From: Neoechinorhynchus agilis
Taxonomy: Eukaryota > Animalia > Acanthocephala
Assembly (NCBI GenBank): GCA_051530055.1
Contig: CM121342.1
Span: 3,719,489 to 3,783,488 of the forward strand
Direction: 5' to 3'
DNA: 64,000 bases
Shown: in pieces, positions 1 through 64,000 of the stretch
Numbering within the stretch: the stretch's first letter is position 1
How the letters are laid out: the number at the start of each line of letters is the position of its first letter
The notes under the pieces: model-generated
What the model was told of the DNA's origin: nothing
Databases searched by the model: none
Seen by the model: only the letters and a program-made list of their open reading frames with translations
Translations under genes and position numbers: made by a program

Positions 1-46
1 AAATTCCTTACTGTTATTGACTTAATCGAAACTTTAAATATCTCAG

Positions 47-588
47 ATGTGGAATATATTCGTGAGATCAAATGGAAAGCTCTTGAGATGGCGAGTACTT
101 GTTCCTTCGATTGGTCGGGTGTTAATACCTCTTTATTTGAGTCACCGTCAGGAATTCCCAGTCAACTTTCTCCGGCAGTACTTGAAACAATTATTCGTCA
201 GTCTCACGTTTATCACCATCATATGGAACATTGCTCAAAACAAAAAAGTATTGTCCTCAACGATTACATAATTGATTTAATCCTTAATCGTACTCCCTCT
301 TGTCGGCAAGCACTTTTTGACTGTCTTGCTTTAAAAACAATTTCAGAAGGAAAGCAGCAAAATAAAGCTGATCAGCTCATTGATTCAGTAAGAAAAAGAT
401 TTGACAGCAGCGACCTCATTTGGTTAGAGCCGAAAATCGAGAAAAGCGTCCGTAATGCGCTTTTGGGACGCTACAGAGCATTCGTCGGAGGATATTTGAA
501 CGATGAAGAACGTAGTTGTTCAGTTGATCAATCGGAGAATGTACCGATGGTGGAATGTATGGTACGTTTGGATTTTAGACGAAAATGA
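47..588 (+). CDS. Exon of a protein with a possible CARD/death-fold domain (5' part lies outside the window)
   Basis: Acceptor ctcag at 42-46 precedes the open frame. LSPAVLETIIRQSHV...YIIDLILNRTPSCRQALFDCL fits the CARD spacing L-x-P..L....V......LLD.L..R....F..L. A GTACGT donor near 562 probably ends the exon. Confidence 0.4.
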
Positions 589-931
589 GGTTTCTCTCTG
601 TGCTTCAAGCGTTCTAAACTTTCACGATAAGTTCGCTCTGATTCTAAGTTAGCTTTAGGATCTGGAAAAAATAAAAATAGATTACCATGAAACGTACTTA
701 GTCGTAGATGTGAAAATCTTTTTGCTCGGTCTTCTCTGAATCACTCATTTCGTTTCCGCATTACCTGATCAACGAGGATCACAACCTTTTTTCCAAAGTT
801 CAACCAATGATTCAAAACGATTGCTCATTTCTCATGCACGTAAAGGTATGAAGCTGTACCGTTTTCTTTCCTTTTTTTTGTTAACTGAACGATTTTACTT
901 GTACCAAGCACAAAATATCTACTTGGTAACA

Positions 932-3815
932 ATGAACGATAATGATACCGTGCCAACCACTATGACTATTTATGAACCACCCGAGAATACAAACGAAGAA
1001 GTCGATGAAATAAAAGTTGGTTACAAAGCTCGCTTCAAGGAAATAATGGAGCAAAGACGTATCAGTGCTCAAAAACTAAAACAAAAAGCAAAGCCTGCAC
1101 GTTTTAGGCAGACTGGAGCTTTTCTCATTGGACTAGCAGTTTTGGTTGCCTGCTCTTTAGTAGTCGCCATTGTATTTTTGACCAAGTAGGAATATCGAAT
1201 TCAGGTTGAATTTTAATAAAATTAAAGGACTAGATTTTCGTCTAAAACGACGTTTAATGACAAAAATGAGACTAATGAGTTATCAGACAATATTGTACCC
1301 TTGTCTTACGCCATCAGACTATCTTTTAAAGGACTATCTACTGCTATTCTAGGTTCTGTTCATATTGTTATTAAGGTTTTTATATCGATATAATCGATTG
1401 ATGTCTACCTGATTTATACAGGTGAATTTGGGCGTTCGCTATATTAGCGTTGATTGTGGAGATGAGATCAATGTTAGGAATGTCAGGATCATCAGTTCCG
1501 ATGGTAAGTACGCTATCGATGCAGACAACATTTCTTCGGTACACTTTAACAATATTGTTTAAACCCAATTCGAGGAGAGCCAATGTATCAGTCAGTTCGA
1601 TCGGCATCGTTACTCTTTTATGTCCTCGAAATATACAAGAACAAAAAACCTTTTCCTAAAATATTGACTACATGTTCTCCTTAACCGCATTTGATATGTC
1701 TATTGTCCAAATTTCCATTTGAGACTATAGGATGATTCATCTATGATTTTCTAAATGTCCTTTCAAGCTTTGTCAAAGATCGGAATAGAGAAGTTGATAA
1801 TTCATGGCTCGTTGTTCGTACATCATTTCCTAGACGAGGAGAAACCCTGTAGAAAACGTTTGGAATAGTCAGATAGCTTAAAGATTCATTGATTGCCTAA
1901 AAAACACTTTCACTCGCTATTTAAAGCCACAAGTAAATGATCGCTGATTTCCATTAAGTTTCCCGTTAAAACACAAGAAAGCGGGTTGTAATTCGTCTTC
2001 TTCAAAAAAAATCACGAAATATTGATCATACCTTCTTTTTTTCTATTTAGGCGAAATCCCAGCACAGTATACAAGAGCTGGACATCAAACAATTCTACTA
2101 TACTCCAATGATGTTGTCAATGTAAGTTTCTTCGCACAAAGATCACCGTCACAATAAGATTTATTTTAAGCCTGGGCTTTATCAATTGATGTTTGAGTTC
2201 CGAACCGAAACTACGAAAAATGTGGCGATTGAACGTGCGTTTTCGGGTTCCGAAGTTGTTGCGCTTATTAGTCAAACGGACGTGAGATTCTCGATATTGA
2301 AGGTTGCTTTCTAATCTTCAAACAGGGAGTCACTAGTCCAAGACACATTTTGCCATGTTTGGATAATCCCCAAATCCGTACAACTAATTCGCTTGAAATC
2401 AATGTACCTAACGGTATCACCTATGAAGCTTTTACTGGTGAAAAAGTTGGTATCTTTTTGCAAAGCTGTGTTTATCATGGAATTTCGTTGTTAAGGATAC
2501 TTATCTTGGAGCATGGTTGAATTTTGCCATTCTAAAAAAATCAAATGTTCTTGATATTGTTGATTCAAAATTCGAAAGGGTATGAAATAAAACAAAATGA
2601 GCTACTGATATTCATTGAAAACAATCGAACGGTGCAACAATGAGCTTTATGTCCTTAGTCTAGAATTCAAATCGATCTGCTTGGCTACCCTCAGAGCTTA
2701 TTTGTAAGTGCTTTCATTTCCTTATATGGTAGGTATTTAAGAAAGCCACCAACGAATTTGCTCAAAGGAAACTTGCTCAGCAAATAATGAGCCCCATTTA
2801 TCTCAATGCAAGTCTATTTAAATGTTAGTCTATAGATGTTATTGCACAATGTAAAGATATCTTACATTTAGACGCCAGTAATAGAGTTTCATTATTGATC
2901 AGCGATTCTTATATCAAGAGATTAAGCGATCGTGAAATGAGTGAAGTCGCTTGTATATCAGCAGAAATATCAGCTGGTCTCATATCAGTTGTTCGTGGAG
3001 ACTGCGACCAAAACTTAATAATTCACCTCTTAGCTTCCGCTTATTTTAATTGTATCGTCCATGTAACTCATAGTGAAAACAGTGAAGATAATATGTCAAT
3101 CGAACAATTTCAAAACAGTCAACGTCTTCAGTTTATACGAAACGTTATTCACACTGATGGAAACCGTAAATTTTATTCTGTACGAACTAAGCCATGAATT
3201 TTGATGGGAATTCAAATTTCATGAGATAATCAAAATAAACGATTGCTGATGTCAATGCTAATCATGGAAATTGTGGGCTCTAAAACCTTTAATGCATTGG
3301 AGTCAACGGCCATCACTTCACAAACTCCTGGAGGACAGTGGAATTTCTTGCTTACAAAACTAACAGAATTGACCGGTGCTAATTGCTCTCGAATTTTCGA
3401 GGCAGTCGATAAAATAAAAGGCTATATTACAATGCTTAAAAATGATCCAGAAAGTATTGTATCCTTATCAATCTACGGATCTCAACCGGTTCCAGACGAG
3501 TACAAGAGCGATCTTTATGAGCTTCTTCGTAAATCTGGACGTAGTCAGTTTACGGATCCAGGAAGCAGGCATCTATTTCGATTTTATATTGCTCTCTTCT
3601 CAAATCCTGACGGTCTCGAAGGCTACGCAGATTATCTCATGGATAATTATGACGATGATGTTGGTACTAATGAAATAACTCTGAATCTGTGGTTACTAAG
3701 AGAATCGGCACCTCGATCTCGACTCGCAAAAGCCATTGACAACATCTTTCCGTTTGACGATGATATTATAAAGCAATATTTCTTGACAAATGTAAGCCTG
3801 AAGTTAAAAGTCTAA
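932..3815 (+). CDS. Multi-exon type II membrane, M1-aminopeptidase-like protein with degenerate catalytic motifs
   Basis: Exon 1 ends in a TM helix (GAFLIGLAVLVACSLVVAIVFL). Phase-compatible short GT-AG introns join LSDNIVPLSYAIRL..GSVHIVI, PRHILPCLDNP, TYLGAW, EVACISAEISAG and IVGSKTF..LTELTG. These match the order of M1 motifs LP..V.P..Y.L..GSV.I, RRAFPCFDEP, STYLVA, VAHELAH and LG...F..L....G. Confidence 0.55.
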
Positions 3816-3953
3816 ATAACTTTTATGCAATATAGGAACCAACAATCAATGATTTGTTGACCCCTAAGCTTATTTCAAGAATAAGATCACAAGCCGATAA
3901 TATCGCTGAAGTCTTTTTAGACTAAATATTGTTAATTACTTTATTTAAAAAAG

Positions 3954-4556
3954 TTAGAATCTCAAAGCATTATGTAATTCCCTTACGAATGCTTTAACGC
4001 TATTGGTTGTGACGAGACCCATTTGATCGACGACTTCTTCTTTTATTTTTGCCCTTAATCGAGAATGCGAAACGTACTTAACATTATTTAAAGCCATTCT
4101 TGAATATTCCGCATTAAGCTCATCAATTCGTTCCTCGGCTCTGGGATAGTCATAAAGAGCGAACTGACCTGAAATGATGATTTCGCAGTCCGGATGTTTA
4201 GTCTTGACAAGATAAAGAATGCTACGCATTTGTAAGGCCACGGCACTGACCGGTACATTGCCGGCATTTACATCCTTTGATCCACAATGCAAAATAATCT
4301 TCTTTACGTTAACGAGTTTCGAAGTATTCAAGAACCATCGAACACTCGACATGCGACCATCTTTTAGAGTTCGAATGAATGATTTCTTGAATTCTCGGGC
4401 CAAAAATGGACGAATGTGCATGAATGTCTCATCACCGAGAAAAAGAAAATCGTTGTGGATCTCACGAAGAATCCGAAGTGGACGGCTACGAAGCTTAAGA
4501 AAGTTTATGCAAAACTCCGTGCATTCATCCACTACTTCTCGAACTGCCATAACCAT
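3954..4556 (-). CDS. SGNH/GDSL-fold protein with altered catalytic motifs
   Basis: FLFLGDE (block I, GDS expected), IILHCGSKD (block III, GxND expected), LVKTKHPDCEIIISG and RIDELNAEY are typical SGNH-fold segments. Single 200-aa ORF. Confidence 0.6.
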   Translation of the reverse strand: MVMAVREVVDECTEFCINFLKLRSRPLRILREIHNDFLFLGDETFMHIRPFLAREFKKSFIRTLKDGRMSSVRWFLNTSKLVNVKKIILHCGSKDVNAGNVPVSAVALQMRSILYLVKTKHPDCEIIISGQFALYDYPRAEERIDELNAEYSRMALNNVKYVSHSRLRAKIKEEVVDQMGLVTTNSVKAFVRELHNALRF

Positions 4557-7139
4557 CGATAATATTGAAAAAACTTGAGCAATCGTTAATTTGTGGTTGC
4601 TTAGCTACGGCGAAATGGGCCCGTTTACTTTTAATTTTTTACCTTTTAATTCTTCAACATTATCTTGTTAATTATGACTTAGAACTTTTAATTCAGGGTT
4701 ATTTTGTGAGACATGAAATCATTCACACCACCGCTCTGGATCACTCAGCTGAGCAGATAATTCGATTTTACTGACAACCGGACAGATTTGCTCATACGAT
4801 TTTTTCGACTAGAAAAATTAAATTTCAAGCGGCTGAAACTGCCTTTTATTAGCAATTTTGACAATCGTAAACGCGTTGATTGGGATTTTTATATTGATCG
4901 ATTTAATGGAAATCTCCTTTCATAATTTTGTGTACTTTTTATGTTATTTAAGGACTCTTCAACATCGTAGATGGTGGATATTACTTGTATGATTTCTTCA
5001 CATTGCGATTCGAATTAAATCTTCAGGCGATGAGATTGCGATTACTTTATTGGTCTCTGAAAATTACGATTTCCGAATGATCAGGGCGAAATATGAAGAA
5101 TCAAAACTTCATTTTAGCTTCATGACTTTTAATGCTGAATTCCTTGAACAAACTGACGAAGAAAGAGTTCAAAACTTAGAACTAATTCAGCGCTTTAGAA
5201 GTTTGCCACTGACAGTCACGAATCTTTTACGTACAGTCGGGGATTAAGTGAAATGTTTTCAACAGTTATTTATTCATAAATACGATATTGGAAGTTAACG
5301 ATCAAAGTTCCGGAACCAGCAAATAAATAGTGGTACAGCATTTCGAGAAATTAAATAAAAATTCGTCCTTTCGATCCGAAATCCCAAACTGGGCTCTTCG
5401 CTACATCATCCCCGAACTGATAGACCCTTTTATCCACGTTATAAACAACAGTTTTTATATGGCATCTTTTATTCATGCATAAAAACTCCTAAATTTATTA
5501 TTCTTCCCAAAAATGGACATCCGATTTTAACCAATCCGTCTTTAAAAAGTTACTATTTGTCACCAAAAACGTCTCGTGTTAAAATTGGTTACATTTATGC
5601 GGGGTTTGTAAAGTTTCATAATTAAGGAGATTATCCTGCAATTCCACGGGGAGGATTCTAGGATCTGAGGATCTTATTCATTGTAAGAGAGACGTAGAAG
5701 CCACATCGACGTTTCAGAATAAGAAGTTTTATTGCAGGGAAGGAAAGAGACGCTAAAAGGAAGGAACCCGTCTTCTGGGTACAAAGCTTACTAGAAATTT
5801 TTCTTCGAAAACAGTAAGTATCGACGAATGGTCGAAGCCCAATGACGATCGATGCTACTTTTTGGTGGCTCAGAGGGCGTTTAAAAATGAAAGACAAAAT
5901 ACAGAAAAAAGAGATTTTGGAGTGAATGGTGCTCGGATTTTGCGAGACTCGGCGAGTGTTAATTTTTAAAAGAACGAAGATAATTGTTAAAAAAATACGA
6001 CTAACATCATTTCTAAATACCGTGCAGCGGGGGAACACCACGAGCATCCGTATGGCGGCCGTAGCGGATTTTTAGGAACCAAGGGAAAAAATATAAAATT
6101 TACTTAATTTTAATAAATTTAAGTTTTGGGAAAAATCAATATCTCATAAATCCTTTTCTTTAACAAATTTACCATTATTAACTGAACGAGGGCAAGAGGA
6201 GAAAAGATGCAAAAAATTTAATAATTCTAAATCAAAAGAAGATTATTGATGAACCTTTCAATATGTAAAGCCCCATTATAAAAAATTATGACAAAAATTA
6301 AACGCTCGCGAAATAAATAAACGGATTAGAATTCAACGAGATATATTGATTTGTTAAAAAAAATTAAAAAAGATAATTTTTAAACACGAATCACATGGGT
6401 CAAACGACAATTCGAAATTTACATTGACACGTTTACATCAGGAAATCCCAAAATTATACAAAAAAAAGCGCACTTCGAAAAAATGCGAAAATAAGTTGGT
6501 ATATAAAAAAAATTGACCACTTGACGTAAGATGTTAAAATGGTAAGGCCATGTATTAAGAAAAATAGTTTTTATTGGTTTCGTGGATATTTATATACTGC
6601 CACAATTTCATTCATAATTTTGCAGCATTTTGCAAAATCAAATGGATTAGAGTACTTCAACAACGGCATTTTATATGCTTACCAGAATAGAGTTCAATTG
6701 AATTTATAGCAAATAAAGTCATTCTACTTTTACGCTACATTGTCCAAACAATAAAAACAAAGATTAATTAGGTTTCTCTTTAAAAATCTCGGTATAAATT
6801 CGTTATGGGTTTCGATTTTAACGACTGAATTAATAAAAACAATTGGAAAAAACGCAAATATTTTTTGTCATTGGCAATGATCAAAGAACGAACGTTATTC
6901 GCCGATTCGATTGATGGATAATTAGTGCACCCTTATAGAAAATAAATGACTTGACTGTTAATCTGCAATCAAAACGTGCCGACTGTTTTAGCGAATCAGC
7001 TTATTGTTGGAAAAGGCAACAGAACACTAAATTGTTGTATTTGAAGCATTATCTTTGGTTGCACCTAACATCGTTTTTTTACATACTGCAATATCAAACT
7101 AAAACCAAACAAGGCAAAATGGGGACTTTAAAAGATTTT

Positions 7140-8410
7140 TTGAACGTTTGGACCGTCGCAAACAAGAATCTGCCAAAGATGAAGAGTTTAAAATGCTGCT
7201 GTCGCCACAAAGTGGTGGAACATTTCACGAATTATGGAACGAACCAACGGAGCAAAAAAGATTTCAATATGCACAAGATGATAATTAAAATTTGTTCATC
7301 TGTGGCGATTCAGAAACTCATACTTTTCAAAATGGTACTGGAGAAGCATTTAAAGAGGACTTTGATGAATATTTAATTCCTGAACATTGTCCTTCATCTG
7401 AACAAAAACCTTCATGGATGTTATAAAAAGATTATTCAATCGAGAAACTGCAAGAAGACGATTTGGATGAACATGTAGATCAAGACCAGTATATTGAAAG
7501 TGAACCTTCGGATTCAATAGTCGATGCTCCTCAATCAGAAGAAGAAACAAAACCGTCGATATTGGAGGTAGAACCTTTTAACTTAAGGAAATGCTCGGAA
7601 AAACTTTAATGAACAATGTCGATAAACTCGAATGAAGAAAACGACGAATTATAGTTAATGAAATCAACGATAATCTGGCCTTTAGAATCAAAGAAGATAA
7701 AAGCGACAGTAACAAATTGATCATAAATTACAATGTAATCGAAGTTTGAAATCCACGTTCAATTAACAGAATAAGAGACCTTGTCGAATCCGTATTTCTT
7801 GCGAAAACCCGTAAGTGCCGTCTTTTGCAATCAACTACAAGAATCCTACAAATACGAAAATGGAAATCCTCCAAAGTTTAAATATTGTGGTTTCCTCTCG
7901 TGTGTAATTTACTCACAGAAAGATGAATTATGGCACCGCGCTATTATTGGCGCCGTCATTCCACATTCAGATACAGTGCCGGCATTTTTAGTGAACGAAG
8001 GTCGTACTGAAATCGTCCCACTGTCAAGTATTCAACCGCTAAAAAATGAATTCTGTCAAATTCCAAGATTCGCATCAAAGGGCAATCATCCGGGTATCAA
8101 ACCGGTTCCAAATGAAAATAAAGAAGAGAAATGGTCCATAGATGTAGTGTACAGTTTCCAATTAACAGCAATTAACAGAACGCTTCTTGGCTCATTTTTG
8201 AAGGTTAATGAAATGGAAGATTGTTTTGAAGTAACCTTAAAAGACTTAGAGATTCAAGAATATGTTGGTAACAATCTCCTTAAATCGAATCTCGTGAAAG
8301 CAACCAATGAGCAACTTTCATGTTTTATTCCGCCGGAGCTTCAAATGGACATAAGGAAGGAGCCGTCTTGCGCAACAAAAATACAAAGAAATGATTTCAT
8401 GCGGCGATAA
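7140..8410 (+). pseudogene. Extended Tudor-domain gene remnant, copy 1
   Basis: YSQKDELWHRAII..AFLVNEGRTEIVPLSSIQPLKNEFCQIPRFA..GIKP matches the extended Tudor pattern. The upstream acidic frame has in-frame TAA stops that are shared with copy 2. Confidence 0.65.
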
Positions 8411-9783
8411 TGAGTAGGACATCTGAGTTTTCCCTTCCATTTCCGATCAATACTACGATTATGTTGTTCGGCGTGAAATGATCGATGAGTTGCGATCAGA
8501 AATCGATGATCTACGTGTGGGATACGAAATTCCCTGCACCGAATGTATTAAATCCTACGTAAGGCAAACAAATAATTTGGCAAAAATAACCAAAGAACAC
8601 AAATATTCGCTCTGAGGAGAGGTATCATTGCCAGTTCCCCGTGACTCGGAGGCCAAATTTATTCGCTAGCTTGAAACAGTGGACTAGGGAATAAGGCGAA
8701 CTTCAAACTGAATTTAAGAGCGGTGTGAATGTAACCATCCTCAGCGTGTAGATTCTGGACTTTAATAAAGGCACAAGATTGTGCCGGCGCCATAAATAAG
8801 CATTAAATTTTACATTGAACGCTTTGTATTTGTCAATAATTGAGATATTTTTTACACTTGCGGTTAAGCTTAGTTATTATCGCTTTCATGATCTGTTCGT
8901 CGATCATTCATTTCTCAAGCCAAGTTATATAAATTGTAAAGTGAGAAAACCAAGAATGGTTCTTTATCAAAATCAAATGCATGAAAAGTTACAATTGCCT
9001 CAGTAAGCGAAAAGGAGAGCTCGAAGAATAAACACGATTGCCGATTCGTTAAGTATCGACAATCAGAGTAAAGAATATTTTATTATCAACTCCAATATTG
9101 CACATTTCCTTCAAAGAATTTTTTCTCGACAAAAAATTGGCCGACGCTTAAGCGTCCCTAAATTCAAAAACATAAAAAGGCCGCGTGGATCTTTCTGAAA
9201 CAACGAAATGTTTCTTGGTGAACTGAATTGTATCGACCGATGGATCAATAAAAGTTTTTTGGCGAGGTTCAAATTTAGGAGATTATTCGGCTTCATCGAA
9301 GGAGAGAGACGTAGAAGCCACATCGACGTTTCAGGAGAAGAAGTTTTAGTGTAGCGAAGGAAAGAGACGTTAAAAGGAAGGAACCCGTTTTCTGGGTACA
9401 AAGCTTTCTCGAATTTTTCTTCGAAAACAGTAAGTATCGACGAACGGTCGAAGCCCAATGACGATCGATGCTGCTTTTTGGTGGCTTAGAGGGCGTTTGA
9501 AAATAAAAGATAAAATGCAGAGCTCTTTTCTTTGCGAGACTCGACGAGCGTTAATTTTTAAATATAACGAAGATAATTGTTAAAAAAATACATTTATAAC
9601 GTCGTAAACACTTGTAAACAAAAAATTACAAGCAAGGCGAGCTGCAGCTTTAGGAGCCGTTGAAGTGACGAAAAAGGAAGCGAAAAAGAAACCTCGAACT
9701 TGAATATTAAAAACTTACAAGCAAAAACAATTATTTCCTTATGAAAGCAGATCATTTCGTTTTATTGGGCGTATGATTTGCTA

Positions 9784-10815
9784 TTCGGACCACTCAAATA
9801 CCGAGGAAACGCCCAGCGCTACCGGGACACCAGGCCTAAATTCTGTTCATCAAATCACTACTTTGAGACAAGCAATTTCATTTTGCACGGCAAACAAACG
9901 ATCCTTATCCGATGCCACGACCTGTTGACGCTGCAATGATACAATTTGACGCAACAAGCCACGACAGCCAAACTACGTATTCGGACCACTCAAATACCGA
10001 GGAAACACCCAACGTTAAAGGGAAACCAGGCCTAAATTCTGTTCATCAAATCACTACTTTGAGACAAGCAATTTCATTTGCACGGCAAACACACGATCCT
10101 TATCCGATGCCACGACCTGTTGACGCTGCAATGATACAATTTGACGCAACAAGCCACGACAGTCCAATTACGTATTCGGACCACTCAAATACCGAGGAAA
10201 CACCCAACGCTAAAGGGAAACCAGGCCTAAATTCTGTTCATCAAATCACTACTTTGAGACAAGCAATTTTATTTGTACGGCAAACACACGATCCTTATCC
10301 GAGCGCTGGCCGACCTGTTGACGCTGCAATGATACAATTTTGACGGGCCAAAGCCACGAAAGCCCAACTACGTATTCGGACCACTCAAATACCGAGGAAA
10401 CACCCAACGCTAAAGGGAAACCAGGCCTAAATTCTGTTCATCAAATCACTACTTTGAGACAAGCAATTTCATTTGCACGGCAAAAACGCGATCCTTATCC
10501 GATGCCACGACCTGTTGACGCTGCAATGATACAATTTGACGCAACAAGCCACGAAAGCCCAACTACGTATTCGGACCACTCAAATACCGAGGAAACACCC
10601 AACGCTAAAGGGAAACCAGGCCTAAATTCTGTTCATCAAATCACTACTTTGAGACAAGCAATTTCATTTGCACGGCAAACAAACGATCCTTATCCGATGC
10701 CACGACCTGTTGACGCTGCAATGATACAATTTGACGCAACAAGCCACGACAGCCCAATTACGTATTCGGACCACTCAAATACCGAGGAAACGCCCAACGC
10801 TACCGGGAAACCAGG
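9784..10815 (+). repeat. 195-bp tandem array 1 (~5.3 units)
   Basis: tattcggacc recurs at 9784, 9978, 10173, 10373, 10568 and 10763. The unit encodes a 65-aa stop-free repeat. Confidence 0.95.
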
Positions 10816-11870
10816 CCATTCCAAAGTTTGTTTAGACTCCTTTTCAATCACGAAATTGGGGTGGGGGTTGCGCATAAAATGGGCTCGTCAAATCACGTCG
10901 TGGGGAACTGGTCAAATCCCGCAATCGCTTAAACCGGCAACACCAGAAAATCCGTCGACGCCCCCCGGTGACGCCGGCAGTCTTCCTTCCGCTGCTGATC
11001 TCGTGCGTGTTAGGAAAATTCGGAGTCCTCCTGGACACGACTCTTTTCTTTCCCCAGACTTGTACTTTCCTCTGGCGACAGTTCGGAAGAGTCTCTCACT
11101 GCGGTAATCAAAAGACGCCTCGTATCCTCCGAGGAAAGTTTCTTGAGCATTCGTCATTTAGTAAAGAAGGATTCCCAACAACGTGCGAATGAGACTAACT
11201 GCCATCGAACACCTACAAGACCGTTTGCTGGGCGCGTATCTTCAAAACTCGCTGATTGAGATGTTCTGGGAGCTGTCCATATTTTGTTCTCCTCTGAAAC
11301 ATTTGCAAGTGATTCGCCCTCCACACATCAGGGTTTGAAGTTGAAGCATCCGCAAAGTTCAACCCAAAGTGAAACTCCTACATGTTCCTTCCCTCAAAGA
11401 CACTCCACTTCGACAGTTGAACTGAGAATGGCCATATCCTCCTTCGCCAATTGTTCTGTCCATAGTCTCGACGGGTTTGGTCCTCAGCATCTTAAGGATA
11501 TGATGTCGCTCTCAGTTGGAGATGCAGGCCACACCCTCGCTACCGATCTTTGACCTTTTAATCGAAGAAAATTTACATCCGCGGGCAATGTAGTGATTTT
11601 TTGCGCATCTTTTTGTGCTTTGAACAAAATTACGGGTGGGATTCGGCCAATCGCCGTTGGCTCTGCTCTACGTCGGCTCGCTAGTAAAATCTTTTGCAAG
11701 CGTATTGCAGAAGGGATAAGGCAGCAACTTTGCCCAGTCCAACTGGGATGCTGCACACCCTGCGGGTCCGAAGCCATTGTCCACGAACTCCGCCAGTTTA
11801 TCGCCAATAGTTCAACGCCGTGTGTGATTTTCAAGTGCGACTTTACAAATGCCTTCAATTTCATTCAACC
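10816..11870 (+). mobile_element. Degenerate 5' half of an RLE-type (CRE-like) non-LTR retrotransposon, copy 1
   Basis: GRVSSKLAD*DVLGAVHIL, KHP, LRPQHLKD-like, GGIRPIAVGSALRRLASK, QLGCCTPCGSEAIVH and DFTNAFN are homologous to the element at 56076. Frameshifted and truncated within the RT. Confidence 0.85.
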
Positions 11871-12125
11871 GCTCTATTTGAGACACTCAAAAGTCACTCA
11901 CCAGAAGGGGAGAGCGATGCCTCTTCTTCGTTGACGGCGGTGATTGTTTTGATCTTTTTGTTGCTGTGTTTGTTAATTGAGGAATTTAATAAATGAGTTA
12001 CCCGGAAAAAAATTCTAAGTTCTGTCTCTCGATTTTTTCACCTCAAAACATCTTGACTAAGAAAAAAAACTTGGAATCTTTATTTGTTTCCAGAAAATAG
12101 AAATTCTAGAAAAAAGTCACCACTT

Positions 12126-13296
12126 TCATAAATAGGATTCTCGATGAGCAGTCCTTCTTTCCTTAATTTCGTTCGCCGTCTGAACAGGAATATTGCCTTG
12201 GAAAAATATTGGAAACACTTCTGAAATATTAATTTCCCGGTCGACATGAACGTGTCTTTGTGCCCTTTCCAAAGATCCAATCATTGATAGCATAGAAAAC
12301 GATATCCTGTAAGCATCGATTAGACAGACATCATCGATCGTTGCAACTTCGATATCTTCTCCAGTTGAATCTTTGATAGCTAATCGTTCGGTTTCCTGCA
12401 TAAGAAGGAAGTTTATCTCCTTTGGTGTTCGACTTCTCATTCTCGGACCAAGCAGAGCAGCGAATGGTGATTTCGACGGTTTCTTCATCGATACCATCGA
12501 CAGAACTTCTAATATCGATTTGTTTCTCGCTTTGTAATCGGACAAGAGACCAGCAATATTCTCACCGACGTATTTCAAAGCCTTAACGGGATCGTGATTC
12601 TCAGTCATCATATCTAACAATTCTTGAATGCAAAGAAAACATTTGACTTGATCGTTCCGTTCCACGAGATTGTCCCATCTCTCATTTATCAACTTTCTGG
12701 CTTCGTCGCATCGTTTTTCCTCTATTAATTTCATTACTTCTCCTCGTTTCTTAACAAAGTCCAGCGCTAAAGTTGGATCTTTGAAATTTAACTGAGGAAA
12801 ATCCGAGTAGGACAAATGCTTGGCTTCTTTAAAGATGGCTTCCAATGGTTCATGAAAACCTCTAACGATCATATAATTAACCGACATAATGTCCGCGGAA
12901 TTATGAGTTCTCCATTTCTCCATTATCATTTTAACATAGTCCTTGTAAAATGACTGTAATTTGCAATGAAAGAGATTCGAATACATTTCGTAAGATTCGG
13001 ATTTTCGATACTCAATGAACTCAATTGCACATCGTCTTATACTCAAGAAGGTGAAAAATAAAAGGTTTGTTTCTTTGTAAACATTTACATGTCCAAATTT
13101 AGTAAGCATTGGTAAATTCCGTCTTAAATATTCGTGATTTCTATCATCGCCCTTCGAAGACAAATCTTTACTTGGTCTTCAATAAATCAGTCACTAAGCC
13201 GTCACCAAGAATATGAAATCGGCACTTGATTGCAAATAAATTGATTATTGATCTTATTTTTTCCGATGCAAGGCAATGACAAGATAAAATTTGCAT
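12126..13296 (-). CDS. GID8-like: GID8/TWA1-like LisH-CTLH-CRA protein, copy 1
   Basis: LisH: IMSVNYMIVRGFHEPLEAIFKEA. CTLH: KRGEVMKLIEEKRCDEARKLINERWDNLVERN. CRA: ALKY..SPFAALLGPRMRSRT.KEIN. The 345-aa exon is 12126-13165; a putative ATG exon 13296-13206 is joined by a 40-nt GTGACT..AAAG intron. Confidence 0.8.
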
Positions 13297-13799
13297 TTAA
13301 ATCGTATAATCGATTAATTCGGATTTGAGATATCTTTGGAATTTAGGTAAGAATGTGTTCTTTTTTCATTTATGTTTTGCATTTTGTTCGAATTTGCATT
13401 TTGAGCGTCCTAAATTTCAAAGCCACGAGCGCCGATTGCACTTTGGGTGCTTCAAAAAATCTACCTCCGATAAAATTAAAATTTAATGATCTACCTCCAA
13501 GAATCGCGTTATGCAGTACGCAATCCAATCTTCCACATTATCTTCAAAGAACTTTCTTGCTGTTTCCAAATCACAATCGAATCCGTTTTCTAGGAAATAA
13601 ATTTGCGGACGCTTAAGCGTCCTTAAAGTCTAAAAGATAAATAGGCCGCGTGGATCTTTCTAAAACGACGAAATATTTCCAGGCGATCTTAATTATATCG
13701 GCCGATGGGCCAACAAAAGTTGTTTGCCCGAGATTCATAACTATCGAGATTATCCGGAAATTCCAACGGCTAATTTGTTGATTCAAGGATCTCATTCAT

Positions 13800-14020
13800 C
13801 GAAGGAGAGAGACGTAGAAGCGACATCGACGTTTCAGGGGAAGAAGTTTTAGTGTAGCGAAGGAAAGATACGTTAGAAGGAAGGATTCCGTTTTCTGGGT
13901 ACAAAGCTTACTAGAAATTTTTCTTCGGAAACAGTAAGTATCGACGAACGGTCGAAGCCCAATGACGATCGATGCTGCTTTTTGGTGGCTCAGAGGGCGT
14001 TTAAAAACAAAAGACAAATT
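13800..14020. repeat. Dispersed ~220-bp module A (nine copies in the window)
   Basis: agagacgtagaagc.acatcgacgtttc...gacgaacggtcgaagcccaatgacgatcgatgct occurs near 5686, 9300, 13800, 19577, 23125, 31690, 42380, 60230 and 62775. Confidence 0.9.
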
Positions 14021-14318
14021 TTTTCATTTGAGCAATGAAATTAAATCCTAGGGATTCGGGCGGAAAACGCGTTTTGTTCATAGGATTTAAAAAGTTTTCG
14101 GAATCAACTTGACAAGTTGAAAAAACGCTTCTTTTGCCGTGATCGTTAACTCGATCCACATTTACAATTTTAAGCAGTGAAGTGAGACGAAGTGGAGTTT
14201 AACAAGGGTCCCAAGAAAGTTTGATAATTTAGTAGAAAACAATCCGAACGAAGAAAACGATGCTGGTAAAAATCGATCAAAAATTATGATACTTCAAGGG
14301 CCACGAATAGATAATAAC

Positions 14319-16010
14319 AGCACGTTTATTGGTAATAAATACAGAATATAAACTATCGATGAAAATACAGAATATTATCCATGTAACTTTGGGTCCTCAG
14401 AAGCATTCCAGTTCAGAGTTATTCAAAAAAGCGTATTCGTTAGGGTGAGAATATCAGGTCGGAGGGATGCCCATTTGGATGAGAATATGTCTGCTCGTTT
14501 AAGAATATCCGGTTGGAAGGTCCGTTCTTGTGGGCGAATTGGTGGTTATTGTTTGGAGGAGCGTTTTTTAAGGTTGGTCTTTCCTCAGGTTCATTTTCGG
14601 GTTATGATATTCGAGAGAAGATTGGGCAGCATGGAAAAAGAGCGTTGGTATAGGGAGGTTCGAGGTTGAGGGCGGATGAAAGAAATTGTGAAGGCGATTT
14701 GATTGTTTTATGAAAATGGCATCAAGGCATTCGGAGAGAGGGGGAAAGTCAGTTTTGCCAATTTTAGATGATCTTTTATGAAACATTTCAAGACGACGGA
14801 TTTGAGATTTGGATGGATTGCAAAAGACGGAATAACCTTAGGTGATGGAGGGTAGAATTAAGCTGAAGCAAAAGTTGTAGAGATCGAGCGAATGGATTCC
14901 TAAATGTCGGAGGCGTTTGAGGAGATAAATTTTAAAGGTATTGTGCTTGAGGGAAACAGTGATGTGCTAGTCCCATTTCAAATTGGGAGACCCAGAATTC
15001 TTAGGGGATTGCTCGTAGGATGTCATTTAGAAGCTCGAGGGAGGATGTTGGGTTGAGGGAGAATGAAGTGATCATTTCGAAGCATTTAGAGAAATTCAGG
15101 TGGAGTTTGTGATTGGTGCAGAAATCTTTTACGTGTGTTATTTCGTTAGAGTTAAAAAAAGGGAGAGGTGGGCTGGTGAATGGGTAATGAGGATGAGATC
15201 ATCGGCATAGAAGAAGAGTTTGGAGTGAGAAGAGACAGGTTTGAGGTCGTTTAGAACAATATTAAAGAGAAGTGGTGACAGCATAGCACCTTGAGGTACG
15301 ACTTTGGTGAAGGATAGGCTGATCGAGGAGGTAGAACGGCAGTGAATGTATTGTTTGCGATTGTAAAGATAAGATTCGAGCCAGCGAATCTTCCACAAGT
15401 TAAGACCAAAATCGGAGAAGGCACGGAGAAGAAGTGAATGGTCCACGGAGTCGAAGGCTTTCGATAAATCCAGTTGAATGAGACGGGTGACATGGGGGGA
15501 TTATTGTCGAGGTTTCGTGGGAGCGTGTCATAAATGATAAGTACGGCGTTGGTTGCAGAAAATTTGGGTCGGAAGCGCCATTGTAAGAGCGATAACTTTT
15601 CGTTGAGAAGTGGAAGAAGGCGAGATTTAAAGCATTTTTCGATGATTTTTTAAATAAGGGGTAGAATGGATATTGGACACAATGATTCTGCTGAAATAGG
15701 ATGTTCTTTTTTGGAACAAGGATGACTTCAGCAGTTTTTAAGCATGAGGGGATTAAGAGGTTCTATGAGTTCGAGGATGATGCAGTGAAAAGCCCAGTTT
15801 GGGATTTCGGATTGACAGGACGAATTTTGAGGTACTTTTTTTGAGATGTGAAACTAACGGGTGTACCGACGGGTTGAAAAAAGTTTCTGGAGTATGCGTG
15901 AAAGATTGTGGTTTCTGGCGTGCAGCAGTGATTGTAATTTGAGCCAGGGCAGAGGTTCTGATTGATGGAGTCTAGAACTTGTTTTAATTCAGTGGAGGTC
16001 AAATTAGGGA
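14319..16010 (-). mobile_element. Degenerate LINE (CR1/L2/jockey-type) RT and 3' end, copy 1
   Basis: QLDLSKAFDSVDH (read in copy 2), PQGAMLSPLLFNI and YADD motifs, with frameshifts. The 3' end carries aataaa and joins gataataac, which continues uninterrupted at 63215. Confidence 0.85.
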
Positions 16011-16055
16011 AGGGATCCGGCTGTCGTAGACCAAGAGAGTCGGCCCGCCACCATG

Positions 16056-16749
16056 TTCAGTTGCCACCTGAACGAATTTTAGAGGAAAGGAAGTTTTTGC
16101 GGGGGATAATTATTTTGTTAATTAGAGCTTTGACCTGATACTGAGGGCGACCAGCATTTGTGTGAACGTTATCTTTTTCGTATGATCGACGTTGAGCGCT
16201 GACTGTATATCCATTGGCCCCTACTTTTGTCAACCGAAGGATTCGTAAAAGTTTCTTGAGCCGTCAAGGACTCTCTTGGCCCATGCAACTCTGATCCTTT
16301 CCCAAAATTGACCTCTTAGCGTACTTTATGGTTCTACTTCTTATTCTTAACTAAAAGTTTTTCTCTTAAACAACTCTCCAGCGCGATCCTGTAGGTATTT
16401 AAAGCAAATCACTCAATGGTGCTCAAGTCACTTTCACAAATCCTTCGGTTGACAAAAGTAGGGGCCAATGGATATACAGTCAGCGCTCAACGTCGATCAT
16501 ACGAAAAAGATAACGTTCACACAAATGCTGGTCGCCCTCAGTATCAGGTCAAAGCTCTAATTAGCAAAATAATTATCCCCCGTAAAAACTTCCTTTCCTC
16601 TAAAATTCGTTCAGGTGGCAAACGCTAAGAGGTCAATTTTGGGAAAGGATCAGAGTTGCATAAGCCAAGAGATGCTCAGTTGCCACCTGAACGAATTTTA
16701 GAGGAATAGAAGTTTTTGCGGGCGATAAGTATTTTGCTAATTAGAGCTA
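16056..16749. repeat. Inverted and direct repeat rearrangement
   Basis: 16061-16241 is inverted at 16441-16621, 16273-16321 is inverted at 16623-16671, and 16058-16130 is directly repeated at 16677-16749. Confidence 0.9.
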
Positions 16750-17500
16750 TTTACAAAAGGGGAAAGTCTGGAGAGTTATTGCGGAGCTTTTGATGAAGTT
16801 TCAAAATGGGGGAGTTATTCATGGTTGGTCCCGGTTCGAGATTAATGAATTTCTTGGGAATTGCCGAGGTTAGAGAATTTTTCGTGATTGAGGTTAGGGA
16901 GGACATGGCCAAGGAATTTGTCTTTTGTGTTGCTGGAGTGGAATATGTGAATATTAGAGTTGAACAATTTTATAAAATTTTGGATGTGATGATCACGTTT
17001 ATAACTGGCGGGGTAAACGGGGAAATTTAAAACGCTGAGATGGGGTCGAGGGATTAATAAGGGCAGAAGAGTAGTCAGAGTTCGGAGGGGATTTAGAAGC
17101 GGATGAGTGGACGTCGATATTTTTTGAACACTTTGTCGAGATGAGCGTCAAGAAACTGGGACGGGCCTTTTGCACGGTACTATCCAGAGTCCGCTGTTCT
17201 TCAAAGTTCATGTAGACGTCAGCCGTACTTGGATCCAAAGGTGATCCCATAGAGACTCCCTCGGTTTGAAGATAATACTGATCCTTCAACAATAAAGGTG
17301 TCCTGATGTACGCACCATTAGCAATCGATTGAGTGTCTCTCGGTCTATACTGGTAGCGTCCACTTCCGGGTGATTATACACTCGATCAAGTATTAGGGTG
17401 ATGGTTTCCTGAACTAAGACGTTGGTGAACAAAGATTCCGCATCCAGAGACACTACTCAACTCTCTCTTTCCGTTCGGACGTCGCTCAATTTGAGCAATA
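16750..17500 (-). mobile_element. Degenerate Penelope-like element RT fragment
   Basis: SLDAESLFTNVLVQETI (~17460-17410), YYLQTEGVSMGSPLDPSTADVYM, and HIQNFIKLFNSNIH resemble successive PLE RT motifs. Confidence 0.75.
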
Positions 17501-17931
17501 AGTCATCTGCTGACCGCAAGCTATAATTCTGGGTTTAGATACCTTGTGATGACACTATTTAGATATTTTGCGATATCATGGGTGATTGTACCACAAAGAC
17601 TGACTACTGGTCTCAATTTTGGCCGATCCATATTCTCGTGGATTTAACGATATAAGCATCGGACTTGCTTTCGTTTTGTCGATCCACTGTCTTCACATAG
17701 ATGTCCAGTATTCTCTGCAGGACTCTGCGGTCCTTCATTTTGTTCAATGGGTGATCTGCTTCATAGTAAAATGGAATTAATGTTACCCCGAAGATGGTTT
17801 TGGTTAAAATCCGAAATATTGGAGCATTAAAAGATTTAGCAGTGTGCATATTCTATTCAAGAATAGTGCTGAGAAAAATTACTGAGAAGGGTAAAGATAT
17901 ATCTAAAATAGGATTCTCGATGAGCAGTCCT

Positions 17932-19067
17932 TCATTCCTTAATTTCGTTCGCCGTCCAAACAGGAATATTGCCTTGGAAAAATATTGGCAACACTTCATA
18001 AATATTAATTTCCCGGTCGACATGAACGTGTCTTTGTGCAATTTCCAAAGATCCAATCATTGATAGCATAGAAAACGATATCCTGTAAGCATCGATTAGA
18101 CAGACATCATCGATCGTTGCAACCTCGATATCTTCTCCAGTTGAATCTTTGATAGCTAATCGTTCGGTTTCCTGCATAAGAAGGAAGTTTATCTCCTTTG
18201 GTGTTCGACTTCTCATTCTCGGACCAAGCAGAGCAGCGAATGGTGATTTCGACGGTTTCTTCATCGATAACATCGACAGAACTTCTAATATCGATTTGTT
18301 TCTCGCTTCGTAATTGGACAAGAGACCAGCAATATTCTCACCGACGTATTTCAAAGCCTTAACGGGATATTCTTGAATGCAAAGAAAACATTTGACTTGA
18401 TCGTTCCGTTCCACGAGATTGTCCCATCTCTCATTTATCAACTTTCTGGCTTCGTCGCATCGTTTTTCCTCTATTAATTTCATTACTTCTCCTCGTTTCT
18501 TAACAAAGTCCAGCGCTAAAGTTGGATCTTTGAAATTTAACTGAGGAAAATCCGAGTAGGACAAATGCTTGGCTTCTTTAAAGATGGCTTCCAATGGTTC
18601 ATGAAAACCTCTAACGATCATATAATTAACCGACATAATGTCCGCGGAATTATGAGTTCTCCAGTCCTCCATTTCTCCATTATCATTTTAACGTAGTCCT
18701 TGTAAAATGACTGCAATTTGCAATGAAAGAGATTCGAATACATTTCGTAAGATTCGGATTTCCCAAAATCAATGAACTCAATTTCACTTCGTCTTATACT
18801 CAAGAAGGTGAAAAATAAAAGGTTGGTTTCTTTGTAAACATTTACATGTCCAAATTTAGTAAGCATTGGTAAATTCCGTCTTAAATATTCGTGATTTCGA
18901 TCATCGCCCTCCAAAGACAAATCTTTACTTGGTCTTCAATAAATCAATCACTAAGCCTTTTTGATCTAACAGTCACCAAGAATATGAAATCGGCACTTGA
19001 TTCCAAATAAATTGATTGTTGATCTTATTTTTTCCGATGCAAGGCAATGACAAGATGAAGTTTGCAT
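17932..19067 (-). pseudogene. GID8-like: GID8-like copy 2, disrupted
   Basis: A short insertion near 18665 breaks the frame. QELLDMMTENHDPVK is reduced to QEYPVK, there is an early TGA after NEIKE, and the 3' flank differs. Confidence 0.8.
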
Positions 19068-21029
19068 TTAAATCGTATAATCGATTAATTCGGATTATAG
19101 ATATCTTTGGAATTTAGATCAGAATGCGTTCTTTTTTAATTTATGTTTTGCATTTTGTTCGAATTTGCATTTTGAGCGTCCTAAATTTCGAAGCAACGAG
19201 CGCCGATTGTACTTTGGGTGCTTCAAAAAATCTACCTCCGATAAAATTAAAATTTAATGATCTACCTCCAAGAATCGCGTTATGCAGTACGCAATCCAAT
19301 CTTCCACATTTTCTTCAAAGAACTTTCTTGCTGTTTCCAAATCACAATCGAATCCGTTTTCTAGGAAATAAATTGGCGGACGCTTAAGTGCCCTTAAAGT
19401 CTAAAAGATAAATAGGCCGCGTGGATCTTTCTAAAACGACGAAATATTCCCAGGCGATCTTAATTATACCGGCCGATGGGCCAACAAAAGTTGTTTGCCC
19501 GAGATTCATAACTATCGAGATTATCCGGAAATTCCAACGGCTAATTTATTGATTCAAGGAACTCATTCATCGAAGGAGAGAGACGAAGAAGCGACATCGA
19601 CGTTTCAGAATAAGAAGTTTTTGTTCAGGGAATGAAAGAGACGTTAAAAGGAAGGAACCCGTTTTCTGGGTACAAAGCTTTCTCGAACTTTCCTCCGAAA
19701 ACAGTAAGTATCGACGAACGGTCGAAGCCCAATGACGATCGATGCTGCTTTTTGGTGGCTCAGAGGGCGTTTAAAATAAAAGATAAAATACAGAAAAAAG
19801 AGATTTTGGAGTGAATGGTGCTCGGATTTTGCGAGACTCGGCGAGTGTTAATTTTTAAAAGAACGAAGATAATTGTTAAAAAAATACGACTAACATCATT
19901 TCTAAATACCGTGCAGCGGGGGAACACCACGAGCATCCGTATGGCGGCCGTAGCGGATTTTCAGGAACCAAGGGAAAAAATATAAAATTTACTTAATTTT
20001 AATAAATTTAAGTTTTGGGAAAAATCAATATCTCATAAATCCTTTTCTTTAACAAATTTACCATTATTAACTGAACGAGGGCAAGAGGAGAAAATATGCA
20101 AAAAATTTATTAATTCTAAATCAAAAGAAGATTATTGATGAACCTTTCAATATGTAAAGCCCCATTATAAAAAATTATGACAAAAATTTAAAAGCTCGTA
20201 AAATAAATAAAAGGATTAGAATTCACCGAGATATGTTGATTTGTTAAAAAAATTAAAAAAGATAATTTTTAAACACGAATCACATGGGTCAAACGACAAT
20301 TCGAAATTTACATTGACACGTTTACATCAGGAAATCCCAAAATTATACAAAAAAAAGCGCACTTCGAAAAAATGCGAAAATAAGTTGGTATATAAAAAAA
20401 ATTGACCACTTGACGTAAGATGTTAAAATGGTAATGCCATGTATTAAGAAAAATAGTTTTTATTGGTTTCGTGGATATTTATATACTGCCACAATTTCAT
20501 TCATAATTTTGCAGCATTTTGCAAAATCAAATGGATTAGAGTACTTCAACAACGGCATTTTATATGCTTACCAGAATAGAGTTCAATTGAATTTATAGCA
20601 AATAAAGTCATTCTACTTTTACGCTACATTGTCCAAACAATAAAAACAAAGATTAATTAGGTTTCTCTTTAAAAATCTCGGTATAAATTCGTTATGGGTT
20701 TCGATTTTAACGACTGAATTAATAAAAACAATTGGAAAAAACGCAAATATTTTTTGTCATTGGCAATGATCAAAGAACGAACGTTATTCGCCGATTCGAT
20801 TGATGGATAATTAGTGCACCCTTATAGAAAATAAATGACTTGACTGTTAATCTGCAATCAAAACGTGCCGACTGTTTTAGCGAATCAGCTTATTGTTGGA
20901 AAAGGCAACAGAACACTAAATTGTTGTATTTGAAGCATTATCTTTGGTTGCACCTAACATCGTTTTTTTACATACTGCAATATCAAACTAAAACCAAACA
21001 AGGCAAAATGGGGACTTTAAAAGATTTTT

Positions 21030-22300
21030 TGAACGTTTGGACCGTCGCAAACAAGAATCTGCCAAAGATGAAGAGTTTAAAATGCTGCTGTCGCCACAAA
21101 GTGGTGGAACATTTCACGAATTATGGAACGAACCAACGGAGCAAAAAAGATTTCAATATGCACAAGATGATAATTAAAATTTGTTCATCTGTGGCGATTC
21201 AGAAACTCATACTTTTCAAAATGGTACTGGAGAAGCATTTAAAGAGGACTTTGATGAATATTTAATTCCTGAACATTGTCCTTCATCTGAACAAAAACCT
21301 CCATGGATGTTATAAAAAGATTATTCAATCGAGAAACTGCAAGAAGACGATTTGGATGAACATGTAGATCAAGACCAGTATATTGAAAGTGAACCTTCGG
21401 ATTCAATAGTCGATGCTCCTCAATCAGAAGAAGAAAAAAACCGTCGATATTGGAGGTAGAACCTTTTAACTTAAGGAAATGCTCGGAAAAACCTTAATGA
21501 ACAATGTCGATAAACTCGACTGGAGAAAACGACGAATTATAGTTAATGAAATCAACGATAATCTGGCCTTTAGAATCAAAGAAGATAAAAGCGACAGTAA
21601 CAAATTGATCATAAATTACAATGTAATCGAAGTTTGAAATCCACGTTCAATTAACAGAATAAGAGACCTTGTCGAATCCGTATTTCCTGCGAAAACCCGT
21701 AAGTGCCGTCTTTTGCAATCAACTACAAGAATCCTACAAATACGAAAATGGAAATCCTCCAAAGTTTAAATATTGTGGTTTCCTCTCGTGTGTAATTTAC
21801 TCACAGAAAGATGAATTATGGCACCGCGCTATTATTGGCGCCGTCATTCCACATTCAGATACAGTGCCGGCATTTTTAGTGAACGAAGGTCGTACTGAAA
21901 TCGTCCCACTGTCAAGTATTCAACCGCTAAAAAATGAATTCTGTCAAATTCCAAGATTCGCATCAAAGGGCAATCATCCGGGTATCAAACCGGTTCCAAA
22001 TGAAAATAAAGAAGAGAAATGGTCCATAGATGTAGTGTACAATTTTCAATTAGAAGCAAACAACAGAACGCTTCTTGGCTCATTTTTAAAGGTTAATGAA
22101 ATGGAAGGTTGTTTTGAAGTAACCTTAAAAGACTTAGAGATTCAAGAATATGTTGGTAACAATCTCCTTAAATCGAATCTCATGAAAGCAACCAATGAGT
22201 AACTTTCATGTTTTATTCCACCGGAGCTTCAAATGGACATAAGGAAGGAACCGTCTTGCGGAACAATAATACAAAGAAATGATTTCATGCGGCGATAATG
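21030..22300 (+). pseudogene. Extended Tudor-domain gene remnant, copy 2
   Basis: Near-identical to 7140-8410, with one extra CAA>TAA stop at 22200-22202. Confidence 0.65.
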
Positions 22301-23611
22301 AGCAGGACATCTGAGTTTTCCCTTCCATTTCCGATCAATACTACGATTATGTTGTTCGGCGTGAAATGATCGATGAGTTGCGATCCCTGCACCGAATGTA
22401 TTAAATCCTACGTAAGGCAAACAAATAATTTGGCAAAAATAACCAAAGAACACAAATATTCGCTCTGAGGAGAGGTATCATTGCCAGTTCCCCGTGACTC
22501 GGAGGCCAAATTTATTCGCTAGCTTGAAACAGTGGACTAGGGAATAAGGCGAACTTCAAACTGAATTTAAGAGCCGTGTAGATTCTGGACTTTAATAAAG
22601 GCACAAGATTGTGCCGGCGCCATAAATAAGCATTAAATTTTACATTGAACGCTTTGTATTTGTCAATAATTGAGATATTTTTTACACTTGCGGTTAAGCT
22701 TAGTTATTATCGCTTTCATGATCTGTTCGTCGATCATTCATTTCTCAAGCCAAGTTATATAAATTGTAAAGTGAGAAAACCAAGAATGGTTCTTTATCAA
22801 AATCAAATGCATGAAAAGTTACAATTGCCTCAGTAAGCGAAAAGGAGAGCTCGAAGAATAAACACGATTGCCGATTCGTTAAGTATCGACAATCAGAGTA
22901 AAGAATATTTTATTATCAACTCCAATATTGCACATTTAATTCAAAGAATTTTTTTCTCGACAATAAATTGGCCGACGCTTAAGCGTCCCTAAATTCAAAA
23001 ACATAAAAAGGCCGCGTGGATCTTTCTGAAACAACGAAATGTTTCTTGGTGAACTGAATTGTATCGACCGATGGGTCAATAAAAGTTTTTTGGCGAGGTT
23101 CAAATTTAGGAGATTATTCGGCTTCATCGAAGGAGAGAGACGTAGAAGCCACATCGACGTTTCAGGAGAAGAAGTTTTAGTGTAGCGAAGGAAAGAGACG
23201 TTAAAAGGAAGGAACCCGTTTTCGGAGTACAAAGCTTTCTCGAATTTTTCTTCGAAAACAGTAAGTATCGACGAACGGTCGAAGCCCAATGACGATCGAT
23301 GCTGCTTTTTGGTGGCTTAGAGGGCGTTTGAAAATAAAAGATAAAATGCAGAGCTCTTTTCTTTGCGAGACTCGACGAGCGTTAATTTTTAAATATAACG
23401 AAGATAATTGTTAAAAAAATACATTTATAACGTCGTAAACACTTGTAAACAAAAAATTACAAGCAAGGCGAGCTGCAGCTTTAGGAGCCGTTGAAGTGAC
23501 GAAAAAGGAAGCGAAAAAGAAACCTCGAACTTGAATATTAAAAACTTACAAGCAAAAACAATTATTTCCTTATGAAAGCAGATAATTTCGTTTTATTGGG
23601 CGTATGATTTG

Positions 23612-25510
23612 CTATTCGGACCACTCAAATACCGAGGAAACGCCCAACGCTAAAGGGAAACCAGGCCTAAATTTTGTTCATCAAATCACTACTTTGAGAC
23701 AAGCAATTTCATTTGCACGGCAAAAACACGATCCTTATCCGATGCCACGACCTGTTGACGCTGCAATGATACAATTTGACGCAACAAGCCACGACAGCCC
23801 AATTACGTATTCGGACCACTCAAATACCGAGGAAACACATAACGCTAAAGGGAAACCAGGCCTAAATTCTGTTCATCAAATCACTACTTTGAGACAAGCA
23901 ATTTCATTTGCACGGCAAACACACGATCCTTATCCGATGCTACGACCTGGCTGACGCTGCGATGATACAATCGGCGCAAATAACAAGCCACGACAGCTCA
24001 ACTACGTATTCGGACCACTCAAATACCGAGGAAACACCCAACGCTAAAGGGAAACCAGACCTAAATTCTGTTCATCAAATCACTACTTTGAGACAAGCAA
24101 TTTCATTTGCACGGCAAGCACACGATCCTTATCCGATGCCACGACCTGTTGACGCTGCAATGATACAATTTGACGCAACAAGCCACGACAGCCCAATTAC
24201 GTATTCGGACCACTCAAATACCGAGGAAACACCCAACGCTAAAGGGAAACCAGGCCTAAATTCTGTTCATCAAATCACTACTTTGAGACAAGCAATTTCA
24301 TTTGCACGGCAAACAAACGATCCTTATCCGATGCCACGACCAGTTGACGCTGCAATGATACAATTTGACGCAACAAGCCACGACAGCCCAACTACGTATT
24401 CGGACCACTCAAATCCCGAGGAAGCACCCAACGCTAAAGGGAAACCAGGCCTAAATTCTGTTCATCAAATCACTACTTTGAGACAAGCAATTTCATTTGC
24501 ACGGCAAACACACGATCCTTATCCGATGCCACGACCTGTTGACGCTGCAATGATACAATTTGACGCAACAAGCCACGACAGCCCAATTACGTATTCGGAC
24601 CACTCAAATACCGAGGAAACACCCAACGCTAAAGGGAAACCAGGCCTAAATTCTGTTCATCAAATCACTACTTTGAGACAAGCAATTTCATTTGCACGGC
24701 AAACACACGATCCTTATCCGATGCCACGACCTGCTGACGCTGCAATGATACAATTTGACGCAACAAGCCACGACAGCCCAATTACGTATTCGGACCACTC
24801 AAATACCGAGGAAACACCCAACGCTAAAGGGAAACCAGGCCTAAATTCTGTTCATCAAATCACTACTTTGAGACAAGCAATTGCATTTGCACGGCAAACA
24901 CACGATCCTTATCCGATGCCACGACCCGTTGACGCTGCAATGATACAATATGACGCAACAAGCCACGACAGCCCAATTACGTATTCGGACCACTCAGATA
25001 ACGAGGAACGCCCAACGCTAAAGATACCGCCTAAATTCTGTTCATCAAATCATTACTTTGAGACAAGCAATTTTATTTGCACGGCAAACACGCGATCCCT
25101 ATCCGATGCCACGACCTGTTGACGCTGCAATGATACAATTTGACGCAACAAGCCACGACAGCCCAACTACGTATTCGGACCACTCAAATACCGAGGAAAC
25201 GCCCAACGCTAAAGGGAAACCAGGCCTAAATTCTGTTCATCAAATCACTACTTGGAGACAAGCAATTTCATTTGTACGTCAAACACACGATCCTTATCCG
25301 ATGCCACGACCTGTTGACGCTGCAATGATACAATTTGACGCAACACAATTTGACGCAACAAGCCCCGACAGCCCAACTACGTATTCGGACCACTCGAATA
25401 CCGAGGAAACGCCCAACGCTAAAGGGAAACCAGACCTAAATTCTTTTCATCAAATCACTACTTTGAGACAAGCAATTTCATTTGATCGGCAAACACACGA
25501 TCCTTATCCT
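23612..25510 (+). repeat. 195-bp tandem array 2 (~9.7 units)
   Basis: Same unit and same left junction (gggcgtatgatttgc|tattcggacc) as array 1. Gives a 404-aa repeat ORF at 23908-25122. Confidence 0.95.
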
Positions 25511-25512
25511 CT

Positions 25513-26085
25513 ATAAACTTTACTTCTCTTTTCTGATTAGCGAGGTATTTTTCGGATTTTTTTCAAAAAACGAAGGAAAGGTTTCTTTTAAACGGAAAAC
25601 GTCCATTAACTTTACTTCTCTTTTCTGATTAGCGAGGTATTTTTCGGATTTTTTTCAAAAAACGAAGGAAAGGTTTCTTTTAAACGGAAAAGGTCTATAA
25701 ACTTTACTTCTCTTTTCTGATTAGCGAGGTATTTTTCGGATTTTTTTCAAAAAACGAAGGAAAGGTTTCTTTTAAACGGAAAACGTCCATTAACTTTACT
25801 TCTCTTTTCTGATTAGCGAGGTATTTTTCGGATTTTTTTCAAAAAACGAAGGAAAGGTTTCTTTTAAACGGAAAACGTCCATAAACTTTACTTCTCTTTT
25901 CTGATTAGCGAGGTATTTTTCGGATTTTTTTCAAAAAACGAAGGAAAGGTTTCTTTTAAACGGAAAACGTCCATTAACTTTACTTCTCTTTTCTGATTAG
26001 CGAGGTATTTTTCGGATTTTTTTCAAAAAACGAAGGAAAGGTTTCTTTTAAACGGAAAAGGTCCATAAACTTTACTTCTCTTCGC
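25513..26085. repeat. 92-bp tandem satellite (six units plus a partial)
   Basis: Unit starts at 25513, 25605, 25697, 25789, 25881, 25973 and 26065. Confidence 0.95.
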
Positions 26086-27000
26086 AAATTAGCAAGGTAT
26101 TTCTCAATTTTTTTCAAAATCGAAATTTACCAACCAGTGTCTTGTCAATTTATCTTTGCGACCATTCCAAAAACTTTATTCCTTTCACTTATTAGAAACT
26201 GTGGCGATTCTTTTAAAGCATAATATTGGGTGTAATTGATCTTAAAATGCTCTGTGTTTTTGAATTTTAATTTATTTTATCGTTTAAAGAAAAGAATTCA
26301 TTGATGGATTTTTAAATTTTAAACCAGTGTAGGAGGAACACGGTACAAAATGAATTCGTCGCTTATGTTTTTACTAATTTAAAATTTTTCAAAGAACATC
26401 GTGGGCTTTTAGGAAAGCGACAGTCAATACGACGAAGAGGAAAACAACCTCAGCAATATCGATCAACGTGAGTAGCAATTAAGACAATCTCTATCATATG
26501 ACTATTATTCAAAGCGGTTGAAGAAGATCATGTGTACAAAACAATTAAAGAAGCAACCAGAGTTGGAAAATTGGATCTCAAATATCATCGAGCTGCGGTG
26601 AGACAGGCGAGATTTGGAGGTTTGAACAATATCCACCATTCGCCCATTTATATTTTTGTTTTGTGATTGAGAAAATAGAGATTAGTTTTAGGATTATTGT
26701 TTAATAATTTTTTACGATTGAAGACGTTTTGGGATGAACCCCCACGAAGTTCATAGAACGTATTTAATCGAAAAAATTAGACAATAATCCTAATCAAATT
26801 GAGATTAATTTCTGTTAATTCGGACTTTTTCAGGTTGTAAAGGTTCTCAATCCGTACTTGAACAATTTTTTACAACCCAAAGAGGTCCTACGAAACGGAC
26901 GAAATATAGAATTAACACAAATTAATTTCTATTTTCTCAATGACAAAACAAAATATCCATCGACAACTTCTTTACAACATTCGCCTTTCTGTGCAACAAA

Positions 27001-28100
27001 ACGCTGCAATGATACAATTTGACGCAACAAGCCACGACAGCCCAATTACGTATTCGGACCACTCAAATACCGAGGAAACACCCAACGCTAAAGGGAAACC
27101 AGGCCTAAATTCTGTTCATCAAATCACTACTTTGAGACAAGCAATTTCATTTGCACGGCAAACACACGATCCTTATCCGATGCCACGACCTGTTGACGCT
27201 GCAATGATACAATTTGACGCAACAAGCCACGACAGCCCAACCACGACAGCCCAACTACGTATTCGGACCACTCAAATACCGAGGAAACGCCCAACGCTAA
27301 AGGGAAACCAGGCCTAAATTCTGTTCATCAAATCACTACTTTGAGACAAGCAATTTCATTTGCACGGCAAACACACGATCCTTATCCGATGCCACGACCT
27401 GTTGACGCTGCAATGATACAATTTGACGCAACAAGCCACGACAGCCCAATTACGTATTCGGACCACTCAAATACCGAGGAAACACCCAACGCTAAAGGGA
27501 AACCAGGCCTAAATTCTGTTCATCAAATCACTACTTTGAGACAAGCAATTTCATTTGCACGGCAAACACACGATCCTTATCCGATGCCACGACCTGTTGA
27601 CGCTGCAATGATACAATTTGACGCAACAAGCCACGACAGCCCAACTACGTATTCGGACCACTCAATACCGAGGAAACACCCAACGCTAAAGGGAAACCAG
27701 GCCTAAATTCTGTTCATCAAATCACTACTTTGAGACAAGCAATTTCATTTGCACGGCAAACACACGATCCTTATCCGATGCCACGACCTGTTGACGCTGC
27801 AATGATACAATTTGACGCAACAAGCCACGACAGCCCAACTACGTATTCGGACCACTCAAATACCGAGGAAACGCCCAACGCTAAAGGGAAACCAGGCCTA
27901 AATTCTGTTCATCAAATCACTACTTTGAGACAAGCAATTTCATTTGCACGGCAAACACACGATCCTTATCCGATGCCACGACCTGTTGACGCTGCAATGA
28001 TACAATTTGACGCAACAAGCCACGACAGCCCAACTACGTATTCGGACCACTCAAATACCGAGGAAACGCCCAACGCTAAAGGGAAACCAGGGAAACCAGG
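27001..28100 (+). repeat. 195-bp tandem array 3 (~5.6 units)
   Basis: Same unit; ends by running into CRE-like fragment 2. Confidence 0.95.
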
Positions 28101-29170
28101 CCATCCTCCAAAGTTTGTTTAACAAGACTCCTTTTCAATCACGAAATTGGGGAAATTGGGGGGGGGGGTTGCGCATAAAATGGGCTCGTCAAATCACGTC
28201 GTGGGGAACTGGTCAAATCCCGCAATCGCTTCAACCGGCAACACCAGAAAATCCGTCGACGCCCCCCGGTGACGCCGGCAGTCTTCCTTCCGCTGCTGAT
28301 CTCGTGCGTGTTAGGAAAATTCGGAGTCCTCTTGGACACGACTCTTTTCTTTCCCCAGACTTGTACTTTCCTCTGGCGACAGTTCGGAAGAGTCCCTCAC
28401 TGCGGTAATCAAAAGACGCCTCGTATCCTTTGAGGAAAGTTTCTTGAGCATTCGTCGTTTAGCAAAGAGGATTCCCAACAACGTGCGAATGAGACTAACT
28501 GCCATCGAACACTACTAGACCGCTTGCTGGGCGCGTATCTTCAAAACTCGCTGATGAGATGTTCTGGGAGCTGTCCATATTTTGTTCTCCTCTGATACAT
28601 TTGCAAGTGATTCGCCCTCCACACATTCAGGGTTTAAAGTTGAAGCATCCGCAAAGTTCAACCCAAAGTGAAACTTCTACATGTTCCGTCCCTCAAACAC
28701 TCCACTTCGACAGTTGAACTGAGAATGGCCATATCCTCCTTCGCCAATTGTTCTGGCCATAGTCTCGATGGGTTTGGTCCTCAGCATCTTAAAGGATATG
28801 ATGTCGCTCTCAGTTGGAGATGCAGGCCACTCCCTCGCTACCGATCTTCGACCTTTTTTCATCGAAGAAAATTTACATCCGCGGGCAATGTAGTTATTTT
28901 TTGGCGCATCTTTTTGTGCTTTGAACAAAATTACGGGTGGGATTCGTCCCATCGCCGTTGGCTCTGCTCTACGTCGGCTCGCTAGTAAAATCCTTTGCAA
29001 GCGTATTGCAGAAGGGATAAGGGCAGCAACTTTGCCCAGTCCAACTGGGATGCTGCACACCCTGCGGGTCCGAAGCCATTGTCCACGAACTCCGCCAGTT
29101 TATCGCCAATAGTTCAACGCCGTGTGTGATTTTCAAGTGCGACTTTACAAATGCCTTCAATTCCATTCAA
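28101..29170 (+). mobile_element. Degenerate 5' half of CRE-like retrotransposon, copy 2
   Basis: Near-identical to 10816-11870, including the truncation point. Confidence 0.85.
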
Positions 29171-29999
29171 CCGCTCTATTTGAGACACTCAGAAGGGGAG
29201 AGCGATGCCTCTTCTTCGTTGACGGCGGTGATTGTTTTGATCTTTTTGTTGCTGTGTTTGTTAATTGAGGAATTTAATAAATGGGTTACCCGGAAAAAAA
29301 TTCTAAGTTCTGTCTCTCGATTTTTCACCTCAAAACATCTCGACCAAGAACAAAAACTTGGAACCTTTATTTGTTTCCAGAAAATAGAAATTCTAGAAAA
29401 AGTTCACTACTTTCATAAATAGGATTCTCGATGAGCAGTCCTTCTTTCCTTAAAGAACACTCGCCGTCTGAACAGGAATATTGCCTTGGAAAAATATTGG
29501 AAACACTTCTGAAATTGTTTCCATAGTCAACGGGCGACATTTTATCCTCAAATTTCAAAGAAGGATAACGATGGCACTTTTTGTGCACCAAAAATCGCTA
29601 TCGATTTTGATAATAAAAGAAATCATTCGGCTCATCGTTTAATAGATTTGAATTTTCGATTTTATCTTCTCATTTCGCCAAGGGCATTTTATCAGCAAAA
29701 TACAAATTATCCGTTTGGTCCGAACGAAAACGTCTATCTTCCTACAAATAAGGATTTCAATTCGATTTGAGACACTCAAAAATCACTCACCAGAAGGGGA
29801 GAGCGATCCTCTTCCTTGACGGCGGTGATTGTTTTGATCGTTCTGTTTTGTTAAAATAACGAAGATAATTAATTAAAAAATACATTAATTCTAAGTTCTG
29901 TCTCTCGATTTTTCACCTCAAAACATCTCGACCAAGAAAAAAACTTGGAATCTTTATTTGTTTCCAGAAAATAGAAATTCTAGAAAAAGGTCACCACTT

Positions 30000-31184
30000 T
30001 CATAAATAGGATTCTCGATGAGCAGTCCTTCTTTCCTTAATTTCGTTCGCCGTCCGAACAGGAATATTGCCTTGGAAAAATATTGGAAACACTTCTGAAA
30101 TATTAATTTCCCGGTCGACATGAACGTGTCTTTGTGCCCTTTCCAAAGATCCAATCATTGATAGCATAGAAAACGATATCCTGTAAGCATCGATTAGACA
30201 GACATCATCGATCGTTGCAACTTCGATATCTTCTCCAGTTGAATCTTTGATAGCTAATCGTTCGGTTTCCTGCATAAGAAGGAAGTTTATCTCCTTTGGT
30301 GTTCGACTTCTCATTCTCGGACCAAGCAGAGCAGCGAATGGTGATTTCGACGGTTTCTTCATCGATACCATCGACAGAACTTCTAATATCGATTTGTTTC
30401 TCGCTTCGTAATTGGACAAGAGACCAGCAATATTCTCACCGACGTATTTCAAAGCCTTAACGGGATCGTGATTCTCAGTCATCATATCTAACAATTCTTG
30501 AATGCAAAGAAAACATTTGACTTGATCGTTCCGTTCCACGAGATTGTCCCATCTCTCATTTATCAACTTTCTGGCTTCGTCGCATCGTTTTTCCTCTATT
30601 AATTTCATTACTTCTCCTCGTTTCTTAACAAAGTCCAGCGCTAAAGTTGGATCTTTGAAATTTAACTGAGGAAAATCCGAGTAGGACAAATGCTTGGCTT
30701 CTTTAAAGATGGCTTCCAATGGTTCATGAAAACCTCTAACGATCATATAATTAACCGACATAATGTCCGCGGAATTATGAGTTCTCCATTTCTCCATTAT
30801 CATTTTAACGTAGTCCTTGTAAAATGACTGCAATTTGCAATGAAAGAGATTCGAATACATTTCGTAAGATTCGGATTTTCGATACTCAATGAACTCAATT
30901 TCACATCGTCTTATACTCAAGAAGGTGAAAAATAAAAGGTTTGTTTCTTTGTAAACATTTACATGTCCAAATTTAGTAAGCATAGGTAAATTCCGTCTTA
31001 AATATTCGTGATTTCGATCATCGCCCTTCAAAGACAAATCTTTACTTGGTCTTCAATAAATCAATCACTAAGCCTTTTTGATCTAACAGTCACCAAGAAT
31101 ATGAAATCGGCACTTGATTGCAAATAAATTGATTGTTGATCTTATTTTTTCCGATGCAAGGCAATGACAAGATAAAGTTTGCAT
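30000..31184 (-). CDS. GID8-like: GID8/TWA1-like protein, copy 3
   Basis: Intact 345-aa exon, with a putative ATG exon starting at 31184 and a 54-nt intron. Confidence 0.8.
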
Positions 31185-32214
31185 TTAAATCGTATAATCG
31201 ATTAATTCGGATTTGAGATATCTTTGGAATTTAGATCAGAATGCGTTCTTTTTTCATTTATGTTTTGCATTTTGTTCGAATTTGCATTTTGAGCGTCCTA
31301 AATTTCAAAGCAACGAGCGCCGATTGTACTTTGGGTGCTTCAAAAAATCTACCTCCGATAAAATTAAAATTTAATGAACTTCCTCTAAGAATCGCGTTAT
31401 GCAGTACGCAATCCAATCTTCCACATTTTCTTCAAAGAACTTTCTTGCTGTTTCCAAATCACAATCGAATCCGTTTTCTAGGAAATAAATTTGCGGACGC
31501 TTAAGCGTCCTTAAAGTCTAAAAGATAAATAGGCCGCGTGGATCTTTCTAAAACGACGAAATATTTCCAGGCGATCTTAATTATATCGGCCGATGGGCCA
31601 ACAAAAGTTGTTTGCCCGAGATTCATAACTATCGAGATTATCCGGAAATTCCAACGGCTAATTTGTTGATTCAAGGATCTCATTCATCGAAGGAGAGAGA
31701 CGTAGAAGCGACATCGACGTTTCAGGGGAAGAAGTTTTAGTGTAGCGAAGGAAAGAGACGTTAAAAGGAAGGATTCCGTTTTCTGGGTACAAAGCTTACT
31801 AGAAATTTTTCTTCGGAAACAGTAAGTATCGACGAACGGTCGAAGCCCAATGACGATCGATGCTGCTTTTTGGTGGCTCAGAGGGCGTTTAAAAACAAAA
31901 GACAAATTTTTTCATTTGAGCAATGAAATTAAATCCTAAGGATTCGGGCGGAAAACGCGTTTTGTTCATAGGATTTAAAAAGTTTTCGGAATCAACTTGA
32001 CAAGTTGAAAAAACGCTTCTTTTGCCGCTCCATTCGTGATCGTTAACTCGATCCACATTTCAATTTTAAGCAGTGAAGTGAGACGAAGTGGAGTTTAACA
32101 AGGGTCCCAAGAAAGTTTGATAATTTAGTAGAAAACAATCCGAACGAAGAAAACGATGCTGGTAAAAATCGATCAAAAATTATGATACTTCAAGGGCCAC
32201 GAACAGATAATAAC

Positions 32215-33619
32215 AGCACGTTTATTGGTAATAAATACAGAATATAAACTATCGATGAAAATACAGAATATTATCCATGTAACTTTGGGTCCTCAGAAGC
32301 ACTCCAGTTCAGAGTTATTCAAAAAAGCGTATTCGTTAGGGTGAGAATATCAGGTCGGAGGGATGCCCATTTGGATGAGAATATGTCTGCTCGTTTAAGA
32401 ATATCCGGTTGGAAGGTCCGTTCTTGTGGGCGAATTGGTGGTTATTGTTTGGAGGAGCGCTTTTAAGGTTGGTCTTTCCTCAGGTTCATTTTCGGGTTAT
32501 GATATTCGAGAGAAGATTGGGCAGCATGGAAAAGGAGCGTTGGTATAGGGAGGTTCGAGGTTGAGGGCGGATGAAAGAAATTGTGAGATTTGATTGTTTT
32601 ATGAAAATGGCATCAAGGCATTCGGTGAGAGGGGGAAAGTCAGTTTTGCAAATTTTAGATGCTCTTTTATGAAACATTTCAAGACGACGGATTTGAGATT
32701 TGGATGGTTGCAAAAGACGGGATAACCGTAGGTGAGGGAGGGTAAAATAAAGCTGAAGCAAAATTTGTAGAGATCGGGTGAAGGGATTCCTAAATGTCGG
32801 AGGCGTTTGAGGAGATAAATTTTAAAGGTATTGTGCTTGAGGGAAACAGTGATGTGCTAGTCCCATTTCAAGTTTGATTGAAATTGGAGACCCAGAATTC
32901 TTAGGGAGGTGCTCGTAGGATGTCATTTAGAAGCTCGAGGGAGGATGTTGGGTTGAGGGAGAATGAAGGATCATTTCGAAGCATTTAGAGAAATTCAGGT
33001 GGAGTTTGTGATTGGTGCAGAAATCTTTTACGTGTGTGATTTCGTTAGAGTTAAAAAAAGGGAGAGGTGGGCTGGTGAATGGGTAATGAGGGGTGTAGCT
33101 CGGTGGAGCCTATTATGAGATCGTCGGCATAGAAGAAGAGTTTAGAGTGAGAGGAGAGAGGTTTGAGGTCGTTTAGAAAATATTAAAGAGAAGTGGTGAC
33201 AGCACAGCACCTTGAGGTACGCCTTTGGTGAGGATAGGCTGATCGAGGAGGTAGAACGGCAGTGAATGTATTGTTTGCGATTGTGAAGATAAGATTCGAG
33301 CCAGCGGATCTGCCACAAGTTAAGACCAAAATCGGAGAAGGCACGGAGAAGGAGTGAATGGTCCACGGAGTCGAATGCTTTCGATAAATCCAGTTGAATG
33401 AGACGGGTGACGATGGGGGGATTATTGTCGAGGTTTCGTAGGAGCGTGTCATAAATGCAAAGTAGGCGTCGGTTGCAGAAAATTTGGGTCGGAAGCGCCA
33501 TTGTAAGAGCGATAACTTTTCGTTGAGAAGTGGAAGAAGGCGAGATTTAAAGCATTTTTCGATGATTTTTTAAATAAGGGGTAGAATGGATATTGGACAC
33601 AATGATTCTGCGGAAATAG
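32215..33619 (-). mobile_element. Degenerate LINE RT remnant, copy 2
   Basis: Duplicate of 14319-15699; reads QLDLSKAFDSVDHSLLLRA. Confidence 0.85.
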
Positions 33620-33874
33620 TTTCAAATTCCAATTTACAAATTTCTATTGTCCATAATCGTGAACTCATTATATCGCTTCCAAAATTCCATTCTGATCGAT
33701 TTGAAAGAAGTTTTGCCTTTTATTAATATGCAGAAGAACTCGACTGGAAAACTTGTGGGTTCGAGTTAACGATATTCCATTCATAGGGTCGTTTGAGAGG
33801 CGATCGAGCTCATCCACGATTTTCCGATCGAAATTCTTCCAATTGTCCCAATATCTTGTAGATTTTTCGACTTA

Positions 33875-34170
33875 ATGAAAGCTTCTTTAAGAACCGCAGA
33901 TACAATCTTCGCTCTCGCTTCTGGCCCATTACCAAGCGCCATTGCAGTTGTCCGTGTATCCGGTCCAGATTCCCTCAACATTTTTAAGCAAATAGCCGGT
34001 TCGTTACCAAGATCACCACGTTTGATGTCCTACAGAAATTTCGTGGATCCACAATCACATGAACTAATCGATAAAGGATTATCGGTCTACTTCAAATGTG
34101 AGTATCGATAATAAAGTGTAAAAAATCGACTAGAAACATTGGAAGCTCCCAATAGCTACACCGGAGAAGT
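33875..34170 (+). pseudogene. GTPBP3: N-terminal fragment of an MnmE/GTPBP3 tRNA-modification GTPase
   Basis: DTIFALASG..SAIAVVRVSGP..LIDKGLSVYFK, then a GTGAGT intron, then PNSYTGE. No further homology is seen before the converging PPAN 3' end. Confidence 0.75.
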
Positions 34171-34280
34171 GACTGCGATGAATTCTAGATCGGGGTTTTG
34201 TAGAGAGCTTGATAGATACTGAAAAGTTACCGGCTGGCCAGACTTCAAAAATAAAAAAAGATACAATTACTTCAAGAAAT

Positions 34281-35307
34281 TTATTCTTTTTCGTCCTCAT
34301 TCTTTTCTGGCTTTGAACGTTTCTTCTTTTTCCGTCTTATTTCCCTCTTTTCAAAATGAGGATACAACATATTACCCGTACATACTCCTTCCAAAATTTC
34401 AATCAAATTGAATGTGAGTCTTGGTCCCAACTCACTGAGCTTTATTTGAACATTTCCTTCTTTTATTATGCATTTTCCATCATCTTCGTCACTCTCCGAA
34501 CCCAAACCTCCTTCTGTCCGCAAAGCATCCTCTAAAGTCTCGAACTTTGAAAGATCGGGCAATGCTTTATTGTCTATCAATTTCTTAGAAATTCGATTAC
34601 AACCATGTGATATCGATCGATTGATTGAACTAAAATATAAAAGGAAAATCATTAAAATAACGTTAATACGCTTGAATCTCAACTTACTAATGTCGCATTT
34701 CGAATCGGTCATTTCCTTGATAACTCACAACGACACATCGCTTAAGTTCGTTAAACGCGATTTTTTGGATATTTATTGGCGGAAACGACCGTTGGAACAC
34801 TTTAGCGACCATTTGTATTTGTTTTAAATCTTCTGATCCACGAAATCCGCTGAGAATTAGTAGAGGTGGCGTTGTAAAGAGCTGTTGATTAATGTCCTTC
34901 TGTCTTAGAGAAGAAATTACTTCAGAGACGAGAGTGAATCGTTCAATTTTAAACGTTAAAGTGGGTCCTTTGGGAACTGTGACCAATTGAAATATTGGGT
35001 TGCTGGTTCGTCGAGTAATCGTCCAAATATGAGACACGTGAAATATCCCGGCAATCGCAAGAAAGTCGTCGATTGTATTTCGACGAGATTCACGAAGTCG
35101 TGTGGCTGTGTAGGGCTGTAGAACTTGTCTTATTTGTCGAGTTAATCGGCGAAGATTAAGGCCAACACTTTTGCTATATACAAATGTATGTGGAGCTCGT
35201 TTTATTTCTTCGGGTTCATAAAATCGGTCCTTTGCTGGTTTCAGAGATGTTTTTGTCCTATGAAGTTTTCGAGCTTTACTCGATTTTCTTCTTTGGAACT
35301 TTGCCAT
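34281..35307 (-). CDS. PPAN: Brix-domain protein Ssf1/Peter Pan (two exons)
   Basis: APHTFVY, IRQVLQPYTATRLRESRRNTIDDFLAIAG.FHVSH, PKGPTLTFKI..F.L, and LSELGPRLTFNLIEILEG. A 58-nt intron at 34687-34630 gives FEMRHY-SI. Confidence 0.92.
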
Positions 35308-35621
35308 CTCAAACAATAGAAGTTTCGATCTGCAGATTCGGATCTTTTATCGTGTAAAGTGCGGAAACGATTTGCGATGGCCTTTAGATCTTTTTCAAAA
35401 AAGTACCAACGAGCTTTGATGAGCTTTTAGAGTTTCTTTGCAGCTTAAAAAAGGCGACAAAGGTTCGCATCAACGTTAAATTTGCTATAAATTATCGTTC
35501 TAAAGGATTCGATCAAAATGATTTTGATCAGGAAAAATAATACGGAATGAGCGAGTAATCCGAATGGAGATGATGAGCCATTACGCAGGATAAACTAAAG
35601 CACTCGTCTATTTTCTTTAGC

Positions 35622-36041
35622 TCAGTTGCAATAAATTTTGAGATAATCAGGAACTTCTTCTTCTCTGATAACTGCAAAAAGGTCGACTAAGTAAAAAAAC
35701 CCATAAAAATCCATAATTTACCAGTATAGCGTTTTCGATAAAGGTTAGCGGCATAATAATTGTTCGCTTCGTCTTCTTTAAGTTGGTAGAAAGCTTTGGC
35801 GAGCACTAAAACGTTCAATAAACTCACGATCTTCTCAAAAAGAAAACTGACCTGCAACAGCGATCGGCAATGTCAGGACGATGTGTGGAACTGTTTTGAA
35901 CGCGTACCGAAATGGACTTATGCCAACTTTGAACCCAAAAAAAGCGTCAGAAAACCTTTTTTAGAAAAAGAACTCACGTAGTCGCCATGGACGATAAATG
36001 AGTCGTTTGTGAGCTACAAGACGTTTCTTAAGAATCTTCAT
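35622..36041 (-). CDS. NDUFA3: Small four-exon single-TM protein, NDUFA3-like (absent from the ORF track)
   Basis: Exons 36041-35978, 35926-35852, 35805-35722 and 35671-35622 are joined by 51-, 46- and 50-nt GT-AG introns. Product: MKIL..FRYAFKTVPHIVLTLPIAVAVLAKAFYQLKEDEANNYYAANLYRKRYTVIREEEVPDYLKIYCN*. Resemblance to insect NDUFA3 is from recall. Confidence 0.6.
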
Positions 36042-36512
36042 ATCTTGAAGTTTTGTTTAATTCGAGCGATCGTTAAAAATGAGAAAAACGTCCATGATCT
36101 CCACGAAGAATAGAGAAATATCCGGATAAAATTCCAAAGAAAAATTAATTTAAAGATTAGAATTATTGTTTAGTTCTACACCCGCGGTAAATGATTATTA
36201 AAGACGTTTCGAACTTCGTTTCGCCAATGAGATCATCAGACCTCAGTTTTTCTTCCGTTTTTTCTGGGAAGATCGGTCACAATCATCGCCGATTCTTTAA
36301 TCGATTTAATCGCGTATTTCTTGGTAGTGAAATCAAATGGAAGAAATTGCATTTCAGCTTTTATTCTTTATGTTTTAGTTTCTCGATTAAAGTTGTGCTT
36401 TAAAAAATCAAATTCTTTTTCTTTAGCGATTAGTTTTAAATTAAAATTCTATTTTAATAACTAATCGATTGGTTCCATTTCCCTCTTAATTTTTTCGAAG
36501 ATAAATTCATCA

Positions 36513-38075
36513 TTGGCACTACAAATGGATCCGTTCAATTTGCGAAAAATGTGTATGGATTTTTGTGTTCTTTGTTCCATCGATCGGATCGATCATCGAA
36601 TTGTTTCTTATGATCTAAAGAAGTGGCACGAATGCCTGAAATTTTCGGAACATCCGTCCACGACGAATCATTTGGTCACAATGTTAAAATGCATGAAAAA
36701 TGATCGGATTTTATATTTCTGTTCTAAAAACTATCTTTATAGAACAAAATTGGATTCTCTCAAGAAAATATCACCAACAGAATCGATCGGTCCGGTCGAA
36801 TGTAATATCGCAAGTTTTGACGTTAGTGACGATGAAGTATTTGTTGCTCTCGCACTTTGTTCAAAAATCGATCTATACTCACTGAATCAATCATTCAAGA
36901 ATAACGAAGATAAACTCAGCCTTAGTGGACACTTTTGCCAAGTGAAGAAAGTGATCTTTACAATCAATGGTCGATATCTGATCAGTTTCGGTGAAAATGA
37001 TCAAATTGTCATTGTTTGGGATACTCTTTTGTGCCTCAGGAACTCTACATCCGAACGACACTGGACTCTTTCAAGCGTTGATTGGGAATGTTCAATTTGT
37101 GATATCGATGCATCGGGAGATGTGTTCGTTATTCTGCTTCAAAGCGGTCAGACGGACTATTTCGTCGTTCAAATACTCGGATTTGTTTCGGGTTTTTTAA
37201 ATTGTGCCACAAAGTTGAAATTTTTTCTTTGAAACCTACAATCACAGTCGAGTTCATTTTTTTCGTTCAGTTTAAGAGTTTCATAGTTCATTTTTTGTTG
37301 TTGCTCGTTTGAGAACGAGAGTTGCAATCACTATAAATTCATTATCCGTTTGATTGTTCGATTTCTTTTTTATTTAAGGAAAAATCCTCAACCATTTGAC
37401 GTTTTGCTGCTCATGGATTTTGTTCCCCCCCTCCTAGAAATAAAAATCATTAAAGGAGCATCTCAAAATACTGAGGATTTGTTTGCAATTCTTTAAAACG
37501 AAATCAGACGTCGCAAGACTCAAATCTACGACATTTTCTCTAAATCCTGTGTTCAATCATTCGACTTTAATTTAAATGGTCCCACATGCATTCGAATCGT
37601 TTCATGTTCACTTATCTACATCGTAGCCGGCGATCAACTCGGTACATTGGAAATCGCTCACATCGATCCGGCAAACGGACAAGTAACTACATCGCGAATT
37701 GAAGCTCATCGTTCTGCAGTGAAAGCGATTTCACCAACAATGGAATCTTTTGTCATTTTGAGTGGATCTGATGATCAAACAATCAAACAGTGGAATGTTC
37801 GGACATTAACGCAAATCAACGTCGCTCAAACAGAAGGCTCCGTTATGCATCTTGATTGGTACTTTAAATCGAACGTGGATTCTCCCTACCAATTAAAAGG
37901 ACTTCCTTTTAAAAAATGCGAAAAACAACAAATTTCCTCCAATTCTCGTTTTATTTCACTCAAAGGAGCGAATGTGGATGATCTTCTGGATCTTTTTAAT
38001 GATAAAGACGATCCCGTGTTTGTGGAAGATGACAACAGCGAAGTGTCAATGAATGATGATGGCCGCGATGTGTAG
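36513..38075 (+). CDS. WD40-repeat protein (one or two genes; exon structure unresolved)
   Basis: LSGHFCQVKKVIFTINGRYLISFGENDQIVIVWD and AHRSAVKAIS..ILSGSDDQTIKQWNV, followed by an acidic tail. Confidence 0.75.
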
Positions 38076-40972
38076 ATTATGTAAGAAAACTCCTTTTTGT
38101 ACTTTTTCGTCCATTTCACTTTAAACCACTTTAACGAATCATTAATTTCTGTCCTTTTCGAAATTCACTTTATCAAATGATAGAGGAATCACCAACCAGT
38201 ACGCAAAACCTTTATAATTCTTATAAAAAGAGCAGGGTTTCGAGTAACTTTAATTATAGGAAGAAAAAACCCAACAAAACGCCAAGGACGCTTTAGAACT
38301 TTAATTGGTGCTAATTTTAAGTGCTGGCCTGTTTGCATTTGAATCCCAAATTAAATTTTGCCTTTATTTATGTAAAGTTTGGCTTTTTACAGCTCTTTTT
38401 TTTAAATATCACATCGGAAAGTATATAATCTTGAAAAAGATGCTACGACGCAGCCTGTAGCATTCTAGAAAAGAAGACGCCAAATCTAAAAAAGTCAGTG
38501 AAATCGGACCAATGACAATCGAATTGATATTTGTTTTTAATACTTAATTCAGGTCGCTTCCAAATTTTAAAATAGTTTTACGGTAATCGCGACTGTTTCT
38601 CAATAAACTTAATCCTTTCACTGACTGTTTTTTATTGGTAATCTCGATTAGTTTTAACGGTCTCTCAAAGACGGTCGACTAAAAAAATCCCTATTTTGCT
38701 CGGTAATATAAATACTTTCATCTTGTGAAACCCAATAACCGAATGTAAGTATAAGTCGTTTTTTTGTCGATCAAAACGCATTCGAGTTGTTTCGTATTTA
38801 AGGTGAATATTGAGATTTTTGCGGGTTTTTATGGCAATGGAGACTTGTAATTGCAAGGGAACATAACTACATCCAAATTCATCGTTTGCTCGAGGTCGTC
38901 TATGTCAATTATCCCTTAATTGAATTATTTCATTATATTCCTTTGTTCCATTGATCGAAGATTCGTATTTGAGTATTTGAATTCGATAAATGATGACTCC
39001 GAGGCATCAAACTCAATTGATTAGGGGTTTTTGAAAAGTTATGGAGTTTAATCGCTATCAATTTTCGATTAAAGACTTCATTCAAAGTGAACGAAGGGAA
39101 TTCACAGTGCGATGTTTCCAGGCCAAAACGTCTTCGTTTTATATTGATGTTGCAATGCTGATATTAGTCTTCAGCAGCGTTTATTTCAGCTTCCGTGGAG
39201 CATTTTCGTTTCGAAGATTGGAGGAACTTGCCCGCGACCGCGTTTTTATATGACTCAAATGGATTTGGCAGATCCGTACTTTTGATATCCAAATTTGCAT
39301 CAATAACATCGATATCCTCTTCGATTATTGAGTTGATCGACAGTAAATTAAATAATTTGCAAAGAGTTTCAATATCAGTGTCGAATATTATTAAGCTGAT
39401 CGACAGCGAATTAAATAATCGGCAGTTTCAATATCAGCGTCAAAGATATTCTTATCTACAAAAAGAGTAAAACGTTACATGAAAAGTGAAAACGATCATT
39501 GTTTTAGTTGAAAGATGCAGTTTATCTCGATAATTTCGAGCTTATTAAGTTTTTGCAACATCTAAGTAATATCGATTTTTATTGGAAAGTTTGAAAATTT
39601 GCTACTATTTTTTGTAATTTTAAAAATTGCATTAAATTTTTCTCTTTCCTCATCTTTTCTTATTCAAAATTTATGCAATTTACTTTGTTCATCAATCCTA
39701 AGTAAAATTCTTTGCATCAATGATTATTTCAATTAATGGCATAGGAAAAATCTAAATTTTAATTTTAGAATTCTTTAGGACGGATTCTCTATTAATATTT
39801 AAAGCACAACCAATCAAAACGCAGAATTTTGTTTGTATAAAGTTGCATTCAATCAATTATTAATTCTTAAATCTTACATAAAGAATTATTTTAACATTTT
39901 GCTTCATTATTCGCGCAATTATTAACTTTAAATCAAGATTACCACCGCTACCCGTTCGTCCCAAATATCAACATGCGATAATTCCCAATCTTTTAACTAT
40001 GCTTTAAAGAGTAAGTCCATCTGATACATAAATACGAATTTTTGGAAGCATTATTTATAAAAAATTTCAATCAAGACATTTCAAGCGATTTCATTGTTCT
40101 AATAATAGAAATTTTGAATTACTTCATTGTAGATCATTTTGGATTTCTATGTAGAAGCTCAAGATCAGGATGGAGATCAATGAGATCGAATTAATGGAGT
40201 TTAAACATTTGTAAAATCATTGCCAAGGAAAAAGATTATGCTATTAAAAACCGATATTCGATGTTTTGTGTTTGTGAAGATTTATTTTCAGTCTCCTAAT
40301 GAGCAAAATATCATTACCATCGCTAATTCGCATTTTACAGTCAATGAATTTTAAATTATTTGGAAAAAATAAATTACTGAGATGCATACAACAAATTTAA
40401 ATCTTCATGCAAGAATTGAATATTTTTGAACATTAATAGTTGTTCATTCTTTTCATCCGTCGTGTTTTCCAAAATTTCTCTTCTTACCGCAAGTTTTAAA
40501 ATCGATCCTTTATTTATCATTAAGTTACATGCAAAACGAAGCTCCATTAAACTCAGCTTTATGCAGTGATCCCTTGCGGGTATTCGTATCTTTGGTACGG
40601 CGAAACAACCGCTATCGAATTCAGGAGTACCAAGAATTTGAAACTGACACTTAAATGCAAATAAATTGATTATTGATCTTCCTTTTTCCGATACAAGGCT
40701 AAAGTTTGCATTTAAATCGTATAACCGATTCTTTGGAATTTAGATCCTAAAATTTCATCCTGTTTAAGTTTTTTAAATTGACACGTTGGAGAAGGTAGTT
40801 GTAATGACAAAGAAAATCTTGATTTCGAGCTTTCGTTAATTTGTGGTTGCTTAGCTACGGCGAAATGGGCCCGTTTACTTTTTGACGGTTATTTAAAATT
40901 TATTTTTTTACCTTTTAATTCGCTCTTTATTTGTTTCCAGAAAATCGAAATTCTAGAAAAAGGTCACCACTT

Positions 40973-42144
40973 TCATAAATAGGATTCTCGATGAGCAGTC
41001 CTTCTTTCCTTAATTTCGTTCGCCGTCCGAACAGGAATATTGCCTTGGAAAAATATTGGAAACACTTCTGAAATATTAATTTCCCGGTCGACATGAACGT
41101 GTCTTTGTGCCCTTTCCAAAGATCCAATCATTGATAGCATAGAAAACGATATCCTGTAAGCATCGATTAGACAGACATCATCGATCGTTGCAACTTCGAT
41201 ATCTTCTCCAGTTGAATCTTTGATAGCTAATCGTTCGGTTTCCTGCATAAGAAGGAAGTTTATCTCCTTTGGTGTTCGACTTCTCATTCTCGGACCAAGC
41301 AGAGCAGCGAATGGTGATTTCGACGGTTTCTTCATCGATACCATCGACAGAACTTCTAATATCGATTTGTTTCTCGCTTTGTAATTGGACAAGAGACCAG
41401 CAATATTCTCACCGACGTATTTCAAAGCCTTAACGGGATCGTGATTCTCAGTCATCATATCTAACAATTCTTGAATGCAAAGAAAACATTTGACTTGATC
41501 GTTCCGTTCCACGAGATTGTCCCATCTCTCATTTATCAACTTTCTGGCTTCGTCGCATCGTTTTTCCTCTATTAATTTCATTACTTCTCCTCGTTTCTTA
41601 ACAAAGTCCAGCGCTAAAGTTTGATCTTTGAAATTTAACTGAGGAAAATCCGAGTAGGACAAATGCTTGGCTTCTTTAAAGATGGCTTCCAATGGTTCAT
41701 GAAAACCTCTAACGATCATATAATTAACCGACATAATGTCCGCGGAATTATGAGTTCTCCATTTCTCCATTATCATTTTAACGTAGTCCTTGTAAAATGA
41801 CTGCAATTTGCAATGAAAGAGATTCGAATACATTTCGTAAGATTCGGATTTTCGATACTCAATGAACTCAATTTCACATCGTCTTATACTCAAGAAGGTG
41901 AAAAATAAACGGTTTGTTTCTTTGTAAACATTTACATGTCCAAATTTAGTAAGCATTGGTAAATTCCGTCTTAAATATTCGTGATTTCGATCATCGCCCT
42001 CCGAAGACAAATCTTTACTTGGTCTTCAATAAATCAATCACTAAGCCGTCACCAAGAATATGAAATCGGCACTTGATTGCAAATAAATTGATTGTTGAAC
42101 TCATTTTTTTCCAATATAAGGCAATGGCAAGATAAAGTTTGCAT
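40973..42144 (-). CDS. GID8-like: GID8/TWA1-like protein, copy 4
   Basis: Intact 345-aa exon. The putative exon 1 has one extra base in a T-run (~42104-42110), which is either a frameshift or an assembly error. Confidence 0.7.
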
Positions 42145-44520
42145 TTAAATCGTATAATCGATTAATTCGGATTTGAGATATCTTTTGAATTTAGATCAGA
42201 ATGCGTTCTTTTTTCATTTATGTTTTGCATTTTGTTCGAATTTGCATTTTGAGCGTCCTAAATTTCAAAGCAACGAGCGTCGATGGCACTTTGGGGCCTC
42301 AAAAAATCCATCACGAATGATAAAATAAAACTTATTTGGTCGGGGAGGGCGGATTCCTGGATTCCTGGATCTCGTTCATCGAAAGAGACGGAAGCCACAT
42401 CGACGTTTCAGAATAAGAAGTTTTATTGCAGGGAAGGAAAGAGACGTTAAAAGGAAGGAACCCGTTTTCTAGGTACAAAGCTTTCTCGAACTTTCCTCCG
42501 AAAACAGTAAGTATCGACGAACGGTCGAAGCCCAATGACGATCGATGCTGCTTTTTGGTGGCTCAGAGGGCGTTTAAAAATGAAAGATAAAATGCAGAAA
42601 AAAGAAATTTAGGAGCGAATGAAGCTGTAATTTTGCGAGACTCAACGGGCGACATTTCATCCTAAATTTCAAAGCAACGATCAACGATGGCACTTTTTGT
42701 GCACCAAAAATCCATCGTTGATAATAAAAGAAATCATTCGGCTCACCGTTTAATAGATTTTAATTTTCGATTTTATCTTCTCATTTTAAGGGCATTTCGT
42801 CTGTTATTCGGCGAAGTGGAACACTCGGTTTTTTCTTGAAAATGCTCATTGGTCCACCTTTAATTTCATGGCTCTCTTCCGCTGTTTCTTTAGCTGGATA
42901 GCAAAATACAAATTATCCGTTGTCGGTGGTCCGAACGAAAACGTCTATCTTCCTGGCAGCCATCGTCCAGGCATCTGAAGGGTACCTTTTGAAAGATGTG
43001 ATTTACAATGCTGAAAAATAAATCTAGAAAAAAATCACTTAAGTAATAACCCATTACGAAGATTGTTTCCATATAATTCGTTCAATTTTTAAAAATAACG
43101 AAGATAATTATTAAAAAATACATTAATTCTATGTTCTGTCTCTCGATTTTTCACCTCAAAACATCTCGACCAAGAAGCAAAGCTCGGAATCTTTATTTGT
43201 TTCCAGAAAATCGAAATTCTAGAAAAAAGTCACCACTTTCATAAATAGGATTCTCGATGAGCAGTCCTTCTTTCCTTAATTTCGTTCGCCGTCCGAACAG
43301 GAATATTGCCTTGGAAAAATATTGGAAACACTTCTGAAATATTAATTTCCCGGTCGACATGAACGTGTCTTTGTGCCCTTTCCAAAGATCCAATCATTGA
43401 TAGCATAGAAAACGATATCCTGTAAGCATCGATTAGACAGACATCATCGATCGTTGCAACTTCGATATCTTCTCCAGTTGAATCTTTGATAGCTAATCGT
43501 TCGGTTTCCTGCATAAGAAGGAAGTTTATCTCCTTTGGTGTTCGACTTCTCATTCTCGGACCAAGCAGAGCAGCGAATGGTGATTTCGACGGTTTCTTCA
43601 TCGATACCATCGACAGAACTTCTAATATCGATTTGTTTCTCGCTTTGTAATTGGACAAGAGACCAGCAATATTCTCACCGACGTATTTCAAAGCCTTAAC
43701 GGGATCGTGATTCTCAGTCATCATATCTAACAATTCTTGAATGCAAAGAAAACATTTGACTTGATCGTTCCGTTCCACGAGATTGTCCCATCTCTCATTT
43801 ATCAACTTTCTGGCTTCGTCGCATCGTTTTTCCTCTATTAATTTCATTACTTCTCCTCGTTTCTTAACAAAGTCCAGCGCTAAAGTTGGATCTTTGAAAT
43901 TTAACTGAGGAAAATCCGAGTAGGACAAATGCTTGGCTTCTTTAAAGATGGCTTCCAATGGTTCATGAAAACCTCTAACGATCATATAATTAACCGACAT
44001 AATGTCCGCGGAATTATGAGTTCTCCATTTCTCCATTATCATTTTAACGTAGTCCTTGTAAAATGACTGCAATTTGCAATGAAAGAGATTCGAATACATT
44101 TCGTGAGATTCGGATTTTCGATACTCAATGAACTCAATTTCACATCGTCTTATACTCAAGAAGATGAAAAATAAAAGGTTTGTTTCTTTGTAAACATTTA
44201 CATGTCCAAATTTAGTAAGCATTGGTAAATTCCGTCTTAAATATTCGTGATTTCGATCATCGCCCTCCAAGGACAAATCTTTACTTGGTCTTCAATAAAT
44301 CAATCACTAAGCCTTTTTGATCTAGCAGTCACCAAGAATATGAAATCGGCACCTGATTGCAAATAAATTGATTATTGATCTTATTTTTTCCGATACAAGG
44401 CAATGACAAAATAACGTTTGCATTTAAATCGTATAATCGATTATTTCGGATTTGAGATATCTTTGGAATTTAAATCAGAATGCGTTCTTTTTTCATTTAT
44501 ATTTTGCCTTTTGTCCGAAT
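42080..44520. repeat. ~2.4 kb duplication, paired with 59930-62370
   Basis: ORFs recur at a ~17850-nt offset (42332/60181, 42890/60740, 43239/61089). Confidence 0.9.
43239..44423 (-). CDS. GID8-like: GID8/TWA1-like protein, copy 5
   Basis: Intact 345-aa exon, with an open putative ATG exon at 44423-44333. Confidence 0.8.
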
Positions 44521-45741
44521 TTGCATTTTGAGCGTCCTTTGGGTGCTTCAAAAAATCCACCGTTAATGATGAAATAAATCCTTCGATCATTTCAATCACC
44601 TCCGATAGAATTAATTTTTAATGAACTTCCTCTAGGAATCGCTTTATCCAATACACATTCCAATATTGAACATGTTCTTCAAAGAACTTTCTTGCTGTTT
44701 CCAAATCACTATGGAATCCGTTTTCTCAGCAGAGACGTTTGTGATGATATATTAGTTGATGATCGTCGATTAATCCGTGTGAATGATTACTAATAAAAAT
44801 TAATCGGTTACTGTTTAAGTTTAAAATATCGTAGATGAATTAAACCAAGGCATATTTCAATTCGTTCAATTTAAACGTTTTGTCTAAAAATTCCGAGAAA
44901 ACATAAAATGTGAAAAATGGTGAAAAATTGTTTGCTTTTGAGTGAAATGCTGCAATCCGCCTCGAGTGCTTCGTTTCTTCATAAAAAGACAAGAACATAA
45001 ATGCGAAAAAGCGTAGCAACTAAAATTCAAGGGTGTTCTGAAATTTTGGTATTCTTGAGTTTTTTGCGTTTCACAGACGATGCGAGATGTGTTTCAGTGT
45101 CACGACTCATGACTTGAAGTCACATGAAAAGTAAATGAACTTTCGTCTTTTTTCTTCGTTTATTGAATAGTTGCTGAAATTTTAAACGTCTTATAGAAGT
45201 CCTAAACGTAGTCCTAAACGTGAAATCACATTTAAAGTTTGATGACTCTTACGGTACACACGAGGCATCTTTTAGTTATAACGCAAAATAGAGGTTGATG
45301 ATTCTACTTGTGAACCCAATTGGTTTTCCGATTTATAAATCTCAAGTTCTTAAAAGTCCCCTTATTTATAAGACTATTTTTCTGGATAACAAACTTGATA
45401 AGTTCACGATTGAATTTAAACAAATTTCCGATAACGTGCAACGCTTTTGATTTTAAACATATATCAAAAACTCACTGCACTTCTGATTGTCGATCATTCA
45501 AGTCACTTCAGATGAAGAAATATTCGTTGAAACTGTAATCAAAAAGGGTATTTCTTGTGACAAAGTCGTAAAATTATGATGGTATTCATCACGAAAGCCG
45601 TGAAGTTTTTTAAATTCGCCATGAGAAAAAATCTATAAATCGTAAACACTTTGGGCTCGAATTGCAACATCAACGAGCCACACTCTGGACGCCGCCCCTT
45701 TTTACGATTTGAAGCGTTTATTGCGGCCTAGTAAAAACATT

Positions 45742-48700
45742 TCACTTCGATAGCCAGGGATTACTACGAAGCGCTTCTCGATTTCTATCACCGTAATCGT
45801 ATAAAAGTTCGTCATTGCTCTTGATTTCTCGTTTAGCGAACAATAAAAGACATAAACGTTCCCTGATTTCCACCGCCCTTAACTCAAGATTGCATTTCGT
45901 CTTACTATGATTGACCAATCTGCCTAGCCTTCCAGATTCAATCGTTGAATCGAGACTAAAAAATCGAAGTAACGCCATTTTTAGCTTGAAAAAATTAACT
46001 CACCAGTAGGATTTCGATTCGTATTTAAAAAACGTCAAGAAACATCCTATTGTTGAATCCTGATCATAGATCTTCTCTCGCCGCTCGCCTTCTTCACGAC
46101 TGATGAGTTCTCCAGTTAATTCAAGCACAAAGTCATTTCGTTGAAATTGTCGCTTTGCAAACACTGAACGGCCTTTATTTCTGCAATGCCGAACATCGAA
46201 CTCATCTTCACAGGCTTTCTCGATCTTGACTTCCAATTCAGACTTTTCAATAGCCTTTGGTAGCATAAAAATCTTTTATATGGTGAAGGCTTTTGTGCGA
46301 CAGTAAACATTTAGTTTTTAAAAAAGGTTTCTTTTTTTTACAAAAATAGTTAGTATCATATATTTTTCTATTAACTGTATGATTCAAAAAAGGAAAGCTC
46401 TATCCTTTCGGAACTTTAAAAAATTCACGCAATGAAATAATGAATTAATTGTATGATTAGAAGCGTATTATTTAAATAATTTTTTTAAGACGTTCTGTGA
46501 ACCTCGCTGGCTTCCATGATCAAATTTTTCGCCAATAGGTTCAAAATGTCTTTGATAAAGAACTCTCGAAGACCTAAATAATACGCTTCTAATAAATTAA
46601 TATATTTTGTTTGGTGATATAAAGATTAATTTATTAATTCCTTTCTTCAATATTTCGTCCGTCTCGTCGATAAAAAAACTGATAGGCAACTTGAAGAAGT
46701 CCGACGATAGGAATGAAATATTGTGAACAGGATTCCATAAATCAATCTTTATATCACCAAACGAAAGTTATTGATTTATTAGAAGCGTATTATTTAGGTC
46801 TTCACCCGATAAATAATTTTTTTAAAGACGTTTTGTGAGCCTCGCTGGCTTCCATGATCAATTCGCTTCGCCAATACGTTCAAAATGTCTTTGATAAAAA
46901 ACTCTCGAAGACCTAAATAATACGCTTCTAATAAATTAATATATTTTGTTTGGTGATATAAAGATTAATTTATTAATTCCTTTCTTCAATATTTCGTCCG
47001 TCTCGTCGATAAAAAAACTGATAGGCAACTTGAAGAAGTCCGACGATAGGAATGAAATATTGTGAACAGGATTTCATAAATCAATCTTTATATCACCAAA
47101 CGAAAGTTATTGATTTATTAGAAGCGTATTATTTAGGTCTTCACCCGATAAATAATTTTTTTAAAGACGTTTTGTGAGCCTCGCTGGCTTCCATGATAAA
47201 ATTAATATATTTTGTTTGGTGATATAAAGATTAATTTATTAATTCCTTTCTTCAATATTTCGTCCGTCTCGTCGATAAAAAAACTGATAGGCAACTTGAA
47301 GAAGTCCGACGATAGGAATGAAATATTGTGAACAGGATTTCATAAATCAATCTTTATATCACCAAACGAAAGTTATTGATTTATTAGAAGCGTATTATTT
47401 AGGTCTTCACCCGATAAATAATTTTTTTAAAGACGTTTTGTGAGCCTCGCTGGCTTCCATGATCATTCGCTTCGCCAATACGTTCAAAATGTCTTTAATA
47501 AAAAATTCTCGAGGACCTAAATAATACGCTTCTAATAAATTAATATATTTTGTTTGGTGATATAAAGATTAATTTATTAATTCCTTTCTTCAATATTTCG
47601 TCCGTCTCGTCGATAAAAAAACTGATAGGCAACTTGAAGAAGTCCGACGATAGGAATGAAATATTGTGAGCAGGATTTCATAAATCAATCTTTATATCAC
47701 CAAACGAAAGTTATTGATTTATTAGAAGCGTATTATTTAGGTCTTCACCCGATAAATAATTTTTTTAAAGACGTTTTGTGAGCCTCGCTGGCTTCCATGA
47801 TCAATTCACTTCGCCAATAGGTTCAAAATGTCTTTGATAAAAAATTCTTGAAGACCTAAATAATACGCTTCTAATAAATTAATATATTTTGTTTGGTGAT
47901 ATAAAGATTAATTTATTAATTCCTTTCTTCAGTATTTCGTCCGTCTCGTCGATAAAAAAACTGATAGGCAACTTGAAGAAGTCCGACGATAGGAATGAAA
48001 TATTGTGAGCAGGATTTCATAAATCAATCTTTATATCACCAAACAAAATTTATCCATGAACAACTTCTTTATAATAAATTAATTTGTTGAAAATAGAATT
48101 TTCGCGGAAATTTTTTAAATTTTGACAAGACTCAAAGTCGAGATTTTATGGATGTTAAGCCGACATTTAATATTAAATTTATCTATTGATTTTTACGAAA
48201 TAGCCATTAGAATTTTTTGGAAGCTCTTTACCCATTGCTTAAAGATTGATTTGAAATAGTAGCAATCTTTAGACAAAACGTAAAATTGATGTTTATTATT
48301 TTCTAACGATCCTAACGATTACAAGTTTAGATGCATCGCACAAAACCTAAATACTTTTTTATAGCGAATTATCAAATAATTGATTTATTAGATAATTTTC
48401 GGCCTTCGCGTAAGCCTTCTTCAGTCTAATTGTTAAAGTGTTTTACTCACATTATCAAATAAATGATTTAATTATTATAGTTCGCTTTAAAAAAAGTAAA
48501 TAATGAACATCTTTACGAATCCTAAATGGTTTTTTGGGAAGAAGGCGAACAATAGCAAAAAAGGAAATTCTAAAAACAATTTAATAAAAAAAAGATGGAT
48601 TGTTGTTAAAGGTACCTTTAGAACGGAGGTAGGTAAACGTCGAGAACGTCGAATATTACTAGCCGACGAACTCTTATCCTTCTTTCTAAACTTTTTTTTG

Positions 48701-48910
48701 TTTTGAAAACTACATTCTCTTTTATCGACTTTATCTTCAGTTCCATCTACAATCGGCCTGTACAACACAATCTGATTTCCTTCATCGGATTCAATTTCTA
48801 CTTAGAAACCAATGAGGCGTTTTAATTGAAACAACGAACTCACTAGCCAATGGGAGTTCAGAAATGCTCAGTCCTGTCCATCTCCGCCTTCGCTTATTGG
48901 ACAGGCGCAT
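45742..48910 (-). CDS. SETD8: H4K20 monomethyltransferase SETD8/PR-Set7 (four exons)
   Basis: ATG at 48910, then a 43-nt intron, IRRSRR..VLK, a 2361-nt intron (48615-46255), KGRSVFAKRQF..ELTGELI..YDQDSTIGC, a 48-nt intron, and CLDSTIESGRLGRLVNHSK..ELLYDYGDR..PWLSK*. Confidence 0.92.
46456..48050. repeat. ~339-bp tandem array with two inverted-repeat pairs per unit, intronic
   Basis: Units start at 46456, 46778, 47117, 47383 and 47721. Inverted repeats lie at 46778-46803/46907-46932 and 46948-46966/47083-47101. Confidence 0.95.
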
Positions 48911-49146
48911 ACTGAATCGAAATTGTCGAAACACTGAGACACTACGAGCAATGAATATCTAGAAAAATAAATAGGAAATCGGCAATATCGATCCTGTTGC
49001 TAAAAATGTTGCTACGTTTCAAAACCAATTGATTCTTTCCGTTCGAAATTCGACTACTTTACGGTAAAATCTTCATCTTAAAAAAAGGTGTTTCGGAGAA
49101 TTTGATTTTTTTCAATGAAAATTCGATTATTCGCGCAAGTAAAACT

Positions 49147-49530
49147 CTATCGATTTTCTTAATTCTGCCCTTGAAATGAACTCTTTTTTATTTTTAAATC
49201 CCTTAACAATTCCTAAATCGTTGCTGATTTACTCCGAATTTGTTTTCCGGAGAAAATAGAGACGCTGTTCGGTCATTTCTATCGATTTTCTTAATTCTGC
49301 CCTTAAAATGAGCTCTTTTTAATTTTTAAATCCCTAAACAACCCCAAATCTTTGCTGATTTACTCCGAATTTGTTTTCCGGCGAAAATAGAGACTCTGTT
49401 CGGTCATTTCTATCGATTTTCTTAATTCTGCCCTTAAAATGAGCTCTTTTTAATTTTTAAATCCCTAAACAACCCCCAAATCTTTGCTGATTTACTCTGA
49501 ATTTGTTTTCCGGAGAAAATAGAGACGCCT
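49147..49530. repeat. ~131-bp tandem repeat, three units
   Basis: ctatcgattttcttaattctgccc occurs at 49147, 49279 and 49410. Confidence 0.9.
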
Positions 49531-49779
49531 TTTATTTCTATGACATTGAAGTGAACTTTTCGTACAAAATATTCGACTTTTGTATGGGGCTCATAAGGTT
49601 GTATTTTGATGAACTGTTAAAATTCTTTAAAGTTTTTATATCAAAAATAAAATCGTTTATCTGTTAGTTGCACTTATGGTCGAAATATTTTTATCTAATC
49701 GAATGGAGTTCAATGTTCATGTGTACATTCTGCAATTAATGGACAATTGAATATAAATTGACGACCATTCTGTTTACCA

Positions 49780-50480
49780 TGCGAAGAAATCGATTTCCAT
49801 AACAAAATCTCAAATATGCCTTTAATGGTGCCGATATTTTCATTCGCTTTTTCATTACACGACGTTCCTCACATTTTTAAGCTTTATTTAAAGTTAAACT
49901 TAATTTATTGATCAAATTTCGATAGATGTAAATCTTACAAATGCAGGAATCATTCTATTGGTTGCTAATTTTAACTTAGTCGGTCTGAATCCATTTGCTT
50001 GATCCACTTTTTTATCCGTCGCACTTTCCCGATCTTGTAATTTAATCGCCCCAAAATTATTCTTCAGGAAATTGTGAATTCTTGTAAGTTCGTTAGATAA
50101 AATTTATATTAAAAACTCACATTTTAATAAATTTCTCTTTTTGATAAGTATTTTGTGATCGGTATGGTCCATTGGACGTTGTTAATGATTTCCGGACGAA
50201 AATATACATGGCTAATTCTAGATAAAATTTCTTTTATTGACAACGGAACATAGAAATCAATGCAGAATTCATGGAATATTCTCAACGGAGATCCACACTC
50301 GTGTTCCGTTTGGAGGTTGTTCGTGTAATTTCCAATCAGCATTTCGAATTGATAGCATCATTTTTTCGGTATTTGAAAATGGTAAACCGTCTTTGGCATT
50401 ATATACATTTTTGAAATCGATAAGACATTCAATTGTGGCATCCTTTTCATTTCAATCATTGAGCCTTATCTTTAACCGAT
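49780..50480 (-). CDS. Probable spliced gene of unknown function
   Basis: Open minus-strand stretches (EKDATIECLIDFKN.., LAMYIFVRKSL..KFIK, IHNFLKNNFGAIKLQ..IPAF) are bounded by GTGAGT/GTAAGA donors and short AT-rich introns. The model is incomplete. Confidence 0.35.
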
Positions 50481-50728
50481 AACTCCTAAGAGTGTTTATC
50501 TGATGTTCTCTTTATCAGAGACAAATTATGAAATATTGACTTTTGAACGGCTGCTCAACTCTTAACCCTTTTTGCTTAATGTCGAGTTATTCACGGTATC
50601 AAAAAATTCGTCATAAGCTCTTTTCGCTAAGAATTAAAAAAAAGTCCTGATTTGTTCAGTTTTTGGTTCAAATGCTTAAAAGCCCCTATCGAAAACTCAT
50701 TGCACTTGGATGATTCAAATCATTTCAG

Positions 50729-51494
50729 ATGAAGAAAGAGTGGAAACTTCACAGATCTCTGTCAGTGAACAGTTCAATTGACGGCGTCTATGATTCTATT
50801 CACCAACATCTCGTAAAAAAGATTAATTCTTTAGGAAAGTCTCATTACACGATTGGAATTTCAGGTGGATCCTGTTTAGAAATGCTAATTGGGATTATGA
50901 GAGACGATGATGATTGGTGGAAACCGGATAAGTGTACATTTTTCTGCTGCGATGAACGTTTTTTAACCCGGGAAAGTCATGTGTCGAATCACGGAGAGTT
51001 CATAAGAATGTTAAATGGAAAAGATATTAAAGCGATATGGCCTGATGTAGAAAATGGAAGTGTTGAAGAATGTGCAGCTAAATATGACCACATAATGACC
51101 CAAAAGTATCCGGATGGTTTCGATGTGGTGTTTCTAGGAATCGGTCCTGATGGACACACGGCGAGTATATTTCCAGGTAAAGGATAGATTCTGTCGATCT
51201 TTTAAACAGAGTCTATTCTATCGCGATGAAATTTGGAGATGTACTGAACGCTTCGTCGCTGTTCACAATTCCCCAAAACCCCCTTTAGACAGAATTACTA
51301 TCACTCCAAGAACTCTAAACTCATTAGTCACTCATGTAATCATCTTTTGCACGGGAAAATCTAAGAGAAATGTGGTCGTCGATATATTTAAACACAATAA
51401 TTTATCTTATCCGATCGCAAAAGTCACGGGCAAGGAAACCTCTCATTGGTTTATGGATAAGGACGCTGCCGGTGATATTCAAAGTCGAAATTAA
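50729..51494 (+). CDS. PGLS: 6-phosphogluconolactonase
   Basis: IGISGGS, FFCCDERF..HVSNHG, FDVVFLGIGPDGHTAS, SPKPPLDRITIT and WFMDKDAA. The central junction is unresolved. Confidence 0.9.
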
Positions 51495-52368
51495 TTTCAA
51501 TCAATGGGCCGTGACACAACCACAAAAAAATCATTATTTTCACTTAGAAGATTAAATTTTTTTGACTTCATTACCTCCATCGGATTATTGGGTATATTAG
51601 TTCGCTTAAATACTTCATAGATACCATTATGATTTTATTGTTTTAAAAGCAACCGGTTTCACTTTATTTCATCGCTATTGTTTTACCAGCTTAATCGATT
51701 TTAAGATTAGGTTGAAATCGCTACTGTGTCCGTATTTAAGATTCTTAGGAGAAAAGATCAGGGAACCGTACGGAGGGGAATTCCACATTCTCTATCCCCT
51801 GCGAATGACATCATTGAACTCATCTTCTTATTCGGTTTATCAAAATTTGAGATTCGTCTAAATTTTCGATTCATAAGCATTCCTTCTGGCCCTTCTTCTG
51901 AATGGTTTCATATCTATGTTTAAATTCTTCACTTGGAAGCGCTTTCAATTTAATATGCCTTCAATCGTCCGTTTAATCTTGAGAATGTCGATTTATTTAC
52001 TTGTCAAATAGTAGAATAATCCAGCGACTGCTTTTAAAGTAATTTTATATTTAATGTTTGAACATTGAACTATTCGGATGTTTGTTTATGGCGTAAAAAT
52101 TAAAAAAAATTTATTCTTGTGCTTTTATCAAGGTTGTTTCGCAAGTTTGTTCCTTCAACATCCCATTGGTTTAACTGGGTTTTTTTAATATTTTTATAAT
52201 TGGACTTTTATGTACTCTAATTTGATTAAGTAATAAATTGTCAACTTTTCATAATTAAACAAGAAAGTTTATGGTGACACTGCAATCCGAACTCATCGAT
52301 AAAAAAAACGATTGATGTCGTTTTATTCTCGGTAGTTTCTAATTACAGAACATTTCTTTACCGACAAT

Positions 52369-55300
52369 TTATTTATTTTTGTCTTCGCTTTCAAAATACG
52401 ACCTTGATATCTCTGCGTTTCGTTCTACTAAGCTCTCGACGTTTTTCGATATCTTTTTGATCGTATTTATGAGTTTCTTTATTTTTTCATTCTCTTGTTT
52501 TCCTTCCTTTTCGTCTGCTCTAATTTTCGCTTTAACCGAGTGCAAGAGATCTATGCATTTATGAATATCATTTGATCGATATTCATCTTCCTTCTCCATG
52601 TCAAGTTTCATCAGCTCAGCCTTGTGTTGGTTTTCATCTAAAACTCTCTTCAACGCTTCATTCCTCACTGTCGCTTGTTCAATGGCAAGCGTTAATCTGT
52701 CCACCTCTCCTTTGTTGTCTTGAATGCAACCTTTAGCACGATAAATATTTTCTTCAAGATTTCTAATCTCTCGATCCTGTTCATCGACCGCATTAGCCTC
52801 TGTCGCATTTCGTTCGTTCAACTTCCTTTGAAGATTTTCGACATCATCTCTGGCTAACTCAAGTTCGCCTACAATCGGTTCCATTTCTGATTCAAGTACT
52901 TTAATCCTATGCCCTAATATATCTTTTTGATTATCTAATTGAGCACAGTCTTTTTTTATATCGCATCTAATGTCGGTCGATTGACCCGAGCTTAAGAACC
53001 CTTGATACCTATGATAAAAATCCTTTATCCTTTCAGCATCAGTGAAATAATTCGTCGTCAAATGACAAGTCTGCGCATTTAATCCACCAATCGCAGAAAA
53101 ATGAACGCTTATCTGATTGTCATTACATTTGATTTCGTCCATGACTCCATTAAATGAATTGATCAACAAACACATTTTCTTATCCATCGCGCAATCCACA
53201 ACGTGCTCATTGTTGATTTCTTCTGTTAGTTGTTGATTCTGTTCGAGAAGTTTAGATTTGGTCTGATTTGCTTTGTCCATTCTAATGAATAAGTCATAAG
53301 TAGGATTCTGAGGATTCTTCGAATTTCGAATCTTGATTTGACTATCTAGAGTTTGAAGATCAAGTTCGGCCACCGTGAGTTCGTTCTTCGCACGTCTCAG
53401 TCGATAATCGACATCTTTAACTCCTTCACGCAAACGAGTGATTTTCGTCGCCCATTCACTACGTTTACTCACGGCAACGCTAGTCTCCACTGATAATCTA
53501 TCAGCGTTGTTTATCGTTTGAATTAGTTGATTGAGCCTTATTTTTTTCTGTTCTCTTAAATTCGTCATATGTTCAAATGAACACTTTTGTTCTGCAATGT
53601 TCACAAGGTCGATCCCTCGCTCCTTCTCAAACGCTTCGCAAATCAAAACGTCTAACCGATCTTCTGCTTCTTTTAGTTGATCCATAAATCCGTTCGTATC
53701 CATGTGTCGTCGCTCAGCCATTATCAAATCCATTTTGGCTTCGTAGATATTTCTAATGCGGGTAAATGACTGGGAAATGTGGCCTGCGTTAAAAAATAGT
53801 CCCGGTTTATGCATTATTCCTTGCTTGTATTAATTTCCAATAGGCCTTTCGAGTACCGCCTCCTCGGGGGGTATCTGACAATCCGGAGCTATTCTTACAA
53901 AACTCATTGCCGTACGAGTTTGAAAGTCTAACAGATTTCATTCGGTTTCCCAATGTAAAATATCGATTAACGGTGCTACAAAAACACTTAAACCGGCTTG
54001 CCAGAAGACAACAAAATTCAACACTAATCCCAAGGTATAAAAGATGGCAGAGTTTGTACATTTCGTAGTTGTGTCGAAGCGGTCCATTGGACTTCGGTTT
54101 GAGGGTCAAAAGGATTCAAAATCCACCGTCGCCTTTGACTCACAACAAAAGGAAACGAAATACCGTTCTGCAGGGAAGAGGAAACTCACTGATGAGTCCA
54201 GGATCCTCGGGAGGAGGTATCTGAGAATCCGGAGCTATTCGTTTTTTGAAAGTCTAACAGATTTCATTCTGTTCCCCTATGTAAAATATCGGTTGGATGT
54301 GTGCCCAAAGGAAAAATCCGAGTAAAAGATGTTCTACAGAAAAACCTAAACCGCTTGCCAGAAGACAACAAAATTCAACACTAATCCCAAGGTATAAAAG
54401 ATGGCAGAGTTTGTACATTTCGTAATTTTGTCGAAGCGGTCCAGTGGACTTCGGTTTGAGGGTCAAAAGGATTCAAAATCCACCGTCGCCTTTGACTCAC
54501 AACAAAAGGAAACGAAATACCGTTCTGCAGGGAAGAGGAAACTCACTGATGAGTCTAGGATCCTCGGGAGGAGGTATCTGAGAATCCGGAGCAATTCGTT
54601 TTTTGAAAGTCTAACAGATTTCATTCTGTTCCCCTATGTAAAATATCGGTTGGATGTGTGCTTAAAAGGAACCAGACATAAGATAAAGTTATCGACAGAG
54701 AAAATCCTTTGGGATAATCGAATTAGAATTTTGGTGCCTACCTTTTAACAACCTGAAGAAGTCCTACGAGACAGACGAAATATTGTGTAAATGAGAAATA
54801 ATATCTATTTTCTCAATCAGCAAAAAGCCAGACTTAAAGATAAGACAAAGATTTGTGTATTTTAAGCACGACGAATAAAACATTCGAAGAGCTTAAAAGG
54901 CCACGTATAAACATTTTGCGACTTTAAAAGCAACTCAAAATAATCTGGGCTCGTTTAAATTAAAAAATAGGCGGACACATTTCCCGTCCGTAGTTGCGTC
55001 GGTTTTCCTTTCGAGTAAATTCTGTAAATCCGACTGAGACATCGCTCGTTCTTCGGGAATATCATCATGTAGTTCAGCTTTAAGCAATAGAATTGCTGCT
55101 GATTGAAAAGGAACCGTTGAATAAATATGGGCCAGTTCAGCCAGTCAATAGAGAGCATAAAGAAGAGACGGCCAACTGTGAGTAGCAGACACTGAAGTGA
55201 GATAACTCTTATTGATTTTCAGTTGATATCCAAGAATGGTCATCACTTTGACTAAAACATCGGCATTCATTTTCATTTGATCATTAGACGCCTTGCTACT

Positions 55301-55704
55301 TTCGAGCAATGCAGTCAATATCCGACTATCGATTTTAGAAATAAAGAATTGACATATTCCAAAATACATTCGACTGCCGAGAGGTTTGGACAGAATCTGG
55401 GGCGAAACATTTTCCGGGTAACCGAGATTATTTAGAATGTTATTTACAATATTAACCATATGACGGAGTTTGGATTTATTCAAAGGCTTGACGACCAATT
55501 CTTGCATTTGCTGGGTACTCATTGGATAGTTGAAAAACCTTCCGACAAGTACATTGGAATTGGTTGAGGCTTAACGGAAGATAAGTTCTTTTGAACATGA
55601 ATTTTACAAGATCCATGAGTACGCCGAATAATTAAAGAGCTGGCTAAACTCATGGTTTGCCGTGGGTATAACGTTCTCCTTTTCTTTGGCGTTCGCATCA
55701 TCAT
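52369..55704 (-). CDS. NDC80: Kinetochore protein NDC80/HEC1, with an in-frame TGA at 55147-55145
   Basis: CH domain: PQILSKP..F.ISKID..VMTILGYQLKINKSYLTSVSATHSWPSLLYALY(*)L. Followed by short introns, a 1.2-kb intron and a long coiled-coil exon. Confidence 0.8.
53800..54959 (+). mobile_element. Intronic insertion, possibly a decayed Penelope-like 3' end
   Basis: Flanked by ttaaaaaatag at 53789-53799 and 54960-54970. Contains an internal ~357-bp tandem duplication, a weak GIY-YIG-like frame and a hammerhead-like core. Confidence 0.35.
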
Positions 55705-56075
55705 CTAAAATCAATTGGATAAAGATCAGATCGCGATCAACCTTGAAATGCTTCGTCCAGAAATGTTTCTTCTAAATAATTCAAAATCCATTTTGACAAG
55801 CATCCGACCAACTTAAGATCTTTCGTCCGCTTTTAAAGGTAAGAATCTTGTTATTCCATAGTTTAAATTGAACTAAAAACAATCTCAACAAAATGATTCC
55901 AATAGCAAATTCTTAGAAATAACAAAGCATTTGGAAAAATCAATTCATACTCCAACTTCGCTTCTTATTAAAAGGAAACAAAGATCACCGCAGGTTTCTG
56001 AGAAAAAAATTAGCGCAATTATCAAATAAAAATGTAATAAAAAAGCTTAAGTGGAATCTCAGCATCGGATAGGTT

Positions 56076-59048
56076 TTGCCGAAATTCAAATTACATCACA
56101 ATGTGTTCAAATCGCCTACAATCGACGCTGGTGACGCAGATAATTTGAACGCGCCACTTATCGATCATAATCAACCTGAGAAGACCAACGCTGCCGGGCT
56201 CCCTTGCGTCTCTACTGGTTTGTGTCCGTTTTGCGGTAGGTCTTTTAAATTAACCAATTTCGGGGTTTTGTTTGTCCATGGTCCCCGGGATCTCCGCTGT
56301 AGTGGGTCTGGTTCTCCACCACAATTAACCGAAACTTTCGTGCCTGAGACCCCTCAGATCACCACTGATTCTATTTCGATACCTGACATCGTGCGGTTTC
56401 TGCCCAGGAACGTCCTGAAACGGATCCCTAAAGGCGCGCGATATCTGATCGCCAAAGCATTTACGGGATTCCTCAACGAATGCCTTCAAAGGAACCACGT
56501 CTCTTCGCTTTCCCGCGCTTAGTCCTCTGCACCAGCGGTGATTTTGAAGTGTCTTTGATATCAACAATCAAGGAAAGGTTAGCCTCCTTTGAACAAATAT
56601 TTAAGGATTTTGAAAGGAATCTCTGCGAGGTTCGTAAGGGACGCACGAAGGAAGAGTTTCGCTGCCGTTTTTCAAAACGATCACTGACTGAGCGTGTCTC
56701 TTCGAAGCTTGCAGACGGGGATGTTCGGGGGGCTGTTCGGTTATTGTCATCCTCCGACAGTTTCGCAAAAGGAGACAGCGAGACGCTACAAATACTCCGG
56801 TCGAAGCACCCATGTAGTAGCGGAAGTTTTGAAATTCCATCTCCTCCCATACAAGACAGGACGCCCACTCAAATTTCAGAGTTACAAAAGGCCTTCTCAT
56901 CTTTTGCAAATGGTTCGGGTCACAGGCTTGACGGACTAAGGCCTCAGCACCTAAAGGACTTTACAACTGGTGAAGCAGCTTTCTCCTTAGAAAAGTCGCT
57001 TTCTCGAACAGTCGACCGCCTGACTGGAGTGGACCTGAACCCCGTTGCAAAGGACCTATTTTTCGGAGCACCATTAAGTGCCCTCACAAAAAAAGAAGGT
57101 AGGATCCGTCCCATCGCCATATCTTCGACGATACGCCGACTCGCAGGAAAAATTCTCTGCAAACGTATCATAGAGAAAACCGGACAACAACTTCGTCCAG
57201 TCCAACTGGGCTGCTGCACATCCTGCGGGGCGGAAGCTATTGTCCACTCGCTCCGAAACTTTGCTACGAGAAGCTCAGAGCCGTGCGTGATTCTTTAGTG
57301 TGATTTTCGGAACGCCTTTAACTCTCTCAATGGAGAAATCATGTTCCGCGCAATTAGGGATCATGCCCCAGAAGCCTTCCAGTATTTTCTCAATGCCTAC
57401 GGGACGGCGACTCCTTTGCTTTTCGAAGACCACCTCATTTGGTCCGAAAGAGGAGTGCAGCAAGGAGATCCCCTCGTTCCAATCGCATTCTCCCTAACAG
57501 TAAATCCAATAGCGCATTCTCTCCATTCCAGCTTCAACGCTTGGTACTTGGATGACTCTACGCTCGGAGGTGATCCCTCCGTTGTACTGCGCGATTTGGA
57601 GAATTGAGCTTAATGCTGAAAAATGTGAGCTCCTTGTACGGAATATTGGAGACGCCGCCAAAGTCAAAGAACTAATGGCTGGGTTCGAGGCCGTAGCTCC
57701 AGGCCTGAAACTCGTGACTCGGGAACAACTCAGCCTCCTGGGCAGTTGCGTCTTCGATTCAAATGTGGAAGATGAGATCGGCCATATCATACCGAAACTT
57801 TCGTTGCTGTGCGATAGGGTGAGCGCTCTCTGGACTCATGGAGCGTTATTTCTGATAAAGAATGCGCTCTTCATCCCCAAATTATTGTACAAGGTTCGCA
57901 CAGTAACAGTTTTCAAACACAAAAAAGGATTGGCAAAGCTGGACGATAAGGTGAGGGCATGCCTCGAGCGTATTTTAAATGTCCAGCTCTCAGATGAGGC
58001 GTGGCGACAAGCTTCTTTGCCTGTGTCATCTGGGGGATTGGGAATTCGGGCACTAGTCGACCTTGCTTTGCCGGCCTTTCTTGGATCGTTTGAGGGGAGC
58101 CTACCAGTCTCGAAGAACATTTTGAAGGAAAAGTTCTGTCTTGACCGGGATTTCGTGGTGGCGGTTGAGGAATGGTGCCAGCAGACAGGCGCTAACCATG
58201 TTCCCGTGAATGGCCTCAGACAGTCGATCTGGGACGGACCTCTTGTCGCGAGAGCTCACAGCTCTCTACTTTCAGGTTCTCGCGATGGGGTCGTCCGAGC
58301 TAGACTGTTGGCAGTTTCAACACGAGAATCTGGGGCGTGGTTGGAGGCTGTTCCTCTGGCATCAGTGGGAACTCTTCTTACTGATGAGGTAACGAGGATC
58401 GCAGTATCCTTAAGACTCGGTCTCCCGATATGCACGCCCCATCGCTGTCGATGTGGGTCTTTGGTTGATGCTTTCGGGCGACACGGTCTCGTCTGCAGAA
58501 GGTCAGCAGGAAGGTTTTCACGCCATTCTGAAATCAATAACGCAATTTCTCGAGCGTTGAGAACGGCGAACTTCCCGAACATCCTGGAACCCGCCCACCT
58601 CTGTAGACTAGACGGCCGTAGGCCCGATGGAATTTCGGTCTTCCCGTGGCGGGAGGGCAAATGCCTTCTCTGGGACGTCACGTGTGTGGATACCCTCGCA
58701 GCCAGCAACATCCCCTACTCCCTCGAAATCGCCGGTGGTGCCGCCAGTGCAGCGGAAGGGAAGAAAATACGGAAATATCTTCACTTATCGAGGGCTCACT
58801 ATTTTGTCCCCTTTGGGGTAGAGACGTATGGAGCGCACGGCAGCTCGGCACTCACTCTGGATCTCTCGAAGAAATTGAGAAAGGCAACCGGAGACTCAGG
58901 AGCAGGCGTATTCCTTCGACAAAATATCTCGCTAGCAGTACAACGAGCGACGGTCGAGGAAGGACAAAAGCTGGAATTTGGCGGGAGGTGGTGAGTGTGC
59001 TTCAAACAGATTGTTAAAAATATATTATGTTTATTTAAAAAAAATCTC
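56076..59048 (+). mobile_element. Near full-length RLE-type non-LTR retrotransposon (CRE-like), inactivated
   Basis: N-terminal CPFC..HGPR..C finger. RT motifs RPIAI..RRLAGK, DFRNAFN, GVQQGDPL and YLDD. C-terminal CRC..H..C knuckle and RLE (RHSEIN, RPDG, WDVTC, PFGVETYG), then an A-rich tail. It has frameshifts and a TAG at 57296-57298. Confidence 0.9.
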
Positions 59049-61088
59049 GGTATAAATTCGTTATGGGTTTCGATTTTAACGACTGAATTAATAAAAACAA
59101 TTGGAAAAAACGCAAATATTTTTTGTCATTGGCAATGATCAAAGAACAAACGTTATTCGCCGATTCGATTGATGGATAATTAGTGCACCCTTATAGAAAA
59201 TAAATGACTTGACTGTTAATCTGCAATCAAAACGTGCCGACTGTTTTAGCGAATCAGCTTATTGTTGGAAAAGGCAACAGAACACTAAATTGTGTTAAAA
59301 ATATATTATGTTTTTAAAAAAAATCTCGTAACATTTATGATTTGAAGATTAATCGATGGAAAATCCAAAAAATTGGACGTGACCGCGCGATTAATTTCGT
59401 CACCAAAAATCGGTCTGCCAGATCAGAAACACCGAACTTTGCTGACGTCAGTCATTCCTATTTTGTTGTTCTTTATAATTCGTACAACTCCGAGCTGTAA
59501 CACTGAATTTATTGAACATTCGCAAGAGAAGATTATCAATATGTTCATTAGTTTGAACTTTCTGATTTCCAATAACACCATCGTTGGTTCAACGCAAACC
59601 ACCGAAAATTTGTTCTCAGAAAATAAAGTCGAGTCGGTATTTCCTCGCTGAATTTCCAATGTTCTTTGAGAAGTTGAGTATTCAGTCAACTTTTCCTCCT
59701 TTCGTTGGACTCTAGGATATATTTTCTTTGTGTTTCGGAAAGACTCGGACGCAATTGACGTCCGATATGCACTTTCCTTTGATTTCGGCGTTCTCTCGAT
59801 ATTTTGTAAGGCTCTTCATATATTGTATTTTTTGTGACGAGAAAAATAGAGATCGATTTATTAATTCACAATACTCCGTCCGTTGCGTAAGACTCGGATT
59901 TTACAAAATTTGAAACTGACACTTAAATGCAAATAAATTGATTGTTGATCTTATTTTTTCCGATGCAAGGCAATGACAAGATGAAGTTTGCATTTAAATC
60001 GTATAATCGATTATTTCGGATTTGAGATATCTTTGGAATTTAAATCAGAATGCGTTCTTTTTTCATTTATATTTTGCCTTTTGTCCGAATTTGCATTTTG
60101 AGCGTCCTAAATTTCAAAGCAACGAGCGTCGATTGTACTTTGGGGCCTCAAAAAATCCATCGCGAATGATGAAATAAAACTTATTTGGTCGGGGACGGTG
60201 GATTCCTGGATTCCTGGATCTCGTTCATCGAAAGAGACGGAAGCCACATCGACGTTTCAGAATAAGAAGTTTTATTGCAGGGAAGGAAAGAGACGCTAAA
60301 AGGAAGGAACCCGTTTTCTAGGTACAAAGCTTTCTCGAACTTTCCTCCGAAAACAGTAAGTATCGACGAACGGTCGAAGCCCAATGACGATCGATGCTGC
60401 TTTTTTGTAGCTCAGAGGGCGTTTAAAAAATGAAAGATAAAATGCAGAAAAAAGAAATTTAGGAGTGAATGATGCTGTAATTTTGCGAGACTGCACGAAC
60501 GACATTTTATCCTAAATTTCAAAAAAACGATCATCGATGGCACTTTTTGTGCACCAAAAATCCATCGTTGATAATAAAAGAAATCATTCGGCTCACCGTT
60601 TAATAGATTTTAATTTTCGATTTTATCTTCTCATTTTAAGGGCATTTCGTCTGTTATTCGGCGAAGTGGAACACTCGGTTTTTTCTTGAAAATGCTCATT
60701 GGTCCACCTTTAATTTCATGGCTCTCTTCCGCTGTTTCTTTAGCTGGATAGCAAAATACAAATTATCCGTTGTCGGTGGTCCGAACGAAAACGTCTATCT
60801 TCCTGGCAGCCATCGTCCAGGCATCTGAAGGGTACCTTTTGAAAGATGTGATTTACAATGCTGAAAAATAAATCTAGAAAAAAATCACTTAAGCAATAAC
60901 CCATTACGAAGATTGTTTCCATATAATTCGTTCAATTTTTAAAAATAACGAAGATAATTATTAAAAAATACATTAATTCCATGTTCTGTCTCTCGATTTT
61001 TCACCTCAAAACATCTCGACCAAGAAGCAAAGCTCGGAATCTTTATTTGTTTCCAGAAAATCGAAATTCTAGAAAAAGGTCACCACTT

Positions 61089-62273
61089 TCATAAATAGGA
61101 TTCTCGATGAGCAGTCCTTCTTTCCTTAATTTCGTTCGCCGTCCGAACAGGAATATTGCCTTGGAAAAATATTGGAAACACTTCTGAAATATTAATTTCC
61201 CGGTCGACATGAACGTGTCTTTGTGCCCTTTCCAAAGATCCAATCATTGATAGCATAGAAAACGATATCCTGTAAGCATCGATTAGACAGACATCATCGA
61301 TCGTTGCAACTTCGATATCTTCTCCAGTTGAATCTTTGATAGCTAATCGTTCGGTTTCCTGCATAAGAAGGAAGTTTATCTCCTTTGGTGTTCGACTTCT
61401 CATTCTCGGACCAAGCAGAGCAGCGAATGGTGATTTCGACGGTTTCTTCATCGATACCATCGACAGAACTTCTAATATCGATTTGTTTCTCGCTTTGTAA
61501 TTGGACAAGAGACCAGCAATATTCTCACCGACGTATTTCAAAGCCTTAACGGGATCGTGATTCTCAGTCATCATATCTAACAATTCTTGAATGCAAAGAA
61601 AACATTTGACTTGATCGTTCCGTTCCACGAGATTGTCCCATCTCTCATTTATCAACTTTCTGGCTTCGTCGCATCGTTTTTCCTCTATTAATTTCATTAC
61701 TTCTCCTCGTTTCTTAACAAAGTCCAGCGCTAAAGTTGGATCTTTGAAATTTAACTGAGGAAAATCCGAGTAGGACAAATGCTTGGCTTCTTTAAAGATG
61801 GCTTCCAATGGTTCATGAAAACCTCTAACGATCATATAATTAACCGACATAATGTCCGCGGAATTATGAGTTCTCCATTTCTCCATTATCATTTTAACGT
61901 AGTCCTTGTAAAATGACTGCAATTTGCAATGAAAGAGATTCGAATACATTTCGTGAGATTCGGATTTTCGATACTCAATGAACTCAATTTCACATCGTCT
62001 TATACTCAAGAAGATGAAAAATAAAAGGTTTGTTTCTTTGTAAACATTTACATGTCCAAATTTAGTAAGCATAGGTAAATTCCGTCTTAAATATTCGTGA
62101 TTTCGATCATCGCCCTCCAAAGACAAATCTTTACTTGGTCTTCAATAAATCAGTCACTAAGCCTTTTTGATCTAACAGTCACCAAGAATATGAAATCGGC
62201 ACTTGATTCCAAATAAATTGATTGTTGATCTTATTTTTTCCGATGCAAGGCAATGACAAGATGAAGTTTGCAT
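61089..62273 (-). CDS. GID8-like: GID8/TWA1-like protein, copy 6
   Basis: Intact 345-aa exon, with ATG exon 62273-62183 and intron 62182-62129. The upstream flank lacks the LINE insertion seen in copies 1 and 3. Confidence 0.8.
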
Positions 62274-63482
62274 TTAAATCGTATAATCGATTAATTCGGA
62301 TTTGAGATATCTTTGGAATTTAGATCAGAATGCGTTCTTTTTTAATTTATGTTTTGCATTTTGTTAGAATTTGCATTTTGAGCGTCCTAAATTTCAAAGC
62401 AACGAGCGTTGATTGTACTTTGGGTGCTTCAAAAAATCTACCTCCGATAAAATTAAAATTTAATGATCTACCTCCAAGAATCGCGTTATGCAGTACGCAA
62501 TCCAATCTTCCACATTTTCTTCAAAGAACTTTCTTGCTGTTTCCAAATCACTATGGAATCCGTTTTCTCGGAAATAAATTGGCGGACGCTTAAGCGTCCT
62601 TAAAGTCTAAAAGATAAATAGGCCGCGTGGATCTTTCTAAAACGACGAAATGTTTCCAGGCGAACTTAATTATATCGGCCGATGGGCCAACAAAAATAGT
62701 TTGGCCGAGATTCATAACTATGGAGATTATTCGGAAATTCCAACGGCTAATTTGTTGATTCAGGGATCTCATCCATCGAAGGAGAGAGATGAAGAAGCGA
62801 CATCGACGTTTCAGAATAAGAAGTTTTCGTGTAGCGAAGGAAAGAGACGTTAAAAGGAAGGAACCCGTTTTCTGGGTACAAAGCTTTCTCGAAATTTTTC
62901 TCCGAAAATTGTAAGTATCGACGAACGGTCGAAGCCCAATGACGGTCGATGCTACTTTTTAGTTGCTCAGAGGGCGTTTAAAAATGAAAGATAAAAAATT
63001 TTGATTCTTTTACCCAGAAAATAAGATCCTAAGGATTTTGGTGGAAAATGCGCCTTGGTCATAGGATTTAAAATGTTTTCGGGAGCATTTTGACAATGTT
63101 TTAACAAAGGTCTCAAAAAAGTTTGATAATTTAGTAGAAAACAATCCGAACGAAGAAAACGATGCTGGTAAAAATCGATCAGGAATTATGATACTTCAAG
63201 GGCCACACATAGATAATAACTGCGATGACGAACGCAAAAAACTTACAAGCAATTGACTTTTGCGAGGCTAACGGAAAGGCCGAAAATTTTCAATATAAAT
63301 CTATTTTCTGAATCAAACATCGCTAATTGAAACTATAATGAATTACGGCAAGGATGCTGGGTGATCGCTTTAAAATGCATTGTGCATAATTTAGTTTCCT
63401 TGACTTTTGATAACGAATACAATGGTTTATTGGGAACAACAATTAGAGGTAAGCCAACTAAAAAGCAAAAATTATTACAAAA

Positions 63483-63995
63483 TCAAAGGTTCCATCGAGG
63501 CTCTTGGCCAGTTACAAGTCTGCCAAACTCTAAAACATCGATTTTATCGTCGCAGTCGCCATCTACTGATTCAATCATAAGGCCAATTTTCCGTCTTCCA
63601 AGCCGATCTCCTTCGCAGTTTGTTGCCGCGCATAGTTCATTAATCCCAATTTTCCCACTCTTGTCCACGTCCAACTGATCAAAGGCATTTTGAATCTTCA
63701 TTCCAACAGTCGGCTTTCGTCTTAATACAAAATCCAGAAAGTCCTTTGAGTTCATTTCTTCGCATCCTGATAGAAGGAATACAGAGATATCAATCAAGGA
63801 ATGCAACCATTGTCCCTTCGTACTTTCAACAAAATCTTTAAGTTCACCAATCGAAATTTTGCCATCTCGATTGACATCGATTTCATCAAATATTTTCTCT
63901 ATGTACCTATGAGTTTTCTTATTTTGCTCTATTTGACAATCCATCAGGTAATTCTCGAAAGGATCAGAACTCGTTCTCGGTGTGTCCTCGGTCAT
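63483..63995 (-). CDS. Calmodulin-like EF-hand protein
   Basis: EF loops DVNRDGKISIGE, DVDKSGKIGINE and DGDCDDKIDVLE; the second hand is degenerate. Confidence 0.85.
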   Translation of the reverse strand: MTEDTPRTSSDPFENYLMDCQIEQNKKTHRYIEKIFDEIDVNRDGKISIGELKDFVESTKGQWLHSLIDISVFLLSGCEEMNSKDFLDFVLRRKPTVGMKIQNAFDQLDVDKSGKIGINELCAATNCEGDRLGRRKIGLMIESVDGDCDDKIDVLEFGRLVTGQEPRWNL

Positions 63996-64000
63996 TTGAA

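Follow-up and report, generated by a model that had tools for sequence, protein, structure and literature searches.

Neoechinorhynchus agilis, an acanthocephalan (a fish-parasitic thorny-headed worm), has turned the normally single-copy GID8 scaffold into a species-restricted gene family, and the six gene copies in the window (the whole 64,000-nt stretch of DNA analyzed here) are all members of subfamily A, a single branch of this GID8/TWA1-derived family. Judging from sequence comparisons, the family is so far known in N. agilis alone. We consider it probable that the full account holds jointly: a GID8-derived family encodes a predicted ligase scaffold, its A branch has been duplicated and homogenized, and the N-terminal extension proposed in the original prediction is a leader or an unconstrained tail. 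At the center of GID/CTLH, a conserved RING E3 ubiquitin ligase, GID8/TWA1 serves as scaffold. In most species, there is one GID8/TWA1 coding sequence, and the protein is among the most conserved GID/CTLH subunits (PMC3797097). No report of GID8 expansions, or of CTLH in Acanthocephala, was found in the literature searched, and the N. agilis genome and transcriptome paper with one of its supplements does not mention CTLH or GID8 genes (PMC12690905).

Results

The minus strand carries all six copies, starting at 12126, 17932, 30000, 40973, 43239, and 61089, as originally predicted. They have in common a segment of about 1.35 kb, which begins some 260 nt ahead of the open frame and ends with an AATAAA 44 nt after the stop codon; beyond it the flanks vary from copy to copy, bearing out the different flanking mosaics described before. 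Within the window the 345-codon open frame is intact in five of the six copies and broken in one; the scattered amino acid changes are also real, amounting to 0 to 7 residue differences among the five intact copies. So is the 14-nt indel, a stretch missing from the copies at 12126 and 40973. The shared core of copy 1, from its upstream boundary to AATAAA, spans 12079 to 13411, with the open frame at 12126 to 13163 and a likely coding sequence, Met60 to stop, at 12126 to 12986. Copy 2 (17854 to 19182; open-frame match at 17932 to 18672) is the broken one, carrying an 8-bp insertion at 18664 to 18671, a 27-bp deletion after 18369, and a TGA at 17932 to 17934, nine codons early, with an unrelated 3' flank from about 17906. 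Copy 3 (29953 to 31299) is intact, with its open frame at 30000 to 31037, Met19 at 30983, Met60 at 30860, and AATAAA at 29953 to 29958. Copies 4 (40926 to 42259; intact open frame at 40973 to 42010) and 5 (43192 to 44538; intact, open frame at 43239 to 44276) form a tandem pair 2266 bp apart, and the similarity of copy 4 to the others stops directly after AATAAAGA. Copy 6 (61042 to 62388; intact, open frame at 61089 to 62126) is identical to copy 5 from Met60 to the stop.

Larger duplications embrace these units. A solo upstream-region fragment on the minus strand (59904 to 60157), the remnant of a copy-4-like unit, adjoins retroelement sequence and lies within a duplication relating 42053 to 44727 to 59904 to 62569. 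A larger block at 5612 to 15699, which has no assigned strand, contains a Tudor-domain open reading frame, a 195-bp satellite, and copy 1; it recurs piecewise with copy 3 at 19502 to 24646, 27051 to 29515, and 29762 to 33619 (95 to 97% identity). The count of six copies is correct for the window but not as a total, since the amplification extends beyond it: a genome search found at least 10 copies of subfamily A at C2:3.63 to 3.82 Mb (about 190 kb), in both orientations, in addition to one partial copy at C2:4.005 Mb and, on contig C1, one that is broken. Four of 11 A-type copies are defective and seven are intact, and degraded family relics are found at C2:12.3, 13.0, and 14.0 Mb and at C1:11.0 to 11.1 Mb.

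The copies would have arisen by DNA-level tandem and segmental duplication in this repeat-rich stretch of contig C2. Promoter-side sequence was copied together with the gene, breakpoints differ among copies, and Tudor, Brix/WD40, and GDSL segments, which are not related to GID8, were duplicated as well. Retroelement fragments and satellites surround the copies, and one copy sits on another contig beside modules that are also present in the window, as might be expected if a transposable element had captured and spread the gene. However, no inverted or direct terminal repeats bracket the units, their ends are variable, no poly(A) tail is present, and the promoter-side DNA travels with the gene; the upstream 619 nt are not high-copy, being essentially confined to sites beside gene copies. 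With the tests of inverted repeats, unit ends, and upstream copy number all against it, transposon capture was rejected as scarcely conceivable. For the assembly itself, about 50 worms were pooled; the hybrid MaSuRCA build was then run through purge_dups and scaffolded with Hi-C (PMC12690905), so that some copy number could be inflated by haplotypes of the pooled sample joined in tandem, and certain blocks are only 2 to 5% different. Yet distinct single genes (Brix, WD40, 6PGL, and NDC80-like) and satellites lie between the copies, breakpoints and indels differ from one copy to the next, and both orientations as well as a second contig are represented, which makes even a partial assembly artifact most unlikely.

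The GID8/TWA1-like identity of the product is upheld by the Pfam CTLH model, by comparison of a family profile with solved structures, by two fold predictions, and by a protein search. PF10607 (Pfam CTLH) scores 30.7 bits for the 345-aa frame and 32.2 bits for the 286-aa form starting at Met60, above the cut-off of 26, and 28.5 to 48 bits in the paralogs. Among solved structures, the family profile matches GID8 with an E value of 7e-14, spanning GID8 residues 29 to 180, compared with about 2e-6 for RanBP9/10 and 6e-3 for MAEA. For the 286-aa form, AlphaFold yields a model with a mean pLDDT of 80.7, exceeding 83 over residues 30 to 230; in VIA-align this model superimposes on the Twa1 CTLH-CRA fusion-construct chain 9soi_C (Z 15.3, rmsd 2.2 Å, 132 of 132 residues) and on yeast Gid8 (Z 14.4, 204 residues), and Twa1 was the top Foldseek match of the first predicted model (E 1.6e-5). 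The Pfam LisH model finds no match in subfamily A and reaches only 13 bits in subfamily D. A LisH before the CTLH is supported by the profile alignment to GID8, which includes it, and by a predicted helix pair in this region that aligns from residues 14 to 22 to full-length Gid8 and RanBP10. In the C-terminal CRA region, helices are predicted at 219 to 244 and the Gid8/GID8 alignments reach model residues 259 to 262, with pLDDT dropping from 83 to about 50 beyond residue 230. By profile and predicted fold, the protein is a LisH-CTLH-CRA scaffold colinear with GID8. Family members are 286 to 301 aa long and 16 to 24% identical to outside GID8s, with family-specific additions of about 12 residues between LisH and CTLH, an "ETERLA" insert of about 26 residues before the last CRA helix, and a C-terminal tail.

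When the family profile was searched against 1.84 billion representative proteins, only N. agilis proteins scored below 1e-30, in agreement with the lineage specificity suggested earlier. The next-best match, Seison nebaliae protein KAI3381094.1 (E 6e-15), is itself a genuine GID8, aligning to human GID8 along its entire length with an E value of 2e-25. Closeness to GID8 is reciprocal, since this top outside match, searched back against the N. agilis genome, finds this family alone. Searches with Pfam CTLH, Pfam LisH, and Seison GID8 found no conserved GID8 in the N. agilis genome; its GID8 homologs constitute one divergent family of five subfamilies, with at least 12 intact genes plus many relics, and two of the subfamilies are locally amplified. 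Subfamilies A to D form one clade (SH-aLRT 95) in which A is sister to B. A 244-aa gene at C3:6.185 Mb was rejected as a canonical GID8; it is the most divergent family member and has no similarity to Seison GID8.

The claim of a novel N-terminal extension finds no support here, because the proposed 91-nt ATG exon and codons 1 to 59 of the open frame evolve like flanking noncoding DNA. The exon (31094 to 31184 in copy 3, minus strand, followed by a proposed 54-nt intron at 31040 to 31093; 62183 to 62273 in copy 6) is open in five of six copies as described, but in the copy at 40973, whose main frame is intact, it is 92 nt long and therefore frameshifted. Few parts of the unit are as variable as this exon, which has 15 segregating sites in 91, nearly all of them amino acid changing, and the proposed splice donor reads GG in the C1 copy. 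Codons 1 to 59 (30861 to 31037 in copy 3, minus strand) are missing from all paralogs, and in paralog alignments the four sister paralogs begin at the position equivalent to Met60. Between copies, codons 1 to 59 diverge by 2.6%, as noncoding flank does, compared with 0.28% past Met60, and nonsynonymous and synonymous changes at variable codons number 4:0 in codons 19 to 59 and 0:3 in codons 60 to 129. Exon 1 and the main frame were each analyzed on their own; neither exon 1 nor codons 1 to 59 matches a Pfam family, and AlphaFold pLDDT is below 30 over codons 1 to 59. The "120 aa" placed before the LisH domain merge two things, about 30 residues homologous to the normal GID8 N terminus and about 90 that have no sign of constraint.

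Absence from paralogs and noncoding-like divergence together indicate that codons 1 to 59 probably belong to the 5' UTR or form an unconstrained tail. As a whole, then, the extension probably does not belong to the conserved protein, and most likely represents an untranslated leader or a young, unconstrained tail; the predicted coding sequence likely runs from Met60 to the stop (286 aa). The deposited gene models of near-identical copies are discordant (378, 327, and 286 aa), and one of them, KAL7670513.1 (378 aa), includes the upstream exon, with a donor 6 nt further 3'. This extra exon favors the original prediction, in which a new domain of about 120 aa at the N terminus marks a GID8 paralog that redirects CTLH substrates or acts as a dominant-negative subunit, is perhaps germline specific or selfish, and was amplified by conflict or dosage selection. 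The amplified, homogenized array also looks like ampliconic gene families, and the residues aligned to Twa1 specificity positions are mostly changed. Against it stands the extension itself, which is unconstrained, frameshifted in an intact copy, absent from paralogs, and devoid of a predicted fold or Pfam match, and we regard this model as very unlikely.

Among the copies, pairwise divergence averages 4.28% for the 5' core, 2.6% for codons 1 to 59, 0.28% between Met60 and the stop, and 2.55% for the 3' UTR, leaving the coding sequence about 10 to 15 times less diverged than its coduplicated flanks, synonymous sites included. Copies 5 and 6, for example, differ at 16 of 262 upstream sites and at 0 of 858 coding sites. 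Homogenization of the coding sequence relative to the flanks is significant over all sites (Fisher p = 1e-11) and for synonymous sites against the noncoding core (Fisher p = 2e-4), and since it extends to synonymous sites it points to gene conversion among subfamily A copies. The 286-aa coding core would thus be kept near-identical by gene conversion or ectopic recombination, probably with purifying selection acting alongside, while promoter-side and 3' flanks would drift. Only 12 codons vary within subfamily A (5 synonymous and 7 nonsynonymous, one of them nonsense), giving a dN/dS of about 0.45 that is indistinguishable from 1 (p = 0.08), so the intactness of these copies is largely explained by recent homogenization.

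This dN/dS would also suit a neutral amplification resulting from the instability of a repeat-rich region, in which recent, redundant copies decay without selective value; the defective A-type copies, the degraded relics on C2 and C1, and the coduplicated Tudor, Brix/WD40, and GDSL neighbors are in keeping with it. Against neutrality stand a coding sequence so much less diverged than its flanks, at synonymous sites as well, and the seven copies that remain intact in differing contexts. Moreover, sister subfamily B has a dN/dS of 0.28 at a dS of 0.19, reflecting a protein-coding history. We therefore hold the neutral explanation to be unlikely, if not negligibly so, and prefer duplication followed by homogenization of a coding gene.

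Discussion

The GID8-like protein probably still acts as an assembly subunit of a remodeled GID/CTLH ligase. As possible partners, the N. agilis genome encodes two RMND5-like RING proteins, at C1:10.947 and C1:12.622 Mb, whereas Pfam-level searches of it found no MAEA, GID4, or SPRY-CTLH protein of the RanBP9 type. The two best SPRY matches, a ryanodine-receptor-like gene and DDX1, were rejected as RanBP9, and the sole Pfam LisH match in the genome is TBL1-like. The N. agilis CTLH complex may thus be reduced, or its partners may have diverged too far for recognition. In the proposed mechanism, the GID8-like protein would stay the assembly subunit and pair with the two RMND5-like RINGs, the several subfamilies would permit alternative ring assemblies, and dosage would rise with the many A copies. 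A more elaborate version, in which the acanthocephalan scaffold radiated into specialized subunits of alternative rings, alongside duplicated RMND5-like RING partners and with the conserved GID8 lost, and the A branch, homogenized by gene conversion, is driven by dosage or conflict, for example through germline or sex-biased roles, appears to us quite unlikely.

Compared with GID8/TWA1 (reference structures 7NSC and 9SOC for human and mouse and 6SWY for yeast Gid8), the N. agilis protein has the same domain order and predicted fold, is similarly small with no extra domains, and finds in GID8/TWA1 its best sequence and structure match among CTLH proteins. It differs in its low identity, its length (286 aa versus about 228), the inserts after LisH and before the last CRA helix, the C-terminal tail, the lack of a Pfam LisH match in subfamily A, and its multicopy rather than single-copy state; the family is not a conserved, single-copy, constant-length orthologue. 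The GID8 of Seison, the sister group of Acanthocephala and closest sequenced relative, is conventional and has neither the "ETERLA" insert nor the post-LisH insert. According to a recent study, a few CTLH-CRA residues determine partner pairing in the ring (PMC13061415). Most residues aligned to Twa1 specificity positions differ in the N. agilis protein; in a low-scoring alignment, 3 of the 11 residues altered in a Twa1 specificity-rewiring construct (so described by its PDB title) are identical. An animal with a dozen divergent GID8s and no conserved one is a natural experiment in rewiring the ring assembly code.

Duplicated CTLH subunits are known, including RanBP9/RanBP10, RMND5A/B, and TWA1 in Xenopus laevis and some fish (PMC3797097, PMC13061415), and there, as in N. 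agilis, duplication of a ring subunit could allow alternative assemblies. In contrast to those two-copy, conserved paralogs, N. agilis has at least five deeply diverged subfamilies and no conserved copy. This gene-family expansion is undescribed before, yet ordinary in kind, and it adds a clear case of concerted evolution limited to the coding core, here in a parasite whose genome is very small (46 Mb). Ampliconic arrays, such as the multicopy gene families of sex chromosomes, stay uniform through gene conversion. The subfamily A array is like them in its many near-identical coding copies within one region and in a coding sequence more uniform than its flanks. It is unlike them in that the window copies have the same orientation and lie outside palindromes, opposite-orientation copies occurring beyond the window, and in that conversion is seemingly limited to about 0.9 kb of coding sequence.

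Copies in the window and their origin

The window (C2:3719489-3783488) belongs to the 46.2-Mb assembly of the acanthocephalan Neoechinorhynchus agilis (locus tags ACOME3_; described in PMC12690905), and what it holds is a real, undescribed and lineage-restricted expansion of divergent GID8-like genes whose coding core is in concerted evolution. The family is mentioned neither in the genome paper (PMC12690905) nor, as far as searchable, in the wider literature. Repeat finding and alignment delimited six homologous units, and the open reading frame listing placed five 345-codon frames and one 246-codon frame on the minus strand, at 12126, 17932, 30000, 40973, 43239 and 61089 (copies 1 to 6), just as the original prediction of six same-strand copies, five of them intact, had it. 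The intact frames differ from one another at 0 to 7 residues. Copy 2 (17932) shows an 8-bp insertion at 18664-18671 along with a 27-bp deletion; its frame stops at a TGA nine codons early, and its 3' end has diverged. The core common to all six copies starts about 260 nt before the open frame and extends to an AATAAA located 44 nt past the stop, and outside this core breakpoints vary from copy to copy; comparison of repeats and upstream regions also found a solo upstream fragment at 59904-60157. Genome-wide, this branch (subfamily A) has at least 10 copies, in both orientations, at 3.63-3.82 Mb of the same contig (C2). A further copy at C2:4.005 Mb is partial, and one on another contig (C1:6.64 Mb) is 94% identical and has a TAG stop.

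The units include upstream DNA, have variable ends and lack a poly(A) tail, no inverted or direct terminal repeats were found around them, and the upstream 619 nt is essentially confined to sites beside gene copies rather than being a high-copy sequence. Together these features point to an origin by tandem and segmental duplication at the DNA level. Copies 4 and 5 form a tandem pair (2266 bp), self-comparison of the window matches 42053-44727 with 59904-62569 as a segmental duplication, and a larger block, 5612-15699, is repeated with copy 3.

Identity and relatives of the family

Pfam recognizes only CTLH/CRA in the A protein, at a score slightly over the cut-off, and as a single sequence it matches human GID8 among solved structures at an E value of 7e-4. 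When the query is a profile built from the N. agilis family, the match improves to 7e-14 (GID8 residues 29-180), ahead of RanBP9/10 (about 2e-6) and MAEA (6e-3). Twa1 was likewise the top Foldseek match (E 1.6e-5) of a first AlphaFold model, built for the 327-aa form starting at codon 19 (Met19) from a 9-sequence alignment, and the GID8/TWA1-like identity originally proposed is thus borne out. A second model, of the 286-aa form starting at codon 60 (Met60) and based on 46 sequences, has a mean pLDDT of 80.7 and superposes on the Twa1 CTLH-CRA chain of a fusion construct (9soi_C; Z 15.3, 2.2 A, 132 of 132 residues), full-length yeast Gid8 (Z 14.4, 204 residues) and human GID8 (Z 11.1). In the 46-sequence alignment, the worm family is united by derived features that Seison and other GID8s lack: about 12 additional residues after LisH, an insert of about 26 residues ("ETERLA") ahead of the final helix of CRA, and a tail at the C-terminus.

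A word-based protein search with the A protein returned N. agilis proteins only. Among 1.84 billion representative proteins, all four profile matches below 1e-30 are from N. agilis, which upholds the claim of lineage specificity; the 421 weaker matches are mostly GID8-sized, and those sampled are named CTLH-domain or "Glucose-induced degradation protein 8". The best match outside N. agilis is a protein of Seison nebaliae, itself a full-length GID8 against solved structures (E 2e-25). This agrees with the expected phylogeny, Seison and the acanthocephalans being sister groups. Searched back on the N. agilis genome, Seison GID8 matches this family alone, first a cluster at C1:13.47-13.54 Mb (E 6e-12), followed by C2:4.644 Mb, C3:3.455 Mb and the amplified copies (E 4e-6), and Pfam CTLH across the whole genome finds family members and one RMND5-like gene, nothing else. 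As neither search retrieves another GID8, we conclude that the genome has no conserved GID8. The phylogeny proposed against a canonical GID8 of this genome thus lacks its reference. In the maximum-likelihood tree, subfamilies A to D group together (SH-aLRT 95) as the sister pairs A-B (91) and C-D (97); a further family member, the fifth (C3:6.185 Mb), adjoins this clade with weak support, as does Seison GID8. Subfamily B, the branch nearest Seison GID8, is a local cluster at C1:13.46-13.54 Mb comprising two 289-aa genes that are intact, one truncated to 245 aa, a 167-aa partial gene and a fragment interrupted by stops.

Concerted evolution of the coding core

Averaged over pairs of copies, divergence in the strictly shared core comes to 4.28% in the 5' part, 2.6% in codons 1-59, 0.28% from Met60 to the stop and 2.55% in the 3' UTR. 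Between copies 5 and 6, for example, 16 of 262 upstream sites differ, as against 0 of 858 coding sites. Differences are depleted relative to the non-coding core both at all coding sites (Fisher p = 1e-11) and at synonymous sites (p = 2e-4). Protein-level purifying selection alone would not make synonymous sites alike, so the best explanation is that the coding sequence is the centre of gene conversion or of ectopic exchange, with selection possibly retaining converted intact copies. For subfamily A, 12 variable codons give a dN/dS of about 0.45, which is not significantly lower than 1 (p = 0.08), so recency largely explains why these copies are intact. Subfamily B, with a dN/dS of 0.28 at a dS of 0.19, shows in its substitution pattern that the family has a history of constrained protein-coding genes.

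The N-terminal extension

The 91-nt ATG exon and the 14-nt indel that were described upstream of the main frame both exist in the alignment of copies, but the exon is 92 nt long in copy 4 and its proposed donor reads GG in the C1 copy. Nearly the same exon, its donor shifted 6 nt in the 3' direction, appears in one deposited model (KAL7670513.1, 378 aa). Deposited models of near-identical A copies conflict (378, 327 from Met19, 286 from Met60, 200 and 161 aa), and even copies 5 and 6, identical from Met60 to the stop, appear annotated with different starts; the annotation needs curation.

A novel N-terminal domain is not supported. Among eight full copies, 15 of the 91 exon sites segregate, almost all changing amino acids, and the ratio of nonsynonymous to synonymous variable codons is 4:0 in codons 19-59 and 0:3 in codons 60-129. 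All four alignable paralogs start at the Met60 position, and the roughly 30 residues from there to LisH match a normal GID8 N-terminus. Separate Pfam searches with the exon and with codons 1-59, which diverge by 2.6% against 0.28% for the remaining frame, gave no match. The extra residues have an AlphaFold pLDDT below 30, which is weak evidence given an input alignment lacking homologs there. We infer the 286-aa form, starting at Met60, to be the conserved protein.

A possibly remodelled CTLH ligase

In the complexes described so far, Twa1/GID8 binds RanBP9/10 through LisH-CRA-C and MAEA or RMND5 through CTLH-CRA-N, besides serving as the anchor of ARMC8-GID4 (PMC13061415). The N. agilis genome contains two RMND5-like CTLH-RING genes (C1:10947149-10948540 and C1:12621841-12623133) with 37% mutual identity. 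MAEA, a RanBP9-type protein and GID4 were not found at the Pfam level, which in so fast-evolving a genome does not show their absence. With no MAEA-like gene found, remodelling may extend to the ligase's RING pair. At the Twa1 positions altered in a specificity-rewiring construct (9SOI title), a weak alignment to mouse/human GID8 shows identity at only 3 of 11 residues. Partner choice is not readable from the A protein sequence. The most economical reading would be that the CTLH ligase has been remodelled to use several alternative scaffolds; dominant-negative, germline or selfish roles for the A copies are speculation.

Surroundings of the copies

Between the copies lie Tudor, Brix, WD40, 6PGL, NDC80-like coiled-coil and EF-hand genes, and the window further contains retroelement fragments and two satellites. 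The Tudor-domain frame is present twice (7781-8410 and 21669-22202), within a block repeated at 96-97% identity (5612-10817 and 19502-24646). The 195-bp satellite forms three blocks (9761-10845, 23591-25449 and 27029-28121), 3' of copies 1 and 3 and with long open frames inside, and the other, of about 339 bp, occupies 46480-48061. The Brix/WD40 segment (34160-36561) has an inverted, 99.6%-identical copy about 87 kb away (C2:3823489-3825890), indicating that the array region holds large inverted duplications of ordinary genes. A GDSL-lipase-like segment (3852-4632) is 99.9% identical to DNA adjoining another A copy about 80 kb away (C2:3.643 Mb), and retroelement-like frames of 272 and 480 aa at 56480-58994, without a Pfam match, recur outside the window at C2:3803489-3813488 with 96-97% identity.
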